Sequence record: MN158215
Reading direction: 5' to 3' (one strand)
Length of the DNA stretch: 51,448 bases
Source of the DNA: Escherichia phage BEK12B
Part shown: piece after piece, positions 1 to 51,448 of the stretch
How the letters are laid out: each line of letters opens with the position of its first letter
Numbering within the stretch: the stretch's first letter is position 1
Translations under genes and position numbers: made by a program
Notes under the pieces: model-generated
Told to the model about the DNA's origin: nothing
The model's database searches: none
The model's input: only the letters and a program-made list of their open reading frames with translations

Positions 1-155
1 CTTCTATACCAATAAATAGACCGTGCTTCTTTTTTGTAAGGTTAACATCAAAATCATACATAGCATTTACTCAATTTAATAATGGTGGGAAGCACGCAAT
101 AAAGATAGAAAAGTCCGACAATCAAGGTGAGGTATTTGTTTATGCTTTTAGCAAT

Positions 156-497
156 ATGGTTACTCCTCCTGGTAGCCACGGAATAGCTTTTTATAATGCT
201 AATGGTGAGATGGTTTATCATGGAAAGATGAAGCCTTTAGATGCAAAACTTGTATCTGTAAGCGGGATCACTTTTGACGTTAACTTGGGATACCCTTGCG
301 CCATCATGCCGTCACTAACAGCTTTAAACTCTGTGAGTAATCCGTCTTTAGGTGGATTCATGATATTTGAGTCTCAAGCTGCCGCGTATGGCAACGGGGT
401 ATATTCTTTATCTAGGCAGGTTGCACAAACTTCTGGTCCTGTTGGTATTTACACGGCTTCATCTGTTTTGGTTATAAATTCATCACACTATGATTAA
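156..497 (+). CDS. hypothetical protein; member of a small paralogous family next to the J-like fibre (candidate receptor-binding locus)
   Basis: 113-aa ORF convergent with J gene; N-terminal region resembles ORFs at 51046 and 51327 (G.x.Y..G... P...DK pattern). Confidence 0.4.
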   Translation: MVTPPGSHGIAFYNANGEMVYHGKMKPLDAKLVSVSGITFDVNLGYPCAIMPSLTALNSVSNPSLGGFMIFESQAAAYGNGVYSLSRQVAQTSGPVGIYTASSVLVINSSHYD

Positions 498-501
498 AAT
501 T

Positions 502-528
502 AAAGGGGGCTATGCCCCCTTTTTTTTA
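502..528. terminator. bidirectional intrinsic terminator between J-like gene and ORF 156..497
   Basis: aagggggctatgccccctt hairpin followed by T8 on plus strand and A/T stretch on minus. Confidence 0.6.
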
Positions 529-3500
529 CCAACTTCCGGTTATTCTCCCTATCTCAACTCTCAATCGTCCATTTGCATCTTTCACCTTTAAGCCTTCGTT
601 AGTGAATTTTGTAGCTCCTTCTCCCGCTCTAGTTCCGTAGTTCTCAAAGTTACCATTTTTATCAAGCCTCCATCCTTGCTGATTCTGAACAAAGTTATTT
701 GACTGAATCACGTTACCAATCATTGCGTTAGTAATGGACCCGTTTTTCACCAACAAACTGTTGATAAACACCTGGTTATTTTCTACTACAAACGGCAATG
801 TAAACGTACCGCCAGTAGAGCTAGTCATGATCGCGAACCTGTTAGCATCGAACAGGATTTGCGAGATCAGGCCTTGAGAAGATTGCGACAACTGCATGAT
901 CATTCCTGCGCTGTACTTCTGCCCCTTGTAAGTAAGGCCCAATTTCATAGCGTACTTAGCGCCAACAGAATCAACGTTAGCCCACGAATCAAGTTTTTCT
1001 GCTAGTGCTGATTCAACGTCTCCGAATTTAGCTGTTAAAGACTGGTCGGCCTGAACCCTTGCCTCTGTCTCATTGGCGATCGCCTGTTTCACTTCTGAGA
1101 TGTTAGCCTCGACTTCGGTCTTGATAACTTCGTCAAGGTCGTTTATCTCTTTCGTAAACTTAGCGTCAAGCTGCTGAACTGCCTGGGCGCGCGCTTCTGA
1201 TTCATTGGCAATTGTTTGCCTTACCTCACCAATACTTGCAGCCGTATCTCGTTTTACGCCGTCTATTTCCTTCGTAAATTTAGAATCAAGCTGCTGAACT
1301 TGAGTAGCTCGCGTCTCTGATTCGTTGGCAATCGCTTCCTGAACGGTTTTGATACTTGAAACTATATCGTCATCAATTGAAGCCTTTAACTCTTCGATTT
1401 GAGTTACTCGCGCCTCCGTTTCGTTGGCGATAAGCTCAAGAGCGTGACCATATTCAGCCTTGCGCTTTCCGTTTTGTACCCTTGTCCACTTAAGATTTGC
1501 ATCATTTGCAATAGCATTCTGGATTATTGATTGCGCCTGGTCCTTTATCTTGTTTGCACTATCAATGGCGTTCTCTTTAATATCCTGGCCTGCTTCAGTA
1601 TCAAAAATCTTATCAAGAAGATCACCCATAACAGAATCAACATCATCCGAAGCCATACCTCTAACAAAATCAGTCCAACCGGAAACGTTGCCGATCTTGT
1701 CTACGCTCCTGATCCGATACCATACAACATGACCAGCCGGAAGCGTACCGTGCCAGTATTCATATTGTGGATACGGGATCAGCGTTAGCAGGCTTGAGTT
1801 TTCAGCCGTTCCATCCGGCGACTGATGAAGCTCAATGTATGCCGTGTCTCCGCTCCCTTCTGGCATCCCCCACTTAACACGAATGCCAAACACTTCATTG
1901 TCGGATGCGGTTAAGTTAACTGGCGCGCCTGGCTCTCCTACCTTACCAGTCAGTGATGCTGTCACAATTCTGGACCACGGAGAAGTAGAACCTGAAGCAG
2001 AAACAGATCTAACCCTTACCTGGTAGTTTCCTGAATAAATACCTTCAACCTCAATTTCTTTGTTTGCGGTCTGTGGTGTATTCAGCCAGTTGCCATCACC
2101 TTTTCGCCATTGCATTTCATACAGCGATGCGTAAGGTACTTTATCCCACGACACAACCATTGTTTCAACGCTTGCACCCTGGACAATTCGCGAGTATGAG
2201 GATATTTGCACGTTTTCCGGTGCTGCCATTGTGTCAGGCTGGACAATTGACGTTGGCCTGTCGTCAATGTTTACTCCATAATCAATCTCGTCGTATTTGT
2301 TCGGGTCATATTCAACAGCCGTGATGGAGTATGTAAATTCATCATCATCATCACCTTTTCCGATACTCGTTACAACGTATTGCTGCAATGCAATATCAGT
2401 GCGGTCGATTGCAAAAACTGTATCCGGTTTAACTTCAAACCCAAACCCAATGTTTAGTTCAATGGTTTTTCCGTCGACGCTTACTTTTGAGATTGTGCGC
2501 TTAACTGGCTTTCCGTCCGGCTTGTTGATGATAATGAAATCACCTGGTCGCGCGTCAATCTTAAACGGAACGAACACCTGCAAGCCGGAAACTTCCATCA
2601 CGCGCCCTGATAGGTTTAACTTAAGGTTGCTGCTGTGAAAGTTGTCAGCAATAGCAATCACATCACCTATTGATGGGATCATGCCTTCCAGTCCAGTAGC
2701 AAAGTTTACCGTAGTGCTGCGCAAGTTGGTTTTTAGTATCCATCTACCGCGCCGATTAGCCTCGCTCCTGCGTGTACATCCGATCGCGGTTATGCTTGTA
2801 GGATTGTATCCAAAACGCAATGCGGCCTCTGTGTCGAATACACCCTCTACGTCCTGTTGATACATGTTTTGTTCGTCATCGAACGTCACGTTGCACTGCG
2901 TGTACATGCTCTTTTCACTTGCTGTTGTGTACTGAAAATCACCATCAACAACATTGTCATTTGTGAAGATGTACGACGGATCGCGCGGCTTATCAATGAC
3001 GATTGACAAGCTCTCTCCATTCCAAAAGCTCATGCCTCTGAAGATTGAGCAAATATCACGAATAAGCTGATAAGCCTCAATCTGGCTTTGAATCACAACG
3101 TCGCATAGATAACGCGGCTCTGTACCGCCTTTCCCGTCAGGAACTTTCTGATCGCAGTATTGCGCCGCTTCGTAAAGACTCCATTTATCAACCTGTACAC
3201 CAAGCTCTCGCTGATCTAATCCGTATCGCTGGTTTGTGATAATGTCATAAAGTACCCACGCCGGATTGTTCGACCACGCTTTCTTGAACGTACCATCCCA
3301 TGAACCGTGATACTCTCGCATTACCGGATCGTAATTGCTAGGAACATTAATCAGCTTCCATTTCTTCTTGATTGAAATGTTAGGGATCTGGTTTGGGAAC
3401 AATTCGCTGTCAAATTCAACGTATACAAGACCAGTCAGAGGATAACGGAATTTTGCATCAATAACCTCAGCGTAACTTTGTAGCTTAATCAAATCAGTAA

Positions 3501-4104
3501 CACGAGAAGATGTGCTGTCTGCCGTAACCCTTCTAACCCTAAGCAATACGCGATCATTAAATGCCGGAAGGTCAATCCTTCGGCTTCTGTCGTAACCTGA
3601 ACGTGTTTTACCTTCGATAGTGTCTCGCAATACTTCTTTGTAAGAGTCTCCGTCAACAGCCATATCAACAGCATAAGTAACCTTAACGCCGACAAGATCG
3701 CCGTTATCCTCTTGCTTAATGCCTGTTGGCATTAGCATTTTGATTCTGATAGCAGATAATGTTTTGTTTGTTACGGAAATCACATAAGGATTTGACGTAG
3801 TAATATCACGCGCCAGCGTCACTTCGCTTGATGTGTCAGTAAATCCTTGGATGTAATCTTGAGTCTGTGTCCCTGGGCGAAACTCTGCGCTCACACCCTT
3901 GTAGTTAACAGTTCCGTCGTCTGCAATTACCGGAACATTATCAAGATACAGATCGCGAAGTGTAAAATCTGGATCGCACTCACCATCGGAAACGGCAAGA
4001 AGGATTTTGATCTTGTTGATTGAGATCAGGTTATCTTCCATCTCTTTCGGCACATAAGGTTTTGATGATCCACCCTTACTGCCAGTTATCATATTTTCAG
4101 CCAT
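526..4104 (-). CDS. central tail fibre / host specificity protein (lambda J-like)
   Basis: 1192-aa ORF last in tail module after I/K/L/M-like genes; RBS AAAAGGTG before ATG; C-terminal ~33-aa tandem repeats IANETEAR..QLD.KFTKEI. Confidence 0.85.
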   Translation of the reverse strand: MAENMITGSKGGSSKPYVPKEMEDNLISINKIKILLAVSDGECDPDFTLRDLYLDNVPVIADDGTVNYKGVSAEFRPGTQTQDYIQGFTDTSSEVTLARDITTSNPYVISVTNKTLSAIRIKMLMPTGIKQEDNGDLVGVKVTYAVDMAVDGDSYKEVLRDTIEGKTRSGYDRSRRIDLPAFNDRVLLRVRRVTADSTSSRVTDLIKLQSYAEVIDAKFRYPLTGLVYVEFDSELFPNQIPNISIKKKWKLINVPSNYDPVMREYHGSWDGTFKKAWSNNPAWVLYDIITNQRYGLDQRELGVQVDKWSLYEAAQYCDQKVPDGKGGTEPRYLCDVVIQSQIEAYQLIRDICSIFRGMSFWNGESLSIVIDKPRDPSYIFTNDNVVDGDFQYTTASEKSMYTQCNVTFDDEQNMYQQDVEGVFDTEAALRFGYNPTSITAIGCTRRSEANRRGRWILKTNLRSTTVNFATGLEGMIPSIGDVIAIADNFHSSNLKLNLSGRVMEVSGLQVFVPFKIDARPGDFIIINKPDGKPVKRTISKVSVDGKTIELNIGFGFEVKPDTVFAIDRTDIALQQYVVTSIGKGDDDDEFTYSITAVEYDPNKYDEIDYGVNIDDRPTSIVQPDTMAAPENVQISSYSRIVQGASVETMVVSWDKVPYASLYEMQWRKGDGNWLNTPQTANKEIEVEGIYSGNYQVRVRSVSASGSTSPWSRIVTASLTGKVGEPGAPVNLTASDNEVFGIRVKWGMPEGSGDTAYIELHQSPDGTAENSSLLTLIPYPQYEYWHGTLPAGHVVWYRIRSVDKIGNVSGWTDFVRGMASDDVDSVMGDLLDKIFDTEAGQDIKENAIDSANKIKDQAQSIIQNAIANDANLKWTRVQNGKRKAEYGHALELIANETEARVTQIEELKASIDDDIVSSIKTVQEAIANESETRATQVQQLDSKFTKEIDGVKRDTAASIGEVRQTIANESEARAQAVQQLDAKFTKEINDLDEVIKTEVEANISEVKQAIANETEARVQADQSLTAKFGDVESALAEKLDSWANVDSVGAKYAMKLGLTYKGQKYSAGMIMQLSQSSQGLISQILFDANRFAIMTSSTGGTFTLPFVVENNQVFINSLLVKNGSITNAMIGNVIQSNNFVQNQQGWRLDKNGNFENYGTRAGEGATKFTNEGLKVKDANGRLRVEIGRITGSW
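1030..1450 (-). repeat. in-frame tandem ~99-bp repeats (about 4 units) inside the J-like gene
   Basis: repeated DNA units visible at 1040-1440 encoding repeated IANE(T/S)EAR...KFTKEI peptide. Confidence 0.7.
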
Positions 4105-4148
4105 TATTTTTCACCTTTTGTGCTATTTGATTTGTTGAATTATACGGG

Positions 4149-4180
4149 CAAAAAAAAAGCCGCGCAACGCGCGACTCTTT
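4149..4180 (-). terminator. intrinsic terminator after gene I-like, upstream of J
   Basis: minus-strand sense gtcgcgcgttgcgcggc hairpin followed by T9; TATAAT hexamer follows before J RBS. Confidence 0.55.
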
Positions 4181-4184
4181 TATA

Positions 4185-4781
4185 TTAAGCCTTGTCCTCT
4201 GCATAGCTGCCAGCAGACCAGATAGCTCCGCCGACGGTCCTTTGACCATATGGCAATGGTATTGGGTATCCTGCTGCCGTTGTGTTAACAGCGCCACCGA
4301 AAGCATAAGACGGCTTGTTTTCTGCTGATTGGGATGACAATCTTGATCCTCCTTGCTGCGGTGAGATCATTTGCATTACTCCGCCAAGTACCATTGCTCC
4401 ACCCATCATAAAAGCAGACGATGCAAAAGCACCCATTAACGCAAGTGAAGCGCCGCCAGTGAAAAATGCAGTCGCCATAATGACCGCGCCAAGAACAACC
4501 TGAAACAACCCGCCAGACTTTGAACCTGTTGGGATTGGAATAATCCTCACTTCCTTTGCGCATTGCCACGCTTTTTCATCGTGCTGTCCTACATTCTTAC
4601 CGTCAACAAATACAGCGTAAAGCATTCGCGATCCTACTTCGCTTTGCATGTAGTCCTTGAATCCTTCCACCTGCGAAGATAGTGCGCGTATTGCTTCAGG
4701 GTATGAGTCAACAGCCAGCTTATGAAATACACCAAATCTTCGTCCTAAAGATCCAGATAATTTAATTACCTTTAAAGTCAT
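4185..4781 (-). CDS. tail assembly protein (lambda I-like)
   Basis: 198 aa, position between K-like and J-like genes, Gly/Ala-rich hydrophobic C-terminal half. Confidence 0.6.
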   Translation of the reverse strand: MTLKVIKLSGSLGRRFGVFHKLAVDSYPEAIRALSSQVEGFKDYMQSEVGSRMLYAVFVDGKNVGQHDEKAWQCAKEVRIIPIPTGSKSGGLFQVVLGAVIMATAFFTGGASLALMGAFASSAFMMGGAMVLGGVMQMISPQQGGSRLSSQSAENKPSYAFGGAVNTTAAGYPIPLPYGQRTVGGAIWSAGSYAEDKA

Positions 4782-5496
4782 ATTTCAGATCCTTATGCCT
4801 AACAACTATCGCGGTATGCTCTTGATACCAGCCAGAATATAAATCAATTCTAGATAGCTTTCCATAAGTATGGTGTAGCAGTTGGTTATCTCCCAAGTAA
4901 ATCCCAGCGTGATTGATAACATCGGATTGCAATCTCATCATCACCATATCACCAGGTTTTGGCGGCTCTCCTGTTTCAACAAAACCCTCTTTCAGATAAT
5001 TTTCCTGGTAAAGATTTTCCCCGTACTCAGGCTTCCACCATTCATACGGTTTCCTGAAATCATTCAGGATAACGCCATGTTGCTTGTGCCATGCCATAAT
5101 AAGCCCCCAGCAATCATACGCCCCAAGCGACCACGGGCGACCAATCAGAGGACGAGATTCAGGCTCAATGATTCTCATATCACCTTCTGGCCATGACACA
5201 ATAACCCATGAAACACCCATCTCATCACACATGCATGTATCATGGGCGCTTGGAATTGTACTTGCCCCGTCTCCAGTGTGGCTATGCACAACAGCAATAA
5301 GCTCGCCACTTTCACACGCCTCAACGTATTCAATTGCGTTCATCTCAAAATGATTTTCAGGATCATCATGCACGTTGGTTACGCGGTGGTATTTTTGCAC
5401 GCGTGATTTTTGAGTGATAACCCCGCACGCCTCGCGCGGGTATTCATCTTTTACGTGCTGCATTATTTCAAGTTTTATTTTTGCGCTAATCATCAC
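4762..5496 (-). CDS. tail assembly protein (lambda K-like, JAMM/MPN plus NlpC/P60-type)
   Basis: 244 aa; HSHTGDGASTIPSAHD metal-site-like motif and downstream Cys/His pattern; overlaps neighbours as in lambda tail operon. Confidence 0.65.
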   Translation of the reverse strand: MMISAKIKLEIMQHVKDEYPREACGVITQKSRVQKYHRVTNVHDDPENHFEMNAIEYVEACESGELIAVVHSHTGDGASTIPSAHDTCMCDEMGVSWVIVSWPEGDMRIIEPESRPLIGRPWSLGAYDCWGLIMAWHKQHGVILNDFRKPYEWWKPEYGENLYQENYLKEGFVETGEPPKPGDMVMMRLQSDVINHAGIYLGDNQLLHHTYGKLSRIDLYSGWYQEHTAIVVRHKDLKYDFKGN

Positions 5497-6254
5497 TGGT
5501 TTCTCCTTAACAGGCTTGCTACTGGTGCGCCGCCAAAATCAAGCTGCTGGTCTGCACCAAAACGAAGTTTACACGCGGTTACAGTTCCGGCGCAAAAGTC
5601 TTGAGATGGATCGGTTACAGGATTGTTGTCTTTATCGAACATTCGCGATCCATTATATCCGCAACCTTTTCCGCTTCGATACCATCCACGCTGCGCCCAA
5701 TAACAAACGCTTTGAGTTACTCGCGGAGGAATCATTATTCCATCCATATCATAAGGCGATGTCAGATCAAATTTTGCCATCATCCTATTGTAATGGCTTG
5801 GGCGCTCAATGTAATAAACCAGCTTTCTTGAAGCGCCATCTTTAATGCTGCCATCTTTCCCCATTAATTCTGCTGGCGTGATCCAGATTGTAACCTTAGC
5901 TTGCATCATGCCGTTAAAGTTGCGAATCATCGCGCTCACCTGGCTATCAAGGTTTGATAGTATCAATTGTGGCTTATCAGCCTTTCCGTTGCTTGTGAAG
6001 TTGATTCCAGATATTCCAAACGGTCGCGCGCCGTAAACCTCGCCACGGAATGTAATCTCTTTCGGCGGAAGAACTCCAGTTTCTCGCGCCTGCAATAATT
6101 CTTCCGCAGTGTATGAGATGTTCTCATTGTGTATGCGAAAAATGTTTGAACCGAATTTTGTACCGTCAATCTCAATTAGCGTGATAATATCGCCAGGGTA
6201 AAGGCTTTGCAGACAGTTTTCAAGATCTGCGCGACCTGTTGTTTCATTAGCCAT
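5493..6254 (-). CDS. minor tail protein (lambda L-like)
   Basis: position after M-like gene; C-terminal cysteine cluster; start chosen at MANETTG after RBS AAAGGAGG. Confidence 0.65.
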   Translation of the reverse strand: MANETTGRADLENCLQSLYPGDIITLIEIDGTKFGSNIFRIHNENISYTAEELLQARETGVLPPKEITFRGEVYGARPFGISGINFTSNGKADKPQLILSNLDSQVSAMIRNFNGMMQAKVTIWITPAELMGKDGSIKDGASRKLVYYIERPSHYNRMMAKFDLTSPYDMDGIMIPPRVTQSVCYWAQRGWYRSGKGCGYNGSRMFDKDNNPVTDPSQDFCAGTVTACKLRFGADQQLDFGGAPVASLLRRNQ

Positions 6255-6287
6255 AATTGCACCTCCTTTCGTGCATTGTATCATCAA

Positions 6288-6312
6288 TAAAAAAGCCGCA
6301 CAAAGGCGGCTT
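6288..6312 (-). terminator. hairpin plus T-run between M-like and L-like genes (possible attenuator)
   Basis: minus sense aagccgcctttgtgcggctt followed by TTTTTATT. Confidence 0.4.
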
Positions 6313-6315
6313 GAA

Positions 6316-6672
6316 TTATTGCATTGATGTAAATTGCTCAGTAAATGTTGCTTTCACTTCCTGAACGGTTGCTGATACAGGCGTTAATCCAATACTGCCG
6401 GATTTCACCCTGAATAGACCAGGTTGACCGTCAGGCATAAACCATAAAAACGGCTTCAGCCTGTGTCCATTCAGGAAGTCAACAACATCTCGGTAATCAT
6501 TACCCACATAGACAATGGAAAACTCCCTGCGTACCGTGTTAAACCCTCCTGATGCAACCTGCGTGTAACCATTACCAAATGATATTTCCCTGTCGTTATT
6601 TGATGTGGTCATAGTGCCGCCGCCTCCTTGCGTTTGCGTACACCATTTGAATTGCTCAAGTTTCACTATCAC
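6316..6672 (-). CDS. minor tail protein (lambda M-like)
   Basis: 118 aa ORF immediately after tape measure gene with ATGA-type overlap. Confidence 0.6.
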   Translation of the reverse strand: MIVKLEQFKWCTQTQGGGGTMTTSNNDREISFGNGYTQVASGGFNTVRREFSIVYVGNDYRDVVDFLNGHRLKPFLWFMPDGQPGLFRVKSGSIGLTPVSATVQEVKATFTEQFTSMQ

Positions 6673-9572
6673 CCCCGCTTAGACATAACAAATTCGTAAA
6701 CTTCCCCACCCTGCGTACAGGAACGCTTAATCATATCAGTGAAAATCATTTTTACGCCAGTCTCCAACCCTTTCGGATCGCTTCCGTTGTTAATATCAAC
6801 GCTGATCCCGCCAATATTAAGATTTGTGGCTCCAGATGAAACTCCGCCTCCAGTGTATGAAGCTCCACCAACAACGCCGCCATTTGCATAACCGCGCATC
6901 ATTTTGTAAAGATTTCCAACTCCGATCCGCTTCGTGGCCTCCTTAGTCATGACAAACTCGCCTTTATGAACAACACCTGCTGGCTCATACTTCCCTCCGT
7001 CGCCAGTGTACCCACCAGTTGCAAATCCAACATTTTTAAGAAGGCTTCCAATCGTCCAAGTGTCACCGCCCATCGCACCAGATATGGCATTAAAGATAAC
7101 CATCTTCGTAATCATCTGAACAATCAGGCTAATGATCGATTTTGCAAAGTCTTTGAAGTTTGCTTGTCCAGTAGTCAAAAAATCAGCCATTTGTTGCGAT
7201 AGACCGTTTAGCGCCTGGCTCGCAATGTTGCCGATATTATCATACATGTTCATTGCTTCCTCGCCGTACTCAGCAAATGCATTTTTAGCGCCAGCCAACC
7301 AATCAGCACGTTTAGCATCTTCCTCTTTATAGCGGTTGTCTAAGGCATCCATCATGGATTTAAGTTGCGGATCTTCTTTCTGCCCTCCATTAGCAAGATA
7401 ATCAGATTCAACCTTTGCACGTTCCGCCGCTCTTGCTGATTCACGCTCGCTCAACCCTCTGGTTTTTGCTAGTGCTTCTGTTGCTGCTTTCTGCTGCTGG
7501 ATAAACTTGATTGAGCTATCTTGCAACTGATTAAGGCGCGTTTGCGCAACAATCTGATCGCCTAAAATAGCTTTTTGTTCAGCCATGGCTAAGATCTTAT
7601 CTTTGTTGGCTAAAATGCTTTTTTCTTCATCAGTAAGTTGCCGCTTTGTTGAGGCTTCTTGCAAAATCTGAATTTTAGCTTGTTCAGCCCATAAAGATTT
7701 ACGTTGCTGGCTTATGGTATCTGTGATCGTCTTGTGCTCTTTCAAAACTCTTAATTGAGTTTCTAACGCCAGGATATCACGCTGATATTGTTCTTCAAGT
7801 TTATCTCCAGCCGAAACCTTAACTTTTGTAACTTTATCTCGCTTTGATAATTCCTCGGCTTCCTTCCTGATATTATCTTTTGTTTTTGTCGCATATTGCT
7901 GTTCAACCGCCGCACGATTTTTCATCATGTCAATGTAACCTTGCTCGCCTTTTTTGACTCTCTCGTTACGTTCGGCAATTGATTTTAATAGCTCCTTGTT
8001 TTGCTCTTTTGATTTATTAATGATCTGTTGCTGCTGTGCAATTACTGAATCACCAACGCCATCAAGACCAGGTATTTTTTGCATAGCCTTTGTTGCAGAT
8101 ACAATAAATTCACCAATGAGAATATCACCCTGATTAAGCAAATAACGAACTTGCTCAACTGTTCCGGCTACAACGTCAATAATCAGGTTCAGCGCCGCCA
8201 GCGTGTGATCCCCAACCCAACCCCATGCATCTGACGCCCATTTTTTAATGTCCGTCCACATCTTTTCTAATGGCGTTGCGGAGTCTGCCAGTTCAGCTAA
8301 TCTCTGATCCATAACATCAGCAAATAACTTTGTTGCCGTCGTTACAGCCTCTGTTTTGCCTTTCGTTTTCTCAAGGTCTGCAATATAAGTTAACTGCCCT
8401 TCGCTTAAAAAGTTGAATTGTTCGTTTAGCTCTGCAAGACCTTTAACCGGATCACCAGCAATCTTATTAAAGTAATCGGTTATCTTGTCGCTTGATTCAC
8501 CAGTTACCGTTGACCACTGAGCGGTAGTCTTTGTGATCGCTTTAATCTGATCAATCGTGAATTTGCCTGATTTTGCAAGCTCTGTTGCGATGGATCGTAT
8601 GTTTCCTATCGTAGCGTCAGTGCTGTTATTAATGTCCTGCTCCAGATTATCGAACTGTGAGCCGCTTGTGCCAGCATATCCACCAGTCAGAGCCAACGCC
8701 TCTTGCAAGTCACGTTGCGATTTATACGCATCATAACCAGCTTTAACAATAGCACCCATTGAAACGGCTAATGCGGCAAGGCCAACGTTTACCGGATTCA
8801 GAAACGACAACAGCACTTTAAACGTATTACCAACGCCGCCGAAAGAATCCTTAATCTGTCCACCCTGCTGGATTGCAACTAACCAAACGGGCATACCGGA
8901 AGCCAGCGACGTTACAACGTCAGTGATCTGAGCCGGAAGTTGCGCCATAGCTTGCTTGTATTGCCCCGCGCTAATTCCGGTTAACTTCATCTGTTTTTCT
9001 TGCGCTTTAAGCTGTGCAATAAATGGCGCGGCCTGAGCACTTACGCCAAGTTGCGCCGCTTTCATTTCCAGCAATTCGGATTTTGTTTTGCCAAGCGCTG
9101 AGGCTTGCCATTCCAGATCCGCAAGGAAAGTTTTTCCGGCTAACGCTGCTTTCTCTTTGGCTTTTGATTCCTCAAGTGCTGCACGGCCTTCTTCCGTTAA
9201 CGCCTTTTTATTACGCTCCAGCTTACTGATCTGAGTTTCCAACATGCTCCCTAATTGGAAGAATGTTTCATCAGGTACAATCCCTTTTTTCCATAGCTTA
9301 TCAAGATCACTTGCTGCCTGTGACAGCTTGCGCATTTTTGCCGCTGTCGGATCAACTGTATCCTGAATTCTCTTAAATTCACGGCTCTGTTTCGCCAATT
9401 CATCAGCTAATTGCTTTGCTCTTTGCTTTGCAATTTCTTCCTCATTAACAAAGCTCTCAACTCCTTTCTTTGCTTCGTCGTTTGCCTTCTTGAATTGCTG
9501 CAAAGACTTTACAGCATTGTTGAGTTGAGAAACGTCAACCCCAAGCGTCAATCCTGCGTATTGTTCTGACAT
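6669..9572 (-). CDS. tail tape measure protein
   Basis: 967 aa, extensive coiled-coil/Ala-Gln-Lys-rich sequence, located after G/GT chaperone pair; RBS AGGAGG. Confidence 0.85.
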   Translation of the reverse strand: MSEQYAGLTLGVDVSQLNNAVKSLQQFKKANDEAKKGVESFVNEEEIAKQRAKQLADELAKQSREFKRIQDTVDPTAAKMRKLSQAASDLDKLWKKGIVPDETFFQLGSMLETQISKLERNKKALTEEGRAALEESKAKEKAALAGKTFLADLEWQASALGKTKSELLEMKAAQLGVSAQAAPFIAQLKAQEKQMKLTGISAGQYKQAMAQLPAQITDVVTSLASGMPVWLVAIQQGGQIKDSFGGVGNTFKVLLSFLNPVNVGLAALAVSMGAIVKAGYDAYKSQRDLQEALALTGGYAGTSGSQFDNLEQDINNSTDATIGNIRSIATELAKSGKFTIDQIKAITKTTAQWSTVTGESSDKITDYFNKIAGDPVKGLAELNEQFNFLSEGQLTYIADLEKTKGKTEAVTTATKLFADVMDQRLAELADSATPLEKMWTDIKKWASDAWGWVGDHTLAALNLIIDVVAGTVEQVRYLLNQGDILIGEFIVSATKAMQKIPGLDGVGDSVIAQQQQIINKSKEQNKELLKSIAERNERVKKGEQGYIDMMKNRAAVEQQYATKTKDNIRKEAEELSKRDKVTKVKVSAGDKLEEQYQRDILALETQLRVLKEHKTITDTISQQRKSLWAEQAKIQILQEASTKRQLTDEEKSILANKDKILAMAEQKAILGDQIVAQTRLNQLQDSSIKFIQQQKAATEALAKTRGLSERESARAAERAKVESDYLANGGQKEDPQLKSMMDALDNRYKEEDAKRADWLAGAKNAFAEYGEEAMNMYDNIGNIASQALNGLSQQMADFLTTGQANFKDFAKSIISLIVQMITKMVIFNAISGAMGGDTWTIGSLLKNVGFATGGYTGDGGKYEPAGVVHKGEFVMTKEATKRIGVGNLYKMMRGYANGGVVGGASYTGGGVSSGATNLNIGGISVDINNGSDPKGLETGVKMIFTDMIKRSCTQGGEVYEFVMSKRG

Positions 9573-9591
9573 TATTAATCCTCCTGGTAAT

Positions 9592-9613
9592 AAAAAAGCG
9601 CCCGTAGGCGCTT
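9592..9613 (-). terminator. hairpin plus T-run between GT chaperone and tape measure gene
   Basis: minus sense aagcgcctacgggcgctt followed by TTTTATT. Confidence 0.4.
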
Positions 9614-10237
9614 ATTTTGAATGCATCATTTCAAGTGCTTTTTGCTCCATGATTCGCAAGTCGTTTAGCGCCATCTCGCGATCCTCAACCTTGTAAATCT
9701 CAAAAAGCATCGGGAGAACGTTGTAATCAAATCCGTAAGCGCCACCGCCAGAACATCTCCATTGCGTTTGCATTGCGCAAAATATATCCCATGATTGCAT
9801 CATGCTTTCATCAAATATAACCTCTGGCGGATCTTCTCCTTCATAGTCTGCCCTTGTAAGCCCAACGGCCTCAAGCTCTGCGTCTGTCGGCGGTTTCTGA
9901 TAATACAGATAAACCGCCCGTTTTAGTTTTTTACGCGTTGCCCTGCCAGCGCGCTCAAATAAGATCCCATAAGAGCAAGCGCCGCGCCAGGATAATAATC
10001 AACTAACAGTTGCGCGTTTTCTTCGTTGAATTCTTCTTCCAGATCCCAACCCACGGCAACATTCATGATGAATTCAGGATCTTTAATACCTTCTTTCTGG
10101 TAAAGCTCTTGAATCTCGCTGGCCTTTTTATGCTTAACGGTAAACACAATTTTTTGCTCGTTACCATCCGGCAATACAAATTTAACTGGAAGTTTGAAAT
10201 CTGGAAGCGGGGCAAGAGTCAATTTCATTTTAGCCAT
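9612..10237 (-). CDS. tail assembly chaperone -1 frameshift fusion product (lambda GT-like)
   Basis: A_AAA_AAC heptamer (plus coords 9926..9932) immediately 5' of the G-like stop; -1 frame is open to 9612 and joins ORF 9612..9803 (translation ...KKLKRAVYLYYQKPP...MMQSWDIF...). Confidence 0.6.
9923..10237 (-). CDS. tail assembly chaperone (lambda G-like)
   Basis: 104-aa acidic ORF between major tail and tape measure genes; ends with slippery heptamer then stop. Confidence 0.65.
   Translation of the reverse strand: MAKMKLTLAPLPDFKLPVKFVLPDGNEQKIVFTVKHKKASEIQELYQKEGIKDPEFIMNVAVGWDLEEEFNEENAQLLVDYYPGAALALMGSYLSALAGQRVKN
9926..9932 (-). promoter_or_regulatory. programmed -1 ribosomal frameshift slippery site
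   Basis: minus-strand AAAAAAC directly before TAA stop of G-like ORF. Confidence 0.6.
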
Positions 10238-10284
10238 TGTCATTTCTCCTGAGTGGTTAAATATTGAGGTGATATTACATCAAA

Positions 10285-10310
10285 TAAAAAAGGGACGCAA
10301 TGCGCCCCTT
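10285..10310 (-). terminator. hairpin plus T-run after major tail protein gene
   Basis: minus sense aaaggggcgcattgcgtccc followed by TTTTTTATTT. Confidence 0.5.
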
Positions 10311-10314
10311 TAAA

Positions 10315-10977
10315 TTAAGCCTGAGTAGACGGCAAGAAAGTAAAGCGACCTTTCAGGGATACCGACAAAGAAACGGTTTCCATTTCGTTTACCGCCGTTT
10401 GTGGGATCTCGTTGAAAGAAAGCACACCAGCCCAAAGGCGCATTTCTTTTGCTTTTGGTACATACATGCGAAGCGCCTTTACTTCACCGGATTCGTCTGC
10501 TGCACGAAGTAACGGATAGATCGCGTTATCGTATTCGTGCGCAAAAGTGTAGGTCAGAGAAATGGCGCTCTTATAGGTAGGCAACTGCTGTTCCTGGTCG
10601 TCTGCCAAACACTGATAAGTATAGTATTGCTGTTCGCCGCCGTCCTGCGACAAATCCTGAACGCAAGGGATCTCAGTCCATGCATCAATCTTGGCAAAAG
10701 ATGCAGTTCCGCCAGTCGGGAACACGTTCTGATCTGTAGTATCAACACCCTCAAGAGTTACGCTTGTTTCTTCACCGTTAGCCTTTACACGCATAACACG
10801 ATCAATCAGCTTACCCCAGGAGGACGCAGTGATGATTACATAATCTCCTTTCTTGTACGCAGTGCCACCAGATGCAACGGTGAACACAGGATCTTTAGCG
10901 TTTGATACTGCCGTTGCTTGGATTTCGCTGCCGCGATTGCTCTCAACGAAAACTTGCGATCCATTTGGTAAATGCAT
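10315..10977 (-). CDS. major tail protein
   Basis: 220 aa ORF directly upstream of chaperone pair, strong RBS AAAGGAG, followed by terminator-like hairpin. Confidence 0.65.
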   Translation of the reverse strand: MHLPNGSQVFVESNRGSEIQATAVSNAKDPVFTVASGGTAYKKGDYVIITASSWGKLIDRVMRVKANGEETSVTLEGVDTTDQNVFPTGGTASFAKIDAWTEIPCVQDLSQDGGEQQYYTYQCLADDQEQQLPTYKSAISLTYTFAHEYDNAIYPLLRAADESGEVKALRMYVPKAKEMRLWAGVLSFNEIPQTAVNEMETVSLSVSLKGRFTFLPSTQA

Positions 10978-10982
10978 AATTT

Positions 10983-11384
10983 TTACTCCTTTGTTTCAAT
11001 TCGAACATAAAACCTTATTGGGAGAAGCCAGCCGCTTTCACTCTTGAGCGGCTTGTGAACTCTTGCACCCTCATATATATAACCATGCTCCAACATTTTA
11101 CCATCGTAAAAGAATTGCGCAATCTCTTTAGCGAGCACACGCGGCCTGTCAGTTCCGTAACCTGGTGGAAACACAATACCAACCTGAATCATTCCGATAT
11201 AAGAAACGCATTTGCGATCCAATGACAAGTATTCTGTGTCAACTTCGGCATAGTCAAACTTCAACCACGGCGAACCGTCACCAGGTGGCGTAAACTCTAC
11301 GTTTTCATAAGCGATCATGAATCTGCTTTCGTATTCAGTCGCCAGCGCCTTACGCGCCGATAGCATTAATTCATAGTGACTCAT
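10983..11384 (-). CDS. tail terminator-like protein (lambda U position)
   Basis: position immediately upstream of major tail gene; ORF-track start is TTG, ATG at 11384 with RBS ACGGAG preferred. Confidence 0.4.
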   Translation of the reverse strand: MSHYELMLSARKALATEYESRFMIAYENVEFTPPGDGSPWLKFDYAEVDTEYLSLDRKCVSYIGMIQVGIVFPPGYGTDRPRVLAKEIAQFFYDGKMLEHGYIYEGARVHKPLKSESGWLLPIRFYVRIETKE

Positions 11385-11880
11385 GTTGAACTCCGTGATT
11401 TTTGTGGTATCCAAAATTTAATTCTGCATCTTTTCTTGCTTTAGCAGCTTCATCAAAGCTAACAAAGAAACCTAAGTGCAACCTCTTTTTGTTGTGCATT
11501 ATTTGAGCGTACCATTTCTTGTTTTTTCGATGATAGTAAACACCGGTAACTCCGCTTGAGTTTCTTTTGTCGATTGTTTTGTTTCTCATGTTTCCAGATC
11601 TATCAACAATCCTTAGATTCTCAATTCTGTTGTCAGTTGTGTTGTGATTAATATGGTCAATCTCCATGCCGTCAGGAATTGGCCCGTTGTGCATCTCCCA
11701 AACTATGCGATGAACCCTAAACTGACCGCCAAACATATTAACAACAACGTATCCGCGATTATTTACATTTCCAGCTACGTCGCCAACAGAACAAGGATAC
11801 TTACATTTTGACTGATCTTTAATCTGAATCTTCCAGTAAATAAGTCCATCTTTGTATGTGAATATATCATCATAGTGCAT
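11371..11880 (-). CDS. HNH homing endonuclease
   Basis: EIDHINHNTTDNRIENLR HNH motif, N-terminal YKDGLIYW and C-terminal GYHKNHG as in the other HNH copies; inserted within structural operon. Confidence 0.85.
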   Translation of the reverse strand: MHYDDIFTYKDGLIYWKIQIKDQSKCKYPCSVGDVAGNVNNRGYVVVNMFGGQFRVHRIVWEMHNGPIPDGMEIDHINHNTTDNRIENLRIVDRSGNMRNKTIDKRNSSGVTGVYYHRKNKKWYAQIMHNKKRLHLGFFVSFDEAAKARKDAELNFGYHKNHGVQHESL

Positions 11881-12313
11881 TTTTAGCCCTCGACTCTTTT
11901 ATTGCTTCAGCCATATATGAACGCAATTTCACGGCAACAATACCAAGCACACCCGCTGGCGCTTGTTTTGAATGACCGTACTCAAGCGCGTTAGCATAAA
12001 TAAGCATGTTGGAAAAATAAATAGCTCTTACTGCGCCGCCACCTCGTAATATTGCGTATATGGCACGTTTTCCTTCCGCGATCGTTTTGTCTCCGTGCTT
12101 ATCGTACTGATTAAGCGCATACAATGGCGGCTTGTTTGCTGTTACCTGCCAGTTTGCACGATAACGACCAGTATCAACCGGAGAACGCTTAACCAAATCT
12201 GTGTGTACTTTTTCGGCGAACAACTCCACGCAATCTTTTAATCCACTATCAACGGCGTTTATCCACGCATCAATGTTGCCGTGAAATTCCCTTATCGTGT
12301 AGTTTTTAGCCAT
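11870..12313 (-). CDS. tail completion / neck protein (position-based)
   Basis: 147 aa ORF in head-tail joining region. Confidence 0.35.
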   Translation of the reverse strand: MAKNYTIREFHGNIDAWINAVDSGLKDCVELFAEKVHTDLVKRSPVDTGRYRANWQVTANKPPLYALNQYDKHGDKTIAEGKRAIYAILRGGGAVRAIYFSNMLIYANALEYGHSKQAPAGVLGIVAVKLRSYMAEAIKESRAKNAL

Positions 12314-12683
12314 GTACAGAAATCCTTCTCAAAATAGGCCGATAAGCAACAGTGACATTGGTTTGTCTGATTGGTCTTGCTTCAACTACAGCATATAATT
12401 CACCATCAACATCAATATGATACCCGTTCTTAATTTCAACTTTATTGTTAAAAACTCCCAACTTATCGGTTACTCGTATTGTTTCTCCGTCAACCTCGCG
12501 TACTTTTGGGGAGCGAATTAAACCCTTAATCATTACACTGATCTCTGGCTTTTCTACTTCTTCTCCTCCGATGATTTCAACGCTTCCACGCTGCGTTATG
12601 CACTTAAACTCACCGTTGCCATCACTAAAGAAGTTAATTCCTTCAGTTGCCATTCTTGCGATCTCGTTATAGTTCATTTGCAA
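12306..12683 (-). CDS. head-tail adaptor protein (position-based)
   Basis: 125 aa ORF in head-tail joining region, overlapping neighbours. Confidence 0.35.
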
Positions 12684-13090
12684 CGCCTCCTAAATCCAGT
12701 CACAAGACCAAATCCACCGCCTTTCTTACGATTTAGCGTTTCGTACATTTTCCCCCAGGGAGTTTGTCTAATATCTTTTCCGCCAGAGTCGCCTGACACT
12801 CGATCAAAGGTCTGGCTAAATTCACCAGTCAGGGAAAATGACGCAACTCGCCGCGAGTAACTTTCTACGCTTTCCCCTTCTTGCTTCATGGCTCCATCAA
12901 GCGTCATAAGGTGCAACGTATAAAGAGCAACCGCTTTAGGATATAACTCTTTAAACCGCTTCTTGCAAACAAATTCCTTTGCAAGCTCAATCCATGCCAC
13001 CATTAAATCTGGATCAATCTGCTTCATCGGTGGCGCTAATTTCACGATTTGCTGCGTGATTTCTGCGTCAGTGAAAAATTCATCAACCAT
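12674..13090 (-). CDS. head-tail connector protein (position-based)
   Basis: 138 aa ORF downstream of capsid gene. Confidence 0.35.
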
Positions 13091-13137
13091 TGTGTTTCCT
13101 CCAGATATGAAAGAGGGCGCTATAAGCGCCCTCTTTA

Positions 13138-13410
13138 TTAATAGATGCCGCCGTCTTCAAGTTCGGCTTTGCTCTTGCCCTCTCGCGGGTCTTTTTTACG
13201 TTTGCTTGCTGCGCTCTGTTTGATTTCTTCGTTCAATGCGGAGTTGTCTTTAACCTCCAGATCGCCTTTTGCAATTAGATATTCAAACGCGCTTGTTTTC
13301 AATTTTGATTCTTCTACGTCAAACTCTTTGCCTGGATGATAATGCTCACCATCAACAATGATAAGGCACACGCCGGAAACCTTTAGCGTTACAGTTTTTT
13401 CTTTAGCCAT
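13138..13410 (-). CDS. hypothetical protein
   Basis: 90 aa ORF after major capsid gene with RBS GGAGG. Confidence 0.4.
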
Positions 13411-13426
13411 TTCATAACCTCCAATA

Positions 13427-13454
13427 AAAAAGGGAATCCAGTTAAGGATTCCCC
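13427..13454 (-). terminator. hairpin plus T-run after major capsid gene
   Basis: minus sense ggggaatccttaactggattccc followed by TTTTTTT. Confidence 0.5.
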
Positions 13455-13466
13455 AATGCTATACGA

Positions 13467-14441
13467 TTAACTTGATTTTTTCAAGCCAGTAATAAGCACT
13501 AGCGTAAACGGACGGTAAATCGTCAGGCCAGTACATTTTGAAGTACACGGAACTTTGAAATGCAGATCTTTTGGTTGCGCCGGAAGCATGTTAAATGCTT
13601 CTGGAATTTCGATCGACATGTTCATCGGGTCTTTCTCATATACCAGGCAACCTTTCGTTCCAGTGCCATCAATATCCTCGAGTTCTGCGATTGAATCGAT
13701 GGTGATCCCGCTGTTTTGTTTCTGGAAGTATTCCAGATAACTTTCAGTGGTGTTTTCCATTCGAACGGAAAGAACCTTGCGCATAGACGGCGGAATCAGG
13801 ATATTGGTTGCGCGGTGCTGACCATTGGTAATGGTCTGAATGGTTTCAATAGCCTTTTCCAGCTCATCAGATGCCGCTTGAGGGAACTTAGTGTTTTCAT
13901 CATGACTTAACCAGCCAGAAGATGTAATCTTTGTCAGGTTAGGGTGTTCAAACACCGAAAGAATCTTATGCGGCTTTGAACCCTTAAACACCAGGCGGTT
14001 AACTTCCTGATCATGGGCGTTTTGCGCTGCGTTTGCCTTGCGAGTGGAAAGGCTCTTACCAGTACGCTGACCAGCCTTGATTTCGTCAATTGAGATCAAG
14101 AACGCGTTACCCAAGCGGAAAACTTTACCGAATTCGCTGGACATCAGCGCGTCAACGGTCGGCAGGTCGTCGGTGTAATCAGCGATAATTTTTGCGTAAC
14201 CAACCTTGTCGAACATCTGATATTCAAAAGTCTTATCAGTATCAGAAAGCTCATTAGTTACAGGGAATACACGAAGCGCAGAACCTGCCGGATATTCTTT
14301 CTCGTAAGCATCAGAGCGAATCTTATGCAGTTCTTTAGCGGCCCAAATACCCATATCGGACGCATCACCTTTAACGCCGCGAGTAGCCAGATAGCTAGAA
14401 ACAATATCCGCATCTAGCTGATCAAATTTTTCTTTTTCCAT
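13467..14441 (-). CDS. major capsid protein
   Basis: 324-aa ORF between decoration-like and connector genes; very strong RBS GGAGGAAG before ATG at 14441 (ORF-track start 14483 is GTG). Confidence 0.75.
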   Translation of the reverse strand: MEKEKFDQLDADIVSSYLATRGVKGDASDMGIWAAKELHKIRSDAYEKEYPAGSALRVFPVTNELSDTDKTFEYQMFDKVGYAKIIADYTDDLPTVDALMSSEFGKVFRLGNAFLISIDEIKAGQRTGKSLSTRKANAAQNAHDQEVNRLVFKGSKPHKILSVFEHPNLTKITSSGWLSHDENTKFPQAASDELEKAIETIQTITNGQHRATNILIPPSMRKVLSVRMENTTESYLEYFQKQNSGITIDSIAELEDIDGTGTKGCLVYEKDPMNMSIEIPEAFNMLPAQPKDLHFKVPCTSKCTGLTIYRPFTLVLITGLKKSS

Positions 14442-14487
14442 TTTCTTCCTCCATATATAAAGGTCGTTAGTATGTAACGCCACAATG

Positions 14488-14506
14488 ATAGCATTTTTTG
14501 TTAAAC
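14488..14506 (+). promoter_or_regulatory. inverted (antisense) copy of the conserved ATAGCA-TTTTTTGTTAAAC element
   Basis: plus strand ATAGCATTTTTTGTTAAAC followed by CATAAT; lies between minus-strand decoration and capsid genes. Confidence 0.4.
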
Positions 14507-14524
14507 GTGCAACATAATTTTGTG

Positions 14525-14971
14525 TTATGCGTTAATGCTTACCCCGACAATATATGAATCATGATCAACCTTTACATGTTCACCAGTAAAGATCCAACCA
14601 ATCAGCAAGTCGCCTTCACTGTATGCCGCATCTCCATCTTGCGTTACAAATACTTTATCTCCATATTCTGGCGCTTCTCTCTCAGAAGTTAAGCACCACA
14701 CACTACCTCTACTAACCACATTAACGGGATCACCCTCCTCATATATGCACGAGTCCAGCGGCCTTACTGCCACGCCAATAACGAGATCCCCATTAATACT
14801 GGCTATTTTGTATCCATTTGTTATATGTGATAGTCGAACAATCTTACCTGGCGCAATAAATTCATCTCCGCACACGAAAGAACCGTTAATCACCATTATT
14901 GAAGAATCGACCATGCACCCTTGCGACTCAGCGCCAACAATGACTGAATAATCACTCATGAGAAACTCCAA
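14525..14971 (-). CDS. head decoration-like protein, paralog 2
   Basis: 148 aa; shares GVAV...G.VW.L....AP..G segment with ORF 15006..15518. Confidence 0.45.
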   Translation of the reverse strand: MEFLMSDYSVIVGAESQGCMVDSSIMVINGSFVCGDEFIAPGKIVRLSHITNGYKIASINGDLVIGVAVRPLDSCIYEEGDPVNVVSRGSVWCLTSEREAPEYGDKVFVTQDGDAAYSEGDLLIGWIFTGEHVKVDHDSYIVGVSINA

Positions 14972-14975
14972 ATAT

Positions 14976-14998
14976 AAAAAAGGCGCTCAGTGAGCGCC
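14976..14998 (-). terminator. hairpin plus T-run between the two decoration-like genes
   Basis: minus sense ggcgctcactgagcgcc followed by TTTTTTAT. Confidence 0.45.
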
Positions 14999-15005
14999 AT
15001 ATTTA

Positions 15006-15518
15006 TTAACCTGCTGAAGATGCCGGAACTTTTTGCACCTGAACCTCTACCAGCTTCAAGTCTTGAAACTTGGTGAAATCACCAGTCGCGATCCATTTTG
15101 TTTCGATAGTGCCAGACCCGGTATCAACCTGACCATCCTCAGACAGTTTGATTGTAGTGCCGAACGCTGGCGCGGTGGCGTCTTTAGCCAACATCCAAAC
15201 ACGCCCTTCAGTCATTACGTTGATTCCGCCGCCAGATTCATAAATCATTCGACCGTCAGACGCAGTTGTCTGAAAGTGAGAACGAATTGCAACGCCGTAA
15301 GCCTTGCCGCTTGCCGCCATCGGCTTAATTAGCTTATTGCCCATAGCGTCAACGCCGCCATGCTGGACTGCCACACCAACAAAAATGTTTTTGTTCTGGT
15401 TTCCTGCTGCATTCTCAAGAACACAAGCGCCATCAATATTATAAGCTGAAGTGTCAGAAACCTGACCAGGTAACGCGCGAGACATTACATCAAAATAACT
15501 TGCTCCAATTGTAGCCAT
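15006..15518 (-). CDS. head decoration-like protein, paralog 1
   Basis: 170 aa; similarity to ORF 14525..14971; located after scaffold-like gene. Confidence 0.45.
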   Translation of the reverse strand: MATIGASYFDVMSRALPGQVSDTSAYNIDGACVLENAAGNQNKNIFVGVAVQHGGVDAMGNKLIKPMAASGKAYGVAIRSHFQTTASDGRMIYESGGGINVMTEGRVWMLAKDATAPAFGTTIKLSEDGQVDTGSGTIETKWIATGDFTKFQDLKLVEVQVQKVPASSAG

Positions 15519-15530
15519 GTTTATTTCTCC

Positions 15531-16643
15531 TTATTTAAGTTTTTTCAAACGCGCAGTCGGATCAAGGGAGTCGGTTTTTTCACTCTTGCCAGATTCGAAA
15601 GAATCGCCCTTAACAGATTTACGCTGCGCCGCCATTTTATCAGACTGCTTCGCAAGGTCAAAAGCTGTTTCAATATATGCATCTGCTTTTTCTGAAATAT
15701 CAGCGCCAGTGACTTCTTTGACGTAAGCAACCTTGATCGCTTTATCGTCCAAGCCGTCACACTTGATGCCAATTTCAGTTGCATCTGCAACCAGCTTGGC
15801 GTGTTCTTCTGCATCAGTCTTTGCCTTCTTAACAGCTTCTGCAATCTGCACCGGAATGCCATCGACTTTAGTTTTCAGGGCGTCGCGCTCGGCCTCAAGG
15901 CCATCAGCTTTTTCGGTTGCAGCTTTTGCATCTGCCTTTAACGCCTCAATATGATCAGCAACGGCCTTTGGAACATCAAATTCTACCGCGCCATCAAGTT
16001 TAATTTTTACTGTCATTTCCTCATCTCCTTTGTCATTTAGAACCTCGTCACTATACGGAAAATCCTGCTCACTATCAAGATTTAATTTGGCAATGCCAGC
16101 ACGACCACGAAAGACAAGTGCAATGTGATTAACACGGATATTCGTCTGAATGGCGTCAAATTTAACCCAATCAGGAGAATCAGGCTTCCAGTCTTCCTTG
16201 AGGTCTTCCTCAAACAAGTAATCACCAGTTTTATTATTACCCCAGCCTGGCTTGTCAATATCAACCGATGTGTAACCAACTGAAATTTCCGCCGTGTCTT
16301 TCTTTTTTGCACTCTCAATTGCTCGCTTTGAGTAAATACTTAACGGAACTTCAACGCCAATCCCATTTGGAACACCAGCGCCAGCGCATGAACCAACAAC
16401 AACCTGATCCGCATTATCTGGCGTCACTGTGACGTGACCGATAGTGATCGGCTTACCTGCGAAAGTAGCAAGGGAATCAGCCTTGAACACCTCGGACGCT
16501 GGACGGAACTCTCGTCTGATTCCATACGGTGTGTGATACTCCTGCAAGCCAATTCGCGCCACAATTGGGCGATCAACTAAAAAACCATTATCATCAAAAT
16601 GCGCCTTAACCTGGACGCTATCAAATCTTTGTTTTGCCTTCAT
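15531..16643 (-). CDS. scaffolding / prohead maturation protein
   Basis: 370 aa; C-terminal Ala/Lys/Asp/Glu-rich coiled-coil typical of scaffolds; position between head morphogenesis and capsid genes. Confidence 0.5.
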   Translation of the reverse strand: MKAKQRFDSVQVKAHFDDNGFLVDRPIVARIGLQEYHTPYGIRREFRPASEVFKADSLATFAGKPITIGHVTVTPDNADQVVVGSCAGAGVPNGIGVEVPLSIYSKRAIESAKKKDTAEISVGYTSVDIDKPGWGNNKTGDYLFEEDLKEDWKPDSPDWVKFDAIQTNIRVNHIALVFRGRAGIAKLNLDSEQDFPYSDEVLNDKGDEEMTVKIKLDGAVEFDVPKAVADHIEALKADAKAATEKADGLEAERDALKTKVDGIPVQIAEAVKKAKTDAEEHAKLVADATEIGIKCDGLDDKAIKVAYVKEVTGADISEKADAYIETAFDLAKQSDKMAAQRKSVKGDSFESGKSEKTDSLDPTARLKKLK

Positions 16644-16646
16644 TAA

Positions 16647-17411
16647 TTACTCTCCTTTACTATTCCAATCTGGAATCGCCCAGCAACGGCAACCCCACGG
16701 CTCACCAGGGAAATCATGAATTGCATCAAGAGCTATTCTTTTACCTTCCCATAACACATGCTGCAAGCGCTCTCTATCATCCAACATTCCATGCCAGAAA
16801 TAATGAGTTACCTTAGCATCATAAAGGCGCTGGCGCATCAGGCGACTATTCCACGCGCCGATAATGTTTTCTGATCTCGTTTTACCCCAGGAGCTATAAA
16901 CAGCAAATCTCTTTTCTGCAAGATCATTAACCTGTTTATCATTGCTTCCGCGAAAGTTTGCATTGCGAATGTTTGTTGACCAGTCAGACACAATATTTGT
17001 GAACAACTTCTTTAGCGATGATTCTGTAAGTCCGTGCCATTGCCCGTAAAGCGTCTGATACCACTCCTCGTTAGCGTTAGCGCCAACCGCGATCAAAACA
17101 ATTACCGCCGTGTTATCATTTCCGCCAGTTGACTTTGCAACATTTATGAACTGCTTCGCATTGAATTTATAGATGGTCAACGCGATTGCAGGAAGAGTTG
17201 AAATAATGCCAGCTATAAGGTCAGTTGCCAGGCTGTTAATTTCATCTTCTGCGCTGTTAATCTCATTATCTGCTGCGTCAAACTTCATCGCTTTTGTACG
17301 CTTGCGCATGAGAACTACCAGATCCCTAATTGCCTCCTGAATTGAGCGGCTAAATTGCCGCTCGCTTGCTTCAGGAAAGCGCCATTGTTTAACGACGCCA
17401 TTCACTTTCAT
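16647..17411 (-). CDS. head morphogenesis / minor capsid protein
   Basis: 254 aa ORF directly after portal with overlapping stop/start. Confidence 0.5.
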   Translation of the reverse strand: MKVNGVVKQWRFPEASERQFSRSIQEAIRDLVVLMRKRTKAMKFDAADNEINSAEDEINSLATDLIAGIISTLPAIALTIYKFNAKQFINVAKSTGGNDNTAVIVLIAVGANANEEWYQTLYGQWHGLTESSLKKLFTNIVSDWSTNIRNANFRGSNDKQVNDLAEKRFAVYSSWGKTRSENIIGAWNSRLMRQRLYDAKVTHYFWHGMLDDRERLQHVLWEGKRIALDAIHDFPGEPWGCRCWAIPDWNSKGE

Positions 17412-18691
17412 TACTCATTCCCCTGTGTGCCTGGCTCCGGCTCCGATGGCTCCGGCAGCTTGATTTTATTAGTGTCCTTTAGTTTAACGCTTGGGGCGAT
17501 TGCTCGCAACGTGTCGCGCGCTTCTTCAACATCAAGGAACTGACCATCAATAGCCTTGCTGATTGAGTCGATATTCTTATTCAGAATTTCAGCCTGATCT
17601 TTATCGCTAGGTACGCTCAAAGGTGAAAACTCAATGCTCCACTCCTGCTCACTAATGATGAACGGCAATAGAAATTCAAGGATAGGCTTGTAATCCTCGA
17701 CGCGTTTTCGTTCAATCAGCTTATAGAATGTTTCAAGCGCCGTGTTTTGGCTTGCGCTAACGCCGCCAACGTTTTTGTTTTTCAGGATGATTTCATGAAT
17801 ACCTGAAAGGGAAACGATGCGATCCATTTTCTTTTCCAAGAAAGAATCAACGCCGCTGATGTCAGAATTAAGAACATCATATTCCTCATCCTCAGCATCA
17901 ATACCAATTGCTTTTCCAACACCGCCATCGTCGTCAACCTGCGCAAGTCTCAGGCGTGCCGCGCTAACACCTTCCTCATCATCGCACAAGTCAGCAAGTC
18001 CTTTAGCCTTCCATACAGCCTGCTGTTTCCTCCGCAATAATTGCGTTGCCAATGTTTCACAATAGTTATAATCAACAATAGCCTCAACAAGTCGCTTATT
18101 CAGAACTGACTCACCCCAGCCATCATTGCTGCGTCGCTTTGCGTTAGGTATCCGCTCACCGTCGATAATGCAAACTCGCGTGTAGTGTACCTGGTATTCC
18201 GGCAAGTCTCCGCCTGGCGTTACAGTGTAAAGCACTGGCTCACCATAGCGAACCTTGCGGGGATTAGTTTCGCGCGCCTCAACGCGAATCTGATAACGAT
18301 CGTAAACGCGAACATCTTCCAGCATGGCCCCAGGCTTTACAGGTGATTTGAGCGCCCGCCCATCCTGAACAAGAGCAATGATTGCAGATCCGCCAAACAA
18401 ACGCGACCAGCAAAGCGCATCAATAATTTTTGCATTCAATCGCTTTTCATCCCACAAAGAACGGAATGCCGCCTCGTCTGCCACTCCGTCAACAGTGAAG
18501 CCAGGGGAAACCATTTCCTCTGGCACTACGTCAATAATCCTTTTTGCTAGTCCGTCTTTTTCGTAAAAGTCAGCAAGTGTCTTGTATGGCATTGATTGCA
18601 TGTAGAATGGTTGCTCTACTCGCGATTTGCAATTCTCGCCTTTAAAGATCTCGTTATAGCCGTCAGTCTTAACGATTCGTGATTTACTCAT
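17411..18691 (-). CDS. portal protein
   Basis: 426 aa ORF directly downstream of terminase large subunit; acidic C-terminus. Confidence 0.75.
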   Translation of the reverse strand: MSKSRIVKTDGYNEIFKGENCKSRVEQPFYMQSMPYKTLADFYEKDGLAKRIIDVVPEEMVSPGFTVDGVADEAAFRSLWDEKRLNAKIIDALCWSRLFGGSAIIALVQDGRALKSPVKPGAMLEDVRVYDRYQIRVEARETNPRKVRYGEPVLYTVTPGGDLPEYQVHYTRVCIIDGERIPNAKRRSNDGWGESVLNKRLVEAIVDYNYCETLATQLLRRKQQAVWKAKGLADLCDDEEGVSAARLRLAQVDDDGGVGKAIGIDAEDEEYDVLNSDISGVDSFLEKKMDRIVSLSGIHEIILKNKNVGGVSASQNTALETFYKLIERKRVEDYKPILEFLLPFIISEQEWSIEFSPLSVPSDKDQAEILNKNIDSISKAIDGQFLDVEEARDTLRAIAPSVKLKDTNKIKLPEPSEPEPGTQGNE

Positions 18692-18706
18692 TATCTTTCC
18701 TCCAAT

Positions 18707-18731
18707 AAAAAAGGCTGGATTTACCAGCCTT
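18707..18731 (-). terminator. hairpin plus T-run between terminase and portal genes
   Basis: minus sense aaaggctggtaaatccagcctt followed by TTTTTATT. Confidence 0.4.
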
Positions 18732-18741
18732 TGATTATATA

Positions 18742-18765
18742 TTGGTTTGTCGATTCGTGCTATTT
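18742..18765 (-). promoter_or_regulatory. diverged copy of conserved element (AAATAGCACGAATCGACAAACC) followed by TATATAAT
   Basis: terminase stop TAG embedded in ATAGCAC; -10-like TATATAAT downstream in sense. Confidence 0.45.
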
Positions 18766-20328
18766 CTTGATTCCAGCGAGGCGGTACATTCTTCCAACCG
18801 GATCATCTGCCATGTTCATTTCAATGTTAACCGCATCAATCAATGTGTCAACAATATCATCGTGTGGCGCTGAATCATCATAAGCAAAAGCCGCAACCTC
18901 CGCAAGTATCTCAGCCAGCATAGGATGCGATTCTGGAAGTGCTACGCGTCCTGCGCGCATTACTGGCGCTGCGTCCATTGCACGAGTAACCTTGTCTTTA
19001 TCACGCTGAACGGGATTGATCTTGATCATGATTTTTTTCGCTGCACTCTGAATCAAACCAGTGCCAGACGATTTATCTTCAACATGAATCCTTCGCAATG
19101 TTCCGCATTCTTTATTGCGCTTCCAACACTGATTCACGAATGCAACAAAATTCGTCTCAAGGTCCGGTGCTTCCCATTTTCCGCGAACGCCATCAATGAA
19201 GTAAACGCGATCTTTATACATCCCCCAATAACAGATCACGGAGTAGTCGTTAAGCTCCCCTGTTTTCTGTGCGGTATCAACCGTGATAAATGTATATTCA
19301 AAGCGATCCGGTTTTGGTAGCGTGCATTTCTCGCTGCTGCCGTAATACTGAAACCACTCTGTTTTAAACACGTTACCGCCAAGCGCAACAGGCTGTTGCT
19401 GATACTGACTAGCGAACGTGTACGGATCAGCATTTCGAAGCGCAAGTAATTCATCCGCGCTTTCCTTAGCAGGCCAGAACGAATAATGAGCAACACCATC
19501 AATCATCACTGGCTTACTGGACAAAACATCGCGATCAAACTCAGGCTTTAACCAATCAGGAAGCGTTTCGCGATATTCCTTAGTAACGAGCGCCGGAATA
19601 CTAACCACCTTAAACTTGATGCCGCCCATGCCGCCGTTTGTCATGAACCATGTTGAATCATTGACGTGTAGGCGTTGCTGAACCATCACAATTGGCGTGG
19701 TGTCCTTCATTCTACGCGATCGAACCGTGTTCTTTAGGCGCATGTGTCCGGCTTCGCGCTTTGTTTTTGATAGTTGATCATCAGGCTTATCTGGGTCGTC
19801 AAGAACCAGCATACCAGTAAAACCATCATCCATGTAACCGCCACGCAAACCAGTTACCTGACCACCAATAGATCGCGAATTTAGTTGCAACCAGACCTTT
19901 CCATCTCCATTAAGTACAGCTATATCTTTCGCGCTTGCTTTTGCCATCTTGCAAGGCCATAGCTCTTGCCATTCTGGAGAACCGATAATCTCCCTTACTC
20001 TAATGCTGTTTTGCTGCACAAGGCCATCACTAAACGAAAGGTTTAGATTTCGCACCTTCTTGCTTTTCAGCATTGCGTAAACTGGCATGTGGATCGAGAA
20101 TATTTCCGTTTTTGACGAACCAGGAGCAACGTTGAAAATCACGTTCTGCTCCTTGCCACTAATCACATCTTCAAGGTATCGGCATATATATGATAAATGC
20201 CAATTACCTAAAAACTTTTGCCCCTGTAGCAAGTTAAACCAAATGCGGATCATTTTTTCGAATGAGTGAGCGCTCATTTCTTTAATGGCGCGTTTCTGCG
20301 CCGCTGTTAAGTCTTCCCAAATCAGCAT
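18760..20328 (-). CDS. terminase large subunit
   Basis: 522 aa; ATPase-like N-terminus (VLDDPDKPDD Walker B-like) and nuclease-like C-terminus; follows small subunit. Confidence 0.85.
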   Translation of the reverse strand: MLIWEDLTAAQKRAIKEMSAHSFEKMIRIWFNLLQGQKFLGNWHLSYICRYLEDVISGKEQNVIFNVAPGSSKTEIFSIHMPVYAMLKSKKVRNLNLSFSDGLVQQNSIRVREIIGSPEWQELWPCKMAKASAKDIAVLNGDGKVWLQLNSRSIGGQVTGLRGGYMDDGFTGMLVLDDPDKPDDQLSKTKREAGHMRLKNTVRSRRMKDTTPIVMVQQRLHVNDSTWFMTNGGMGGIKFKVVSIPALVTKEYRETLPDWLKPEFDRDVLSSKPVMIDGVAHYSFWPAKESADELLALRNADPYTFASQYQQQPVALGGNVFKTEWFQYYGSSEKCTLPKPDRFEYTFITVDTAQKTGELNDYSVICYWGMYKDRVYFIDGVRGKWEAPDLETNFVAFVNQCWKRNKECGTLRRIHVEDKSSGTGLIQSAAKKIMIKINPVQRDKDKVTRAMDAAPVMRAGRVALPESHPMLAEILAEVAAFAYDDSAPHDDIVDTLIDAVNIEMNMADDPVGRMYRLAGIKK

Positions 20329-20849
20329 TATATCTTCTCCAGAATGTCAATTACCGCCTCTTTGACCTCCTCTGCCGTTACAGCGTCAACGCTTGCGCTC
20401 GTGTTATTCTCAATGGTAACGGTAGCTGGCTTTTCAATGCCTATCTCTTTACCAATGAATCCGGCGTTAACAATATTGTTTGCTGCAAGCTGGAATTTTT
20501 GCTCGTAAACAACACCGTCGATAAAGTCCATAACATCGCTGAATCCTGGCTCGCGTCGCCATTTTTCAAGAACGGAAGCAGAAAGCCCAGCGAATAAGCG
20601 GAATCCATTTAAGGTGAACACGCGCGGCTTGTGAATCTTGCTTTCGTATACATCACCCTGAAAGGATGCCGTTTCCGCCGCCTGTATATGGTTTTCCTCG
20701 GCCCACGTAAAGTAACGGACAGCCAGATCAAATACCTGCTCCGGCGTGTACTTGTGCGCCTTTGTCATTTTTGCAATATCGCCATATTGCTTATTATATA
20801 GTTTTTTAAAATTGCAAGCCTTTACTGCTGGCTCAACGTTTTTAGCCAT
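20328..20849 (-). CDS. terminase small subunit (position-based)
   Basis: 173 aa ORF immediately upstream of large terminase, stop/start overlap. Confidence 0.5.
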   Translation of the reverse strand: MAKNVEPAVKACNFKKLYNKQYGDIAKMTKAHKYTPEQVFDLAVRYFTWAEENHIQAAETASFQGDVYESKIHKPRVFTLNGFRLFAGLSASVLEKWRREPGFSDVMDFIDGVVYEQKFQLAANNIVNAGFIGKEIGIEKPATVTIENNTSASVDAVTAEEVKEAVIDILEKI

Positions 20850-20900
20850 AATGCGCCCTCCTTATAACAAAGCCTCATTATAGACAAATTGCAGGCAATA

Positions 20901-20921
20901 AAAAACCCGCCAAATGGCGGG
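20901..20921 (-). terminator. intrinsic terminator separating early block from late operon
   Basis: minus sense cccgccatttggcggg followed by TTTTTTATT; TATAAT hexamer follows. Confidence 0.55.
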
Positions 20922-20928
20922 TAGTTGG

Positions 20929-21162
20929 TCAATACTTGTATTTTACTTTTTCATCTTCTTGATTCTTCATGTGCTGATGGATTTTGCTACCAATCGTCAG
21001 ATAGTGACCGCGCACATCCCATCGCTGCATCTTGTTATTCCATGTTGCGCTTGCAAACTTACCGTTCTTAGCAAGAAATTTGCAAATTTTTTCCGATGCG
21101 ACAAACAAAATAATTACAGCAAAAACAAAACCAATAATAAAAGCAGAAATTAAGTTTAACAT
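20929..21162 (-). CDS. small membrane protein
   Basis: 77 aa with N-terminal hydrophobic helix LISAFIIGFVFAVIILFVA. Confidence 0.4.
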   Translation of the reverse strand: MLNLISAFIIGFVFAVIILFVASEKICKFLAKNGKFASATWNNKMQRWDVRGHYLTIGSKIHQHMKNQEDEKVKYKY

Positions 21163-21344
21163 TATATTTTCCTCACTAAATTAACTGAAAACTGGTGCGT
21201 TTCTTGATTGGCTCCGGAGTAATCTTTTGCCAGTCTTACTGCCATATCGGAGCTACATGCCGTAACAATTGTTTCAAATTCTTGTTTACATGTCGCGCAG
21301 CTCCTTCCCATTTTTCGTATGGTAAGGATAACTTTCCACTTCAT
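21162..21344 (-). CDS. hypothetical protein
   Basis: 60 aa ORF in early small-gene array. Confidence 0.3.
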   Translation of the reverse strand: MKWKVILTIRKMGRSCATCKQEFETIVTACSSDMAVRLAKDYSGANQETHQFSVNLVRKI

Positions 21345-21488
21345 TCTTTATCCTCATAAAAAGGCGATACGTCTTACGGTAAAAACCTGCATATCGCCGT
21401 TGTTGCGTGGCAACCGCGCCACCCGTTCAGCCTTAGCTGCTCTTATGTAAACGATTGATATGCTAACCAATCAGGAAATTGTTGTCAA

Positions 21489-21719
21489 TCATTCTCGGTC
21501 AAATGCGTTTCCCCATCGCCCACGAAGATAACCACACAACCAGATGAATTGGGTAATTGTCAGCATTGGCGCAACTGGCTGATAATGTTCGGCAATAATG
21601 CCCTTCATAACTTCATCAACATACTTTCCGCGCTTTTCAACATCCGCTTTCATTGCCTCGCCGCACTTCTTAGCCTGGCGTTTTGCAGCGTTGAATTGTG
21701 CCTCGTTCATTCCAAACAT
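21489..21719 (-). CDS. hypothetical protein
   Basis: 76 aa ORF. Confidence 0.4.
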   Translation of the reverse strand: MFGMNEAQFNAAKRQAKKCGEAMKADVEKRGKYVDEVMKGIIAEHYQPVAPMLTITQFIWLCGYLRGRWGNAFDRE

Positions 21720-21917
21720 TACAGACCTCTACCCTTCCACAAGTTGTACATTTCGAAATAGTGCATTGCCGTTTCAGTGTCGCCTCGTTCTAATGCTTCC
21801 TCTTGCTTCTGTGCGCACCACTGCGACGGTTTTATGTAGTTATCCATTGAATCACCTTACCTAAAAAATACCTCGTCAAAATGCGTCCTGTTCGCTGTAT
21901 GAGGCATTCAATTTTAA

Positions 21918-22232
21918 TTAAAAATCGTCGAGCAACTCACGAAAGTTGTTAAGCGTTGCAACTTTAGCGCAATCCCACTCCGTCGATCCGGCTTCTTCCC
22001 ACGGAGAACCAGGCCCGTGATTTGTCATGTCGTCGATTAGTGATGAAATTTCATCAATAACAATCTCTTTCAAATGCTCTCGGTGCTCTATGTCTTCCAC
22101 TGGATCAAAAGCCTGAATGACACCGCCTAAAACCTGTTGCTGGGCCTTTGCCTTGTCAAAATCATCATGAATGAAACGATGCTCTTTCTTGTTCTCGTTT
22201 GTCCCGATCTGGTAGTAGTGAATGTAAATCAT
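21918..22232 (-). CDS. hypothetical protein
   Basis: 104 aa ORF. Confidence 0.4.
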   Translation of the reverse strand: MIYIHYYQIGTNENKKEHRFIHDDFDKAKAQQQVLGGVIQAFDPVEDIEHREHLKEIVIDEISSLIDDMTNHGPGSPWEEAGSTEWDCAKVATLNNFRELLDDF

Positions 22233-22537
22233 TTATATTTCTCCATTACCTGCTTTGCAACTGATTTGGCGTAATTTGCAAATGCCGACTCCATGCTTTC
22301 ATTCTTTCGCTTCCAGTTATGAACTTTTAAAGCCGTGTATCCATTCTCAGCAAGCCATTTTGCAGTTTCTGCCGCGTCAGTCGGACGTGGTGAGAATTTT
22401 TGCTCAAGCTGAGTAAAAAGCTCTCTTGCAACCTCATGATCAATCATAATTTCATCAGTTGATCCGCAAAGCGCACGAGAACCTACAGCATGCAGGAGTT
22501 TCTTTGCTTGCTCTTCTGAAAGGTTAATCGTGATCAT
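22229..22537 (-). CDS. hypothetical protein
   Basis: ORF with ATGA overlap to upstream gene; start at MITINLSEEQ. Confidence 0.4.
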   Translation of the reverse strand: MITINLSEEQAKKLLHAVGSRALCGSTDEIMIDHEVARELFTQLEQKFSPRPTDAAETAKWLAENGYTALKVHNWKRKNESMESAFANYAKSVAKQVMEKYK

Positions 22538-22746
22538 TCCTCTACTACCTCGCATTCGTCATGATTTACACCGATGTTATCACCGATTCGAATTTCTTCT
22601 GTGTTGCGGATTGCTAACACGCAGTAAGAACCATCTCGAAAGAATCCATCAACCTCTACAATGTCACCAACTTTGAATCCGCATTGCTCAAGGGCAATGC
22701 TTCCGTCGTTGCGATCAATGTCAACCCTGGTAATTCGAATTTTCAC
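22534..22746 (-). CDS. hypothetical protein
   Basis: 70 aa ORF downstream of conserved element copy. Confidence 0.4.
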   Translation of the reverse strand: MKIRITRVDIDRNDGSIALEQCGFKVGDIVEVDGFFRDGSYCVLAIRNTEEIRIGDNIGVNHDECEVVEE

Positions 22747-22802
22747 TTTTATTTCCTCTGTTTCGCTTCAATGAGGACACTTTAACAAATGCCCTCGCGG
22801 AA

Positions 22803-22824
22803 GTTTTAACAAAAAGTGCTATTA
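22803..22824 (-). promoter_or_regulatory. conserved element copy (TAATAGCACTTTTTGTTAAAAC)
   Basis: sense-oriented copy directly after TAA stop of ORF 22822..23109. Confidence 0.55.
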
Positions 22825-23109
22825 GCTCATGTAATAGATTTCATCGCGCACAAAATCGTCAAAATCAGATTGCGTTAATGGTCGATCCTCTAGTGCGGCC
22901 TGCTCAATCATTTCAACAAGGGCGCAATCCATATCAAGGTAATGCGCATCAAGATCATACCATGAAGCCATTTGACGCGCCCATGAGCGGCAATTCTTGA
23001 ATCCGTAACGTCGGATACAGTTTGCTGTGTGAAATGAGTCATTCCAACCACGCTCAAGCGCTGCCTTTTCGAATGCGTTAATCAACATCTTACGATTGCT
23101 TTTAGCCAT
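22822..23109 (-). CDS. hypothetical protein
   Basis: 95 aa ORF. Confidence 0.45.
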   Translation of the reverse strand: MAKSNRKMLINAFEKAALERGWNDSFHTANCIRRYGFKNCRSWARQMASWYDLDAHYLDMDCALVEMIEQAALEDRPLTQSDFDDFVRDEIYYMS

Positions 23110-23325
23110 TTGTTTCCTCCTTTTAGCGCCACAGAAGCGGCGCGGTTAAACATTATTTCTTACCAGTCAGGATGTAACGCTTGCCATTTTAAAATCCATC
23201 GCCGTAGCCGTAATATGCGCCAGCCAGGAATATAATCATTCCGCCTATTGACTCAACAATGCCGCTATACTCATAGGCCAAGTGAGAACCAGCGATAATG
23301 GCAATAAAAATGACAATTACTCTTT

Positions 23326-23589
23326 TCATTCGTGATCCAACACATCGCATTTTTTGACAACCAGCAAACGCAGCTTGTAAGGTCGGAACTTGTGCAACTT
23401 TTTAGCGTATTCACGCGCTTCGCTGTAGCTATTGAACTTCATAGCCCAAAAGCCGAAAGCATCATTCGTCAGATATTCCCAATCGCCACTAATAACGCGG
23501 CGGAGTTGCAGGTAATAAATCTTGCATTCTGTGCAAGAAACAATCCGGTATTCAGGTTTAAAGATTCGTTTTAGTGCATTAAAAACCAT
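23326..23589 (-). CDS. hypothetical protein
   Basis: 87 aa ORF. Confidence 0.4.
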   Translation of the reverse strand: MVFNALKRIFKPEYRIVSCTECKIYYLQLRRVISGDWEYLTNDAFGFWAMKFNSYSEAREYAKKLHKFRPYKLRLLVVKKCDVLDHE

Positions 23590-23685
23590 ATTGCTGCCCT
23601 CACTGAATAAACAACTAAGAGAATCAAGAATAACACAGTCATGATTTCATGAAAATCAAATGTCGGCTTTGGATTGGTTGATTTG

Positions 23686-24132
23686 TTATTTTCCAGCATT
23701 TCGCGCAATCCCTTTGTACATTCGGTAAAAGTTACCACCATGCTTTTTGAACTTGATCGCGTTTCGTGCAATCCTGCGCATCCTGCGCGCATCGTATCGC
23801 GATCGCTGAGATGGTATCTTCGTTGTTTTGACATGACAGCCGCGATGATCGCTGATTCGCTGAAGCTCAATCAAAACTCCTTGAGTCGCCACTACGTAAT
23901 AATGCTCAAAGCCAAAACGGCGAGTTATGATATAGCCATTCTTGATGCGTGGTCGGCGAAAGTCTTTGCTACACCCGCGATAAATACTATCCACCGTAAC
24001 AACCTGACCCCTGCTAACGCCGCAATATTCATCTGCCCAGGTTACGCGAAATTTTGTTCCAACGCGAATGTCGTTTAACTCTACCATGATGATTTCCTCT
24101 CGTTGATTAGTGTTTGCATTATAGCGAGGCAT
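23686..24132 (-). CDS. hypothetical basic protein (gene model uncertain)
   Basis: 148 aa ORF overlapping alternative ORF 23571..23870 in another frame; cannot choose between them from sequence alone. Confidence 0.3.
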   Translation of the reverse strand: MPRYNANTNQREEIIMVELNDIRVGTKFRVTWADEYCGVSRGQVVTVDSIYRGCSKDFRRPRIKNGYIITRRFGFEHYYVVATQGVLIELQRISDHRGCHVKTTKIPSQRSRYDARRMRRIARNAIKFKKHGGNFYRMYKGIARNAGK

Positions 24133-24140
24133 TGCGCCCC

Positions 24141-24163
24141 GCTTTTAGCAATTCGTGCTATTT
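24141..24163 (-). promoter_or_regulatory. conserved element, GAATTG variant (AAATAGCACGAATTGCTAAAAGC) plus TATAAT
   Basis: kinase stop TAG embedded; TATAAT 22 nt downstream of TTGCTA in sense. Confidence 0.55.
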
Positions 24164-24763
24164 GATCTTAATGTGTTTCCACTGGACCGTTTTGATGATC
24201 TCGTCAATAGTCTTTTCTGGATCGCCATCAATCATTGTGAAGTCGTAATGTTTTACTCGGTGATGGTATCCGTTCAGGTCAATATAGTTTCGTGAATCGC
24301 CATCAAACGTGAAGCCTTCGCGATGCAGTCTGCAAATGTGAACTTCATGGCCTGCCTTAACTAGCGGCTTGATTTCTTCAGGGAATCCGCCATCACTAAT
24401 TACAACAGCTAAATCTCCGTACATCTCGTGTACTTGCTCAACCATGCGATTTCCGAAATATTGCTCGCCAAAAGCTGGCTTCATAACTTCTTCGCTAATC
24501 CAGATCATGAACTGGCGAGGCGACTTGCCTTGCAAGATTGCTTGAGGCTTTTCTTTCTGCTCGCGGTCATTATACAGATCAATGAACTCGTCATATCGGT
24601 AAACACCAAGCATGGAAAACGCAATATCAAACATAGGCTGTTTAAACGACGCTTCAACGGCTGCGTAACGATGGCCCGTTAAGTATGCCGCAAGCGTATC
24701 TTTTCCAACCCCTGGCGGTCCGTTAAGGATGATAATGTCGCGCTTCATATTAGTTGTCTCCAT
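24158..24763 (-). CDS. P-loop nucleotide/polynucleotide kinase
   Basis: Walker A NGPPGVGKDT near N-terminus; VVISD segment resembling kinase domain of T4 Pnk. Confidence 0.6.
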   Translation of the reverse strand: METTNMKRDIIILNGPPGVGKDTLAAYLTGHRYAAVEASFKQPMFDIAFSMLGVYRYDEFIDLYNDREQKEKPQAILQGKSPRQFMIWISEEVMKPAFGEQYFGNRMVEQVHEMYGDLAVVISDGGFPEEIKPLVKAGHEVHICRLHREGFTFDGDSRNYIDLNGYHHRVKHYDFTMIDGDPEKTIDEIIKTVQWKHIKIK

Positions 24764-24942
24764 ATCTGCTTGAATGTTTGCCTGGTCGCTTGCGCTTATT
24801 GCGATAGCGTTGATTCATCTCTTGGTGCTCGTAGTAGCTGTATCGCTTCTTCTTGGATACGATTTTTTCGACGCTTCGCATCTTCATAATCTCCTGTTGT
24901 TATCTCAATATAGCGCACTGCATGAATGCGCTATAGCAAGAA

Positions 24943-25128
24943 TCACCACTTAAAGCCGCTTTCATCCAGTACAATCTGGTAAAGCGCCACCCAAAACCAC
25001 ACAAACCAGAACACCAGAACAAGAGGCTGATCTTTATCAGTGCAATCACACACTTTAACCAATGCGCGGAAGATGAATAATCCTGAAATATAAAAGAAAA
25101 TAACTAAAAATACAAGTGCATAGATCAT
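24943..25128 (-). CDS. small membrane protein
   Basis: 61 aa, two hydrophobic helices. Confidence 0.35.
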   Translation of the reverse strand: MIYALVFLVIFFYISGLFIFRALVKVCDCTDKDQPLVLVFWFVWFWVALYQIVLDESGFKW

Positions 25129-25388
25129 TTGTTTTCCCCTTCAATTACCAGAGTGTAAAGCAGAACAGGCTCTACCATGTCGCGGCGGCGTGGATCTCGT
25201 GGCGAATCGGGCCATGTGCATTTCCCGTTTGACACAATATGGCCTACCAGGTTACTAAGTTTTGAGATTCCATCACGACGGATAACATTGTAACCAATGT
25301 CCTTTCCGTCAATAGAATGTATAGCAAAGAAGCTAGGCGTGCCGTCGATAATGTCTACAGCTTTAAAAAACTCGATCTTGTTAGCCAT
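25125..25388 (-). CDS. hypothetical protein
   Basis: 87 aa ORF. Confidence 0.4.
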   Translation of the reverse strand: MANKIEFFKAVDIIDGTPSFFAIHSIDGKDIGYNVIRRDGISKLSNLVGHIVSNGKCTWPDSPRDPRRRDMVEPVLLYTLVIEGENK

Positions 25389-25442
25389 GATTTAATCCTC
25401 GTTTGTTGTTGATGGGCTTACTATACAGCAAGCCCGATGATC

Positions 25443-25466
25443 TGTTTTTTGCAATTCGTGCTATTT
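25443..25466 (-). promoter_or_regulatory. conserved element, GAATTG variant, plus TATAGT inside hairpin
   Basis: AAATAGCACGAATTGCAAAAAACA in sense; stop TAG of ORF 25461..25670 embedded. Confidence 0.5.
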
Positions 25467-25670
25467 GGTGAACGTTGCGAGCGTTTGACCAGACATTGAC
25501 CTGATAAACAATCTTCCGCCGTTCTCCTTGATGTGCATATCCACGCCAGTTTTAGGAGACTTGACAACTAATACGCCTTTTTCGTTTATCCTGGCGTTGA
25601 CCATCGCGCCAACCTTAAAGCCGAATATATTGCGGCCGCGAGGGTTAGCATATGCTACATTCAGGATCAT
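25461..25670 (-). CDS. hypothetical protein
   Basis: 69 aa ORF. Confidence 0.4.
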   Translation of the reverse strand: MILNVAYANPRGRNIFGFKVGAMVNARINEKGVLVVKSPKTGVDMHIKENGGRLFIRSMSGQTLATFTK

Positions 25671-26224
25671 TTCTGCAACTCCTCCACGCCATGCGATTGG
25701 ATATGATTATGTGGCTTGTCGTATTCCGTGACCTGATAGGTTGTGATTCCCAGGCTTCGGAAGTGCTTAACCACGTTCGGCGAATCATCAAAAGCGCACA
25801 CAATGTTTTCCAGTCCGATAGCGCGCAAGACTTCTTCTTTGATGATTGTGTCTTTGCGGTTGTCTTCCTTGCGGCGCATGATTAACGCATCGTACTTGAT
25901 GCTGTTTTCGTTAAGCCATTTGCAGGTGTCCTCCATCACTTCATCGCTACGTCCGGTCAGGATAACGATGGCAAATCCCGACATCCACAAACCGTTAACC
26001 ACTGCAACCGTGCTCTTAATCGGCGAATCGCCAACAGCCGCCTTATTGAACTCAGACCAGCTTTCTGTAAGGTGCAAATCTTCTGTCGGAAGCAGGTGCA
26101 AGCGATGCGTTCCGTCTGATAACGTTCCGTCCAGGTCAACGATAACAATCGGCTTGCTCGTGGAAAAATGGTATTTGCTGCCCCAAAGTTCAAATTCGTA
26201 TTTTTTCATTATCAAACCTATCAA
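25667..26224 (-). CDS. HAD-family phosphatase resembling T4 polynucleotide kinase 3'-phosphatase domain
   Basis: motif I VIVDLDGTL; later segments ILTGRSDE, RRKEDNRKDTIIKEEV and FDDSPNVV match the T4 Pnk phosphatase domain as recalled. Confidence 0.7.
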   Translation of the reverse strand: MIGLIMKKYEFELWGSKYHFSTSKPIVIVDLDGTLSDGTHRLHLLPTEDLHLTESWSEFNKAAVGDSPIKSTVAVVNGLWMSGFAIVILTGRSDEVMEDTCKWLNENSIKYDALIMRRKEDNRKDTIIKEEVLRAIGLENIVCAFDDSPNVVKHFRSLGITTYQVTEYDKPHNHIQSHGVEELQK

Positions 26225-26442
26225 TTAAAATGAATTTGCTTGTATTCGATTTCATCTGCAAGATCATTTAACTTATCCGCCAGCTTGCGCACCTTGTCAA
26301 TGGTGAGTGTCGACCTAAAATCTGGCCTTAGCCCACCTTCAAACGTTCCATCAATAAACACTCGATCGCCAAACTTATATACCTCAAGCGCATCGCCATG
26401 ATTATCAATAAACTTGTGTTTAACGCGCTTATTTGTCTCCAT
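26221..26442 (-). CDS. hypothetical protein
   Basis: 73 aa ORF. Confidence 0.4.
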   Translation of the reverse strand: METNKRVKHKFIDNHGDALEVYKFGDRVFIDGTFEGGLRPDFRSTLTIDKVRKLADKLNDLADEIEYKQIHFN

Positions 26443-26659
26443 CCTTCACCTCCTCAAATTCAGCAATTACCATAGCGTGTGCCATAACCTTAGTACCTTC
26501 GCCACCGTTCAGGAACATGAGATGTCCTTTACTATTTCTCACGTAAAAAGATCCGGTTGATGATTTCAACTTTTGCGCCATATAGATTTCGCCTGGCTTG
26601 AACATGCCAGATCGACCATGGTTAACGGAAATGCACTTCATCTTCTTGCTAATGTACAT
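26429..26659 (-). CDS. hypothetical protein
   Basis: 76 aa ORF. Confidence 0.4.
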   Translation of the reverse strand: MYISKKMKCISVNHGRSGMFKPGEIYMAQKLKSSTGSFYVRNSKGHLMFLNGGEGTKVMAHAMVIAEFEEVKDGDK

Positions 26660-26711
26660 CTTTTGTCTCCTTCGTTGAAAGTAGGGCCATTATACATGGC
26701 CCCACATTTGA

Positions 26712-26732
26712 GTTTTAACAATTCGTGCTATT
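26712..26732 (-). promoter_or_regulatory. conserved element, GAATTG variant (AATAGCACGAATTGTTAAAAC)
   Basis: sense-oriented copy downstream of ORF 26792..27682. Confidence 0.5.
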
Positions 26733-26791
26733 GAGCATTTTCTTGATGCGCTGGCGGTAAAACTGCATTACATGCTCGTTGTGCCAATTAC

Positions 26792-27682
26792 TCATACTTT
26801 GACCTTCCACTTAACCATAGTTCCGCGCTTGATGCTGATCTCACCTGCAACAGTCCGGTTTTTAGCTCCGCAGTAGTGAAGAAGGAGGATAACAACGTCA
26901 TCATGAATTTCGATCGTCTTTGGCTTAGCCGTTAATTCATACCAGGTGCCGTCATCAAGCTGAACCCCTTTTAACGTGGCGGCAACTGGCATGTCTTCAA
27001 TTGCTCCCTGCGTTACTATTTCTTGATAGGCAATTTCGCTCTTATCAATACGCCAGCTTCCAGGCGCTTTCATTTCAGCGGCTTCCTTGTGGATCTCCTC
27101 GCCAATGATTTTTTGAATTGACGTCTTCCCGCCGCCGAATGGTGTTTCCCCAAACAAGTGTTTTGTAATATCTTCCACGTAGTACACCTTATCTTTTTCG
27201 TTGTGCGGATTTAATTTGTTATGACCATCAACAAAAAAATCAACTTTAAAACCTGATTTCAGGCCATCACTATAAACGCCGTTGTCTGGTGACGTATAGC
27301 GAATCGTTGAATAATCAACAGTGCGGAATACGATCGGATACTTAATGTTATCCACGTTTAAGCACCACAATTTTTTGTAGTCGCAGGTTTTCATATCTAC
27401 CGTATGAATCTCTTCGCGTTCCGGCGAGCGCACTGGTAACACCTGGCCTTCATATGGTTTGTAGTGCAAACAAGTGTAGCCTGGCATTGCGTAACCGTAG
27501 TCTCTGAGTGAGTTGTAGTGTTTATTGTGCGCTTCAATGAAGTGTTCAATCTCCATTGTTGAAGCGTTTGTACTTCCGTCTTCGTTAAACTTAGTGCATG
27601 TCTTCTCGTCGGTAAACATGAAATGACCAATGTAGCGAGATTCGAAGGTGATCGGGAATTTAATGTCAGCAAGTTTTAACAT
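26792..27682 (-). CDS. hypothetical protein (296 aa)
   Basis: long ORF with good coding appearance; no motif confidently recognised. Confidence 0.5.
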   Translation of the reverse strand: MLKLADIKFPITFESRYIGHFMFTDEKTCTKFNEDGSTNASTMEIEHFIEAHNKHYNSLRDYGYAMPGYTCLHYKPYEGQVLPVRSPEREEIHTVDMKTCDYKKLWCLNVDNIKYPIVFRTVDYSTIRYTSPDNGVYSDGLKSGFKVDFFVDGHNKLNPHNEKDKVYYVEDITKHLFGETPFGGGKTSIQKIIGEEIHKEAAEMKAPGSWRIDKSEIAYQEIVTQGAIEDMPVAATLKGVQLDDGTWYELTAKPKTIEIHDDVVILLLHYCGAKNRTVAGEISIKRGTMVKWKVKV

Positions 27683-27760
27683 GGTGCTTTCTCCTGATTG
27701 GTTTTGTGGTCGACGCCGTGCCGCCCTATGTGATTTATTATGCCTGGTTATCGTTTTCGA

Positions 27761-27782
27761 GTTTTAACAAAAAGTGCTATTT
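27761..27782 (-). promoter_or_regulatory. conserved element copy plus CATAAT
   Basis: AAATAGCACTTTTTGTTAAAAC in sense with embedded TAG stop of ORF 27777..28034; CATAAT 18 nt downstream. Confidence 0.55.
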
Positions 27783-28034
27783 CCGGTCAGTGAAAGTAAC
27801 GCTAAAGCTATCCCTGTGATTTACTAGGATTCTGATAGCTTTCATCATATCCTCGGAAGATGCCGGATACGTTTTTTGCCACTCTCCAGAAGAAAGCACG
27901 GCATCGTGAATCATCAAGTCCCTAGCCGTGTCCAGTATTTTTTCCACATCCTCTTTCGTGTACTTCTTGCCACCAAGCGCACTAACAACTTGTTTTGCGG
28001 CTTTATCAATATCAATCTTATTCATCGTCGCCAA
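27777..28034 (-). CDS. hypothetical protein
   Basis: 85 aa ORF. Confidence 0.45.
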   Translation of the reverse strand: MATMNKIDIDKAAKQVVSALGGKKYTKEDVEKILDTARDLMIHDAVLSSGEWQKTYPASSEDMMKAIRILVNHRDSFSVTFTDRK

Positions 28035-28536
28035 CCTTCTTAATCATGCCATCAATAATTTCATGGAATCGCTCACCCATAATGAGCGCCCCAGCCAGCT
28101 TATCACCTTCAAGATCTGACACGCGAGGCATCACGCTAGCCAGGTGCTTAAGCGCTTTATTAACAGCCTTAGCAGTTCTCTCGCTTACAATGGCGTTAAT
28201 TTCATCGCCAGTCAGCACGCGAGGTTTGCTCTCTTTCTCTGCAAGTGAGAACACATAGCAGCATCCACCACTACCAGTTTTGCGCTTAATGCTTGTCACT
28301 CCGCGCTTTTTGATTTCCGGCACACGATTCATAATTCCGCGCATGTATGATGCTGTAATTTCGTGACCATCCTCGACGTTGGCGTGTATATACAGGATCG
28401 GCATTGACACTTCGTCACGTTCACCGCTGCCAATCTTCTGCGCAACCTCGCGCAGCATGTTACAGAACTCCTTGCGCGTCATGCGTGGCGCTTCGTCTTC
28501 GCTTTCGTCAATCATTTCAAGATCGTCGTTAATCAT
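28018..28536 (-). CDS. hypothetical protein, first gene of the early minus-strand block
   Basis: ORF 28018..28629; internal ATG at 28536 has RBS GGGAG at good spacing, so shorter start preferred. Confidence 0.45.
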   Translation of the reverse strand: MINDDLEMIDESEDEAPRMTRKEFCNMLREVAQKIGSGERDEVSMPILYIHANVEDGHEITASYMRGIMNRVPEIKKRGVTSIKRKTGSGGCCYVFSLAEKESKPRVLTGDEINAIVSERTAKAVNKALKHLASVMPRVSDLEGDKLAGALIMGERFHEIIDGMIKKVGDDE

Positions 28537-28737
28537 TGAATTTTCTCCCGTATTGGTTGCGCTTAGATGTGGCGCATTATGACCATGCAGCCTGGTGGTG
28601 TCAATATGTTTTCTCTGTTTTGGCTGCATTTTTTATCAAAATGCTGTTGCCTGATAACAAATGACACAGCTTAAGTCATTGTTTTAACTTGAAAATATTG
28701 GCTTGTTTAGCTGGTTGACGGAGGATTGCCACTCCCC

Positions 28738-28930
28738 CATACATATATACATACAAAATCACCACATATCACCATTGATTAAAAAACATACAATCACACA
28801 TACATATTCACAAAAACAATACCACCTACCAATATACCCATGAAACAAGGATAACAACAGATAACAGTTATAATTATATATATAACTAACTTATTGATTT
28901 TATGGGTATATATATATATTTATATTTGTT
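28738..28930 (+). repeat. G-poor A/C-rich module A
   Basis: ordered blocks atacatac / aaaatcaccaca / acagataaca / ttattgattttatgggtatatat shared with 50461..50640. Confidence 0.6.
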
Positions 28931-29194
28931 TTTTTTGTTATGTCAACGCGATTTCTGTTATCGCCAGTTGCGGAGGGCTATTTGGCATAACAACGGGAAC
29001 GAAAGAAACAGAATTGCTCGCCAGGATTGCCGGAAAGGATGCGAGAGGACCGTGTTTCTCTATCCCCTCCGCACAAAAAGTTAATCAACTGATTAAAATT
29101 GATCAAACTCAAAGTCTCACAATCCAGGTGATCGCGAATGAGTTATTCCTGTTATTCCTGATTAATGGAATAGATGGAATAATAACCAGTCGGC

Positions 29195-29216
29195 AAATAG
29201 CACTTTTTGTTAAAAC
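29195..29216 (+). promoter_or_regulatory. conserved element copy plus TACATT
   Basis: AAATAGCACTTTTTGTTAAAAC then -10-like TACATT 18 nt downstream, upstream of gene 29275. Confidence 0.55.
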
Positions 29217-29274
29217 TGAATCCGCCTGATCGGGTACATTACACACATCGAAACGAAACGCTCAGGAGATAGCA

Positions 29275-29547
29275 ATGAACATCAGCAAAACCACTTTCAA
29301 CTTCGCTAAGCGTCACGGTCTGGATCTGACTGTTGAGGATTTTGGCGACGTAATGCAGCTTTGCATTTGGGAAGCAGATAACGATTGCGAATGGCTTTGC
29401 TCTTATCGTATCAACTACGATTGCTTGACCTGGCACGGCAATATATATCTGCCGCAAGAAGTGAAAGAAGAATTGCCAGCGACCATCAACAACGAAGTGT
29501 TTTTGCGCCAGGTATTGAAGTTTATTGCTGAGGAGATCAAGAAATGA
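29275..29547 (+). CDS. hypothetical protein
   Basis: 90 aa, RBS AGGAGA, first gene after promoter element. Confidence 0.5.
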   Translation: MNISKTTFNFAKRHGLDLTVEDFGDVMQLCIWEADNDCEWLCSYRINYDCLTWHGNIYLPQEVKEELPATINNEVFLRQVLKFIAEEIKK

Positions 29548-29783
29548 TTAATGAGATGGATTTTGAACTTGCAGAGGCCCAGGTAAGGGCCAAAAAGATG
29601 GGGTTGCGGATCTTGACGCAAACAGTGGAGTTCCCGTCGATGCCGTTCGCATCGTTTCATAAAGTTACGGTATTCAGTAGCAAACTCGAGTTTAACGCGC
29701 TAATCCCTGTTGGTGATGATAAGCGCATGGCAAAATTTATTAACGAATCCTGTGATGTTCTGGATGCCGTTAAACATGGTTAA
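29544..29783 (+). CDS. hypothetical protein
   Basis: 79 aa, ATGA overlap with upstream gene. Confidence 0.5.
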   Translation: MINEMDFELAEAQVRAKKMGLRILTQTVEFPSMPFASFHKVTVFSSKLEFNALIPVGDDKRMAKFINESCDVLDAVKHG

Positions 29784-29784
29784 C

Positions 29785-30069
29785 AACAATGGAGAAATAG
29801 AGATGGCGCGAATCAATGCACCTATTCCAGTTAAGCGCAAAGCACGTTTGCTCAATAACGGGTGTTACGCCCTGCGGCCTGCGTTTAAGGATCGCACCTT
29901 TCCGGTTATCGTTAACGTGTCTCACGTAAGTCGTTGCGGAAACCTGGCATTCGTTAAAGGTGAAGATCTGTCGGCGCTTGGATTCTATGGCGGTGTTTAC
30001 GGCGAGCCGCTCGGATTCTGGCTTGTAGATCCGCTAACTGGAGAACGTGAAATCGAATTCCTGGACTAA
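29785..30069 (+). CDS. hypothetical protein
   Basis: start MARINAPIP preceded by GGAG RBS (ORF-track start 29710 is too far upstream). Confidence 0.5.
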   Translation, partial: NNGEIEMARINAPIPVKRKARLLNNGCYALRPAFKDRTFPVIVNVSHVSRCGNLAFVKGEDLSALGFYGGVYGEPLGFWLVDPLTGEREIEFLD

Positions 30070-30089
30070 ATAGCACTTTTTGTTAAAAC
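30068..30089 (+). promoter_or_regulatory. conserved element copy plus TATATT in loop of 8-bp inverted repeat
   Basis: AAATAGCACTTTTTGTTAAAAC; CGATGCGC...TATATT...GCGCATCG. Confidence 0.55.
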
Positions 30090-30146
30090 CGATGCGCCTC
30101 TGATTGGTATATTAAGCGCATCGACAACGAATGCGAGGATTTGAAA

Positions 30147-30344
30147 ATGGAAACACAGGTTGATGTTAAAGTGGTTAAGCGCGACAAATCTCACGAAAAA
30201 GGATTATTTAAGAAAGGCGTTGAAATCACCATTGATCTTGATGATATGGAGGCGTACCACTCAGGGCTGACTTGGAACGTGCGAAAATGTGAAAACGGCT
30301 TGTTCAAGTTGACTGGCTTTGAAACCTATATGGAGATCATCTAA
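30147..30344 (+). CDS. hypothetical protein
   Basis: ATG at 30147 after RBS GCGAGGA. Confidence 0.45.
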   Translation: METQVDVKVVKRDKSHEKGLFKKGVEITIDLDDMEAYHSGLTWNVRKCENGLFKLTGFETYMEII

Positions 30345-30622
30345 TGGCATATGAAAAGAATGATTTCAATAGCGCAATCGAGATAATCAAGTCGGCGCGA
30401 ATTAAACAACGCGCTTATAGATTCTGGCTTGATTATCGTGATCTAAGAAGAGAAATGGATAATCTCATTAAGACTGGTAGCGCGTTCTGTTCTAATATAA
30501 CGGTTTGGCGCAATATGAATACGCAGTACGGACATGGGAAAATTCGCGTATTTGGCGGCGCTGTTGAGGCGTATGTATTCTCAACAAAAAATGTAAGTTT
30601 TAACTTGGTTGGTATTAATTAG
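30344..30622 (+). CDS. hypothetical protein
   Basis: 92 aa, ATG overlapping previous stop. Confidence 0.45.
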   Translation: MAYEKNDFNSAIEIIKSARIKQRAYRFWLDYRDLRREMDNLIKTGSAFCSNITVWRNMNTQYGHGKIRVFGGAVEAYVFSTKNVSFNLVGIN

Positions 30623-30796
30623 ATGAAGCTAATAATATTCCATAATTCCTGGATGATTGCTGTTTCTAATGATCATTATGGCGGAGACGGAAAGCGAGCA
30701 AAACGCCATAGCCATTTCAACTGATATCACGAATTGCTAAACAATATTTCTTAAACCTTGTATAGTTACCAAACCAAATATAATGAGGATCGCGCA

Positions 30797-31024
30797 ATGA
30801 AAGCTAAAGTAACTAACATCATGCACACTGTTGATGCACATCACCGCGTCGCTGTGAAAATTGATCAATCTTGTGGAATCAACCAGTTAACAATCACAAG
30901 CGGTAAAGGTGTGTTTGTTGTTGGCTCGCATCCTGGTAGTAAAATTCGCAAATATACTCGCGAAGAATTGATTAAACTTCTTGAAGAGAACAGCATGTTC
31001 ATTGAAAGCTGGAAGGCTGTCTGA
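30797..31024 (+). CDS. hypothetical protein
   Basis: start MKAKVTN after RBS GAGGAT. Confidence 0.45.
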   Translation: MKAKVTNIMHTVDAHHRVAVKIDQSCGINQLTITSGKGVFVVGSHPGSKIRKYTREELIKLLEENSMFIESWKAV

Positions 31025-31033
31025 TTAATTAAT

Positions 31034-31057
31034 GGGAGGTTGCTGCCTCCCGTTTTA
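31034..31057 (+). terminator. terminator-like hairpin
   Basis: gggaggttgctgcctccc followed by gtttta. Confidence 0.4.
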
Positions 31058-31071
31058 TCAATGGTGAATAA

Positions 31072-31185
31072 ATGATTAAGGCGCTTGATATTTTATTTGG
31101 TGTTATGATTGGCCTTGTCGGTTTTCTTGTTTTTACTGCTGGTCTTGTAATTATTCTTGCTGTTATTAAGGAGTTTATGAAATGA
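31072..31185 (+). CDS. small hydrophobic peptide (37 aa)
   Basis: RBS GGTGA; single transmembrane-like segment; below 60-aa ORF-track cutoff. Confidence 0.3.
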   Translation: MIKALDILFGVMIGLVGFLVFTAGLVIILAVIKEFMK

Positions 31186-31406
31186 GTCAGGACGGTTTTT
31201 TTGAACGCCTTCAAATGGCAGAAGATGCCGGACTAAATAAAGAGGCGGCGCTTGAAGTTGCATATAAGATCAGGACGCTTGATGATGCGTTGGGTGAAAT
31301 GGATATGGATCATGAATGCGGCGCTGCATTTGCAGATCCAACTATGATTGTTAATGATTGTGGTTGCAATTTTGATCCGAACTGCCCCATATGCTTTCCG
31401 TTTTGA
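31182..31406 (+). CDS. small Cys-rich protein
   Basis: C-terminal DCGCNFDPNCPICFPF cysteine cluster, possible zinc-binding. Confidence 0.45.
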   Translation: MSQDGFFERLQMAEDAGLNKEAALEVAYKIRTLDDALGEMDMDHECGAAFADPTMIVNDCGCNFDPNCPICFPF

Positions 31407-31415
31407 GGCTGAAAG

Positions 31416-32102
31416 ATGAAACAAAAAATCGCTTACTCAATGTTTGATGGATCTGGAATTATGTTGCTGGAATATGCGAAGGCTGGCTATCAATGCTATT
31501 GCTTCAACGCTGACGAAGGCAACCACGGAGAATATTTCATCAAGATGAAGCATGAAAATCTTCATTATGTGAATATGTGGATTGATGAAAATTTCATTGA
31601 AAGAATCAGTAAGATGGATATTCCAAAACCAGATATTGTATTTGGATTTCCAGACTGCACCATGTTTGCCCAATCAGGAAGTAAGCACTTGCGAAGCGAT
31701 GATGATATTCAGGTCGCGCTCAAAAATGCAATCATGGTTGAAACTGTCGGGAATCATTTCGGTGTTCCCTGGATGGCTGAGAATCCTGTAGGCCGACTAT
31801 CAACGCTATGGCGCAAGCCTGATTTTTATTTCAATCCGCGCGATTTTGGTAACTACCTGGACGAATCCGATGGATCTTTTCACCCCAAGATGCCGCTAAA
31901 GGATGGATACACAAAAAGGACTGCTATCTGGTGCGGCAACGGATTTACAGAACCCGAACGCAAGCCGTTATGCAATGATGAGGGCGTAATGTTCTTTTGG
32001 GGTTGGAAGTTTTTAGGCGGTAAGTCTGCCAGAACAAAGCAACTACGCTCACTCACTCCGCGAGGATTTGCTCGCGCCGTATTTGAGGCAAACTCAAAAT
32101 AG
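31416..32102 (+). CDS. DNA (cytosine-5)-methyltransferase-like protein
   Basis: FDGSGI (motif I-like), GFPDCTMFAQSGS (PC motif IV-like), ENP (ENV-like); short at 228 aa so assignment is tentative. Confidence 0.5.
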   Translation: MKQKIAYSMFDGSGIMLLEYAKAGYQCYCFNADEGNHGEYFIKMKHENLHYVNMWIDENFIERISKMDIPKPDIVFGFPDCTMFAQSGSKHLRSDDDIQVALKNAIMVETVGNHFGVPWMAENPVGRLSTLWRKPDFYFNPRDFGNYLDESDGSFHPKMPLKDGYTKRTAIWCGNGFTEPERKPLCNDEGVMFFWGWKFLGGKSARTKQLRSLTPRGFARAVFEANSK

Positions 32103-32118
32103 CACTTTTTGTTAAAAG
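32097..32118 (+). promoter_or_regulatory. conserved element copy plus hairpin and CATAAT
   Basis: AAATAGCACTTTTTGTTAAAAG with methylase stop TAG embedded; ccaggtgtaaaaacctgg hairpin then CATAAT. Confidence 0.55.
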
Positions 32119-32173
32119 CCAGGTGTAAAAACCTGGCATAATCACTTCACCGAAACGAAAGGAGAAATAAACG

Positions 32174-32557
32174 ATGAAAGTTATCTGCAATAAAACCAAC
32201 GTTTTGATGAACGGTCGTTATAAAGCTGTATACGAAAAAATTGCTGGTAGCGATGATGTGATCGAGTTGGAACAATTCCAGGTAAAGAGCATTACAAAGG
32301 GTAGCAAGTGGCAAAACGCTGTTGAGTCTGACTATCGTCATATCAAGACAAAAACAATACTTTGCACTTTCGTTGACCATTCTCTTAGCGTTAAGAAAAC
32401 TTTCAAGCAAGGAAAGAGGTATCAAGTGGAAAGTGGTAGAGTGCTTGGCGCTGTTGCTGGGTATGTTTACGATGAACAAGGTGATCGCTTTACTCTATAT
32501 CGCTGCGAGGATGGTTTTGAATGTGCAACTGCAAAATTTCAAGCGAAATACTTCTAA
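32174..32557 (+). CDS. hypothetical protein
   Basis: 127 aa, RBS AAAGGAGA. Confidence 0.45.
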   Translation: MKVICNKTNVLMNGRYKAVYEKIAGSDDVIELEQFQVKSITKGSKWQNAVESDYRHIKTKTILCTFVDHSLSVKKTFKQGKRYQVESGRVLGAVAGYVYDEQGDRFTLYRCEDGFECATAKFQAKYF

Positions 32558-33039
32558 GCCAACTAAGATACGACGACGGTATTCTTTACTGGAAGGAGTG
32601 GAGAAAGGGTAGAAAACGCAGTCTTGAGGCTGGAACCGTAAACAGCAAAGGGTATGTAAAGCTAACTGTAGAAGGTGTACAAATTTATGCTCACAGGGTT
32701 GTTTGGATTATGCACAACGGAGATATTCCTCAAGGAATGGAAATTGATCACATAAACCATGACAGAACTGATAACAGGATAGAAAACTTGAGATTGGTTA
32801 CAAGGTCGATAAACGGACGAAATTTATCCATGCGATCTAACAATACAATCGGTCATATAGGAATTATCTGGTACGAAAATAGGGGGAAGTACAAGGTTAA
32901 TGTAAAGGTTGATGGTAGATTGATTTATGGTGGATGGCACACATGTATTGAGTCGGCTATATCAGCAATAGATAGGTTGTTGATTGAGCATGGTTTCCAC
33001 GAAAACCACGGAAAAGAGAAGTCTCATGATCAAGACTGA
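32521..33039 (+). CDS. HNH homing endonuclease
   Basis: EIDHINHDRTDNRIENLRL HNH motif, C-terminal HGFHENHG. Confidence 0.85.
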   Translation: MCNCKISSEILLSQLRYDDGILYWKEWRKGRKRSLEAGTVNSKGYVKLTVEGVQIYAHRVVWIMHNGDIPQGMEIDHINHDRTDNRIENLRLVTRSINGRNLSMRSNNTIGHIGIIWYENRGKYKVNVKVDGRLIYGGWHTCIESAISAIDRLLIEHGFHENHGKEKSHDQD

Positions 33040-33247
33040 ATATCGCTATAAGGTGACTTATTCAGCAACAAAAACCTTCAAGCCTGGCGATATAGTCAGG
33101 CCCATCAAAAAAACGGCGGTAGGTTGGCTGATTGGATTCTCATATCACAAATCACTTTACTTTGATTTTGTTGATTCTGTAACCGCGCATTTCCATAGTG
33201 CAAAGGAACCAGAAAAAATCTTAGTTAGCATAGAGCGGATCAAATAG
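33026..33247 (+). CDS. hypothetical protein
   Basis: start at MIKTEYRYKV overlapping HNH stop. Confidence 0.4.
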   Translation: MIKTEYRYKVTYSATKTFKPGDIVRPIKKTAVGWLIGFSYHKSLYFDFVDSVTAHFHSAKEPEKILVSIERIK

Positions 33248-33263
33248 CATTTTTTGTTAAATG
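33242..33263 (+). promoter_or_regulatory. conserved element copy plus TATTAT
   Basis: AAATAGCATTTTTTGTTAAATG with embedded TAG stop; TATTAT 18 nt downstream. Confidence 0.5.
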
Positions 33264-33314
33264 CGGGTAGCATTGGTGCGGTATTATTGCCGCATCAAAA
33301 AGGAGTTATCACCA

Positions 33315-34898
33315 ATGAATTTTTCGTTTGAAACCAATAAACTAACACCAAAACAAATTATAGAATTAGCTGATGCGCAAGGATTGTCTCCGGTGCGCGT
33401 GTCCATTCAGGCTAACGGATACCGTCAATCGTCCAGCTTTTGGGGTGGGGTTAATGATGTTAATAACGGAAACGATCGCTACCCTATAATTTCTCTTGGC
33501 AATGATGTTGATGTTGTTGGTAAGTTGGCGCGCAACATTGCTCGATCAGTTCAGTTCCCTGAATCATCGGCATATATGCATTTTATCGGATGTGTGTCTG
33601 CTGCAATGCTTGGACGCTTCACTGTTGAGTATCACGGAACGGATCAGCCGACCGCTCTTTATGTTGTCACAAGCCAGCCTCCTTCAACTGGTAAATCTGC
33701 CGTTAACAGCCTGGCGCTTGCTCCTATGGTTGCTGAAGTAGAAAGAATTAATGATCAGCGAAAGAAGGAACGAAAAAAGATTCAGGCAAAGTTGGCAGGT
33801 CTTGCAAAAGAGATGAAAAGCGAGCGATCTGGCGCTGACATGGAATCGCTATACCAGGAGAAAGAAGATCTTGAAGAAAAACTTGAAAAGATGTGTGACA
33901 TTGTTTTCCCTGTGTCCGATACCACGCCGGAAGGACTTGCAAGAATCAACAATCGCCAGGGTAACTTTGCTGTAATTTCAGACGAGGCAACGAGTATTAA
34001 CAGCCTTTTAGGTCTGACATATGCCAATAGCGAACGCAAAACAAACAGCGAACTTGTGCTGAAAGCATGGGATCACGGTCATGTTTCTATAGCTCGCGCA
34101 AACGCTGACAACAATATGAGTTTTAAAGCTCTTGGATGTATGGCGGTAATTGCCCAGGATGAAACAATCAATGCCATCATGGATGCAGGATCGCGAGGTA
34201 TCGGTGTAAGTGAGCGTTATTTGCTTGTGCGTGAGGAATCATTTTTAGGCCGTAGAAAGTTTGTTGATGATAACGGTGACTCTACTTATGAACCTGTTGA
34301 TGGGGAACTGAAAAGCCAATATTTCAAGCTGATCCATAACATAATGAGCGAATCAAACATCCAGCTTAAGATCAGCAAATCAGCAATGCGAGTGCTTAAC
34401 ATGGCTCGTCAGGAGATGGAACCGCATCTTGCTGATGGCGGAAAGTATTCGCATACAATGCTGCGAGGTGCGCTTGGCAAAATGGATAAGCAGGTGATCA
34501 GGATTGCTTCGGTTTTGCACACTATCCGCAATTGGTTTAATCCTGGTGGATACCCTCAGAAGTCTAAAGAGATTGAGGTTGAAACCGTTCAGGAAGCATT
34601 GCTGATGTTTAGCGAGTTGAGCAAAACATACATTAGCGCCGCAAACGCTTCTGGCTATGCTGGTGATGATGCTGAAATGGGTAAACTAATCGAGATCATC
34701 ACTCGACACGGCAAGGCTAATAAGGGAATCTTGAATGTGCGCGCCATATATGAGGCAGCACGAAAAGTTAAGCCTTTTGTTGGTCAGGCTGGCGTAATGA
34801 AGCGCATGGAAACGCAACTGCTTCCGATGCTTGAGGAAAGAAATTATATTTGTGTGATTAATGGCGTTGTTTTCGTAAATCCAACATTGCTGGGGTGA
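33315..34898 (+). CDS. P-loop protein of unknown function (possible replication-associated ATPase)
   Basis: 527 aa from MNFSFETN after RBS AAAAGGAG; Walker A-like SQPPSTGKSAVNS. Confidence 0.45.
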   Translation: MNFSFETNKLTPKQIIELADAQGLSPVRVSIQANGYRQSSSFWGGVNDVNNGNDRYPIISLGNDVDVVGKLARNIARSVQFPESSAYMHFIGCVSAAMLGRFTVEYHGTDQPTALYVVTSQPPSTGKSAVNSLALAPMVAEVERINDQRKKERKKIQAKLAGLAKEMKSERSGADMESLYQEKEDLEEKLEKMCDIVFPVSDTTPEGLARINNRQGNFAVISDEATSINSLLGLTYANSERKTNSELVLKAWDHGHVSIARANADNNMSFKALGCMAVIAQDETINAIMDAGSRGIGVSERYLLVREESFLGRRKFVDDNGDSTYEPVDGELKSQYFKLIHNIMSESNIQLKISKSAMRVLNMARQEMEPHLADGGKYSHTMLRGALGKMDKQVIRIASVLHTIRNWFNPGGYPQKSKEIEVETVQEALLMFSELSKTYISAANASGYAGDDAEMGKLIEIITRHGKANKGILNVRAIYEAARKVKPFVGQAGVMKRMETQLLPMLEERNYICVINGVVFVNPTLLG

Positions 34899-35293
34899 TC
34901 GTGTTTCTACTTGATATTTATCGCTGGTGTGAGTCATTCGAATGGTTTACGCGTCAACATATAGCAAAATTTATCTTTCAGCACAGAGAATGTGAGCGGC
35001 TCGCAAGGGCCGCAGGATTTACGCCGAGAATGTTTGCGACTGCCGTTTCAAAAGAGTTTTGCGCAAGAATGATGACTGCTGGTTATCTTGATGGAGTTTG
35101 TGGAAAGTTCTGGTGTAAGAAAGGATCAGCAAATCGCCCTTTCTCGTTTGAACTTTACAGCCTGGAAGGTATGCAAAACGAATGGGTAAGAGATGTTTTA
35201 CGGATCGGAGAAATGAGTGATGAAGAATTGTTTACGCCAAATGCTAATAGACAACAAATAGAAGCTCTAAGGAAAAGATATGGATTGGAATAA
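34895..35293 (+). CDS. hypothetical protein
   Basis: 132 aa ORF, GTG start overlapping upstream stop. Confidence 0.35.
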   Translation: MIVFLLDIYRWCESFEWFTRQHIAKFIFQHRECERLARAAGFTPRMFATAVSKEFCARMMTAGYLDGVCGKFWCKKGSANRPFSFELYSLEGMQNEWVRDVLRIGEMSDEELFTPNANRQQIEALRKRYGLE

Positions 35294-35752
35294 AATATTT
35301 ATATATGACAATGGAATATTGAGATGGAGAAACAGAAGGGGAAAAGCAAAGCCAGGAATCGTTGCTGGATGTGTAGATAAAAATGGCTATGTAAGAATAA
35401 GGTATAATGGTGTATTGCTTTTGGCTCATAGAATAATATGGGAAATGCACAATGGAAAAATACCAGAAGGAATGGAGATAGATCATATATGGCACAATAG
35501 GTTGGATAACAGGATTGAAAATTTAAGGCTTGCATCAAGATTAGAGAACAGCAAAAACGTATCTCTACTAAAAAGAAATAAATCTGGTAGGGTTGGAGTG
35601 TGCTGGAGGAAGAAAGAAAGAAATGGCATGCAACCATATATGATAAAGGTAAGAGTATTCATTTAGGATTATTTTCAAGCATTGATGATGCAATTATGGC
35701 AAGAGAACAAGCAGAGGCTAAACTTGGTTATCATGAAAATCATGGAAAGTAA
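35280..35752 (+). pseudogene. HNH homing endonuclease disrupted by frameshift
   Basis: N-terminal part with EIDHIWHNRLDNRIENLRL in frame 0 stops at 35666; conserved C-terminus ...KWHATIYDKGKSIHLGLFSSIDDAIMAREQAEAKLGYHENHGK is in another frame to 35752; shift within gaagaaagaaagaaa run 35608..35623. Confidence 0.6.
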
Positions 35753-35924
35753 ACTGATAGATGAAATTCTTAAGTTTTGCGCTACTTCTCAAATCTCACA
35801 TGGCGACTTCATGCACGCAATGTTAACGCTAATTCATTCTGACATGCGAGCGTTTAACATATCAGAGCATAATTTGTGTGATGATGACGGCGTTTTATTG
35901 GTTACTGTAAAGCGTATTGAATAA
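35742..35924 (+). CDS. hypothetical protein
   Basis: 60 aa from MESKLIDEIL, last plus-strand ORF before bidirectional terminator. Confidence 0.3.
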   Translation: MESKLIDEILKFCATSQISHGDFMHAMLTLIHSDMRAFNISEHNLCDDDGVLLVTVKRIE

Positions 35925-35925
35925 C

Positions 35926-35950
35926 AAAGGAGGCGTTAAGCCTCCTTTTT
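35926..35950. terminator. bidirectional intrinsic terminator between plus-strand block and lysis cassette
   Basis: aaaggaggcgttaagcctccttttt, T/A runs on both sides. Confidence 0.6.
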
Positions 35951-36334
35951 GTTGCCTTTGCGGTAGGAAAAGTAAAGCATAGTCAAAAGACCACTGAAAA
36001 TCGCAGCGCAATAGATTATAGGATCGTACCATTTCCTTTGCTCACCCTGCACGACCTGGATTTTATCAGCCTTGATGGTGTTAGCCTGAATGGTTGACGT
36101 AGTGAAATCCTTCTTGCTTGAAGTGTCCACCTTATCAACCGCAGATTCCTTTATTGTGGTTTCCTGTTTTGTACTGGTGTCCTGCTTTGCGGTAACGCCA
36201 ACGGTCTGCTTTACGTTCTCAGCTCCTGCCTGTGCTGTGATTTCCGGTTTACTGCCGATTAATCCGGTCAGTGGCGTAACGCTTGAACATCCAGACAAAA
36301 TAACAGCGATCGCGATTATTGATAACTTTCGCAT
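35936..36334 (-). CDS. unimolecular spanin-like lipoprotein
   Basis: N-terminal lipoprotein signal with lipobox ILSGC and C-terminal transmembrane helix, directly after endolysin, as in T1 gp11. Confidence 0.6.
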   Translation of the reverse strand: MRKLSIIAIAVILSGCSSVTPLTGLIGSKPEITAQAGAENVKQTVGVTAKQDTSTKQETTIKESAVDKVDTSSKKDFTTSTIQANTIKADKIQVVQGEQRKWYDPIIYCAAIFSGLLTMLYFSYRKGNKKEA

Positions 36335-36336
36335 AA

Positions 36337-36828
36337 TTACAGATCCTTAATGCAATATTTAAATTCCACCGCGCGGCGGTTGCGTAAACCTTTCGAGAGT
36401 TCTTTCTTTCCGGTTTTAGGATTCGTGAATTTATCCCACCGCCATAACTGCTGGCACGCTTCCGGCAATCTGCCCTGATTAATCAGTTTGAGCATTGTCG
36501 AATTGCGGAATGCACCAACGCCAGCGTTAAAAGTGAAACTATACATCGCCGCTCGCATCGTGGCTGGGATTTCAACCTTCACGCGCTTGTCTACTTCATC
36601 CTTTGCCACCTTGATATGTTTTGCCAGTAGCGCATCGCATTCTCGCTTTGTGTAGGTCTTACCGATAATCACATCTTTTCCGGTGATTCCGGCGCATGCC
36701 GTCCAGACTCCGGCAATATCTTTATATGGCGTGTATCTGATCCCCTCAATTTCTTCAAGGAGTGGAGAAGTAAGAGCAAGCGCAGCACCGATAGCGACGG
36801 ACACGATGCTTTTTCTTGCGCTCATCAT
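36337..36828 (-). CDS. endolysin, phage lysozyme with N-terminal signal-anchor (SAR-type)
   Basis: [23 protein letters not shown] lysozyme catalytic region (Glu...Asp...Thr pattern) after hydrophobic Gly/Ala-rich N-terminus. Confidence 0.8.
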
Positions 36829-37040
36829 TTACCCCTGATTTCAATTGCTTTTTTAAAGTCACCACTATCAAGCGCCTTCTGGAAGGCTTTACTATCACGC
36901 CACCGCAGATAAGCGCCCCATACGCCGAAAATAGCCATCAATACGAAGCTGGCAATTGCAATTGCCGTTTGTCCTGTTACTGCTCCAGTGATTGATGCGC
37001 CGCCCGTGCCGGACGTTGCAGCGTTCAAAAAATCTTTCAT
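36825..37040 (-). CDS. holin
   Basis: 71 aa from MKDFLN after RBS AAAGAGGA; transmembrane segment and charged C-terminus; directly upstream of endolysin. Confidence 0.6.
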
Positions 37041-37102
37041 ATTTAGATCCTCTTTATTCAAATGTCAATAGTGATGATTGTATTTTAAACATTGTGCTGA
37101 AA

Positions 37103-37448
37103 NNNNNNNNNNNNNNNNNNNNNNNNNNNNNNNNNNNNNNNNNNNNNNNNNNNNNNNNNNNNNNNNNNNNNNNNNNNNNNNTCTTCAAGGAGTGGAGAAG
37201 TAAGAGCAAGCGCAGCACCGATAGCGACGGACACGATGCTTTTTCTTGCGCNNNNNNNNNNNNNNNNNNNNNNNNNNNNNNNNNNNNNNNNNNNNNNNNN
37301 NNNNNNNNNNNNNNNNNNNNNNNNNNNNNNNNNNNNNNNNNNNNNNNNNNNNNNNNNNNNNNNNNNNNNNNNNNNNNNNNNNNNNNNNNNNNNNNNNNNN
37401 NNNNATACGAAGCTGGCAATTGCAATTGCCGTTTGTCCTGNNNNNNNN
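37103..37448. other. N-masked gap containing fragments duplicated from 36762..37075
   Basis: three N runs (79, 153, 8 nt) separating exact copies of holin/endolysin sequence. Confidence 0.9.
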
Positions 37449-37576
37449 ACGTTGCAGCGTTCAAAAAATCTTTCATATTTAGATCCTCTTTATTCAAATG
37501 TCAATAGTGCTGAAAAAATAAATAAAAAAAGGAGACTTAAAAATCAAGCCTCCTTATAAGTTAATGTTTTATATGG

Positions 37577-37746
37577 TCATTCTACTGGCGAAAAAGTCAG
37601 ATAATAGCCGTGTAGTGGTGCGATAATCGCGCTACCTTGTCCGTCGCGGATCTCATACATCCCGCCAGGGATTGCTACCGACGTGTAAATCAGGCCGACG
37701 GTGTAGGGCAATTGCTTAGATGTGTTTCTGGTGCAACGTACTTTCA
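37577..37746 (-). CDS. hypothetical protein
   Basis: 56 aa from MKVRCTRNT, start adjacent to phosphoesterase stop. Confidence 0.3.
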
Positions 37747-37748
37747 TT

Positions 37749-38867
37749 TTATTTATCTGCCATTTCAGGATAAAACATAAAGCGTCCGATTTCGCCGTGT
37801 TCTTTGTCGTAAATGATAACCGCAGCACGGCGACGGGAACGCCAACCGCCTCGCGCGGCGTATGCGTCTTTAGCTGCCATCGTGCTATGTACTTCAACAA
37901 TGCCTAGCGATGTTTCTGTTACAGTCTGATGATGAAAATGCCCTACGTGCGCATACATAGTTTTTGAGTTTCCAAAGTCCTCCCGCCAGTCTGCTGCGCA
38001 CATCATTAGCAATGTTTCCGGCTTTCGGACGGTGTGACCGTGATGATATGCAAGGAATGTTTTTCCGTACTGCGTATGGTGAACCACTCGCGGCGATACA
38101 TCAACGTAAACGCGAGGCTCTTTTTCATATGCCGCCGCCATAGCTGCACGTAACCAGATCATGCCGCTTTGGTCATGGTTGCCCTCAATTATCTGGATCT
38201 CGACTTCTTTGTGTTTTTTGAGCATCAACTCAATGGCTCGACGGACGGCACGAATTGCAACGTAAACTAATTTTGCGTATCGGCTATCTTGATCCAATAC
38301 GTGACCGCTTGCAGGAGTTACCGCTTCCAGGCCGTCACTGTGAAGCATGTCGCCGCCAATCAGCAGCACTGCTTTCTCGCTGAACGGGGCGCAGGCCACA
38401 GCATAATCGAAAAAGTCATTCATTACCTTCTCTGCCGTTGATGTATCCCAATTCTCGCCGCATTCGTGCTTGTGCGCCATAGCTCCCAGGTGCATATCAA
38501 AAACGGGGTAAAGGGCAAGGCTTTCTCTGTATTTTATTGTTTCTTCTGGTGTCGGATCTACACGAGGTAATTCTTCGGTAAAAGCGTCCATAGCTGCGCG
38601 CATCAACGCTTCCAGTTGCTCTTTGTCCTTACTGGTCTTTGTCCATTTGAGGATCACGTTACCTTCTTTGTCGGTCATGACCGATTCGCCGTGAACACCA
38701 AAACCAGGCGTTCCTACAGTGGTTATTTTTCCCTGCTTTGCCAGTCGTGCCGCTCGGCGCTCGACGCTGCGAACATTCAGGCCGTATTCCTCAGCAATCT
38801 GTCGATAGCTCTTACCCTTTAATCGCTCATGCGTGAATTGCTCGTCGGTTATCTTGCTTTGACTCAT
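37749..38867 (-). CDS. metallophosphoesterase with N-terminal HTH domain
   Basis: calcineurin-like motifs DMHLG, GGDMLH, EGNHD, YHHGH, VGHFHH; N-terminal SYRQIAEEYGLNVRSVERRAARL helix-turn-helix. Confidence 0.7.
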   Translation of the reverse strand: MSQSKITDEQFTHERLKGKSYRQIAEEYGLNVRSVERRAARLAKQGKITTVGTPGFGVHGESVMTDKEGNVILKWTKTSKDKEQLEALMRAAMDAFTEELPRVDPTPEETIKYRESLALYPVFDMHLGAMAHKHECGENWDTSTAEKVMNDFFDYAVACAPFSEKAVLLIGGDMLHSDGLEAVTPASGHVLDQDSRYAKLVYVAIRAVRRAIELMLKKHKEVEIQIIEGNHDQSGMIWLRAAMAAAYEKEPRVYVDVSPRVVHHTQYGKTFLAYHHGHTVRKPETLLMMCAADWREDFGNSKTMYAHVGHFHHQTVTETSLGIVEVHSTMAAKDAYAARGGWRSRRRAAVIIYDKEHGEIGRFMFYPEMADK

Positions 38868-38966
38868 GATGTTTCTCCTATTGGTGCATTACGATACTAT
38901 ACATGATAGCGGTCGCAATGATAGCGGGTAGCGGAAGATATAACAAGCGCCACATGATAATAACCC

Positions 38967-39233
38967 TCATTTCTTGTAATATTTTTTAGGCTCGCGAACT
39001 TTTGCCATCTCTGCCTTGTAGTCAATTTTTGTTGGTATGGCTGGAACGCGTACCATCTTACGCGGCTTTTCCTTGAGGAAAGTCATTTTGCCGCCGCCGA
39101 TTACGCTGATGTCGGCAATATCAAAATATTGCGCGATCTTCTTTATGTCCTCAGCCATCCCCATTTCGTTTATATGTTGCCAGACTGCTTCACGCCCTTG
39201 CTCAACTCTCATGATGATAATATGCCTCCGCAA
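38967..39233 (-). CDS. hypothetical protein
   Basis: 88 aa ORF (true start possibly internal Met). Confidence 0.4.
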   Translation of the reverse strand: MRRHIIIMRVEQGREAVWQHINEMGMAEDIKKIAQYFDIADISVIGGGKMTFLKEKPRKMVRVPAIPTKIDYKAEMAKVREPKKYYKK

Positions 39234-39437
39234 ATTCTAATGGGTAGTGACCATATGCAACGCGAAGTAGAATCATTGCAGCGCCCCAATAAAGCTGCAT
39301 ATTGTTTTTCGTTCCACCTTTTACCGCCTCGCGTGCGGTTTTTTGCGCCTGGTCAAATGCTTTCTTGCTGTATACTACCATTTTTATTTCCTCATGTTTG
39401 TTTCGTTGAAATAATTATGCCCGACACAAGGCCGGGC

Positions 39438-39459
39438 GTTTTAACAAAAAGTGCTATTA
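39438..39459 (-). promoter_or_regulatory. conserved element copy plus hairpin and CATAAT
   Basis: TAATAGCACTTTTTGTTAAAAC after TAA stop of 39457..39714; gcccg...cgggc hairpin then CATAAT. Confidence 0.55.
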
Positions 39460-39714
39460 GTGGATCATTCCGTTCTGAAAATTCCACGAATCGACAAATT
39501 CTTGCATGTCATTTCTGATTTGTTCGTGCCATTTTTCAAGTGGGAGTTTTTTTGTCTCCTCAAAGCTCATATCTAATGCGCTTGAAAATTCCCACGGATC
39601 GCAATCAATCATCTTTTTCACGTTAGGGTTTTTATCAAGTGCATCGCATACCATAGCGCGATACAAAAGAAATTCGCCATCTTCATTAAGTAAAACTCTT
39701 CTTTCTTTCTGCAT
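39457..39714 (-). CDS. hypothetical protein
   Basis: 85 aa ORF after Dam gene. Confidence 0.45.
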   Translation of the reverse strand: MQKERRVLLNEDGEFLLYRAMVCDALDKNPNVKKMIDCDPWEFSSALDMSFEETKKLPLEKWHEQIRNDMQEFVDSWNFQNGMIH

Positions 39715-39718
39715 GGTT

Positions 39719-40420
39719 TTAGCTCCGTTTCCGTGCGCGACGTTCGGTTACAGAAGGACAAATATCGCTGATCTTAACGTATCGCGTTTTCTGCTGCTCA
39801 CCTTCTTTAAGTTCGCGCATGATGAAAATAACGCTTCCTTTGTTGTTTCCCTGCACTGGTTTACCTGTAAGAGCCGAGGTAAACGCCAGTCGTCCGGTGC
39901 GGGAATATTCTGTTCCGTCCTCCTGGTAAACTTCGCCAGTGATCCAGATGATTTCCGCTGCTCGCTGTTGCGCTTCATAAAACCATCCTGTTGATGTGTC
40001 GCAAGGTAACAGAATGTCGATCTGGTTATTGTACTCCATTTGCTCAATCGCTTTCTTAACAAATGGAGTAATATTGCTGTACGGTGGATTCAGCCATATA
40101 TGCTTATTACTACCCCACAAACGCTTTAAGCAGTTTGTTTCCTTGCTATAGAACTTCTCGCAAACTGCGTTTTCCTGGCTTGCTGCCGCGTCGAGATCGT
40201 ATTCACCAAATTCTGATTCCATCCACTCCACAATCTCTTGAGGCGTGCTCCACATATCGCGCACAACGTCCGGCGTATTGCTGCCGTTATAGCGGTTGCC
40301 AGTCACTTTGAAATATTGATTTGGTTTAACAGCCTGGTAATGACCACCAGTAGCAAGAGCATTGCCAATGAATGTTTCGCGTTCTATTTGTTCAAATGTC
40401 ACTTCAGTTTCTTTGCTCAT
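39719..40420 (-). CDS. dam: DNA N6-adenine methyltransferase (phage Dam-like)
   Basis: NPPY catalytic motif (WLNPPYS) and upstream DLDAAAS AdoMet-like segment. Confidence 0.75.
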   Translation of the reverse strand: MSKETEVTFEQIERETFIGNALATGGHYQAVKPNQYFKVTGNRYNGSNTPDVVRDMWSTPQEIVEWMESEFGEYDLDAAASQENAVCEKFYSKETNCLKRLWGSNKHIWLNPPYSNITPFVKKAIEQMEYNNQIDILLPCDTSTGWFYEAQQRAAEIIWITGEVYQEDGTEYSRTGRLAFTSALTGKPVQGNNKGSVIFIMRELKEGEQQKTRYVKISDICPSVTERRARKRS

Positions 40421-40478
40421 TTCTTAATTACCTGTTGCTTGTTGAACTGTTGTTATTATGGCGAAATCCTTCGCGCCT

Positions 40479-40500
40479 GTTTTAACAAAAAGTGCTATTT
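40479..40500 (-). promoter_or_regulatory. conserved element copy plus CATAAT upstream of Dam gene
   Basis: AAATAGCACTTTTTGTTAAAAC with TAG stop of VRR-NUC gene embedded; hairpin and CATAAT downstream. Confidence 0.55.
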
Positions 40501-40911
40501 CATCATGTATTCTACAGCGATCATGAATTGCTTATATCCGTATGTTACAGCGGCGAATCCGCCAATCTCACGCACACGTCGCAAGAAGGCTTTTTGCTCA
40601 TTGCTGACTGGTGAAGCCTTTCCCTTTCCGGACTTATTGACGCGCTTCATCTCAATAGCCGCAAACGGGTAGCGGCCTTTTGTACCAATCAGGATGATAA
40701 AATCGCTTACTCCCTTAACCAAACCGGACTGCTGATCAATCATCGCCGTTGCTTTAGACTTCTCATTCTCGTTTACCGTATGCCACGCCAGCAAATAAGG
40801 ATGAGCATAAGTCAACCACTGAAAACTATCTATCTGGTGATTAACTTCCCTTCTCGTGTCGGTTGGATCCCTTTCGTAAAACTCAAGATAATCGCCTTTA
40901 TCAGTTATCAC
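40495..40911 (-). CDS. VRR-NUC-type PD-(D/E)XK nuclease
   Basis: GVSDFIILIG...AAIEMK (D...E.K) and C-terminal QKAFLRRVREIGGFAAV pattern. Confidence 0.55.
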   Translation of the reverse strand: MITDKGDYLEFYERDPTDTRREVNHQIDSFQWLTYAHPYLLAWHTVNENEKSKATAMIDQQSGLVKGVSDFIILIGTKGRYPFAAIEMKRVNKSGKGKASPVSNEQKAFLRRVREIGGFAAVTYGYKQFMIAVEYMMK

Positions 40912-41378
40912 TGCTTCCTCCCGTGATTTTTGTGAAATCCTGAGCTAACTTCTGCAACTATTCTTGCATTCACGGCATCAATTATGCTTTTGAAGTCACC
41001 TAGTTTTTTGTTTGCAATTTTTGCCACCCATCTAGACTTACTTTTATCCCATGAAACACCAGCAAATCCGCTTTTGTTATTCCTATACGTAGCTTTGTTT
41101 TTCATGTTGTCGATTCTCATAACCAGACGCAAGTTTTCTATGCGGTTATCATCTCTTATGCCGTTAATATGATCTATTTCATATCCATATGGTATTTTTC
41201 CGTAGTGCATCTCCCATACTATTCTATGGATTGCAAATTGTTTCCCGTTTATGCAAACAAATCTGTATCCTTGGTGATGTAAAAATCCTGCCTCGTCACC
41301 TACTTTTATGCAGTTTGCTCTTTTGGTCGCCCAAAAAAGGCGACCATTATCATATGAAAAAATATCATGCCAATTCAT
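40908..41378 (-). CDS. HNH homing endonuclease
   Basis: EIDHINGIRDDNRIENLRL motif, N-terminal FSYDNGRLFW and C-terminal SGFHKNHG. Confidence 0.85.
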   Translation of the reverse strand: MNWHDIFSYDNGRLFWATKRANCIKVGDEAGFLHHQGYRFVCINGKQFAIHRIVWEMHYGKIPYGYEIDHINGIRDDNRIENLRLVMRIDNMKNKATYRNNKSGFAGVSWDKSKSRWVAKIANKKLGDFKSIIDAVNARIVAEVSSGFHKNHGRKQ

Positions 41379-43405
41379 TAAGCAAACTCCCGTTTAGCAA
41401 TGTTGTCCTCTCCTTTCGCCGTCTTGCGATGCGTCACGCGTACTGGCGGCATGATGTGATGGGCGTATGCCATAATTTTACGCGCATTTCTATAGCTCGC
41501 CACCATACCAGCAATCTTGCGATCCGGTATGTGCTGCAATGCTATTTTTCTCCATATCGTCCGGCAAATGTTGCTTTCTGACTCAGGGAAAAATCTTTCG
41601 TATGCCTTGAATGTTTCCCCATGATAATCAAGCTCATAGCAAAAAACGATACCTTTCTGGTTTTTTGTCATGTCAACACGGAACGATTTAACACTCATGT
41701 AATCGTTTTTCGTGTAGTGCTTGCCGCTTAACTTCTCGTTAGGATCGACAAGAGAAATATCGCAACAACGGCATACTCTCGCCACTACGTCGTTTTTTGT
41801 TCCGCAACCGCGATGAATAATCTTTTTCGTTCTCGGATCTACCTGGTCTGTGCATTCGCGATACGTCCAGAAGTGCTCACACCGTTTTCCGCTTTCGTCT
41901 ACGTGCATACAACGGCGCGCGTAGTAGCTATTCAGCGTCTTGCATATCGGGCAAGTTTTCGGATCTTTCCCGTTGGTGAATCGCTTCTGGAATTGCGCTT
42001 GCTCAAGTATAGGATCGAAATATAAATCCCCTAGCTCGTCCATCGTTCCGGCGAAATCAAGAACAAGGTGATCGTTTTTCGTGAATCCTTGCTCAATATG
42101 CCATTTCTTAAGCAGTCGCATACCGCGCCCTAAAAGCTGAATCAGCAACGTTAGTGATCTGATTTTACGCAGAATGACGGAAGTATCCCATAACGGCTGG
42201 TTAACGCCAGTTGTTAGCGCCTGAACCTGGAAAATGTATTTTACCTTTCCCTCGAATGCTTCCCTTAACCACTCCTTACGCTGTTTCTCTCCCGTCTTGC
42301 CAGTGATGATTCTGTATGTCGTGCCTGTCGGAAGTGCGGCAGCGGCCTCTTTACAGTGACGCTCACCTGCGCAAGTTACCAGCACGCCGTTGCGGTCTTT
42401 GCAGATCTCATGCACGCGTGACATGATTTTTTGCGTCATGGTTGCATCATTATGGATCTTCTCCTCCATCTTGCGCAGAGTTTTCTGGTCAAAGTCTTCA
42501 ACGCCGTCCTCACTGGATGCCTCAAACTCTGAAAGGTCATAACCTAGATCGCCAACGTCGCCAAAATTGGTAGGCACAACCGAGCCAAACTTGATAAGGT
42601 AGTTGGTATCAATATTAGTAACCTGTTCGCGCCAGAATCCTTTTTGTTTTTTATCTTCTACCAGTATTGGAACTACGCCGCGAAACTCCGATCCAGTCAT
42701 ACCAAAGATGCGCAGTTCATGACCATATGCTTTCCTGCAACGTCGCATCATTTCCATGATAATGACAGTGTATTGTGTGCGGCCTGTTCCCTCCATTGGC
42801 AAGCCATCCTCACCAATCAGGAATTCTTCGCATTCGTTATCGCTCGCTACGTCATAATCTGGATTTTGTACTTTTTCGCCTTTCTTTGTCGTCATTTGTA
42901 AAAATGACTCGTCTTTCTCTATGGCGTCGGCAAGGTCTTCCCAATCCACCTGGTGACACTCGTCAATCCCGATAACGTGCGGAACATAGTCGCCAAGCGC
43001 TTTAAACAGTCCATTAACTACAGTTCCCTCAGAACCAACAACGATCGGAAAGTATGCGCTTTTTGTCTTCAGTCCTGCACAATAGATGGAGTTCGGCACG
43101 CCAAGATTTGTTATCTCTTCAGAATCTTGATCCACAATCTCAGCCTGGCGAGCAAGAACCATCATTTTTAAGCACATTTTCCGGCACTGGTGAGCAACCA
43201 TTGCAAACATCAATGTTTTGCCAGACGATACCGACGCTTTAACAAAGAATGGATGCTCATAATTTTTCATACGCTTTGCGATCTCAGCGTATGCAACGCA
43301 CTGGTAAGGGTAAGGCACAATATCGCCAACAGTGAATCGCTCCTGAATGGATTTAATTACCGCTTCACCAAGTGCTGATATTTGCTTTTCAATGTTTGGA
43401 ATCAT
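41378..43405 (-). CDS. superfamily 2 (DEAD/DEAH-like) helicase
   Basis: Walker A VSSGKTLMF, DEAH-like GIDECHQ; start at MIPNIEKQ after -10-like TATTAT and RBS AAAGG. Confidence 0.75.
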   Translation of the reverse strand: MIPNIEKQISALGEAVIKSIQERFTVGDIVPYPYQCVAYAEIAKRMKNYEHPFFVKASVSSGKTLMFAMVAHQCRKMCLKMMVLARQAEIVDQDSEEITNLGVPNSIYCAGLKTKSAYFPIVVGSEGTVVNGLFKALGDYVPHVIGIDECHQVDWEDLADAIEKDESFLQMTTKKGEKVQNPDYDVASDNECEEFLIGEDGLPMEGTGRTQYTVIIMEMMRRCRKAYGHELRIFGMTGSEFRGVVPILVEDKKQKGFWREQVTNIDTNYLIKFGSVVPTNFGDVGDLGYDLSEFEASSEDGVEDFDQKTLRKMEEKIHNDATMTQKIMSRVHEICKDRNGVLVTCAGERHCKEAAAALPTGTTYRIITGKTGEKQRKEWLREAFEGKVKYIFQVQALTTGVNQPLWDTSVILRKIRSLTLLIQLLGRGMRLLKKWHIEQGFTKNDHLVLDFAGTMDELGDLYFDPILEQAQFQKRFTNGKDPKTCPICKTLNSYYARRCMHVDESGKRCEHFWTYRECTDQVDPRTKKIIHRGCGTKNDVVARVCRCCDISLVDPNEKLSGKHYTKNDYMSVKSFRVDMTKNQKGIVFCYELDYHGETFKAYERFFPESESNICRTIWRKIALQHIPDRKIAGMVASYRNARKIMAYAHHIMPPVRVTHRKTAKGEDNIAKREFA

Positions 43406-43462
43406 TCTAAAACCTTTGAGTAATGCCATTTGGCGTGTATAATACACAATCATTAAATCATC

Positions 43463-43482
43463 GTTTAACAAAAAATGCTATT
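43463..43482 (-). promoter_or_regulatory. conserved element copy upstream of helicase gene
   Basis: AATAGCATTTTTTGTTAAACG then 18 nt then TATTAT within gtgtattatacac palindrome, then RBS and helicase ATG. Confidence 0.55.
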
Positions 43483-43494
43483 GGAGAATGAATA

Positions 43495-43968
43495 ATGAAA
43501 GAACAGCGAATCGCGGTATCAACTGGCAAGATTGACAAGCGCACAATTAATGGCAATAACGGAACCAGACGAGGCAAGGATAAGAAGAAACGCAAGCGCC
43601 CTACAGGATACTATGTTTTAAAAGATGAAGTGCGCGCCGGACTAAAAGCGCGACTTGACATCCTTATTGAGTATTACGGAAGTGTATCAGCAATGGCAAA
43701 ACGTCTTAACGTTAGCCAGCAAACTGTAAATCAGTGGCGTGTTCGCGGTATGATTTCAGCTGCTGGCGCTCAAAAGGTGCATAACGATTACAAAAAATAT
43801 GGATGTCAAGGCTATCGCGCATCATTCTGTCGTCCAGACCTGCGATTTGATTCCAATGGCAAACCGCTCACAAAGAGATGTGATAAGCGTGAAATGTTGC
43901 GAGTGGTAAGAATGTCAGATTATGAGCCTGGCGGATTCCTGTATAAACCTGAAAGCACTAATTGCTAA
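43495..43968 (+). CDS. HTH DNA-binding protein (candidate transcriptional regulator)
   Basis: segment SVSAMAKRLNVSQQTVNQWRVRG resembles helix-turn-helix; basic N-terminus; divergent from helicase promoter. Confidence 0.5.
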   Translation: MKEQRIAVSTGKIDKRTINGNNGTRRGKDKKKRKRPTGYYVLKDEVRAGLKARLDILIEYYGSVSAMAKRLNVSQQTVNQWRVRGMISAAGAQKVHNDYKKYGCQGYRASFCRPDLRFDSNGKPLTKRCDKREMLRVVRMSDYEPGGFLYKPESTNC

Positions 43969-43975
43969 AAACAAT

Positions 43976-44010
43976 GCCTGGCATGATGTTATCATCTGTC
44001 AGGCTTTTTT
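43976..44010 (+). terminator. terminator-like hairpin between HTH gene and primase
   Basis: gcctggcatgatgttatcatctgtcaggc followed by TTTTTTGTTT. Confidence 0.45.
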
Positions 44011-44023
44011 GTTTGAGGTGCAT

Positions 44024-44956
44024 ATGAACAACGAAAACTTTATGGTTTATCAAAAGGAAGATATTCTCCCATATATGCAGGGATTATGGCGTGAGGCGCT
44101 ACAAAGTATTTGCGGTCTTCCAAATGAAGTTTTTAACGGCAAGCATCAATCTTGCCCCCACTGCGGCGGAAAGGATCGCTTTAGATGGACTGATAAACTT
44201 GGAGATAAAAAAGGCGACGGAGGCGCTATCTGCAACGTGTGCGGGAACGATACTGGAATTGGTTGGATCATGAAGCTAACCGGAGAACCTTACAGCGAAG
44301 TGATCAATATTTTGGGTCGCTTTCTTGGAAAAGTTCCGCAGGACTATAGAATCAAGGCAAATAAGCGAGTATCTCGTGATTCTGGTTATTCGTTTGGGAA
44401 ACAGGCAAGCCATGAATGCTGCGAGCGCGTTATGTCAAAAACACTAAAACTTGATCGCACGCCGTTAAGCACCTATGAAGGGATATATCCTTCTGAAGAT
44501 GGTTATTATGAATGCGGCGTTAAAGATGGTCGATACATTCACGCGTTACCATGTTACCTGGTACATTCAGATGAAATTGATGATGAAATGTGCAATGTGC
44601 TTTTCATTGATGAAGAAGGTAATCAGTCTTTTCTAGCAAAGGACTACACGAGAGGGTCGATTGTTAGAACCGGAAGTACAGATAAGACTATCTATCTTTG
44701 CGTTGACTGGATTGATGCGCAACATATTCACCTTGCAACTGGTCAGGAGGTTTGGGCCTGCTTTGATGCAACTAACATTGAGATTGTAGCTTACAGGTAT
44801 AAAGGCAACAGAAGAATGCGAGTTGTCTGCAAGAGCACAGATCGTGACGCGATCATTGCTGCAGAGGAAAGAGGACTTGAAATTATGATGCCGATTAATG
44901 ATAATTACAGGCAAGGGATAGAGAGGAAGGTTTATAAACCTGAATTTCTTCTCTAA
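44024..44956 (+). CDS. DNA primase (zinc-ribbon type)
   Basis: CPHCGGKDRFRW...CNVCGND zinc-binding ribbon typical of phage primases; RBS GAGGTG. Confidence 0.6.
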   Translation: MNNENFMVYQKEDILPYMQGLWREALQSICGLPNEVFNGKHQSCPHCGGKDRFRWTDKLGDKKGDGGAICNVCGNDTGIGWIMKLTGEPYSEVINILGRFLGKVPQDYRIKANKRVSRDSGYSFGKQASHECCERVMSKTLKLDRTPLSTYEGIYPSEDGYYECGVKDGRYIHALPCYLVHSDEIDDEMCNVLFIDEEGNQSFLAKDYTRGSIVRTGSTDKTIYLCVDWIDAQHIHLATGQEVWACFDATNIEIVAYRYKGNRRMRVVCKSTDRDAIIAAEERGLEIMMPINDNYRQGIERKVYKPEFLL

Positions 44957-44973
44957 ATGTCACTGCTACTTTT

Positions 44974-44998
44974 ACCCCGCATTGCGGGGTTTTTTTTG
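44974..44998 (+). terminator. intrinsic terminator after primase
   Basis: accccgcattgcggggt followed by T8. Confidence 0.6.
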
Positions 44999-45055
44999 GC
45001 CTTAGCAAATGCTATTATCTGCATTGACATTAACATGCAACATTGGAGAAAGCGC

Positions 45056-47074
45056 ATGGCAATTTACAGAACAGGACAGGCGTCAATGGACGCTCAAGGC
45101 TATATAACTGGATACGACACAAAATGGCGAGAGCAACTAACACTCATTCGCCCTGGCGCGACCATTGTATTCTTAACTCAGCCGTTACAAATCGCTGTAA
45201 TAACTGAAGTTATAAACGATACAAGCATTCGTGCAATTACAACTGGTGGAGCGGTAGTTGCTCGCTCAAATTACGCGATCTTGATTCATGACTCAATAAC
45301 CGTTGATGGACTTGCTCAAGATGTAGCTGAAACGCTGCGATACTATCAGAGTAAAGAAACAATCATTGAGGAAGCTATAGAGTTTTTCAAAGATTTTGAC
45401 CTGAAGGCGTTACAAGATCTGGTAAATCAGATTAAGGATGCAGCAGAAAATACATCAGCCGATCGCGCTGCAACTGAACAACTTAAGAATGAAACTGTGT
45501 CAGCAAGAGACTCAGCAAAGCAACACATGACCGATGCTCAGTCTGCAAAGAGTGCTGCTGAAACTGCAAAGGCTGGCGCTGTTACTGCTCGCAATGAGGC
45601 GGAGGAATTTGCTAAAAGCCTGAATGCTGAAAACCTTTTACGCAAAGATGCAAACCTTTCCGATCTAACCGATGTTAATACAGCAAAGACAAATCTTGGA
45701 GTGCAAGGAGTTTTCTGTACTACAAGTACAGATGCTGGCAAGTTCAATCAGATTGCATCACCTGATGGAAAGTTAAGCATGTTTGTTGCCAATAATGGCA
45801 ATTGGGGTGTTCAGTCAACTACTGGTGAAGCGAAGCCTCTTGCTGTTGGGCGGGGTGGTACTGGTGCAACAAGTGCAGAAGGTGCAAGGGGTAATCTTGA
45901 AACGTTCCGTGAATCAAGGACCGCTCTTGGAGAAACAGATCTAAATACGCTGACTGGCGCAAAAAGCGGTGTGTATTATCAATCTGGAAACGCTGCCGCT
46001 ACACCTGGGCGTGGATACCCAGAGAGTTCCGCGGGAACACTTGTGGTGTTAAGAAACGGCGCAAGCGGCATTGATGGTTGTACTCAGATTTACTACCCAT
46101 ACAATAACAGCAACAGATTTTATATAAGAAAATATCTTGCAGGCAATCCAAGCCCATGGACAGAGTGGGCTGCATATGACCGACCAAACAATAGCCCTGG
46201 ATTTAGAGCTTCAATTGGCCTTGGCGTTAACGACAAAGTTCAGTTTAGTCAGGTTAAGGCGTATGGTACGAACGGCGTGTTTGCTGATGGTATAGAAAAC
46301 ACTCAGGGTGCAACCTTTACCACAAGGTACTATGATTCAGCCAATACGCATAAGGGACAAGGTGAATTTAGGGTTGATGCTAATGGAGTTGTGAACATTA
46401 TCAATAGGGCTACAAAATCAGGTGATGCAACTCATTTCTTTACATTTGATCGTGCTGGTCGCTTTTGGTCTCCGAGTGGAATTACGACCGCCACAAGCAT
46501 GAATTGGAATGATGGTAATAGTATTGTTAACCGTAGTTTGTTTATGTCCGGGCAAGTTAATTCACCAGCTAATAATGTGGTGTACGCAGGGATACACGTT
46601 GGATACAGTAATTCCTACGCAATGCAGATAGCGGCAAGAGACAATGGTTTTTACGGTAGATGCCTGGAGAGTAATAGCTGGAAGGACTGGTTGAAAATAA
46701 CAACCGCTGCCATATCTGATGAGAGCCTGAAGGATATTAAAGGCAATCTTAACGTTGACGGTGCATTGGATAATATTAACAGAATGGAATTTAAACTATT
46801 CCGTTATCTGAGCGATTCCCCTGAACGAAGCACAAGACGAGGTGTCATTGCTCAGCAAGTCAGGTTGATTGACCGCGAATACACGACAAAAGTCGGAGAT
46901 AAGTTGCATCTTGACACGACTCCGATGTTGCTTGATGGTCTGGCGGCCATCCAGGCTTTAACAAAACGTGATAATGAAAATAAGGAAAAGATATCCAGAC
47001 TACAAAAAGAGATTGAGGAACTAAAAGCTGTAGTTTCAGTGTTAATTAACAAGCAATCAACGCTTGAGGATTAA
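45056..47074 (+). CDS. lateral tail fibre with C-terminal intramolecular chaperone (peptidase S74-like) domain
   Basis: C-terminal [17 protein letters not shown]...GVIAQQV...LLDGL pattern matching self-cleaving chaperone domains; Gly/Thr/Ser/Asn-rich central region. Confidence 0.75.
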
Positions 47075-47089
47075 CAAAATTTAACCGAA

Positions 47090-47117
47090 AGGCGCGGCTA
47101 CGGCTGCGCCTTTTTTC
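47090..47117 (+). terminator. intrinsic terminator after tail fibre gene
   Basis: aggcgcggctacggctgcgcct followed by T6. Confidence 0.6.
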
Positions 47118-47330
47118 GTCTTTATGCCAGTTTCTTACATATCACTTACAAATGTTTTATATCTATTCCTGAAGGAAAAGAAAATGACGAAAAGTGAATG
47201 AATTGATCAGGTAGTTAAAGACCTGTCAGAGAGAGCGCACACAATAGCTGATGATGGTTATTCTCCAATATCAATAATGAAATCTGCAATGACTGATTTT
47301 AACGGAATAGGTAGCATGAGCTGCATGTTG

Positions 47331-47615
47331 TCAATAATGACTACCGGAAAGTTGAATGCGCATCAAACTGAACTCGCAAAGAGAATTGCTGTCTATGTAG
47401 TCAATTTCAACATCGCCTATCAAATAGCCTTCAATGAAGGCAACAGCAAGCCTGTGCGCCTGAAATCGCTCGCCATGGATGTTTATACCTATGTATCCAT
47501 TCCTAAGCGATCCGGCCTGTGAACCTTTCTCTACGCTCTGCGACGTGGGAAGAATCCATGTAAAAATTCCTGATTCTGCATCGTAGGATAGGTGACGCCT
47601 TGCGGCGTCAACCAT
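47331..47615 (-). pseudogene. degenerate HNH endonuclease remnant
   Basis: N-terminus LSYDAESGIFTW...FQAHRLA matches the HNH copies but catalytic region reads EIDYIDSNS and the ORF is truncated at 94 aa. Confidence 0.4.
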
Positions 47616-47658
47616 GTCTTTTGTTATATCTTTGTATCTTATATGTTAAAATGGGGTG

Positions 47659-48111
47659 TTAAAATGGGATGTCAGAATCAAAGTCCATAGGAGGCTGATT
47701 GCTTTGTCTTGGCTGTTGCGGTTGTTGCTGTTGATTCTGTTGTTGTTGCTGCCCCCATCCTCCTTGAGTTCGCTGCTGATATTGTTGCTGGCTTTCCCCG
47801 CGCTGACTGAAGATAAGATTTGCAAATCCTCCTGGCATTAAACTTGAATACAGATTTCCGTTATATTCACGCGTTTCAATGCGCAGCGTGTCGCAAGATA
47901 CAGAAATAACCTTGCCAACCTGGAATGCCTCATCATACCAACCCTTAAGACCTTCTGTTTTAGCATTAAAAAAGAAACTGTAGTTTGTATATTGCCAGTT
48001 TCCATCTTTATCTTTGTATCGCTCTGAAAGTTCAACCACATAAAGTGTGCTGCCGTTAGGCATTTGCTTTACTCGCGGCTCTTTTCGGATCTCACCAGTA
48101 ATAATATGCAT
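47659..48111 (-). CDS. ssb: single-stranded DNA-binding protein
   Basis: OB-fold-like N-terminal region, Gln/Gly-rich linker and acidic C-terminal tail DFDSDIPF. Confidence 0.8.
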   Translation of the reverse strand: MHIITGEIRKEPRVKQMPNGSTLYVVELSERYKDKDGNWQYTNYSFFFNAKTEGLKGWYDEAFQVGKVISVSCDTLRIETREYNGNLYSSLMPGGFANLIFSQRGESQQQYQQRTQGGWGQQQQQNQQQQPQQPRQSNQPPMDFDSDIPF

Positions 48112-48155
48112 TATTTATTCTCCTGCAAGAAAGGGGCGCAAGCGCCCCATGTCAA

Positions 48156-48812
48156 TTATTCAAAGTCAGTTATTCTTTGTGATTTTACTTGCTCGTCGTT
48201 TTTTGTGTCAACGTCTTGAGCGGCAAGATTTTGTTTTGGTTGCGCTGGATTAAATCCTCGTGCTTTTCCGATCTCAAGTTCTGCCTTGCGCTTTTCGTAA
48301 TGCTCTTTAATTACCTGCTTGCTTGCCGGATCGCTTGCCTTCCATGCTGATTTTAGCACTTCTTGTAATTCGTTTACGCTTTCGCATTTCTCAATGTCAC
48401 GCTTCCAGTCGTTTGCAGATTTAACGGCAATCTGAGCGTCATCGTCTGCCTGGCTTAAGCCAAATGCTGCTGCTGCTGCATAACGACGCGCGTATGTGAA
48501 TGCAGATCCGACACCTTGAGGATCGTTTTTAACTATTGGTAGCTCTGCGTAAAATTTCACCCACTGACCGGAAACATGAAGAACTGTTGTCTCAACTTTG
48601 ATGCGGTTAGGTTGTTCGCTTTCGATCATATCCTGCATCAACATTAGCGCGTTATCGTTCAGTGCTGGGGTGATTGCATCAAGTACGGCATCAAGTGTTG
48701 CGTAACGGTTTTTAAGGTGAGTGTTTTGCTTATCCTTCTTTACCTTTACAAACAAACTACGCGCCTTATGCAGTGCTGGTAAAACCTTGTCGAATTGCTC
48801 TGATAGTTTCAT
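48156..48812 (-). CDS. erf: Erf-family single-strand annealing protein
   Basis: [17 protein letters not shown] signature-like segment; located between exonuclease and SSB. Confidence 0.7.
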
Positions 48813-48857
48813 GATTAATCCCCGTAATTCATGGCGGCTTTCGCCGCCTTATTGCTG

Positions 48858-49136
48858 TTAATGTTTTGTTTCTTCTTTGGTGTGTAATTTAATCAGATTT
48901 TCCATCATGCGATCAGAACTTTCTTTTACCGCCTTGATTGCTTCCTCGTTGTCTTCGCTCATTGTTGCAATGAGTACGACGTTATCGACTGCATCCATTA
49001 CTTTTCTGATGTACTCCATTTCTTCTGCGCCTGCCGTTGGGTCAAGGGGCGCTACAAAGTCACGAAGCAACATAGCCATGCCAGTTGCAAAATTATTGAT
49101 ATGAACTGCTACCTCTGAAACTTGTTTGTTTTCCAT
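48858..49136 (-). CDS. hypothetical protein
   Basis: 92 aa acidic ORF between exonuclease and Erf. Confidence 0.45.
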   Translation of the reverse strand: MENKQVSEVAVHINNFATGMAMLLRDFVAPLDPTAGAEEMEYIRKVMDAVDNVVLIATMSEDNEEAIKAVKESSDRMMENLIKLHTKEETKH

Positions 49137-49217
49137 GTTTATTTCCTTACGCTTGTTGTTAACTTATGCGGTGAATTATAACACCGCATTTTTCATTTGT
49201 TTAGCTATTTGTGCTGT

Positions 49218-50276
49218 TTAAATAAGATATTGCTTAAACTGGCGTCGCACCCAATCAGGAGTATCAAGGCAAACCTCCGGCTCACCGTTTGAATACGAAG
49301 GCCAAACGTCATGATGCTGGCACATGGCAAACTGGTTAATCACGCTCATGTACTGAATGCGCCCAATCTTCAATTGCTCGTTGTTCATGCGGAAAGCCAA
49401 CGGCAAATAAGGCTCTTTCTTCTCTTGCGCTAACAGGCGCACAACTATAGGTCGCTTTTCTTCTGGATACGCTTTCCTGAATAAATCACATTGCAACGCC
49501 ATTTTAAGATAATAGCCGTGATTGTAAGCCAGGCGCATAAACTCAGCCGGATTCGCGCTCATTGTAGTTTTGTAGTCTGTGATCACAATGGCCTCTGGAT
49601 AAATAATATCGCGGCAAATCGGCTGACCTTTTTCATCGTAACCATCAATCAGCGTTGCGGTGACGTTCTTTGTTACGTCAACGTGATCGCATCGCACTTT
49701 GACTTTTACGCCGTTAATTTCACCGAACAACGATAATTCACGTTGTGCTGTCTTGCTATTCATGCATGCGTTATGTTCCGGTATTGATTCCAGAACCTGT
49801 CGCATTGCCACGCAAGCATCGTAATCTTTAGCTTCGATTAACTGAACCCCATCGGCCCTCGCCTGACTTTCTGCGATCATGTCGATTAACCACATGACGT
49901 TAAGGTCTTCTCCGCAGTCAACCAACATTTTTATAAGTTCAGGGTAAGTCTTTCCTGTTGTACCTTTCAGGCCAAATGATTTTAGCTTTGCAGCAAGCGC
50001 CGTTTGGCTGGTTATCAGATCCTTAAAGTCTTCTGGTGCTGGCGCACGGCGATAGGTTTTTTCGAAAAGCTCCTTGCTTTCAAAATTGGTATGCGACTGC
50101 GTACCGAAAACAAGTGCTTTGGTTTCCTGGCGAGGCTTGTACTTCCAGTACGCCGGGCAAGTGCTGTAAATCTCAGCCAGGCTGGAACCGCTGACGTATT
50201 CAGCCGTCCACGCGTTAGGATCATGATAAAGCTCATTGCTCATTTCTTCGCTAGTATAGGCGTTAAAATCACTCAT
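49218..50276 (-). CDS. PD-(D/E)XK recombination exonuclease (RecB/RecE-like)
   Basis: IITDYKTT and CDHVDV nuclease motifs; first gene of recombination operon; RBS GAGGAG. Confidence 0.65.
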   Translation of the reverse strand: MSDFNAYTSEEMSNELYHDPNAWTAEYVSGSSLAEIYSTCPAYWKYKPRQETKALVFGTQSHTNFESKELFEKTYRRAPAPEDFKDLITSQTALAAKLKSFGLKGTTGKTYPELIKMLVDCGEDLNVMWLIDMIAESQARADGVQLIEAKDYDACVAMRQVLESIPEHNACMNSKTAQRELSLFGEINGVKVKVRCDHVDVTKNVTATLIDGYDEKGQPICRDIIYPEAIVITDYKTTMSANPAEFMRLAYNHGYYLKMALQCDLFRKAYPEEKRPIVVRLLAQEKKEPYLPLAFRMNNEQLKIGRIQYMSVINQFAMCQHHDVWPSYSNGEPEVCLDTPDWVRRQFKQYLI

Positions 50277-50306
50277 CTTTAATGCTCCTCGTTGCTTTGT
50301 GTGTGC

Positions 50307-50334
50307 ATTGTAGCCATTTGGTTGATTTAGTCAA
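50307..50334 (-). promoter_or_regulatory. canonical sigma70-type promoter for recombination operon
   Basis: minus sense TTGACT - 16 nt - TACAAT, about 30 nt upstream of exonuclease start. Confidence 0.55.
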
Positions 50335-50460
50335 TAGTTGTTTTGTTTTTTCTGTTTTCTAAACGTTCTCAGATGGCAATAAAACAAATTTGACGCGTAA
50401 GTTAATGATTAATATGTGTTATTTTTCTTGTTCCCTTGTTCTATCAGATACGCCGGATTA

Positions 50461-50640
50461 TATACATACACATGAATGATGGCACATACAGATACTCAGA
50501 AAGAAAAATCACCACAAACAACCAAAACCACAAGAAACACAGATAACAAGAAAAAACAAATATACATACATAAATAAATAAACTATTGATTTTATATGTA
50601 TATATCTATTTTATTGATTATTTATTGTTCTTATGTTGGC
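50461..50640 (+). repeat. G-poor A/C-rich module B
   Basis: same ordered blocks as 28738..28930, with TTATTGATT repeated three times. Confidence 0.6.
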
Positions 50641-50701
50641 TAAGATTTGCGCTAAATTTACGCCGCCTTAAATCCGATAACACCGGAAAACAAAAAATAA
50701 C

Positions 50702-50722
50702 AAATAGCACTTTTTGCTAAAC
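50702..50722 (+). promoter_or_regulatory. conserved element copy plus TATAGT
   Basis: AAATAGCACTTTTTGCTAAAC then 18 nt then TATAGT, upstream of lipoprotein gene. Confidence 0.5.
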
Positions 50723-50777
50723 TCGGCTTGCCGGATCGTGTATAGTTACAGCCAACAACAACTAAGGAGTATTGAAG

Positions 50778-51053
50778 ATGAAAAAATTAATCGCAGTTAT
50801 CGCCACCGTAGCCGCCCTGACCGGATGTTCTTCTTCGCCTACTGGCAACTTCAAGGAGATCGATTGCACGGCAAAATTTAACGTTAAAACATTCCCTGTT
50901 AACGGATTCCATGAAGTTAAAATTAATGCGGTCCGCGAAAACAGATTCAGCCAAAAGCAATACAGGTTGAGCGTTGACAATAAAGAAGTTAAATTTATCA
51001 ACCGTTGGCAAGATGAAAGAAAATTCATTGATTTGAGGTGCAAAAATGGCTGA
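50778..51053 (+). CDS. lipoprotein, candidate superinfection-exclusion (Cor/Llp-like) protein
   Basis: signal peptide with lipobox LTGC; RBS AAGGAG; located in fibre/receptor-binding locus. Confidence 0.55.
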   Translation: MKKLIAVIATVAALTGCSSSPTGNFKEIDCTAKFNVKTFPVNGFHEVKINAVRENRFSQKQYRLSVDNKEVKFINRWQDERKFIDLRCKNG

Positions 51054-51324
51054 ATATGGGTATGCAATATATGATGAGCAAGGTAGAAATGTTACTGGCC
51101 TTTTAACTCCAGTTTTTTTCTTGGATAAATTTACTCAATCATCTGGCAGTAAGACCTACTCAAACAGGCCTCCAGGTAAGTCGTTGAAAGCAATATATGT
51201 TGGAATGAATTCGTGGCGCGGAGGAGATCCTGGCGCTCCAAGTTTAGGTGTAAGTGGTGATACCGTTACATGGAGCGGACTTTCTGGATCTGACTCAAGA
51301 TATATATATACTTTTTGGGGGTAA
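51046..51324 (+). CDS. hypothetical protein, paralog family with 156..497 and 51327..
   Basis: 92 aa; N-terminal pattern shared with neighbouring ORFs. Confidence 0.4.
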   Translation: MAEYGYAIYDEQGRNVTGLLTPVFFLDKFTQSSGSKTYSNRPPGKSLKAIYVGMNSWRGGDPGAPSLGVSGDTVTWSGLSGSDSRYIYTFWG

Positions 51325-51326
51325 TA

Positions 51327-51448
51327 ATGTACGGGATGAGCATAAAAAAACCAGACGGATCATTGTGGTTAAGTCCAGATTTCACTCCTGTTAACCTTAT
51401 AGATAAAGGTAAAATATCAGCAAAAACAGGAACCGTTTTTAATACTTC
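51327..51448 (+). CDS. hypothetical protein, 3' end truncated by window edge
   Basis: ATG at 51327 directly after previous stop; ORF runs off the window. Confidence 0.3.
   Translation, partial: MYGMSIKKPDGSLWLSPDFTPVNLIDKGKISAKTGTVFNT

What the first reader, a model, noticed from the sequence alone, without database searches (positions are those of the whole stretch)
9612..10243. Programmed -1 frameshift site in tail assembly chaperone gene
The G-like ORF ends ...GTA AAA AAC TAA on the minus strand, so the heptamer A_AAA_AAC (plus coords 9926..9932) sits directly before the stop. The -1 frame is open from there through 9612 and includes ORF 9612..9803. This reproduces the conserved G/GT arrangement upstream of the tape measure gene in long-tailed phages.
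Basis: partly seen in the sequence, partly recalled or inferred. Interest (0 to 1): 0.45.

Follow-up and report, generated by a model that had tools for sequence, protein, structure and literature searches.

The report
Tail chaperone G/GT frameshift site
This is the ordinary, well-known -1 ribosomal frameshift that long-tailed phages use to make a short and a long tail-assembly chaperone from one gene pair; here it sits in a T1-like coliphage whose database record does not annotate it.

Summary
On the minus strand, a 104-aa tail-assembly-chaperone gene (9923..10237, Pfam Phage_TAC_4) ends GTA AAA AAC TAA. The heptamer A_AAA_AAC is at 9932..9926. The -1 frame runs open from there to 9612 and encodes a DUF1799 domain that begins upstream of its first start codon.

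The window is 100% identical to Escherichia phage BEK7 (Drexlerviridae, T1-like). Gene order is tail tube, G, T, tape measure, M, as in lambda.

The heptamer alone is not rare (30 copies against about 22 expected). However, this is the only one of 45 in-frame slippery heptamers with a long -1 extension (104 codons).

In 119 of 121 related loci the T part is in the -1 frame, and 87 carry AAAAAAC plus a stop codon at the same place. In one Dhillonvirus the -1 frame opens only at the heptamer. Codon-position variability switches from the G frame to the -1 frame exactly at the G stop.

An 11-bp hairpin lies 7 nt downstream. It is strong in this clade but not universal, and covariation does not support it.

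The homologous frameshift is already annotated in the T1-like phage Skenny, and PHROG 17368 models the fused product. Verdict: real, ordinary and already known. It is an annotation gap, not a discovery.

The parts
10315..10977 (-). Tail tube (major tail) protein gene, upstream neighbour (lambda V position)
   Evidence: Pfam PF08813 Phage_tail_3, E = 1.4e-64. Annotated as major tail protein in relatives.
10289..10311 (-). Terminator-like hairpin between the tail tube gene and G
   Evidence: Consensus scan. Phage T1 has an annotated rho-independent terminator at the same place. Function is inferred only.
10246..10250 (-). Shine-Dalgarno AGGAG for the G gene
   Evidence: Read from the sequence. 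It lies 8 nt before the ATG at 10237. Duplex energy with the anti-SD is -7.4 kcal/mol.
9923..10237 (-). G-like tail assembly chaperone gene (104 aa plus TAA); 0-frame product
   Evidence: Pfam PF08748 Phage_TAC_4, E = 2.2e-37, full length. Matches phrog_17368 positions 1-107. Same CDS as QGH76939 in the BEK7 record.
9926..9932 (-). Slippery heptamer A_AAA_AAC, the last two sense codons of G
   Evidence: Conserved as AAAAAAC plus stop in 87 of 121 related loci. It is the same heptamer as an IS cluster listed as a proven case of -1 frameshifting in E. coli (PMC4066793).
9923..9925 (-). 0-frame TAA stop immediately 3' of the heptamer
   Evidence: In the 119 loci with the -1 arrangement, the stop always lies one codon after the slip-prone codon (AAA or AAG, GGA in one).
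9889..9918 (-). Hairpin of 11 bp (7 + 4 with a 2-nt bulge, 6-nt loop) starting 7 nt after the heptamer; candidate frameshift stimulator
   Evidence: MFE fold. The 40-nt window folds at -16.1 kcal/mol, against a mean of -5.9 for windows in the G-T region (top 2%). It is present in most Tempevirinae and Tunavirinae relatives. Differently sequenced hairpins sit at the same spot in a Dhillonvirus, a Pantoea phage and L110 (one of the more distant IMG/VR contigs), but several clades lack one. Covariation is not significant.
9612..9929 (-). -1 frame extension (T part): 104 codons from CTA at 9926..9924 to the TAA at 9614..9612; together with G it gives a 208-aa GT fusion
   Evidence: Open frame. Pfam PF08809 DUF1799, E = 6.8e-13, starting at residue 22 of the extension, about 20 codons upstream of the first ATG. 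Matches phrog_17368 positions 109-211. T-frame codon periodicity starts directly after the G stop.
9612..9803 (-). The 63-aa ATG-started ORF annotated as a separate hypothetical protein; in fact the C-terminal part of the T extension
   Evidence: There is no SD upstream (TATATTTGATGAAAGC). The first start codon in the T frame sits anywhere from codon 4 to codon 67 among relatives.
9596..9613 (-). Terminator-like hairpin right after the T stop, before the tape measure gene
   Evidence: T1 has an annotated terminator at the same place.
6669..9572 (-). Tape measure protein gene (967 aa), downstream neighbour (lambda H position)
   Evidence: Pfam TMP_2, E = 2.6e-64, and Tape_meas_lam_C, E = 6.8e-22.

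Best explanation
This is a programmed -1 ribosomal frameshift of the lambda G/GT type in a T1-like siphophage.

Most ribosomes translate the chaperone gene (10237..9926) and terminate at TAA 9925..9923, which gives the 104-aa G protein. A small fraction slip back one base on A_AAA_AAC (9932..9926). There tRNA-Lys re-pairs AAA to AAA, and tRNA-Asn re-pairs AAC to AAA imperfectly. These ribosomes continue with CTA AAA CGG... to the TAA at 9614..9612. The product is a 208-aa GT protein carrying a C-terminal DUF1799 domain.

The 11-bp hairpin 7 nt downstream (9918..9889) probably raises the slip rate in this clade.

By analogy with lambda, many copies of G and a few of GT coat the tape measure protein. 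The T part recruits the tail tube protein, and neither G nor GT ends up in the virion.

Shown here: the sequence anatomy, the protein families, the conservation and the frame switch of selection. Inferred: that the slip happens, its efficiency, the role of the hairpin and the assembly function.
For: - Anatomy.
- Gene order tail tube, G, T, tape measure, M.
- G is Phage_TAC_4. The -1 extension is DUF1799, and that match starts before any start codon.
- PHROG 17368 matches the fusion over 1-207 of 208 residues, E = 1.2e-114.
- A tblastn search with the fusion finds 1151 phage records. Every record listed matches in two pieces, that is in two frames.
- 119 of 121 loci have T in the -1 frame. 87 carry AAAAAAC plus a stop, and a Ralstonia phage carries G_GGA_AAC plus a stop.
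- In Dhillonvirus Envy the -1 frame opens only 10 nt before the end of G's stop codon, so the shift must occur on the heptamer.
- Codon-position variability is in the G frame up to 9926. It is in the T frame from 9922 on, including 9922..9804, which has no start codon.
- The length of the T extension is constant (102-107 codons), while the first start codon in that frame wanders.
- Among the best 150 of 1.84 billion cluster representatives, G-type hits end at about query residue 103 and T-type hits are separate proteins.
- This site is unique among the 45 in-frame heptamers of the window.
- There is a strong local hairpin at the canonical spacing.
- The homologous gene pair is annotated as 'tail assembly chaperone frameshift product' in Klebsiella phage Skenny (PMC6763657).
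- The lambda mechanism and the 30:1 ratio are from PMC5009743.
- An IS cluster with A_AAA_AAC is listed as a proven case of -1 frameshifting in E. coli (PMC4066793).
Against: - There is no protein-level evidence for this phage or, as far as I found, for any T1-like phage.
- In E. coli, re-pairing AAC to AAA is poorly tolerated, so the efficiency should be low. That is compatible with a G>>GT ratio, but it has not been measured.
- The hairpin has no significant covariation and is missing in several clades.
- Webervirus relatives keep only an A_AAA tetramer, so the full heptamer is not essential to the family.
- The GenBank records of BEK7, T1 and most relatives annotate two separate genes.
Confidence: 0.9

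Rival explanations
1. Transcriptional slippage: RNA polymerase adds one extra A in the A6 run, producing a minority mRNA in which G and T are in one frame. This would give the same fusion protein (with Lys-Lys at the junction) without any ribosomal slip.
For: The slip site is a run of six A, and of seven A in Dhillonvirus-type relatives. The protein product would be the same as from a -1 ribosomal shift. Runs of seven A or seven U are noted as prone to transcriptional slippage (PMC4066793).
Against: Six A is shorter than the runs known to give appreciable slippage in bacteria (general knowledge). Relatives keep the same -1 arrangement with no long homopolymer: G_GGA_AAC in a Ralstonia phage, GCA AAA GTT in 27 Webervirus-type loci, GCA AAG GTC, and CAA AAG CAC. 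The motif is always in the X_XXY_YYZ or A_AAR codon phase. A hairpin sits at the spacing typical of ribosomal stimulators.
Confidence: 0.05
2. No recoding: G and a small T protein (63 aa, starting at ATG 9803) are translated independently, as the GenBank record annotates them, and the upstream open -1 frame is accidental.
For: The BEK7, T1 and many other records annotate two separate CDS. An ATG exists at 9803.
Against: There is no Shine-Dalgarno before 9803. The DUF1799 match and phrog_17368 both cover the 41 codons upstream of that ATG. Those codons show T-frame coding periodicity of 0.136/0.102/0.370. The first start codon in the T frame lies anywhere from codon 4 to codon 67 in relatives, while the extension length stays at 102-107 codons. 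Annotators disagree on the T ORF length (192, 270, 168, 144, 117 nt) or omit the ORF altogether.
Confidence: 0.04
3. The shift occurs elsewhere in the 76-nt overlap (9998..9923), or by another route such as termination-reinitiation or a +2 shift, rather than on A_AAA_AAC.
For: The -1 frame is already open from 9998. The exact site is not determined experimentally.
Against: There is no other in-frame X_XXY_YYZ heptamer in the overlap. The overlap shows only G-frame periodicity. In relatives the overlap varies from 10 to 211 nt but always includes the last codons of G. There is no start codon near the stop that could serve reinitiation.
Confidence: 0.01

Closest known systems
Bacteriophage lambda G/GT tail assembly chaperones (-1 PRF at G_GGA_AAG; Levin 1993, Xu 2004/2013/2014 as summarised in PMC5009743)
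   Same: Two overlapping ORFs sit between the tail tube and tape measure genes. The second ORF is in the -1 frame and has no start of its own. There is a slippery heptamer near the end of G. The short product is expected in excess over the fusion, and the downstream genes are lambda-like (H with Tape_meas_lam_C, then M).
   Different: The heptamer is different: A_AAA_AAC, placed directly against the stop codon rather than several codons upstream (the position in lambda is from my own knowledge). The Pfam families are different: Phage_TAC_4 and DUF1799, with no match here to lambda's own G or T families. A downstream hairpin is present here. Nothing has been tested experimentally.
Klebsiella phage Skenny (Webervirus, T1-like), CPT_Skenny_038/039 'tail assembly chaperone frameshift product'
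   Same: The gene pair is homologous (about 45-49% identity for Webervirus-type relatives). It holds the same position, has the same -1 relationship, and is annotated as a joined CDS (PMC6763657).
   Different: Skenny ends GCA AAA GTT TAA, so it has only an A_AAA tetramer and not a full heptamer. It has a different, weaker downstream structure.
IS-element -1 frameshift on A_AAA_AAC in E. coli (cluster A_AAA_AAC_1; I take this to be IS1 insA-insB')
   Same: The slippery heptamer is identical and the host translation machinery is the same. The cluster is listed as a proven case, and frameshifting there is low-level (PMC4066793).
   Different: It is a transposase and not a phage chaperone. That paper reports no established stimulator for it. 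The identification as IS1 is from my own knowledge, not from the passage read.
E. coli dnaX tau/gamma frameshift (A_AAA_AAG with an upstream SD-like element and a downstream hairpin)
   Same: A lysine-codon slippery run followed by a downstream hairpin in an E. coli-translated mRNA.
   Different: dnaX shifts at high efficiency, with AAG in the A site and a strong internal SD. Here the upstream SD-like AGGG is weak (-6.0 kcal/mol) and not conserved, and the A-site codon is AAC.

Membership tests
G/GT-type tail assembly chaperone with programmed -1 frameshift (long-tailed phages) | Gene pair located between the major tail (tube) gene and the tape measure gene | tested here: met
   PF08813 tail tube at 10315..10977; TMP_2 plus Tape_meas_lam_C at 6669..9572.
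G/GT-type tail assembly chaperone with programmed -1 frameshift (long-tailed phages) | Second ORF overlaps the end of the first in the -1 frame and has no conserved start codon or RBS of its own | tested here: met
   The -1 frame is open over 9998..9612. 119 of 121 related loci have the -1 arrangement. The first start codon in the T frame varies from codon 4 to codon 67, and there is no SD in the window.
G/GT-type tail assembly chaperone with programmed -1 frameshift (long-tailed phages) | Slippery sequence (X_XXY_YYZ or similar) in the overlap, in the 0-frame phase | tested here: met
   A_AAA_AAC at 9932..9926. It is the only in-frame heptamer in the overlap.
G/GT-type tail assembly chaperone with programmed -1 frameshift (long-tailed phages) | The arrangement is conserved among relatives despite sequence divergence | tested here: met
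   Conserved down to 26-30% protein identity: Pantoea, Ralstonia, Dhillonvirus and Klebsiella phages.
G/GT-type tail assembly chaperone with programmed -1 frameshift (long-tailed phages) | The extension is under protein-coding selection in the -1 frame from the shift site onward | tested here: met
   Third-position variability switches frame at the G stop: 0.413 in G-frame position 3 before it, 0.370 in T-frame position 3 after it.
G/GT-type tail assembly chaperone with programmed -1 frameshift (long-tailed phages) | A fusion protein is actually produced, at a low ratio to G | not testable with these tools
   Needs mass spectrometry, western blot or a reporter assay. I found no published data for T1-like phages.
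G/GT-type tail assembly chaperone with programmed -1 frameshift (long-tailed phages) | G binds the tape measure protein and the T part binds the tail tube protein; both are absent from virions | not testable with these tools
   Known for lambda (PMC5009743); inferred here.
Pfam Phage_TAC_4 (PF08748) / DUF1799 (PF08809); PHROG 17368 | Sequence match above the curated threshold | tested here: met
   128.5 bits against a cutoff of 21.1; 49.1 bits against a cutoff of 26. phrog_17368 at 382 bits over the whole fusion.
Downstream RNA stimulator of -1 PRF (hairpin or pseudoknot 5-9 nt after the slip site) | Stable structure at the right spacing | tested here: met
   11-bp hairpin at 9918..9889 with a 7-nt spacer; -16.1 kcal/mol, top 2% of local windows.
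Downstream RNA stimulator of -1 PRF (hairpin or pseudoknot 5-9 nt after the slip site) | The structure is conserved with compensatory changes across relatives | tested here: inconclusive
   76% of cells are paired, against 73.6% in shuffles. The covariation score of 0.128 does not exceed the -1 slide control (0.148). The stem overlaps the conserved R-A-V and P-P codons. The hairpin is absent in several clades.

The most novel reading that the evidence does not exclude
The family-wide invariant may not be the heptamer. It may be 'A_AAR (or G_GGA), one more codon, then the stop codon'.

In all 119 loci with the -1 arrangement, the 0-frame stop lies exactly one codon after the slip-prone codon. 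Webervirus-type phages keep only that tetramer.

This could mean that the adjacent stop codon is itself part of the recoding signal, for example through slow termination or a particular E/P-site geometry. The clade-specific hairpins would then be optional boosters. On this reading the T1-like G/GT sites are a natural series for dissecting tetramer versus heptamer -1 shifting next to a stop codon.
Probability: 0.2. Interest if true: 0.35.

Novelty: already known. Interest (0 to 1): 0.15.

Why it matters
The main value is practical. The database records for BEK7, for phage T1 itself and for most Drexlerviridae list two unrelated small 'hypothetical' or mislabelled 'tape measure' proteins instead of G and a joined GT product. 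The correct annotation for this window is a 104-aa G (10237..9923) and a 208-aa GT (10237..9926 joined to 9926..9612, minus strand).

Because the A-site codon here is AAC (Asn) and not AAG, the junction residue distinguishes two slip routes. Asn indicates a tandem slip. Lys indicates a P-site slip before A-site decoding, or transcriptional slippage. Lambda cannot make this distinction. This is a modest mechanistic opportunity, not a new phenomenon.

Tried and rejected
- Word-indexed homologue search with the fusion: only 3 hits, all T-only. It was uninformative, so I replaced it with tblastn, locus scans and the exhaustive representative search.
- Natural in-frame G-T fusions as 'Rosetta stone' evidence: among 150 representatives only P0019 (206 aa) spans both parts. 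It comes from an 811-bp contig at 2.6x coverage and lacks the junction motif. P0146 crosses the junction and then loses frame. Both are likely assembly errors and were not used as support.
- The apparent '+1' exception (L028/L060, one IMG/VR contig): explained by several single-base homopolymer deletions, that is sequencing errors.
- Covariation support for the hairpin: not significant.
- Upstream SD-like stimulator as in dnaX: the AGGG is weak (-6.0 kcal/mol) and not conserved; the median percentile among relatives is 0.25. Rejected.
- Rfam: no known RNA family in 9500..10350, only two sub-threshold sRNA chance hits.
- PDB by sequence profile: no relative with a solved structure; best E = 0.27.
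- Structure prediction was not run.
- Xu et al. 2013 (PMC3762263) could not be read. Xu et al. 2004 was not looked up. I therefore could not check whether T1 is in their original table.

Full report
**Identity of the window.** The region 9400..10500 is 100% identical to Escherichia phage BEK7, BEK1-23 and BEC3 (Drexlerviridae, Tempevirinae, Hanrivervirus). These are T1-like siphophages of about 51 kb. The tail genes lie on the minus strand.

**Check of the observation.** Reading the minus strand:
- An ORF starts at ATG 10243, or more plausibly at ATG 10237. The latter lies 8 nt after the AGGAG at 10250..10246 and is the start used in the BEK7 record.
- The ORF ends ...CAA CGC GTA AAA AAC TAA. 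The heptamer A_AAA_AAC occupies 9932..9926 and the stop occupies 9925..9923.
- The -1 frame is open from 9998 to the TAA at 9614..9612. After the heptamer it reads CTA AAA CGG GCG GTT TAT ... (L K R A V Y ...).
- The first ATG/GTG/TTG in that frame is the ATG at 9803, so the 63-aa ORF 9612..9803 is only the tail end of a 104-codon extension.

**Is it more than chance?**
- The string AAAAAAC is common: 30 copies in the window against 21.9 +/- 4.7 in shuffles. By itself it means nothing.
- I listed all in-frame X_XXY_YYZ heptamers in 59 non-overlapping ORFs of at least 90 aa. There are 45, and only two have a -1 frame that continues past the 0-frame stop.
- This site continues for 104 codons. 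The other (TTTTTTC, 50780..50786) continues for 35.

**What the two reading frames encode.**
- The 0-frame product matches Pfam Phage_TAC_4 over its whole length (E = 2.2e-37).
- The -1 extension matches DUF1799 (E = 6.8e-13). That match starts at residue 22 of the extension, about 20 codons before the first possible start codon.
- PHROG 17368, a 213-position profile, matches the conceptual fusion from residue 1 to 207 with E = 1.2e-114. Proteins of the fused length therefore already exist in curated phage annotation.
- Upstream lies a tail tube protein (PF08813).
- Downstream lie a 967-aa tape measure protein (TMP_2 and the lambda-type C-terminal domain) and a lambda-M-like minor tail protein.
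- The order is that of lambda V-G-T-H-M.

**Comparative evidence.**
- A tblastn search with the fusion against 50,697 phage records found 1151 records. 1079 of them cover at least 80% of the query, and every record listed matches in two pieces, that is in two frames.
- I collected 121 loci and located the G stop and the T frame in each. In 119 of them T is in the -1 frame.
- The only exception is one IMG/VR contig fetched twice. It carries several single-base homopolymer deletions and is a sequencing artefact.
- The last codons of G are:

| Ending of G | Loci |
|---|---|
| xxA AAA AAC + stop | 87, including phage T1 itself (GCA AAA AAC TAA) |
| GCA AAA GTY/GCC TAA | 27 Webervirus-type |
| GCA AAG GTC TAA | 3 |
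| CGG GGA AAC TGA | 1 Ralstonia phage |
| CAA AAG CAC TAA | 1 Klebsiella phage |

- The heptamer persists down to 26% G identity (Pantoea phage MED16).
- In Dhillonvirus Envy a TGA in the -1 frame lies immediately before the heptamer. The -1 frame opens only 10 nt before the end of G's stop codon, so the shift can occur nowhere else.
- In 51 aligned relatives, variability by codon position is 0.185/0.135/0.421 in the G frame over 10237..10000 and 0.141/0.125/0.413 in the overlap 9998..9926. It is then 0.136/0.102/0.370 in the T frame over 9922..9804 and 0.143/0.074/0.320 over 9803..9615.
- Selection therefore follows the G frame up to the heptamer and the -1 frame right after it, including the 41 codons that have no start codon.
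- The extension length is constant (102-107 codons), while the first start codon in that frame sits anywhere from codon 4 to codon 67. No Shine-Dalgarno precedes the ATG at 9803.
- In an exhaustive search of 1.84 billion cluster representatives, G-type hits end at about query residue 103 and T-type hits are separate proteins.
- The two hits that cross the junction come from poor contigs.

**Stimulatory elements.**
- Seven nucleotides after the heptamer there is a hairpin at 9918..9889: GGCGGUU..UCUG-loop-CAGA AACCGCC, 11 bp.
- The 40-nt window containing it folds at -16.1 kcal/mol, against a mean of -5.9 for windows across the G-T region. That is the top 2%.
- The same hairpin is present in most Tempevirinae and Tunavirinae relatives.
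- Differently sequenced hairpins occupy the same position in a Dhillonvirus, a Pantoea phage and one of the more distant IMG/VR contigs (L110). Several clades have none.
- A covariation count on 47 distinct sequences does not exceed its controls.
- The stem coincides with the conserved R-A-V and P-P codons.
- I therefore regard the hairpin as a plausible stimulator that varies between lineages, not a demonstrated one.
- An upstream SD-like AGGG is weak and not conserved.
- Rfam has no family here.

**Mechanism.** This is the best-supported reading; I put its probability at 0.9.
- Most ribosomes terminate at TAA and make the 104-aa G protein.
- A small fraction slip -1 on A_AAA_AAC and make a 208-aa GT protein.
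- For E. coli, Sharma et al. report that re-pairing AAC to AAA is poorly tolerated. They also list an IS cluster with exactly this heptamer as a proven frameshift case with no established stimulator (PMC4066793).
- This fits a low-level shift such as lambda's, where the G:GT ratio is about 30:1 and is critical for tail assembly (PMC5009743).
- The assembly role is inferred from lambda: G coats the tape measure protein, and the T part recruits the tube protein.

**Rivals.**
- *Transcriptional slippage on the A6 run* would give the same protein. However, relatives without any long homopolymer keep the same arrangement.
- *Independent translation of a 63-aa T protein*, as GenBank annotates it, is contradicted by the domain boundaries, the periodicity and the wandering start codons.
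- *A shift elsewhere in the overlap* is contradicted by the G-frame-only periodicity there and by the absence of other heptamers.

**Comparison with what is known.**
- The G/GT frameshift is described as widely conserved among long-tailed dsDNA phages (PMC5009743).
- For T1-like phages specifically, the genome announcement of Klebsiella phage Skenny states that the tail assembly chaperones contain a frameshift analogous to lambda G and GT (PMC6763657). Its record carries a joined CDS, 'tail assembly chaperone frameshift product'.
- The records of BEK7, T1, DanielBernoulli, KMB25 and many others do not. There the two parts are called hypothetical, 'tape measure chaperone' or even 'tail length tape measure protein'.
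- The finding is therefore real but already known in kind and in this phage family. What is new is only the corrected annotation for this genome.

**A residual point of modest interest.** Across all 119 loci the stop codon lies exactly one codon after the slip-prone codon (AAA or AAG, GGA in one locus), and Webervirus-type phages retain only an A_AAA tetramer. Whether the adjacent stop codon is part of the signal is untested.

Noticed in passing
phage records MG065636-MG065687 (hits H4-H19, H23): About 20 unannotated GenBank records named 'Campylobacter phage' (host C. jejuni) are about 91% identical to this T1-like coliphage region. Genomes of 47-50 kb like this look like Drexlerviridae coliphages, so the host labels are probably wrong or the phages were contaminants.
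   Followed up: no
window 37103-37181, 37252-37404, 37441-37448: Three runs of N (79, 153 and 8 bases) interrupt the window. They are masked or unresolved sequence in an otherwise complete phage genome.
   Followed up: no
window 11371-11880 (-): This 169-aa ORF is annotated as a homing endonuclease in the BEK7 record. It sits between tail-completion genes and is absent at that position in the relatives KMB25 and DanielBernoulli, so it is a likely mobile insertion in the tail module.
   Followed up: partly
window 10289-10311 (-) and 9596-9613 (-): Terminator-like hairpins with T tails lie right after the tail tube gene and right after the T stop, so they bracket the G-T pair. Phage T1 has annotated rho-independent terminators at the same two places. 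This suggests stepwise attenuation of transcription from tube to chaperones to tape measure.
   Followed up: partly
L006, L034, L035, L040 (Skenny 18425-18442) and 23 further Webervirus-type loci; L081-L083; L039: These relatives lack a full heptamer: GCA AAA GTT/GTC/GCC TAA, GCA AAG GTC TAA, CAA AAG CAC TAA. Only an A_AAA or A_AAG tetramer two codons before the stop is kept, although L086, whose downstream sequence is Webervirus-like, has the full A_AAA_AAC.
   Followed up: partly
window 50780-50786 (-): An in-frame TTTTTTC heptamer lies 5 codons before the stop of the TTG-started ORF 50762..51067, with a -1 frame that continues 35 codons past the stop. It is the only other heptamer in the window with such an extension. 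Whether that ORF is a real gene was not checked.
   Followed up: no
L028 / L060 (IMGVR_UViG_2706796530_000001): This contig has several single-base deletions in homopolymer runs within 700 bases, including one in the A6 slippery run. They are sequencing errors that mimic a different frame relationship.
   Followed up: yes
L122 (ENA ERZ27336856 NODE_101157, 811 bp): A 206-aa protein (P0019) carries Phage_TAC_4 and DUF1799 in a single frame, with about 10 residues missing at the junction. It could be a natural in-frame G-T fusion, but the contig is short and has 2.6x coverage.
   Followed up: partly
RefSeq and GenBank records of T1 (NC_005833 ST40/ST39), vojen, MezzoGao, Envy: The chaperone ORFs are labelled 'tail length tape measure protein' in several RefSeq records, and PHROGs 17368, 569 and 680 carry the same label. 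This is an annotation error that propagates.
   Followed up: no

Follow-up and report, generated by a model that had tools for sequence, protein, structure and literature searches.

A conserved 20-mer repeated along the genome of a T1-like coliphage is an optimal marbox, that is, a predicted binding site for the host proteins MarA, SoxS, and Rob. Its copies are probably sigma-70 promoters of the class II MarA/SoxS/Rob ("marbox") type that depend on a host activator. From sequence anatomy, statistics, family conservation, and the match to host sites and to micF, all of which we observe directly, we infer start sites, binding, and activation. The window, by which we mean the whole 51,448-nucleotide stretch analyzed, belongs to a Drexlerviridae (T1-like) coliphage and is 100% identical to phage BEC3 across the 8 kb compared. 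We count in it 16 promoter modules in sense orientation; of the remaining copies, one lacks a -10 at the right spacing, one is antisense, and one is only half an element.

The element is strongly overrepresented and is not itself new. The sequence AAATAGCAC occurs 10 times in the window against 0.58 expected, a count reached by 0 of 100 shuffles, and ATAGCAC occurs 15 times against 6.0 expected. All 14 copies listed in a first-pass annotation of this DNA were recovered at the same positions and on the same strands; to these we add 30724 (+), 43952 (+), 49217 (-), and the half copy at 4126 (-). The same element has been published as a "21-nt direct repeat" (aaATAGCACnnnTTGnTAAAA) of TLS, T1, Rtp, and Rogue1, whose function was left as an open question, with a stoperator, an enhancer site, or a UP element offered (PMC11447400). 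Absent from that paper are the extended -10 coupled to the repeat, its constant spacing of 18 nt, the hairpin, antisense copies, and the identification as a marbox, and the explanation as marbox promoters appears to be new. Because the marbox matches in both sequence and spacing, the question of the repeat's function becomes directly testable.

Phage copies score above the median host site. On a position weight matrix built from only 72 Salmonella MarA/SoxS/Rob/RamA ChIP-seq 15-mers (PMC10268841), they reach 12.2-17.8 bits, while genuine host sites have a median of 11.9 bits and a maximum of 17.8. The window holds 19 matches of at least 13 bits, compared with 2.8 in Markov-1 random sequence. 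The phage information profile follows the ChIP matrix (Pearson 0.76, Spearman 0.86), and the degeneracy pattern of the element is that of the host marbox. As at E. coli micF (ACAGCACTGAATGTCAAAAC, then 18 nt, then TAGAAT), a 20-bp asymmetric box in forward orientation, with GCAC and (Y)AAA, lies over the -35 position 18 nt from a sigma-70-type -10, with no recognizable -35. Rob contacts -47G and -45A at micF (PMC9178005), where the box is centered at -41.5 (PMC9638938), and class II promoters lack a -35 (PMC10268841). Unlike host class II promoters, the copies described here belong to a virulent phage, number about 16 per 51 kb, and all come near the motif optimum; most have an extended -10, the stop codon of the upstream gene within the box, and a covarying hairpin that surrounds the -10. 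The first-pass annotation had proposed a phage-encoded factor or modified polymerase as the reader. This is not the best fit, since the host marbox matches in sequence, degeneracy, orientation, and distance to the -10, and the phage ORFs yielded no AraC/XylS-type protein; promoters that depend on a host activator are thus the best reading.

Promoter anatomy is locked to the element across the family. We find 557 unique copies in 83 T1-like sequences. The 20-mer reads ATAGCAC-nnW-TTG-Y-TAAA-A/C; A0, T1, G3, C4, A5, C6, G12, T14, and A15-17 are invariant, and the degenerate positions are 6 (C/T), 9 (A/T only), and 13 (C/T). A -10-like hexamer is present in 83% of unique copies and lies exactly 18 nt past the element in 95% of those. 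In the window, where such a hexamer was said to follow every inspected copy by about 18 nt, 13 of 14 have one at 17-19 nt past the 22-mer, the exception being the 18742-18765 copy. Among the relatives' copies, the hexamer profile is T.70 A.87 T.72 A.67 (A/G) T.84, with G at -14 in 89% and TG at -15/-14 in 48%. The predicted start, at a fixed distance from the element, has C-1 in 59% and A+1 in 74%. The best -35 match at 16-18 nt spacing averages 2.36 of 6, in line with the reported lack of a TTGACA-like hexamer. A dedicated promoter class without a -35 is thus strongly supported in silico: TGnTATAAT and C-1/A+1 keep constant spacing from the element, while spacer conservation is near background. 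The recombination promoter indeed lacks the element, the recE-like gene having TTGACT-16 nt-TACAAT at 50334..50307 (-). The element is unchanged among relatives down to 53% portal identity, and the hosts of the portal's GenBank relatives are Escherichia, Klebsiella, Shigella, Salmonella, Citrobacter, Cronobacter, Enterobacter, Yersinia, and Pantoea, which fits a conserved host reader. Searches of the literature found no 5'-end mapping, binding, or genetic data on any T1-like phage.

If the copies are marbox promoters, each box would lie at about -50 to -31, with GCAC at -47..-44 and TAAA at -36..-33. The extended -10 TGnTATAAT would act 18 nt downstream without a -35, and transcription would start at the conserved A, 7 nt past the hexamer, giving a CA-rich unstructured leader and then a Shine-Dalgarno site. 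On the pattern of the solved complexes of Rob and SoxS with micF, a single monomer of a host MarA-family activator would occupy the box, substitute for the sigma region 4/-35 contact, and recruit RNA polymerase by touching both the alpha C-terminal domain and sigma region 4. Rob is the likeliest activator because it is constitutive; MarA, SoxS, and RamA are further candidates. It counts against the marbox reading that T1 grows very well in unstressed laboratory cultures, where MarA and SoxS are in short supply and Rob is mostly inactive. Since extended -10 promoters can function with no activator at all, the host factor may be only partly required. On the marbox reading, the non-structural genes, many of them small ORFs without assigned function, would be expressed from about 16 short units under a host regulator.

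Several leftward modules precede small ORFs. The module at 22772..22822 (-) has its marbox at 22822..22803 (ATAGCACTTTTTGTTAAAAC, 14.9 bits), TGT+TAAAGT at 22784..22779, and a predicted +1 at 22772; the upstream ORF ends in a TAA directly beside the box, and a 70-aa ORF starts at 22746. At 24111..24161 (-), a GAA-type marbox (24161..24142, 17.1 bits), at whose TAG the upstream ORF ends, is followed by TATAAT (24123..24118), a predicted +1 at 24111, and an ORF start at 24087. The module at 25413..25464 (-) combines a marbox at 25464..25445 (16.0 bits), a 19-nt spacer, TATAGT (25425..25420), and a predicted +1 near 25413, with a hairpin of -14.8 kcal/mol across the -10, and precedes an 87-aa ORF (start 25388). 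That at 26682..26731 (-), with marbox 26731..26712 (15.1 bits), a 17-nt spacer, TATAAT (26694..26689), and a predicted +1 near 26682, precedes a 76-aa ORF (start 26659); its -10 is enclosed by the hairpin GGGGCCAT/ATGGCCC (-18.8 kcal/mol). No hairpin is found at 27730..27780 (-), where marbox 27780..27761 (14.9 bits), CATAAT (27742..27737), and a predicted +1 at 27730 precede a 296-aa ORF (start 27682). Two CATAAT modules lie further along: 39407..39457 (-), with marbox 39457..39438, hexamer 39419..39414, and predicted +1 39407, precedes a 59-aa ORF (start 39381); 40448..40498 (-) has marbox 40498..40479, hexamer 40460..40455, and predicted +1 40448. The next same-strand ORF downstream of the latter is 39719-40420, and the ORF set searched around this module includes a Dam methyltransferase Pfam match.

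Rightward modules show the same arrangement. The module at 29197..29247 (+), with marbox 29197..29216, TACATT (29235..29240), and predicted +1 29247, heads a rightward block; no ORF of at least 50 aa ends at its box, and the downstream ORF starts at 29275. At 30070..30120 (+), marbox 30070..30089, TGG+TATATT (30108..30113), and predicted +1 30120 lie upstream of an ORF start at 30147, with the hairpin GATGCGC...GCGCATC enclosing the -10. The module at 30724..30774 (+) carries ATATCACGAATTGCTAAACA (12.2 bits), a 17-nt spacer, and TATAGT (30761..30766) ahead of an ORF start at 30797. At 32099..32149 (+), the upstream ORF ends at the TAG of marbox 32099..32118, and TGG+CATAAT (32137..32142) and predicted +1 32149 precede a 127-aa ORF (start 32174). 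A GCAT-variant marbox (33244..33263, 13.6 bits) with TATTAT (33282..33287) and predicted +1 33294 makes up the module at 33244..33294 (+), before a DUF3987 ATPase gene (start 33315). The window's top marbox score, 17.8 bits, belongs to 43952..44002 (+), where AAAGCACTAATTGCTAAAAA and TGT+TATCAT (43990..43995) lie upstream of a primase gene (start 44024); the -10 occupies the loop of a terminator-like hairpin, and a T-run comes next. The module at 50704..50754 (+), with marbox 50704..50723 (16.9 bits), a 17-nt spacer, and TATAGT (50741..50746), heads a rightward unit and precedes a Cor-like lipoprotein ORF (start 50772).

Two leftward modules occupy divergent regions. At 49167..49217 (-), ACAGCACAAATAGCTAAACA (16.4 bits), a 17-nt spacer, and TATAAT (49180..49175) lie between the recE-like gene and a 92-aa ORF (start 49136). 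The module at 43431..43481 (-), with marbox 43481..43462 (13.6 bits), a 17-nt spacer, and TATTAT (43444..43439), would serve a helicase gene from a region shared with the gene for a Cro-like regulator; the box lies just ahead of the start of that gene, which is on the opposite strand.

This arrangement bears on the main alternative, which we regard as possible though unlikely: that an activator encoded by the phage recognizes the box, whose marbox likeness is coincidence or mimicry. Candidates would be a dimeric helix-turn-helix protein or a sigma-appropriation pair like T4 MotA/AsiA. Within the box is a partial dyad, TAGCA-N5-TG(C/T)TA, centered near -42, whose 5-bp arms are 95-100% conserved except at position 13 and which a dimeric phage protein could read. 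The phage box is also tighter than host boxes at A2, T10, and T11. The phage encodes the Cro/YdaS-like helix-turn-helix regulator with a box in its own upstream region, a winged-helix protein without assigned function, and numerous small ORFs, also unassigned. Nevertheless, the flanks are strongly asymmetric (A0, C6, A16-18), variation is asymmetric (C or T at position 13, against 98% G at its dyad partner, G3), and box orientation relative to the -10 is strict. Box, degeneracies, and 18-nt gap all coincide with the host marbox and micF. Phage operator/regulator pairs usually diverge, whereas this box stays constant to the portal-identity limit given above. Like T4 middle promoters, the modules form a phage class with a good -10 and an activator box in place of a -35. 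The MotA box, however, is centered at -30 and read by the phage proteins MotA and AsiA, whereas the T1-like box is centered near -41 and fits the site of a host activator, and searches of the phage ORFs yielded no MotA, AsiA, or AraC domain.

Factor-independent extended -10 promoters, with the box as a UP-like A/T-rich contact for the alpha C-terminal domain, are improbable. Many copies do carry TGn and a near-consensus -10, and T- and A-tracts occur within the box. UP elements consist of A/T alone and are degenerate, in contrast to G3, C4, C6, and G12, which are 94-100% invariant; moreover, the box overlaps the -35 position rather than lying at about -60..-40, with nothing conserved upstream of -52. 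The UP element is nonetheless among the possibilities named for the TLS repeat (PMC11447400).

The hairpin is real, yet the marbox promoter model does not account for it. It begins flush with the box and encloses the -10, and within-copy complementarity gives -13.1 kcal/mol versus -7.9 in chimeric controls (p = 1.5e-96), which bears out the inverted repeats described at or beside the -10. PeSL (promoter-early stem-loop) cassettes of T4-type phages are likewise repeated intergenic promoter and stem-loop modules between small early ORFs; they hold ordinary sigma-70 early promoters with a -35 and differ in sequence. PeSL-like repeats could double as recombination points for gene shuffling. Stop codons are often embedded in the box, as the first-pass annotation stated: among 483 unique copies, the TAG of ATAGCAC serves as the stop codon of an upstream ORF in 43%, which we attribute to genome compaction, and an ORF ends within -30..+21 of the element in 82%. 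The hairpin, the stop codons, and an orientation bias like that of mycobacteriophage L5 stoperators (a comparison from PMC11447400), which are also many, short, asymmetric, and intergenic, might suggest processing or termination of read-through transcripts or a repressor-bound "stoperator" halting elongation. We consider this RNA-level or roadblock reading, part of which the first-pass annotation had raised, improbable as well, because copies at 29197+, 50704+, and 43481- head units without a co-directional ORF end, TGn, -10, and CA start are fixed to the box while hairpin arm ends vary, a T-run follows only 15 of 405 hairpins, Rfam gave no match, and the hairpin is barely weaker without an upstream ORF end (-11.4 vs. 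-13.3 kcal/mol). L5 stoperators are elongation-blocking repressor sites of a temperate phage, whereas the T1-like site is locked to a -10 and start in a virulent one.

Three copies depart from the marbox promoter pattern. The marbox-like copy at 18744..18763 (-; 13.8 bits) overlaps the stop codon of a 522-aa ORF (18760-20328) in the terminase large subunit position by synteny with T1; no -10 follows at 17-19 nt, and a terminator hairpin comes next, which makes a promoter of this class unlikely here. The claim that copies always follow local transcription holds for most of them, the exception being 14488..14507 (+; 13.6 bits), antisense in the late region at a position kept in relatives. This copy is embedded, reversed, in the late-strand promoter of the major capsid gene at 14485..14512 (-), which comprises TTGCAC (14512..14507), a 16-nt spacer, and TGC+TATCAT (14490..14485), with the ATG at 14441. 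The half element at 4107..4126 (-), ATAGCAC plus an A-rich stretch with a ribosome-binding site, lies directly 5' of the ATG of a 1192-aa ORF (526-4104) in the tail-fiber position by synteny with T1 and TLS. A terminator and a TATAAT lie upstream of this half element, which both T1 and TLS retain.

The repeats of BEK12B are probably class II marbox promoters that are activated by a host regulator of the MarA family. Each consists of a ~21-nt element starting with ATAGCAC (the box), followed at a fixed distance by a -10 hexamer. We infer the start sites, the binding, and the activation alike from the sequence. The repeat itself is already published. A 2024 re-annotation of the T1-like phage TLS described a 21-nt direct repeat, aaATAGCACnnnTTGnTAAAA, in 18 intergenic copies that are co-oriented with transcription, lie ~76 nt 5' of start codons, and fall into the subtypes TTT, GAA, and AAA (PMC11447400). 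The same repeat is common to T1, Rtp, and Rogue1, and only three conventional sigma-70 promoters were predicted in TLS (PMC11447400). Its authors suggested stoperators, enhancer sites, or UP elements, and left open what the repeat does (PMC11447400). The element in the window shares the consensus aaATAGCACnnnTTGnTAAAA and is likewise intergenic, oriented with transcription, and situated ~76 nt before start codons (e.g., box start at 22822, start codon at 22746). Its identity as a class II marbox promoter is not known from the literature that we searched, in which we found no link between T1-like phages and the marbox, Rob, MarA, or SoxS, and no mapped start sites in T1-like phages.

The window carries 16 sense-oriented modules, each comprising a box, a -10 hexamer, and a predicted +1. 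We took the census with a looser pattern together with an independent matrix. The first base of ATAGCAC lies at 22822, 24161, 25464, 26731, 27780, 39457, 40498, 43481, and 49217 on the minus strand, and at 29197, 30070, 30724, 32099, 33244, 43952, and 50704 on the plus strand. The sequence AAATAGCAC occurs 10 times in the window against an expectation of 0.58. All 14 copies that the first-pass annotation had listed were recovered at the same positions and on the same strands. Its proposal that the element always follows local transcription holds for the 16 modules and fails for an antisense copy at 14488 (plus strand), within the late region. The proposed -10-like hexamer ~18 nt beyond the element is likewise general, at 17-19 nt, except at the copy at 18763 (minus strand), which lacks a -10 at the right distance and has a terminator downstream. 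Comparison of ORFs with elements confirmed that stop codons fall within ATAGCAC, and the recE-like promoter does indeed lack the element. A half copy, AAATAGCACAAAAGGTGAAAAA, lies at 4107-4128 on the minus strand (first base 4126), immediately 5' of the ATG of a 1192-aa ORF at the tail-fibre position. It includes the ribosome-binding site of this ORF, has a terminator and a TATAAT upstream, and is conserved in T1 (25021, plus strand) and TLS (24908, plus strand). Rfam covariance models gave no match at the gathering threshold across the whole window.

The modules are conserved throughout the T1-like phages. Over the 8 kb from 27000 to 35000, the window matches Escherichia phages BEC3 and BEK7 with 100% identity and other Drexlerviridae with ~90%, and its gene order is that of T1 and TLS. 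The first-pass annotation had proposed looking for the element in related phages; the same modules are present in T1 and TLS, and the box is kept in 80 T1-like loci. We assembled these 80 loci around the portal gene (portal identity 53-99%), added the window, T1, and TLS, and aligned the resulting 643 copies (557 unique) on the element. Across the 557 unique copies, information content is near background upstream of the element and reaches 1.4-2.15 bits at A0, T1, A2, G3, C4, A5, C6, T10, T11, G12, T14, and A15-17. It is low at box positions 7-9 and over most of the 15 nt past the box, and rises again at T35/G36 (G in 88%) and in a hexamer at positions 38-43 (T.70 A.87 T.72 A.67 A/G T.84). C49/A50 are conserved (A in 74%); next come a stretch rich in CA and a ribosome-binding site rich in purines. 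Such conserved islands, set at fixed distances with a free spacer between them, indicate function rather than recent duplication.

Taking positions 38-43 as -12 to -7 places the box at -50 to -31, a TGn motif at -15 to -13, and a predicted start at C-1/A+1. An acceptable hexamer was found in 465 of the 557 copies, exactly 18 nt past the box in 443 of these. No recognisable -35 accompanies it, as had been claimed: the best TTGACA match at 16-18 nt spacing averages 2.36 of 6 positions among family copies. The extended -10 may leave the promoters partly independent of an activator. From about +1 to +20, the predicted leaders of the modules have a CA-rich motif in common, CAUCRAMMGAAAC, 5' of the Shine-Dalgarno site. 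Such a leader may be free of structure and enhance translation.

The box matches host MarA/SoxS/Rob sites in sequence and in its pattern of degeneracy. The phage element was first matched to the marbox consensus, AYnGCACnnWnnRYYAAAYn. The 72 Salmonella ChIP-seq sites listed in PMC10268841 then served to build a position weight matrix. On it, the true host sites have a median of 11.9 bits and reach 17.8 at most, and the phage copies score 12.2-17.8 bits. At ≥13 bits there are 19 matches in the window versus 2.8 in random sequence, and the phage element tops the list. The box has the 20-bp asymmetric architecture of a marbox: recognition element 1 (GCAC) and recognition element 2 (YAAA) are set about a helical turn from each other, with an A/T-rich segment between them. 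The family profile shows GCA(C/T), W, and R-Y-Y-AAA. It shares with host sites a C/T at the last base of GCAC, an exclusive A/T at the central W, and a C/T at the first Y. The information profiles of the phage element and the ChIP matrix are correlated (Pearson 0.76, Spearman 0.86).

The placement of the box is that of a class II promoter. In such promoters of the MarA/SoxS/Rob regulon, a forward box covers the -35 position and is centred near -41, and there is no -35 hexamer (PMC12052159, PMC10268841, PMC9638938); in Salmonella, the -35 match of class II promoters averages 1.9 (PMC10268841). The phage box also lies over the -35 position with its centre near -41, and is in forward orientation, with GCAC distal to the -10, in all 16 window modules and in the family copies. 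The class II paradigm, E. coli micF, reads ACAGCACTGAATGTCAAAAC, 18 nt, TAGAAT in the K-12 genome, so that its orientation and its 18-nt gap between box and -10 are identical to those of the phage modules. The micF box is centred at -41.5 (PMC9638938), and in the Rob-polymerase-micF structure Rob contacts the promoter at -47G and -45A (PMC9178005); the phage GCAC is predicted at -47 to -44. A strict composite pattern, searched in viral contigs, matched six stretches, which is too small a number for judging use by other phage families.

A host protein is the more fitting reader of the box. The box is constant across the 80 loci, although portal identity falls to 53%, and the GenBank relatives with the same portal all have Enterobacterales hosts. 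A constant box and exclusively Enterobacterales hosts fit a host reader more easily than a co-evolving phage regulator. Rob is constitutive and abundant (PMC9178005), and is for this reason the first candidate.

The first-pass annotation had favoured a phage-encoded factor or a modified polymerase, and we consider a phage-encoded reader unlikely. Its main support comes from a partial dyad, TAGCA-N5-TG(C/T)TA, with its centre near -42, and from A2, T10, and T11, which are conserved more strongly than in host sites; but the box flanks and the variation are asymmetric, and the orientation is strict. A MarA-like phage protein in particular was looked for and not found. Pfam finds no AraC/XylS-type domain (AraC/HTH_18) among 58 non-structural ORFs, and tblastn with MarA and SoxS queries gave no match in the window, T1, or TLS (best E 0.47). 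A sub-threshold Pfam match to Sigma70_r4_2 is the N-terminus of a 372-aa homologue of a repair exonuclease. The homologue of T1 gp70 (34895-35293, plus strand; PHROG 2794, YdbL in some records) adjoins the DUF3987 ATPase gene, and in T1 itself gp70 is annotated as an HTH protein. Its AlphaFold model (pLDDT 81) is a generic single winged helix with a helical tail and not a double HTH. It is possibly a DNA-binding protein. Searches of PDB sequences with the gp70 and gp73 homologues returned no matches.

A Cro/YdaS-like regulator gene (43495-43968) also has a box in its upstream region. At 43405-43495, this gene and a helicase gene diverge, and the palindrome GTGTATTATACAC contains their overlapping -10 hexamers. 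Just 5' of the start codon of the Cro-like regulator is the helicase marbox, a placement that suggests coupled regulation or autoregulation.

Other promoter classes do not account for the element. A T4-type middle promoter has its MotA box at -30, whereas the conserved TTGYTAAAA lies here at -40 to -32, and no MotA or AsiA domain was found among 58 ORFs. UP elements are degenerate, A/T-only sequences that precede a -35 and lie at about -60 to -40; the box has invariant G/C positions, spans -50 to -31, and is accompanied by no -35. The sigma-54 consensus is TGGCAC-N5-TTGC, with GG and GC 12 bp apart, whereas the element reads TAGCAC-N3-TTGC, so that the element lacks the first G of the GG and its spacing falls 2 bp short. 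The TTG of the box is no displaced -35, as it is 22 nt away from the -10.

A hairpin surrounds the -10. We folded the region from just past the box to about +8 and compared it with chimeras that join the 5' half of one copy to the 3' half of another. Native copies fold at -13.1 versus -7.9 kcal/mol for chimeras (p = 1.5e-96), and columns 26-31 show excess complementarity with columns 44-49. The helix begins within 3 nt of the box in about two-thirds of copies. Its end lies at one of three places: ahead of the hexamer, at -1, or around +4 to +8. Because it starts by the box, upstream of +1, transcripts from the predicted +1 would lack the 5' arm of the hairpin. One idea is that the stem, with GTTTTA on the other strand, terminates antisense transcription; this pattern occurs in 60% of copies versus 35% of chimeric and 16% of spacer-shuffled controls. 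The hairpin may also act at the level of DNA. A role as a 3'-end structure in upstream transcripts has weak support: elements at which no upstream ORF ends have a hairpin of nearly the same strength. An ordinary terminator is rejected, with a T-run after only 15 of 405 hairpins.

Sense copies are confined to one part of the portal-centred loci. All of them lie within the small-gene block, 4-10 kb upstream of the portal gene, and the structural region is essentially free of them. Antisense copies occur at two conserved spots. The first, before the major capsid gene, is occupied in 32 of 49 loci, and the window has it too. The second, between the major tail gene and the tape-measure chaperone, is occupied in 37 of 49 loci, in relatives only and not in the window; this marbox promoter has a good TGnTAnnAT, and an example is 18850 (minus strand) of T1 (locus L001). 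Transcription from it would yield RNA antisense to the major tail gene.

At the first spot, the reverse box is embedded in the major-capsid promoter. This sigma-70-type promoter lies at 14485-14512 on the minus (late) strand (TTGCAC, 16 nt, TGC-TATCAT; ATG at 14441). Read on the late strand, the box and its flanks yield this promoter as their reverse complement, 37 nt ahead of the capsid ATG region, and the reverse box (14488-14507, plus strand) lies inside the promoter spacer. Many relatives have TTGAC(G/C) as their -35. A protein bound to the reverse box would be placed to repress the capsid promoter, and could be the same factor that would activate the sense modules.

The marbox reading would supply a concrete mechanism for the T1-like repeats, and a wider interpretation can be offered tentatively. 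Drexlerviridae might wire their non-structural transcription to host MarA/SoxS/Rob through ~15-20 optimal class II marbox promoters per genome, with the reverse box as a host-factor brake on the late capsid promoter, the two together forming a timing switch of activator and repressor. The signals that activate Rob, MarA, or SoxS (bile salts, salicylate, and oxidative stress) would then influence phage development, and replicating phage DNA would titrate these regulators off host efflux and porin genes. If the marbox reading is correct, this would be an unusual virulent phage family, one that runs most of its promoters with a host stress-response activator in place of factors of its own. Phage growth would also be tied to the regulators of antibiotic efflux in enteric bacteria, a link that bears on phage-antibiotic combinations and on phage behaviour in the gut. 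With the module, annotators of hundreds of Drexlerviridae genomes would further have a simple means of calling promoters and start sites.

Two long non-coding AT/CA-rich regions of the window, 28630-29190 and 50290-50700, are paralogous (~200 nt, 74% column identity) and contain GATAACAA...CTTATTGATTTTAT..GTATATAT. In both cases the first rightward marbox promoter follows directly. Candidate roles are strong early promoters and signals for replication or packaging. The endolysin ORF (36337-36828) and the repair-exonuclease ORF (37749-38867) flank the interval 37103-37448, which holds 240 N and has the same ~60 nt (ACGTTGCAGCGTTCAAAAAATCTTTCAT...) on either side; this resembles an assembly gap at which a flank was duplicated.

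Among bacterial genomes, the exact 20-mer has four matches, all in non-enteric assemblies (including L084, L085, and L086) and none in an enteric chromosome. L086 is a 46.7-kb contig of a Nitratidesulfovibrio assembly (NZ_VSMK01000220.1) with six copies of the element in 8 kb, a density that makes a T1-like phage contig within the bacterial assembly likely. Twenty GenBank records named "Campylobacter phage" (MG0656xx) are 92-98% identical to the coliphage of the window and are probably mis-assigned T1-like contaminants.

Follow-up and report, generated by a model that had tools for sequence, protein, structure and literature searches.

A Pnkp-type phosphatase gene paired with a dNMP kinase gene in a T1-like coliphage: a possible deoxynucleotide-processing module

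Two leftward genes of a T1-like coliphage, one encoding a HAD phosphatase and the other a P-loop kinase, form a non-random pair: a conserved module in which the order is always HAD then kinase. By profile, fold and active-site residues, the HAD protein falls in the Pnkp phosphatase family, of which it is a phosphatase-only member. Its partner is, judged by the activity of its relatives, a deoxynucleotide (dNMP) kinase, or DNK. We give about even odds (a probability near 0.5) to the view that the pair serves virulent phages as a conserved two-gene module for deoxynucleotide processing and not as an RNA end-healing system, and its most likely role is deoxynucleotide salvage. A sequence-only reading had taken the same genes to be a split T4 Pnk-like pair. 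The pairing itself stands, with non-random linkage, conserved order and rare fusions. The kinase half does not: its relatives act as dNMP kinases, the finding which that reading had itself named as evidence against an end-healing enzyme.

The locus and its gene layout

The window (the whole stretch of DNA analysed; 51,448 nt, in which a terminal repeat was sought and none found) comes from a Hanrivervirus (Drexlerviridae), and its kinase/HAD region is 100% identical to that of phages BEK7, BEK1-23 and BEC3. Both ORFs are present on the minus strand (Table 1) and contain the VIVDLDGTL and GPPGVGKDT motifs that had been picked out earlier in their translations. These are not chance matches: the HAD protein scores 80.1 bits against Pfam PF25109 HAD_PNKP, which has a gathering cut-off of 27.6, and E 4e-66 against phrog_415, while the kinase reaches E 7e-51 against phrog_139. 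The true starts of both genes are likely internal ATGs: the deposited annotation of the identical phage BEK7 uses these, and homologues show them too. A GGAG Shine-Dalgarno sequence lies upstream of the kinase ATG.

Three small ORFs had been counted between the two genes, whereas the BEK7 annotation places four CDSs there (43, 61, 87 and 69 aa). These are lineage-specific insertions, since the HAD and kinase genes are adjacent or overlapping in other lineages. The 69-aa ORF downstream of the HAD gene was considered as the split-off C-terminus of a long-form HAD protein and was rejected, as it is unrelated. The leftward block to which both genes belong opens with a gene starting at 28536 (BEK7 annotation) and is headed by a sigma-70-like promoter, identified by consensus match only. 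With both genes lying behind this near-consensus site, it is plausible that they are expressed early.

Table 1. Features of the HAD/kinase locus (positions in the window)
Feature	Position	Strand	Remarks
dNMP kinase (DNK) gene, assigned from relatives	24158..24748	minus	196 aa from ATG; mechanical ORF extends to 24763 (201 aa)
Kinase P-loop GPPGVGKDT	24695..24721	minus	from translation
Phosphatase-only HAD gene, Pnkp phosphatase family	25667..26209	minus	180 aa
Mechanical HAD ORF	25667..26224	minus	starts at TTG 26224; 185 aa
HAD motif I DLDGT (nucleophile Asp30, plus Asp32; ORF numbering)	26123..26137	minus	from translation
Four small CDSs between HAD and kinase genes	24750..24881, 24943..25128, 25125..25388, 25461..25670	minus	BEK7 annotation mapped
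Sigma-70-like promoter, TTGACA / 17-nt spacer / CATAAT	28576..28604	minus	11/12 consensus matches
Second putative promoter-like site	26689..26718	minus	10/12 consensus matches; ~0.5 kb upstream of HAD gene

The phosphatase, the kinase and their linkage

The HAD_PNKP match spans residues 26–167 of the HAD protein and covers positions 3–140 of the 143 in the profile. A likeness to the T4 Pnk phosphatase domain, suggested earlier from the sequence, is borne out by profile, fold and active site alike. In hhalign, the HAD protein scores 97.3% against T4 PseT (E 2.6e-11). With Foldseek, the solved structures that best match the HAD model are those of Pnkp1 and of the phosphatase domain of T4 Pnkp (5uj0, 4xru, 2ia5, 1rpz and 1ltq; probability 1.00), with a TM-score of ~0.52–0.55 when query-normalised and up to 0.70 on the length of the target 5uj0 (143 residues). 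The AF2 model is of low confidence at residues 33–67 and 167–185. All ten mapped active-site positions are conserved: D30, D32, T34, R41 and T90 align with T4 D165, D167, T169, R176 and S211, and R92, D125, K129, D146 and D147 with T4 R213, D254, K258, D277 and D278. We take these to be the residues reported as essential in T4 mutagenesis.

T4 Pnkp (PseT; 1LTQ, 2IA5, 5UJ0) has the HAD fold and the DxDGT nucleophile motif in common with the window protein, at ~29% identity. Unlike the latter, it carries a kinase domain in the same polypeptide and lacks the ~15-residue insert that follows motif I. The window genome differs further in having no ligase partner, and the same holds in comparison with Capnocytophaga Pnkp1 (4XRP), to which the window protein bears a Pnkp-type likeness. 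A pattern-based scan of genome contigs for the HAD subfamily returned no relative, a weak negative.

The kinase has a dNMP-kinase fold and a GKDT P-loop. A PDB sequence search with it gave P-loop noise only, so that a fold search was required. Its likeness to T4 Pnk is limited to the P-loop, and a Pnk-type (AAA_33-like) 5'-kinase domain was looked for in the window and is absent. Residues were compared with the gp1 ligands of dNMP phosphate and ATP (1DEK; Table 2 of PMC10653934). K21, D22 and T23 align with gp1 K14, D15 and T16, and gp1 R68, R132, D175, E181 and R197 have conserved counterparts in R67, R83, D124, E130 and R148; R68 and R132 are the gp1 ligands of the acceptor phosphate. At the position of gp1 R177 the window kinase family has an invariant Gly (DGGF), and the counterpart of the gp1 acceptor-site Lys, K37, is displaced by one helical turn. 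The window kinase is also related to T5 Dnk, which keeps R177 as gp1 does. Sequence similarity to both T5 Dnk and T4 gp1 (PDB 1DEK) is remote, and the window kinase is shorter than gp1 and lacks its insertion.

Much closer relatives have been studied. KarlJaspers QXV82329.1 shares 95% identity with the window kinase, and Rao1 R1DNK 47% (E 2e-58). Both act as dNMP kinases in reported experiments, and purified R1DNK phosphorylates dAMP, dGMP, dCMP and dTMP in vitro (bioRxiv 10.1101/2024.12.20.629578). The DNKs of Rao1, KarlJaspers and VAC2 are phage dNMP kinases that trigger Kongming defence, and QXV82329.1 elicits a DNK-dependent Kongming response (bioRxiv 10.1101/2024.12.20.629578). All three belong to the same protein family as the window kinase, with the P-loop NGPPGxGKDT and the motifs SFKxPMF, RxFMIWISE, DGGF and GDSRxY in common and no notable difference. 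R1DNK is an active dNMP kinase with the same DGGF motif.

The linkage of the two genes reaches well beyond this phage. The kinase gene lies downstream, on the same strand and within about 2.1 kb in 80 of 80 HAD-anchored viral loci, and the HAD gene is present, always upstream and on the same strand, in 37 of 80 kinase-anchored loci, with much of this synteny drawn from one virus family. The pair is found in T7-like podophages too. Measured stop to stop, the gap between the two ORFs varies from -108 to 2058 nt across lineages: the genes overlap in the Autographiviridae phage ZPAH7B and lie side by side in podophages of Erwinia and Pantoea, as well as in Rao1 and SU57 (2 nt apart in the latter). 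Further support came from rare fusion proteins (P0257, P0387 and P0264), in which HAD precedes kinase, as in the separate genes. The linkers of these proteins share a GPELHG motif and thus the fusions probably derive from a single event. Among the longer kinase homologues, HAD_PNKP is the sole recurring fusion partner; the other extensions were dismissed as disordered tails or probable start-site artefacts.

Function of the pair

In the proposed module, the HAD gene product would be a HAD phosphomonoesterase that depends on Mg and shares a clade with the 3'-phosphatase domain of T4 Pnkp and, at a greater distance, with T5 Dmp. Transcription of both genes would run leftward and probably start at sigma-70-type promoters used by the host RNA polymerase. 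The phosphatase would strip phosphates that block or misplace the products of deoxynucleotide breakdown, the likeliest targets being 3'-phosphates on DNA fragments, 3'-dNMPs or 3',5'-bisphosphates. Its output would be 5'-dNMPs or exonuclease-accessible ends. The DNK would then convert 5'-dNMPs to dNDPs, and the host NDK these to dNTPs, thereby feeding the dNTP pool. Both family memberships, the intact phosphatase active site, the dNMP-kinase activity of the relatives, the linkage and the fusion are established here or in the literature; the phosphatase substrate, the two-enzyme relay and early expression we infer. T1-like infection is not known to involve a nuclease that produces DNA with 3'-phosphates, which counts against the proposal and makes the source of the phosphatase substrate hypothetical. 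The phage has neither DNA polymerase nor nucleotide-synthesis genes. Its relatives T1 and TLS reportedly break down the DNA of the host and recycle the nucleotides (PMC11447400), and the same gene pair was interpreted as nucleotide supply in the KanT1 paper (PMC13164509). The salvage role may be dispensable, as Rao1 lacking dnk shows no apparent laboratory fitness cost (bioRxiv 10.1101/2024.12.20.629578).

Could the P-loop protein instead phosphorylate 5'-OH ends while the HAD protein removes 3'-phosphates, so that tRNA or other nucleic acids are repaired after cleavage by defence nucleases of the host? The domain content, a Pnkp-type phosphatase plus a P-loop kinase, fits this, and together with the HAD-then-kinase order of the fusions it presumably resembles the architecture of mammalian PNKP. 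HAD_PNKP is elsewhere paired with genuine Pnk (AAA_33) kinases, and the invariant Gly in place of gp1 R177 also favours such a role. DNA ligase genes often abut HAD-less DNKs; as a sign of end sealing, however, this was discarded as non-discriminating, since dUTPase, dCTP-deaminase-like and exonuclease genes occur in those neighbourhoods as well, a setting that favours the nucleotide-supply reading. What makes split end-healing highly improbable is the kinase itself, with its fold, its conserved acceptor-phosphate arginines, a T4 Pnk likeness confined to the P-loop and orthologues that act as dNMP kinases both in vitro and in vivo (bioRxiv 10.1101/2024.12.20.629578), together with the remainder of the genome. 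The ligase partner, previously described as not obvious, can now be called absent: phmmer with T4 DNA ligase, Rnl1 and Rnl2 found no match in the window, Pfam scans of the window's non-structural ORFs of at least 190 aa revealed no ligase, and a well-annotated relative lacks one. tRNA genes were sought in the window and none were found, nor does the genome hold other RNA-repair genes. In jumbo phages, end-healing enzymes are as a rule accompanied by RNA ligases (PMC7824862). An anti-defence tRNA-repair module, as had been suggested, is therefore unlikely in a genome that has neither ligase nor tRNA genes, and the RNA-repair module was rejected, as the window holds no tRNA genes, T4-type ligases or Pnk-type kinase and none of its large ORFs is a ligase.

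The HAD protein might also resemble T5 Dmp in function: a 5'-deoxynucleotidase that trims particular dNMPs (such as deaminated or unwanted species, or dAMP) and is kept beside the DNK either to hold pools in balance or to dampen DNK-sensing immunity (such as Kongming-type dITP signalling). T5 Dmp, a deoxynucleoside-5'-monophosphatase and anti-Kongming factor, is a HAD phosphatase that shares motif I, the HR motif and a cap-position insert after motif I (HR...FN-A...D-PIQD) with the window protein, and its phage also encodes a DNK. Its assignment as an HD-domain enzyme was rejected, as the sequence has DLDGT (first Asp, D22) and sits in phrog_415. The Dmps of T5 and VPG01, Rao1 gp57 and the window HAD are all in PHROG 415, and in hhalign the Dmps score 91.8% (E 7.5e-7) against the window family; the 141 aligned columns take in the insert missing from T4 Pnkp. 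Dmps co-occur with DNKs and counter Kongming through dAMP depletion (bioRxiv 10.1101/2024.12.20.629578). Given the shared insert and PHROG, the HAD protein may act on 5'-dNMPs, thereby opposing the kinase. We nevertheless regard this as unlikely. By HMMER the family is much nearer to the T4 Pnkp phosphatase (48.7 bits) than to the Dmps (about 17 bits, E about 0.005; E about 0.005–0.06 over both directions of the window HAD/Dmp comparison), identity to T5 Dmp is 20%, and the motif III region, RKDxxxKEE, is T4-like. T5 Dmp has no Pfam match, and a Dmp was not identifiable among the named matches in the top 50 viral structural matches to the HAD model. T5 Dmp also differs in its length of 244 aa, with a C-terminal extension, and in the location of its gene, in the pre-early region of T5 and 21 kb away from dnk. 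Moreover, Rao1, with a window-type HAD gene beside its DNK, remains Kongming-sensitive, does not deplete dAMP, which rises 2-3 fold during infection, and is rescued only with T5 Dmp in trans (bioRxiv 10.1101/2024.12.20.629578). An emulation of the HMMER search suggests that the Kongming authors did not count the window-type HAD protein as a Dmp homologue. By these comparisons, the window HAD appears to lie between the T4 Pnkp 3'-phosphatase and the T5 Dmp 5'-deoxynucleotidase. It is quite unlikely that the two genes have nothing to do with one another, the HAD protein by itself removing 3'-phosphates from DNA or RNA with nicks or breaks that host enzymes seal, the DNK separately serving dNTP supply, and proximity reflecting only shared early-operon ancestry. 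The four unrelated small CDSs between the genes in the window, the lack of the HAD gene in about half of the DNK-bearing lineages and the fully T4-Pnkp-like active site would suit such independence. Against it stand the gene order common to siphoviruses and T7-like podoviruses that otherwise share little, the invariable retention of the kinase in HAD-anchored loci, the fusion proteins and the close packing in ZPAH7B and SU57.

Within the deoxynucleotide-processing module, a more specific idea is possible, if rather doubtful: that a Pnkp-family HAD phosphatase was recruited from nucleic-acid end healing to an obligate dNMP-kinase partner, as a relay or a safeguard. As a relay, the pair would turn 3'-phosphorylated deoxynucleotide debris (3',5'-bisphosphates and 3'-phosphate ends) into dNDPs. 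As a safeguard, the phosphatase would remove a by-product that betrays DNK activity to hosts with Kongming-like immunity.

These results correct a widespread misannotation, in which a phosphatase-only HAD protein is labelled 'polynucleotide kinase' in hundreds of phage records and in PHROG 415, and the real kinase next door is often named 'hypothetical', 'ATPase' or 'ATP-binding protein'. They add no RNA-repair system to the T1-like phages. Instead, the compact module offers an entry to how T1-like phages that lack polymerase and nucleotide-synthesis genes recycle host DNA. As the kinase is a known Kongming trigger, its constant phosphatase neighbour becomes a candidate modulator of nucleotide pools or of Kongming immunity. 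Either the relay or the safeguard, if true, would be a new physiological role for the Pnkp phosphatase family and would explain why the two genes stay together, and are occasionally fused, in phages.

Gene layout and the kinase

The genome in the window is that of a T1-like siphovirus (Drexlerviridae, Tempevirinae, Hanrivervirus). Over 23500-27000, the interval compared, Escherichia phages BEK7, BEK1-23 and BEC3 match it at 100% identity, and many relatives at about 90-93%. The window is 51,448 nt long, 417 nt longer than the BEK7 record (51,031 nt), and has no terminal direct repeat. Both ORFs named in the sequence-only reading are present on the minus strand, and internal ATGs are favored as their probable starts by the depositors' gene models, homologue N-termini and the upstream sequence. 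Four small CDSs, not the three small ORFs counted earlier, separate them according to the BEK7 annotation. These small genes vary by genus and are missing where the pair is adjacent. A sign flip of the GC skew near 29-30 kb, close to the start of the leftward block, suggests a divergent early-transcription point. The gene for the 296-aa protein, which has no Pfam match, is conserved in relatives immediately upstream of the HAD sub-block.

Features of the phosphatase-kinase region and of two fused homologues
Feature	Position	Strand	Remarks
Kinase gene	24158..24748	-	196 aa; internal ATG, GGAG eight bases upstream
P-loop GPPGVGKDT	24721..24695	-	confirmed by translation
DGGF motif of kinase, residues 124-127	about 24383..24394	-	replaces D-x-R of T4 gp1/T5 Dnk
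61-aa ORF	24943..25128	-	two hydrophobic segments; between kinase and HAD genes
HAD gene	25667..26209	-	180 aa; internal ATG
HAD motif DLDGT	26137..26123	-	confirmed by translation
296-aa protein	26792..27682	-	internal repeat (IKFPITF... / IKYPIVF...); matches phrog_7116 (unknown function)
DUF7174 protein gene with candidate promoter	28018..28604	-	first gene behind the sigma-70-like promoter
Candidate sigma-70-like promoter	28604..28576	-	near-consensus; heads leftward block holding kinase and HAD genes
HAD-DNK fusion P0257	L007 8001-9212		
HAD-DNK fusion P0264	L009 498-1883		

The P-loop protein had been taken for a Pnk-type end-healing kinase; instead, it groups with dNMP kinases, an outcome that the sequence-only reading had itself named as refuting. 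No Pfam model scores above threshold, and phrog_139, "deoxynucleoside monophosphate kinase", is matched at E 7e-51. Alignment of the kinase family to T4 PseT is limited to a 25-column P-loop stretch, and is longer to T4 gp1 and T5 Dnk. Among the substrate-site residues listed for gp1 (1DEK; PMC10653934, Table 2), the ligands of the acceptor phosphate are kept (R68 as R67, R132 as R83), as are D175, E181 and R197 (D124, E130 and R148). Gp1 R177 binds the phosphate and base of the dNMP (PMC10653934); its position is an invariant Gly (DGGF) throughout the family; the Arg is present in T5 Dnk and retained as R200 in P. putida PP_1964 (PMC10653934, Table 2).

Phage dNMP kinases set off the KomABC (Kongming) defence by helping dITP synthesis, and toxicity is triggered by the DNKs of KarlJaspers, VAC2, T5 and XZ1 (bioRxiv 10.1101/2024.12.20.629578). 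[quoted passage not shown] The window kinase shares 190/201 residues (95% identity) with QXV82329.1; its identity to R1DNK is 47% (E 2e-58), and DGGF occurs in all three. Since R1DNK is active with this motif, the acceptor is presumably bound differently from gp1. Given these identities and the reported activities, the window kinase is predicted to be a dNMP kinase, and the experimental support from its relatives is nearly direct.

A phosphatase of the Pnkp family

The proposed likeness of the HAD protein to the T4 Pnk phosphatase proved correct at the family level, on several lines of evidence. Pfam PF25109 HAD_PNKP (cut-off 27.6) gives the protein 80.1 bits, with acid-phosphatase and generic HAD models far below, and a PDB sequence search matched it to Pnkp1 (4XRP) and to the phosphatase domain of T4 Pnkp. 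Its AlphaFold model (mean pLDDT 72; core well predicted, residues 33-67 and 167-185 of low confidence) has 5UJ0, 4XRU, 2IA5 and 1LTQ as top Foldseek matches; among viral proteins, phosphatase-only relatives match best, ahead of classical Pnkps of 300 aa. In a MAFFT alignment, D30, D32, T34, R41, T90, R92, D125, K129, D146 and D147 correspond to T4 PseT D165, D167, T169, R176, S211, R213, D254, K258, D277 and D278, residues reported to be essential in mutagenesis of T4 Pnkp. Profile comparison (hhalign) of the family with T4 PseT gave 97.3% probability (E 2.6e-11, 132 columns).

The protein is phosphatase-only, and its common GenBank/PHROG label, "polynucleotide kinase", is a misnomer. PHROG 415 bears this name yet includes phosphatase-only HAD proteins, T5 Dmp among them, and the label spreads into many GenBank phage records. 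The window protein is a short form. Many relatives are longer (236-237 aa) owing to an additional C-terminal domain of some 55 aa, in some cases with an added Cys-rich insert (CEGEHC...CLRC), and Erwinia podophage versions carry a different Cys-rich C-terminal tail. Relatives with such variation include P0123, P0127, P0132, P0147, L042 9384-9995 and L047 2152-2760. The tails may serve to bind substrates or partners.

Linkage of the two genes

The HAD and kinase genes are a real pair: in 80/80 HAD-retrieved loci, the kinase lies downstream on the same strand, at gaps (between stop-to-stop ORFs) from overlap to about 2.1 kb. The pairing in the sequence-only reading holds; the end-healing kinase is not supported. 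Of the viral loci retrieved with the kinase, 37/80 contain a HAD gene of the window type, in every case upstream and on the kinase's strand. The pair extends beyond Drexlerviridae. In Aeromonas phage ZPAH7B (Autographiviridae) the two genes overlap; Erwinia and Pantoea T7-like podophages have them side by side, as do the Braunvirinae phages Rao1 and SU57. In addition, three protein clusters (P0257, P0387, P0264) are fusions in which a HAD_PNKP domain at the N-terminus precedes a C-terminal kinase of the window family. Linkers of about 60-100 aa in P0257 and P0264 have a GPELHG motif in common, which suggests a single old fusion event. P0257 is encoded by three contigs, one of them phage-like and 60.8 kb long, where its neighbors are PAPS-reductase-like and Dam methylase genes.

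The remaining 43/80 kinase-retrieved loci (31 lineages) have no window-type HAD gene within 10 kb. Their surroundings (ligase, dUTPase, dCTP-deaminase-like, endonuclease VII and exonuclease genes) are a general replication and nucleotide-metabolism context. Here, the most frequent immediate neighbor of the DNK gene is an ATP-dependent DNA ligase (e.g. L039 10573-11520, L004 4259-5020), and sometimes a dUTPase comes next; ligase domains occur in 6-9/75 neighbor ORFs of these lineages.

Possible roles of the pair

The most likely reading, at a probability of about 0.5, is a deoxynucleotide-salvage module. The phosphatase would clear 3'-phosphates from DNA breakdown products and the DNK would phosphorylate the resulting 5'-dNMPs, to the benefit of a phage that depends on the polymerase of its host and on recycled host DNA. 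The Drexlerviridae literature has already noted the "PNK" and dNMP-kinase pair and read it as nucleotide supply (PMC13164509; PMC11447400).

It is unlikely, by comparison, that the HAD protein acts as a 5'-nucleotidase like T5 Dmp, a characterized 5'-deoxynucleotidase that shields T5 from Kongming via dAMP depletion (bioRxiv 10.1101/2024.12.20.629578). T5 Dmp (L175 124-858) is a HAD enzyme with a DLDGT motif (first Asp D22), and belongs to phrog_415 together with VPG01 Dmp, Rao1 gp57 and the window protein, whereas T4 PseT is in phrog_505. The Dmps also have in common with the window family an insert after motif I that T4 lacks (hhalign 91.8%, E 7.5e-7). However, T4 Pnkp is nearer in motifs II-IV and overall: by HMMER the family reaches 48.7 bits with the phosphatase domain of T4 and about 17 bits with Dmps; the hhalign probabilities are 97.3% for T4 and 91.8% for Dmps, with Dmp versus T4 at 54% only. 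From the shared insert and the closer T4 scores, the family sits between 3'-phosphatase and 5'-deoxynucleotidase. In Rao1 the HAD and DNK genes are neighbors, yet on infection dAMP rises, the phage is Kongming-sensitive and rescue needs T5 Dmp in trans (bioRxiv 10.1101/2024.12.20.629578), which argues against a broad Dmp-like activity of window-type HAD proteins.

Independent functions of the two enzymes are less probable again, and the end-healing model, with its possible anti-defence tRNA repair, is very improbable. End-healing enzymes of jumbo phages generally track with RNA ligases (PMC7824862), a pattern absent in the window. That no ligase partner was obvious is borne out: phmmer queries of T4 DNA ligase, Rnl1, Rnl2 and the kinase domain of T4 Pnk had no match in the window, and ARAGORN found no tRNA genes there. 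Window ORFs of 190 aa or more fell into three groups: a contiguous leftward block (526..20328), taken as probable structural and packaging genes from synteny with the annotated relative JakobBernoulli, in which the major capsid protein alone was scanned; those identified by Pfam (two helicases, primase, Dam, Erf, PDDEXK exonuclease and a tail-fibre protein); and the remaining proteins of unknown function, with no ligase-domain match. A ligase is also absent from the well-annotated JakobBernoulli.

Sequences and annotations of both genes of the proposed salvage module are already public, and the kinase family has been characterized. The remaining interest lies in the tight, occasionally fused coupling of phosphatase and kinase, and in its possible bearing on DNK-sensing immunity.

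Follow-up and report, generated by a model that had tools for sequence, protein, structure and literature searches.

The analysed window is the whole stretch of 51,448 nucleotides from Escherichia phage BEK12B (sequence record MN158215), which belongs to Hanrivervirus (Tempevirinae, Drexlerviridae) and is essentially a whole T1-like genome. Two of its intergenic gaps, here called region A and region B and both large by phage standards, sit between divergent genes, in keeping with the preliminary description of the locus as a pair of divergent control regions. The features that frame the analysis are as follows (positions are those of the window):

28537-29274: region A, a gap of ~740 bp between the leftward DUF7174 gene and the first gene of the rightward block
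50277-50778: region B, a gap of ~500 bp flanked by the leftward recE-erf-ssb operon and by a rightward gene (the Cor superinfection-exclusion protein, according to annotation in relatives)
28576-28604, minus strand: strong sigma-70 promoter (TTGACA-17-CATAAT) reading leftward in region A, ~130 bp to the left of module A, equal to TLS P01
50307-50334, minus strand: strong leftward sigma-70 promoter of region B, serving the recE-erf-ssb operon (TTGACT-16-TACAAT), ~127 bp left of module B, equal to TLS P51
29196-29214, plus strand: copy A of a 21-nt repeat (TLS DR family), preceding region A's rightward gene block
50703-50721: copy B of the 21-nt repeat, abutted by the distal triplet of module B
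29060-29135: pac-like segment, found in region A only, with ATCA repeats, two GATC sites (29101 and 29130) and an IHF core (29083-29095)
20328-20849: gene for the small terminase subunit, TerS (PF16677)
33315-34898, plus strand: DUF3987 protein (PF13148), an MCM/Orc1-Cdc6-like AAA+ ATPase with a C-terminal winged helix, candidate trans factor
43495-43968, plus strand: Cro-like HTH protein, directly upstream of the primase, candidate trans factor
43922-44956, plus strand: P4-alpha-like Zn-ribbon primase (BLASTP 4e-12 to the N-terminal part of P4 alpha)

Over the regions compared, A and B are 100% identical to those of Escherichia phages BEC3 and BEK7, and neither region matched plasmids or E. 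coli genomes.

Anatomy of the paired modules

The preliminary description had claimed that four blocks recur in the same order in 28738-28930 and 50461-50640, and all four are present there in identical order:

ATACATAC: at 28747 in A and at 50462/50562 in B
AAAATCACCACA, a 12-mer: at 28755 in A and 50505 in B, the sole two plus-strand copies in the window
ACAGATAACA, a 10-mer: at 28857 in A and 50539 in B, the sole two plus-strand copies in the window
TATTGATTTTAT[GA][GT]GTATATAT: at 28892 in A and 50584 in B

The last block needs one correction: although present in both regions, in region B it starts with cTATTG, where tTATTG had been given. Pairwise alignment of 28700-28960 with 50430-50680 yielded a local score of 100 over ~150 nt, as against 23.2±3.3 (maximum 44 in 1000) for dinucleotide shuffles and 27.7±5.2 (maximum 52) for shuffles within 30-nt blocks, which keep the local composition; the likeness of A and B is therefore far beyond what AT-rich DNA would give by chance. 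A CCC/GGG compensatory pair between A and B was considered and dropped, the positions being non-homologous.

The plus strand is nearly free of G in both copies, as had been claimed (11 G in 193 nt in region A, 17 G in 180 nt in region B), and, once an N-masked stretch is left out, 28729-28828 (1 G) and 50504-50603 (5 G) rank as the two 100-mers poorest in G across the window, compared with a mean of 20 G per 100. The window holds no further copy of the module; the other spots of low stability or low G content, at ~21100 (within coding sequence) and ~35250, lack the blocks.

From left to right, A and B follow a common plan: the leftward sigma-70 promoter, 5-6 TGTW-oriented sites, a TAAGT-N3-TGATT box, a GC box, an A/C-rich G-poor tract, an xxAACA triplet, an AT-rich core with a minus-strand IHF consensus, a T-rich stretch with 2-3 inverted TGTT sites, a second GC box and a distal triplet. 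The elements of module A are:

28605-28737: left arm, with five TGTW-oriented sites (5 reverse versus 1 forward)
28671-28687: TAAGT-N3-TG(A/T)TTT box, kept in relatives
28722-28730: GC box AGGATTGCC, repeated at 29023-29031 (repeat D5)
28738-28849, plus strand: A/C-rich G-poor tract (A 56, C 30, G 3, T 23)
28842-28866, plus strand: proximal iteron-like triplet GAAACA / GATAACA / GATAACA, ACA ends 9 and 10 bp apart
28867-28926: AT-rich core, candidate DNA unwinding element
28887-28899, minus strand: perfect IHF core consensus WATCAANNNNTTR (AATCAATAAGTTA), predicted from sequence
28926-28962, plus strand: T-rich stretch with inverted sites TTTGTTTTTTTTGTTATG, and CTGTTATC at 28955-28962
28986-29010, plus strand: distal iteron-like triplet CATAACA / GGGAACG / AGAAACA, spaced 9 and 9 bp

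Those of module B are:

50335-50460: left arm, with six TGTW-oriented sites
50397-50412: TAAGT-N3-TGATT box
50449-50458: GC box TACGCCGGAT, repeated as TACGCCGCCT at 50659-50668 (repeat D4)
50461-50570, plus strand: A/C-rich G-poor tract (A 62, C 24, G 10, T 14)
50534-50558, plus strand: proximal iteron-like triplet GAAACA / GATAACA / AAAAACA, ACA ends 9 and 10 bp apart, as in A
50566-50625: AT-rich core, candidate DNA unwinding element
50579-50591, minus strand: predicted perfect IHF core consensus AATCAATAGTTTA, at a position homologous to that in A
50676-50702, plus strand: distal iteron-like triplet GATAACA / GGAAAACA / AATAACA, spaced 10 and 10 bp, abutting the 21-nt repeat

The triplets, which were read directly from the sequence, are phased at 9-10 bp at both the proximal and the distal position in both modules, and their repeats are short and degenerate. 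Each A/C-rich tract carries 9-11 WACA-oriented sites and 0 in the opposite orientation, the pattern of WACA and TGTW orientations being alike in A and B; the word GATAACA is concentrated in the two regions, which hold 6 of its 18 copies in the window (p 3e-6). By eye, the nearest DnaA box candidate in module A has 3 mismatches. Intrinsic curvature through phased A-tracts was rejected, since the spacings read by eye (19-30 bp) are not multiples of the helical repeat.

Physical properties and conservation

The AT-rich cores are the least stable duplexes of the window: among all 60-mers, core A (28867-28926) ranks first at -0.927 and core B (50566-50625) second at -0.946 kcal/mol per step, both ~4.5 sd away from the window mean (-1.356, sd 0.092 kcal/mol per step). 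The neighbouring tracts stand out in another respect, namely that their plus strands hardly fold. Across the 100-mers of the window single-strand folding averages -18.5±5.5 kcal/mol, with tracts A and B folding least; the least foldable 100-mer of all (50476-50575, plus strand) lies in tract B at 0.0 kcal/mol, and tract A reaches -0.4 kcal/mol for a 100-mer and a DNA minimum free energy (MFE) of -0.9 kcal/mol over its whole length. Cruciforms or hairpins in the AT-rich cores were discarded, as these fold no better than shuffled sequences (z -1.2 and -1.8). The cumulative GC skew of the window reaches its minimum at 28890, within module A, which agrees with an origin there, but the switch in gene orientation explains this position equally well.

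Equivalent modules occupy these two syntenic positions also in T1, TLS, Rtp and 43 relatives from IMG/VR. The latter are distinct loci fetched via recE (recE identity down to ~62%), and at the region B position all 43 have 3-10 G per 100 nt, with (TA)n runs in most. For region A the DUF7174 gene returned a single locus, and the helicase gene was used as anchor instead; the module was seen in most of the loci so fetched that extend far enough upstream. In T1 the two most C-depleted plus-strand 100-mers sit in the two equivalent syntenic gaps, which is the same strand bias, because the T1 record is oriented opposite to the window; TLS and Rtp show the bias as T1 does, at the equivalent gaps.

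In aligned relatives the triplets, the GC boxes, the AT-rich core and the T-rich stretch stay in place, and the IHF consensus is retained in most Tempevirinae relatives, while the repeat word at the positions around the core varies across several lineages: ATAACA in the window, GAAACA or GTGAACA in TLS-like phages, GTTACA/TGTWACA in T1, and GGGACAA or CTACCGCA in lineages further removed. TGTWACA occurs six times in the T1 genome, each time within the two equivalent regions, and in TLS, A and B have TTTGTTCTTTTTGT in common at the position of the T-rich stretch. The phased xxAACA/TGTTxx sites, the conserved IHF consensus and the repeat words that vary across several lineages argue for the factor-binding arrays that the preliminary description had put forward as one possible function.

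Footprint analysis of region B over 25 distinct Tempevirinae-like copies gave the strongest signals at the promoter (the most conserved footprint of the region), its adjoining sites, the GC box, both triplets (1.67 for the proximal; 1.94 for the distal, at 50687) and the IHF/AT core. In sequence, the left part of tract B shows the lowest conservation of the region (information content 0.87-1.14 at 50477-50506). Judging from these aligned copies, selection on the A/C tract acts on the composition of one strand and not on its sequence; that the composition is conserved while the sequence is free points to a single-strand property.

Within a genome, the two copies are closer to each other than to distant orthologues. 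The A-B score in T1 is 66, compared with 31-52 for T1 against Tempevirinae, and that in the window is 100; the A-B core of Rtp, as read from the alignment, is close to 90% identical over ~125 nt. A test for a 7-mer spectrum common to the A and B modules of one genome gave only a weak signal (diagonal 0.33 versus off-diagonal 0.23), a point against the origin reading, as are the short, degenerate repeats. TLS-like phages retain the entire module B, distal triplet included, without any rightward gene, and there the module leads directly into the tail gene terminator.

Transcriptional, packaging and other readings

Three intergenic sigma-70 promoters are predicted in TLS (Table S1), two of them in the regions equivalent to A and B. 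In the window the leftward promoters of A and B each obtained a PWM score of 13.5, the former being the top score in region A, whereas the third early promoter, which serves the Cro-like protein and the primase, lacks a module (its intergenic gap is 23 bp). The 'conserved promoter element' that had been said to follow each module is indeed there, AATAGCACTTTTTGYTAAA occurring at 29196 in A and 50703 in B at unequal spacing (266 versus 63 nt), and it is the 21-nt repeat already described for TLS/T1 (aaATAGCACnnnTTGnTAAAA), of which the window has 14 copies, all outside the modules and none inside.

Considering that each module lies ~130 bp upstream of a scarce consensus sigma-70 promoter, and also upstream of the 21-nt repeat, the modules might be multi-site transcription control regions that play no part in replication, in which a regulator (e.g., the Cro-like HTH protein) and IHF would switch both flanking promoters. 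We deem this unlikely, yet it is the strongest rival of the origin reading: the TGTW sites adjoin the -35 element of the early promoter, the promoter and its neighbouring sites are among the best-conserved footprints, the third early promoter serves the gene of a Cro-like HTH protein (its matches in a PDB sequence search are limited to Cro-like HTH proteins), and control regions upstream of promoters, too, typically contain AT-rich DNA, phased sites and IHF sites. Yet that third promoter does without a module, TLS-like phages keep a full module B with neither rightward promoter nor gene, and the conserved avoidance of G on one strand and the extreme duplex instability would be superfluous for an operator array; moreover, direct-repeat sites generally suit monomer-binding initiators better than dimeric Cro-like proteins. 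A pure promoter-control role thus leaves some features unexplained, although origin and transcription control roles could coexist. Even should transcription control prove to be what the modules do, they would still mark out the family's early regulatory switch.

Packaging bears on region A through the genome ends of relatives. The T1 record begins with a 2.8-kb terminal repeat, the TLS record begins at pac, as placed by restriction digests (PMC11447400), and the genome end of SU57 has also been placed in the untranslated region equivalent to A. When aligned, the T1 and TLS ends fall ~200-260 bp to the right of AT-rich core A (roughly 29060-29135, the resolution of the published pac mapping being limited), in a segment absent from B; the distal triplet and the 21-nt repeat of region A enclose an additional ~250 bp that region B lacks. 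Since these ends map to the A-only segment, region A holds pac, and the part shared by A and B is something else, so that the packaging signal proposed earlier finds no support for the shared module.

One could still imagine TerS recognition arrays, in which module A would belong to pac and module B would be a secondary or pseudo-pac site, considering that pac and module A share an intergenic region in T1, TLS and SU57, that repeated protein sites are combined with an IHF site in lambda cosB and P1 pac, and that several GenBank records begin at or near a module. This is very improbable: the ends lie well off core A in DNA wholly missing from B, the interpretation of the TLS digests involved a single pac fragment (PMC11447400), the start points of circularly permuted records are largely arbitrary, and duplication of a pac site beside recE in every lineage would go unexplained.

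The G-free, C-containing strand could alternatively work as RNA, either as a Rho loading (rut) site that would halt rightward or antisense transcription, or as a non-coding RNA. Its composition is rut-like, with ~100 nt that are G-poor, C-containing and structure-free (C/G ratio 10 in A and 2.4 in B) in line with the ~80 nt of C-rich, G-poor, unstructured RNA expected of such a site (MFE about 0 kcal/mol). However, a PWM scan found promoter-like sites inside the modules or at their borders to be not above the window background (105 hits scoring at least 9); those candidates were set aside, since such scores are common in AT-rich DNA and none is conserved in relatives by eye, and inspection by eye found no plus-strand TAnnnT -10 hexamer at the left border of either module. 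Transcription of the G-free strand is therefore not predicted, no rightward transcription unit is predicted to run into either module, and the Rfam 15 covariance models, run over the whole window at gathering score, matched no family. With no predicted promoter, no predicted incoming transcription unit and no Rfam match, a role at the RNA level is very unlikely.

Functionless AT-rich spacers kept alike by gene conversion between the intergenic regions receive almost no weight from us, for, although the phage has an active RecE/Erf recombination system and the copies within a genome resemble each other more than distant orthologues, architecture, spacing and strand bias are kept at both sites across four subfamilies despite sequence turnover, and selection in a recombination-proficient phage would be expected to remove direct repeats separated by 22 kb unless they are needed.

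Candidate paired origins and known systems

We consider that the modules may best be explained as paralogous, origin-like cis elements of a T1-family phage. Replication origin was the first of the functions named in the preliminary description, ahead of factor-binding array and packaging signal, and it appears to be the best-fitting candidate. Both modules carry phased short repeats (in degenerate words), an adjacent AT-rich element of low stability and, in the predicted IHF consensus, a site for a host architectural factor; a G-free strand and the genome's easiest-melting DNA join the phased repeats and the IHF-type site in both, which makes them the best candidates for the origins of the family. 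More specifically, we tentatively propose, with a confidence that falls a little short of even, that they form a pair of iteron-plus-unwinding-element origins, like oriL/oriR of SPP1 or ori/crr of P4. Origin identification was achieved neither in the TLS paper of 2024 (PMC11447400) nor in the SU57 paper of 2020, and the modules go unmentioned in both; our literature search found no transcriptome or origin mapping for the T1 family.

As far as its sequence tells, the primase shows the phage to be equipped with replication initiation enzymes of its own. The AlphaFold2 model of the DUF3987 protein (pLDDT 87.6) found its best solved Foldseek matches among MCM subunits and Orc1/Cdc6 (E 4e-5 to 1e-3, TM about 0.3), and its isolated C-terminal domain gave weak matches (best E 0.03), nearly all of them to winged-helix domains. 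We rejected the idea that this winged helix is a P4-alpha-like origin-binding domain, the matches (best E 0.03) being generic winged-helix ones; BLASTP between the DUF3987 protein and P4 alpha gave no significant similarity, and a PDB sequence search with the helicase was uninformative. A comparison of repeat words with putative recognition helices showed two lineages with very different words to have similar helices.

Under the origin reading, a phage-encoded DNA-binding protein would fill the phased sites that flank the core, IHF would bend the core, and the AT-rich core, as the easiest-melting DNA of the genome, would open. The neighbouring G-free strand, unable to fold back once unwound, would then remain open and could receive the MCM/Orc-like AAA+ protein, SSB and the P4-alpha-like primase, serving them as a landing strip. 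The early sigma-70 promoter ~130 bp away may aid opening through transcription. An MCM-like motor moving 3' to 5' on the G-free strand would travel leftward, co-directionally with the flanking early operons in both regions. The two copies might serve as primary and secondary origin, or as one origin and one auxiliary site; given that it adjoins recE-erf-ssb, module B could act as a protein-bound fork barrier leading to recombination-dependent, concatemer-forming replication, as proposed for SPP1 oriR. Sequence anatomy, physical properties, conservation and the offset from pac are what the analysis shows, whereas protein binding, melting, loading and a fork-barrier function of module B are inferred. 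In a bolder form of the proposal, which we hold to be improbable, the pair would be archaeal/eukaryotic-like origins, with phased initiator sites around an unwinding element, at which the DUF3987 AAA+ protein loads on a strand that selection has kept G-free and so free of structure, and module B would be the programmed switch to recombination-dependent replication.

The search is hereby narrowed to two elements of 200-300 bp with named sub-sites, which makes the question directly testable. T1 belongs to Delbrück's classic set of seven coliphages, and members of the Drexlerviridae count among the most frequently isolated coliphages. Further uses lie in phage engineering, in explaining fast DNA synthesis and concatemers, and in a function for the widespread DUF3987 family.

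Among the elements already described, the 21-nt repeat of TLS/T1 shares the intergenic regions with the modules, one copy lying downstream of each, but it is a separate element outside the homologous modules, at the different distances given above (266 nt in A, 63 nt in B).

At archaeal origins, inverted ORB elements bound by Orc1/Cdc6 flank an AT-rich unwinding element at which MCM is loaded. The likeness here is that, among solved structures, MCM subunits and Orc1/Cdc6, with a C-terminal winged helix, appear to come closest to the modelled phage AAA+ protein; the structures match poorly, however (TM about 0.3), and the repeat words of the window are shorter than ORB elements.

To our knowledge, no long strand-biased G-free tract has been reported for the origins of SPP1, with which the comparison is one of organisation. 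[quoted passage not shown] Its second origin copy has been proposed to stall forks and so to lead to recombination-dependent concatemers via exonuclease, SSAP and SSB (PMC6316719), and module B lies directly beside recE-erf-ssb. The two differ in that SPP1 employs gp38 (the origin binder), gp39 and a DnaB-type helicase, whereas the phage of the window has the DUF3987 AAA+ protein and a P4-type primase, and in that oriL lies within gene 38, while both modules here are intergenic.

In P4, ori and crr share the iteron TGTTCACC, which occurs in runs of two or three at 9-11 bp and in both orientations beside AT-rich DNA; the primase of the window is homologous to the primase part of P4 alpha, and the TLS-like repeat word GTGAACA / TGTTCAC matches the core of the P4 iteron. 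On the other hand, alpha unites primase, helicase and origin-binding domains, whereas here the primase is separate and the DUF3987 protein lacks BLASTP similarity to alpha, its winged helix having no specific likeness to the origin-binding domain; the repeats of the window are also far more degenerate than the near-perfect 8-mers of P4. If the origin reading is true, the modules would join a kind of element already known, set apart by the unusual composition of one strand; in the bolder form of the proposal, a landing strand selected for its composition would be an origin feature without description in other phages.

Sequence elements around the two modules

Each of the two homologous G-poor, origin-like non-coding modules (module A, 28738-28930; module B, 50461-50640) is bracketed by GC-rich boxes in direct repeat, and one copy of a 21-nt repeat lies to the right of each. 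The right side of the intergenic gap that holds module A additionally carries a pac-like segment, found in this gap only, and an inverted repeat situated a short distance upstream of the 21-nt copy at 29196. The elements are as follows:

28722-28730 and 29023-29031, GC box AGGATTGCC in two copies, bracketing module A
50449-50458 and 50659-50668, GC boxes TACGCCGGAT and TACGCCGCCT, respectively, bracketing module B
29060-29135, pac-like segment with ATCA repeats, two GATC sites and an IHF consensus
29083-29095, plus strand, perfect IHF consensus within the pac-like segment
29143-29182, inverted repeat TTATTCCTGTTATTCC / GGAATAGATGGAATAA
14487, 22805, 24144, 26714, 27763, 29196, 30069, 32098, 33243, 39440, 40481, 43464, 46957 and 50703, copies of the 21-nt repeat AATAGCACTTTTTGYTAAA

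At the places equivalent to the GC boxes the relative Rtp has a palindromic box (ATTTCCGCGGA), and TGCGGA(A/G)G occurs to the right of module A in many relatives. In the T1 and TLS records, the ends of the genome align with the pac-like segment. The inverted repeat is likely a regulator site; a similar ATTCC...GGAATA pair was found in T1 and in one IMG/VR relative, and the equivalent place in TLS is occupied by a tandem palindrome of other sequence.

The 21-nt repeat, taken in the preliminary description for a conserved promoter element, is present in the window in 14 copies with 0-3 mismatches (chance expectation, 0.1), and these copies are the direct-repeat family of TLS and T1. In the two copies examined, a -10-like hexamer lies 21-22 nt past the TTGYTA of the repeat, a spacing that exceeds that of a normal -35/-10 pair.

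Skew minima, record starts and a masked stretch

Along the window, cumulative GC skew is lowest at 28890 (within module A) and cumulative AT skew at 50442 (left edge of module B); since both positions fall on switches of gene orientation, they provide no independent evidence. The GenBank assemblies of several close relatives start within a module or at most 100 nt from one; either the assembly may have broken in AT-rich repeats, or the records may have been aligned on purpose to the point where T1 starts:

MN158211 (BEK1-23), module A at 6-266
MN158217 (BEC3), module B at 1-127
MK373798 (G29-2), module A at 102-358

Elsewhere, a perfect 60-nt direct repeat (37014-37073 = 37450-37509) flanks the three N-masked runs of the window (37103-37181, 37252-37404 and 37441-37448; 240 N in total). 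Given that the BEC3 and BEK7 records are 417 nt shorter than the window, the stretch 37014-37509 may have been duplicated or inserted, or may stem from a problem in the assembly.

A DUF3987 protein and the iterons of P4

The DUF3987 'helicase' (33315-34898, plus strand) yielded a confident model, that of an AAA+ ATPase resembling MCM and Orc1-Cdc6 and carrying a winged helix at its C-terminus. Its reading frame is listed from 33261, and judging by the length of the homologues (527 aa) the true start is probably 18 codons downstream.

The TLS-like phages carry a repeat word, TGTTCACG, which in TLS lies at 412-428 (in tandem, at 412 and 420) and again at 28996. It has a 7-nt core in common with the type-1 iteron TGTTCACC of satellite phage P4 (P4 9310-9413), and this likeness between the two sequences may be due to chance or to a related DNA-binding specificity.

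Follow-up and report, generated by a model that had tools for sequence, protein, structure and literature searches.

Lysis cassette of BEK12B and its relatives

The closest described counterpart of the locus analyzed here is the T1-type lysis cassette of the Drexlerviridae, in which holin (PF27028), endolysin (PF00959) and spanin (phrog_1804) genes follow one another behind a conserved intergenic region with a terminator. For repeated sequence of the kind found beside the cassette, the spontaneous tandem duplications of phage genomes, such as those in the classical duplication mutants of lambda and T4, can be compared.

Escherichia phage BEK12B (MN158215) is a T1-like coliphage (Drexlerviridae, Hanrivervirus) with a complete genome of 51,448 bp; this whole stretch, read on one strand, is the window to which all coordinates refer. 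The genome is circularly permuted, and its ends (1-4 and 51445-51448) overlap by 4 nt (CTTC). A literature search found no paper on the BEK/BEC phages, and Rfam and tRNA scans of the whole BEK12B genome returned nothing. The lysis genes and the elements immediately upstream of them are as follows:

35936-36334, minus strand: Rz-like spanin of the unimolecular type, last gene of the lysis cassette (phrog_1804, E=5e-50)
36337-36828, minus strand: endolysin of 163 aa with a hydrophobic N-terminus (PF00959 Phage_lysozyme, E=1e-36; phrog_7), source of copy piece 1
36825-37040, minus strand: complete holin of 71 aa (PF27028 Phage_T1_holin; phrog_2877, E=3e-34), source of copy piece 2 and of part of copy piece 3
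37041-37102, minus strand: holin-proximal upstream sequence, intact, with the ribosome-binding site AAGAGGA and a conserved leader, identical to the siblings
37529-37555, minus strand: intrinsic-terminator-like hairpin with a T tract, which ends the upstream operon directly upstream of the insert site and is conserved in relatives
37577-37750, minus strand: small DUF7244 gene, upstream neighbor of the lysis cassette (PF23896, E=3e-27)

The Phage_T1_holin gene, the Phage_lysozyme endolysin gene and the gene for the Rz-like spanin directly adjoin each other in this order, which is the arrangement of a T1-type lysis cassette. Gene order, gene sizes, protein families and the conserved intergenic region with its terminator all agree with the cassettes of other Drexlerviridae, from which the authentic copy in BEK12B is no different; a partial second copy is present in the BEK12B record only.

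Farther upstream, next to the DUF7244 gene, a gene for a protein of 372 aa (37749-38867, minus strand) has a full-length match to phrog_704, "DNA repair exonuclease." The same product has a weak N-terminal match of the helix-turn-helix or sigma-70 region 4-like type, which falls below the Pfam cut-off. Several records labelled UNVERIFIED and assigned to "Campylobacter phage" (MG0656xx) are 85-94% identical to BEK12B, and some of them have HNH_3 homing-endonuclease genes in the interval that separates the exonuclease-like gene from the holin gene; this interval is therefore a hotspot at which real insertions occur in this family.

Sequence upstream of the holin gene

The preliminary description of this DNA regarded the sequence upstream of the holin gene as unknown, which our analysis contradicts: the 62 nt next to the ATG are intact in BEK12B, and the full 123 nt are given by identical genomes. 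As obtained from the comparison with BEK7, the full upstream sequence is CCATATAAAACATTAACTTATAAGGAGGCTTGATTTTTAAGTCTCCTTTTTTTATTTATTTTTTCAGCACAATGTTTAAAATACAATCATCACTATTGACATTTGAATAAAGAGGATCTAAAT, followed by ATG. This 123-nt region between the DUF7244 and holin genes was uninterrupted in all 16 phage records compared and in 10/10 contigs with an identical holin. In collapsed coordinates it occupies 37041-37163 on the minus strand, and it is almost invariant across relatives in Hanrivervirus and Warwickvirus. No consensus site emerged when the coding strand upstream of the holin gene was scanned for sigma-70 promoters, and a TTGACA hexamer at 37061-37066 lies too near the holin ATG for a standard -35 element. 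The N runs are not the reason that no holin promoter was detected.

Structure of the N-masked block

Only three N runs occur in the whole 51,448-nt genome, with a total of 240 N, and they lie within a block of additional sequence composed as follows:

37103-37515, no strand: extra block, 413 nt beyond BEK7, BEC3, BEK1-23 and the Logan assemblies, in one of 10 equivalent frames
37103-37181, no strand: N run 1, 79 nt
37182-37251, plus strand: copy piece 1, 70 nt, identical to 36752-36821, N-terminal coding region of the endolysin (codons 3-26)
37252-37404, no strand: N run 2, 153 nt
37405-37440, plus strand: copy piece 2, 36 nt, identical to 36941-36976, transmembrane coding region of the holin
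37441-37448, no strand: N run 3, 8 nt
37449-37509, plus strand: copy piece 3, 61 nt, identical to 37013-37073, covering the initial 28 nt of the holin gene and 33 nt upstream of it
37074-37096, plus strand (outside the block): 23-mer ATGATTGTATTTTAAACATTGTG, found in every relative and behind the first copy but missing behind the second

An N-masked insert with a partial second copy of the holin and endolysin genes is thus really present in the record, and its three N runs separate exact copies of 70, 36 and 61 nt, as had been described previously. The lengths given in that description were right, and the positions that it assigned to the source segments were shifted by +10, +2 and +2 nt, respectively. 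Its observation on the end of the copy was borne out: the last 8 nt are CAATAGTG, an 8-mer that also stands in front of ATGATTG..., at 37066-37073. Each copy piece has exactly two occurrences in the genome and none on the opposite strand, and exact repeats of 36-70 nt within 51 kb cannot be of chance origin. Because GTGCTGAAA flanks the block on both sides, its limits are ambiguous, and every frame between 37094-37506 and 37103-37515 is equally valid.

The transmembrane coding region of the holin contains a perfect 16-nt palindrome, GGCAATTGCAATTGCC, at 36951-36966 (in the copy, 37415-37430), and copy piece 2 is centered exactly on it (10+16+10 nt). This centering may be either a coincidence or a clue to how the piece arose.

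The copy pieces span sites that are variable among the 10 contigs with the same holin. The non-identical relatives examined had either substitutions within at least one piece or no differences at the piece boundaries, and none of them reproduced the pattern of visible and masked sequence. Judging from this comparison, the copy pieces are BEK12B's own allele and that of no relative. An origin of the second copy in another relative was accordingly considered and rejected, as the mismatch maps of the 10 contigs do not fit the piece boundaries.

Comparison with uninterrupted genomes

Three siblings, BEK7, BEC3 and BEK1-23 (Drexlerviridae, Hanrivervirus; 51,031 bp in each record), were available for comparison, together with Logan assemblies of two sequencing runs. 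These runs match the BEK12B genotype and may not be BEK12B's own reads. Bases 1-25000 of the window were 100% identical to BEK1-23 and BEC3, and identity to BEK7 was likewise 100% over bases 1-20849, at which the BEK7 record stops. Over the whole genome, BEK12B and BEK1-23 have three differences: a SNP at 33859, the 4-nt overlap of the ends and the 413 extra nt.

When positions 37103-37515 were removed from the window, there were zero differences to BEK7 over 5,588 nt and zero to the Logan assembly of SRR11808712 over 6,216 nt. The Logan assemblies were also aligned directly, over 21,584 nt for SRR11808712 and 16,496 nt for SRR11808685; in both cases the sequence to the left of the block was 100% identical, and the sole difference to its right was a 23-nt gap. 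Both Logan contigs have a length of 51,061 bp (51,031 + 30), which would be expected for a circular path at k=31. A single lysis cassette with a continuous 123-nt intergenic region was found in BEK7, BEC3, BEK1-23 and both Logan assemblies. The block is thus missing from these independent assemblies of the same genotype, which are otherwise identical to BEK12B in the stretches compared, apart from the one SNP in BEK1-23.

The SNP at 33859 is non-synonymous and lies in the gene (33315-34898) for a DUF3987 helicase/primase-like protein of 527 aa. Residue 182 of this protein is E in BEK12B, BEK7 and QGH77590.1 (probably BEC3), and G in BEK1-23. The E182 variant was found in 13 contigs of at least 50 kb each, including several from Logan runs (SRR118086xx-87xx).

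A second record from the same submitters, BEBK14 (MN158214), is also labelled a "complete genome" and is linearized within the holin gene, ending in ...GTGATTGATGCA and starting with CCCCCCGTGCC.... The break corresponds exactly to window positions 36977-37012, the GC-rich stretch that is replaced by the 8-N run in the BEK12B copy, and the BEBK14 holin is annotated as a 114-nt stump. Two assemblies of one series are therefore broken at one spot, which suggests a weak point of coverage or assembly, not biology.

Geometry of the block and its right-hand junction

The offsets of pieces 1, 2 and 3 from their sources are 430, 464 and 436 nt, respectively, in comparison to an insertion length of 413 nt. 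The N runs between the pieces also disagree with the spacings in the first copy, being 153 vs. 119 nt for run 2 and 8 vs. 36 nt for run 3, where the true sequence is GC-rich and encodes glycine codons. Measured from the first base of piece 1 to the last base of piece 3, however, the second copy covers 328 nt, close to the 322 nt of the original. The gap lengths thus behave as estimates and not as lengths of real sequence; read literally, the 8-N gap shifts piece 2 out of the holin reading frame.

At the right-hand end, piece 3 joins CTGAAAAAAT directly, and CAATAGTG|CTGAAAAAAT is the sole non-wild-type adjacency in the block. In the first copy ATGATTGTATTTTAAACATTGTG comes next and is followed by CTGAAA, whereas the second copy runs straight into CTGAAA. 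This 23-mer is bounded by a 7-nt quasi-repeat (GTGATGA / GTGCTGA). The new junction was absent from all 16 phage records compared, which span 214-215 nt where the BEK12B query has 192, and a search with AATGTCAATAGTG|CTGAAAAAAT gave no match in viral, metagenome or genome contig collections.

A simple tandem duplication is excluded, since none of the three offsets equals 413 nt and the second copy lacks the 23 nt. The two units are not followed by the same sequence, and the structure is not one with a single new junction of the type b|a. Two readings had been offered in the preliminary description, a collapsed tandem duplication and an assembly join. For the former we found no support, given the skipped 23 nt and the discrepancy between offsets and insertion length; the latter is supported by the identical siblings and the two Logan contigs, which are single-copy and gapless.

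Origin of the block

According to our analysis, the N block most probably represents redundant scaffolded fragments of one locus, that is, an assembly join that was not collapsed. We consider such an artefact the most likely origin because genomes that are otherwise identical, as well as independent assemblies, carry one uninterrupted copy. The 413 nt would then lie outside the dominant genome of the phage and would be a second, fragmentary version of the endolysin 5' end, the holin gene and the holin leader, which an assembly, scaffolding or assembly-merging step may have set beside the finished copy without collapsing it onto that copy. The three visible pieces could be short redundant contigs or reads of wild-type sequence, and the N runs could be gap estimates derived from insert sizes, in which case the individual gaps would be wrong and the overall span nearly right. 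The loss of the 23 nt may have occurred when a piece ending in ...CAATAGTG(ATGA) was joined, at the 7-nt quasi-repeat, to a contig starting with GTGCTGAAA...; alternatively, the lysate may have contained a minor variant with this deletion.

The block resembles an uncollapsed overlap of contig ends, or a scaffold gap, in its irregular, estimate-like N runs, in its short exact duplicates that keep one order and orientation, and in its absence from identical siblings and independent assemblies. It differs from an ordinary join in a draft assembly in that the BEK12B record is labelled a complete genome and that the join bears an apparent 23-nt deletion.

Several features are not readily accommodated by an assembly artefact. 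The adjacency CAATAGTG|CTGAAA is not wild type, and De Bruijn assemblers seldom invent adjacencies, so some molecules may carry the junction. Furthermore, read pairs from wild-type molecules should not place piece 1 at +79 nt past the end of the left contig, as its true position is 351 nt upstream, and a graph built with a single k should not output identical k-mers twice. The placement of piece 1 and the survival of exact duplicates would, however, follow from an additional step such as patching or the merging of two draft assemblies.

The unusual adjacency could also derive from a minority variant in the lysate, with either a 23-nt deletion upstream of the holin gene or a rearranged molecule. 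We regard this origin, which is a sub-case of the assembly artefact, as possible but rather unlikely. The variant branch would have been strung after the wild-type branch, the bubble not having been popped, and the junction would be real but outside the consensus genome. The adjacency would be explained in this way without any invented sequence, and the 23-mer is indeed bounded by a slippage-prone quasi-repeat. However, a simple indel bubble does not account for pieces 1 and 2, which have wild-type sequence at a distance of 200-350 nt, and no plausible k explains a left contig that stops only 9 nt inside the shared flank. In such a variant, the junction would read CAATAGTGCTGAAAAAAT.

A second alternative is that BEK12B virions carry a real, complex duplication, with a second and possibly complete holin gene and a truncated 5' fragment of the endolysin gene, inserted behind the upstream terminator and in front of the authentic lysis cassette. 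Such a structure would have required either two template switches or a duplication with a subsequent 23-nt deletion at microhomology. In comparison to the tandem duplications of lambda and T4, the block is likewise a local repeat of a few hundred nt in direct orientation with microhomology at one junction; it differs in that its offsets depart from the insertion length, its second copy lacks 23 nt of the tandem unit, neither a compensating deletion nor a selective context is apparent and the BEK12B sequence is incomplete. The three pieces are colinear with the source locus in order, orientation and approximate spacing, the junction lies at a microhomology typical of slippage (GTG / GTG(A/C)TGA), and a true second copy would give positive gap estimates to the right of 37102, such as those present here. 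The N runs themselves would be expected where a repeat defeats short reads. The co-occurrence with BEK12A, which has the same sample number, would allow aberrant recombination, and the duplication could have originated from aberrant repair or template switching in a mixed infection with that phage.

Nevertheless, we consider a real duplication improbable. A structure other than a simple tandem requires two events or more; BEK7 and BEC3, otherwise identical across 51 kb, are without the block; the two runs of the same genotype give clean contigs of 51,061 bp; and the junction was found nowhere else in the collections searched. Moreover, the first copy is fully resolved and the second fragmentary, whereas assemblers usually treat a true 2x repeat differently, and if the N runs are read as true lengths, the copy is out of frame. 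The possibility retains some weight because the placement of piece 1 and the survival of the duplicates would also follow from a real rearranged molecule. Quite improbable, too, is the specific arrangement that would result, with a second holin gene lacking 23 nt of its native leader and a truncated fragment for the endolysin membrane anchor directly behind the upstream terminator.

Two further explanations have a negligible probability. One is the mis-scaffolding of BEK12A or another related phage, with the visible pieces shared and the Ns covering divergent parts. BEK12A (Warwickvirus; 52,716 bp, equal in length to BEK26) shares its sample number with BEK12B, and the two genomes have 122 exact matches of at least 31 nt; the ends of the BEK12B window (51265-51448) lie inside a 184-nt exact match, for which the co-assembly of a mixed "BEK12" lysate, in keeping with an assembly artefact, is a plausible explanation. 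In the lysis region, however, all exact runs common to BEK12A and BEK12B in the alignment are shorter than 20 nt, and exact matches of at least 31 nt are lacking throughout 36299-39428. The visible pieces are thus not shared, and cross-assembly with BEK12A was rejected.

The other is an insertion of foreign or mobile DNA, its non-phage parts masked by N, with GTGCTGAAA on both sides as a target duplication; an apparent 9-nt direct repeat does flank the block, and 9 bp is the size of the target duplication of the IS1, IS10 and Tn5 families. However, all of the visible sequence (167/167 nt) comes from the phage's own lysis genes, with order and orientation unchanged, the ends of the block are masked, and 404 nt are too short for a transposase; the reading as a transposon or insertion sequence is rejected because the content is self-derived. 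The flanking GTGCTGAAA is simply the GTG microhomology plus six wild-type continuation bases before the Ns, and a target-site duplication is not convincing.

Conclusion

In conclusion, the N block is most likely no real feature, and its identification is of use for flagging the record for curation. The main value of the finding is one of data hygiene: a publicly available "complete genome" contains 413 nt, including 240 N, that the phage most likely lacks. As long as it stayed in the record, the block would give rise to ORFs that do not exist, to a spurious holin/endolysin paralogue, to an incorrect genome length and to the mistaken impression that the control region of the holin gene is unknown, although the uninterrupted sequence is obtainable from the identical genomes of BEK7 and BEC3. 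Were the block real, a virulent T1-like phage would provide a modest example of duplicated lysis genes, and the second holin copy would alter holin dosage and the timing of lysis. The underlying biology of this locus is an ordinary T1-type lysis cassette behind a 123-nt intergenic region with a terminator.
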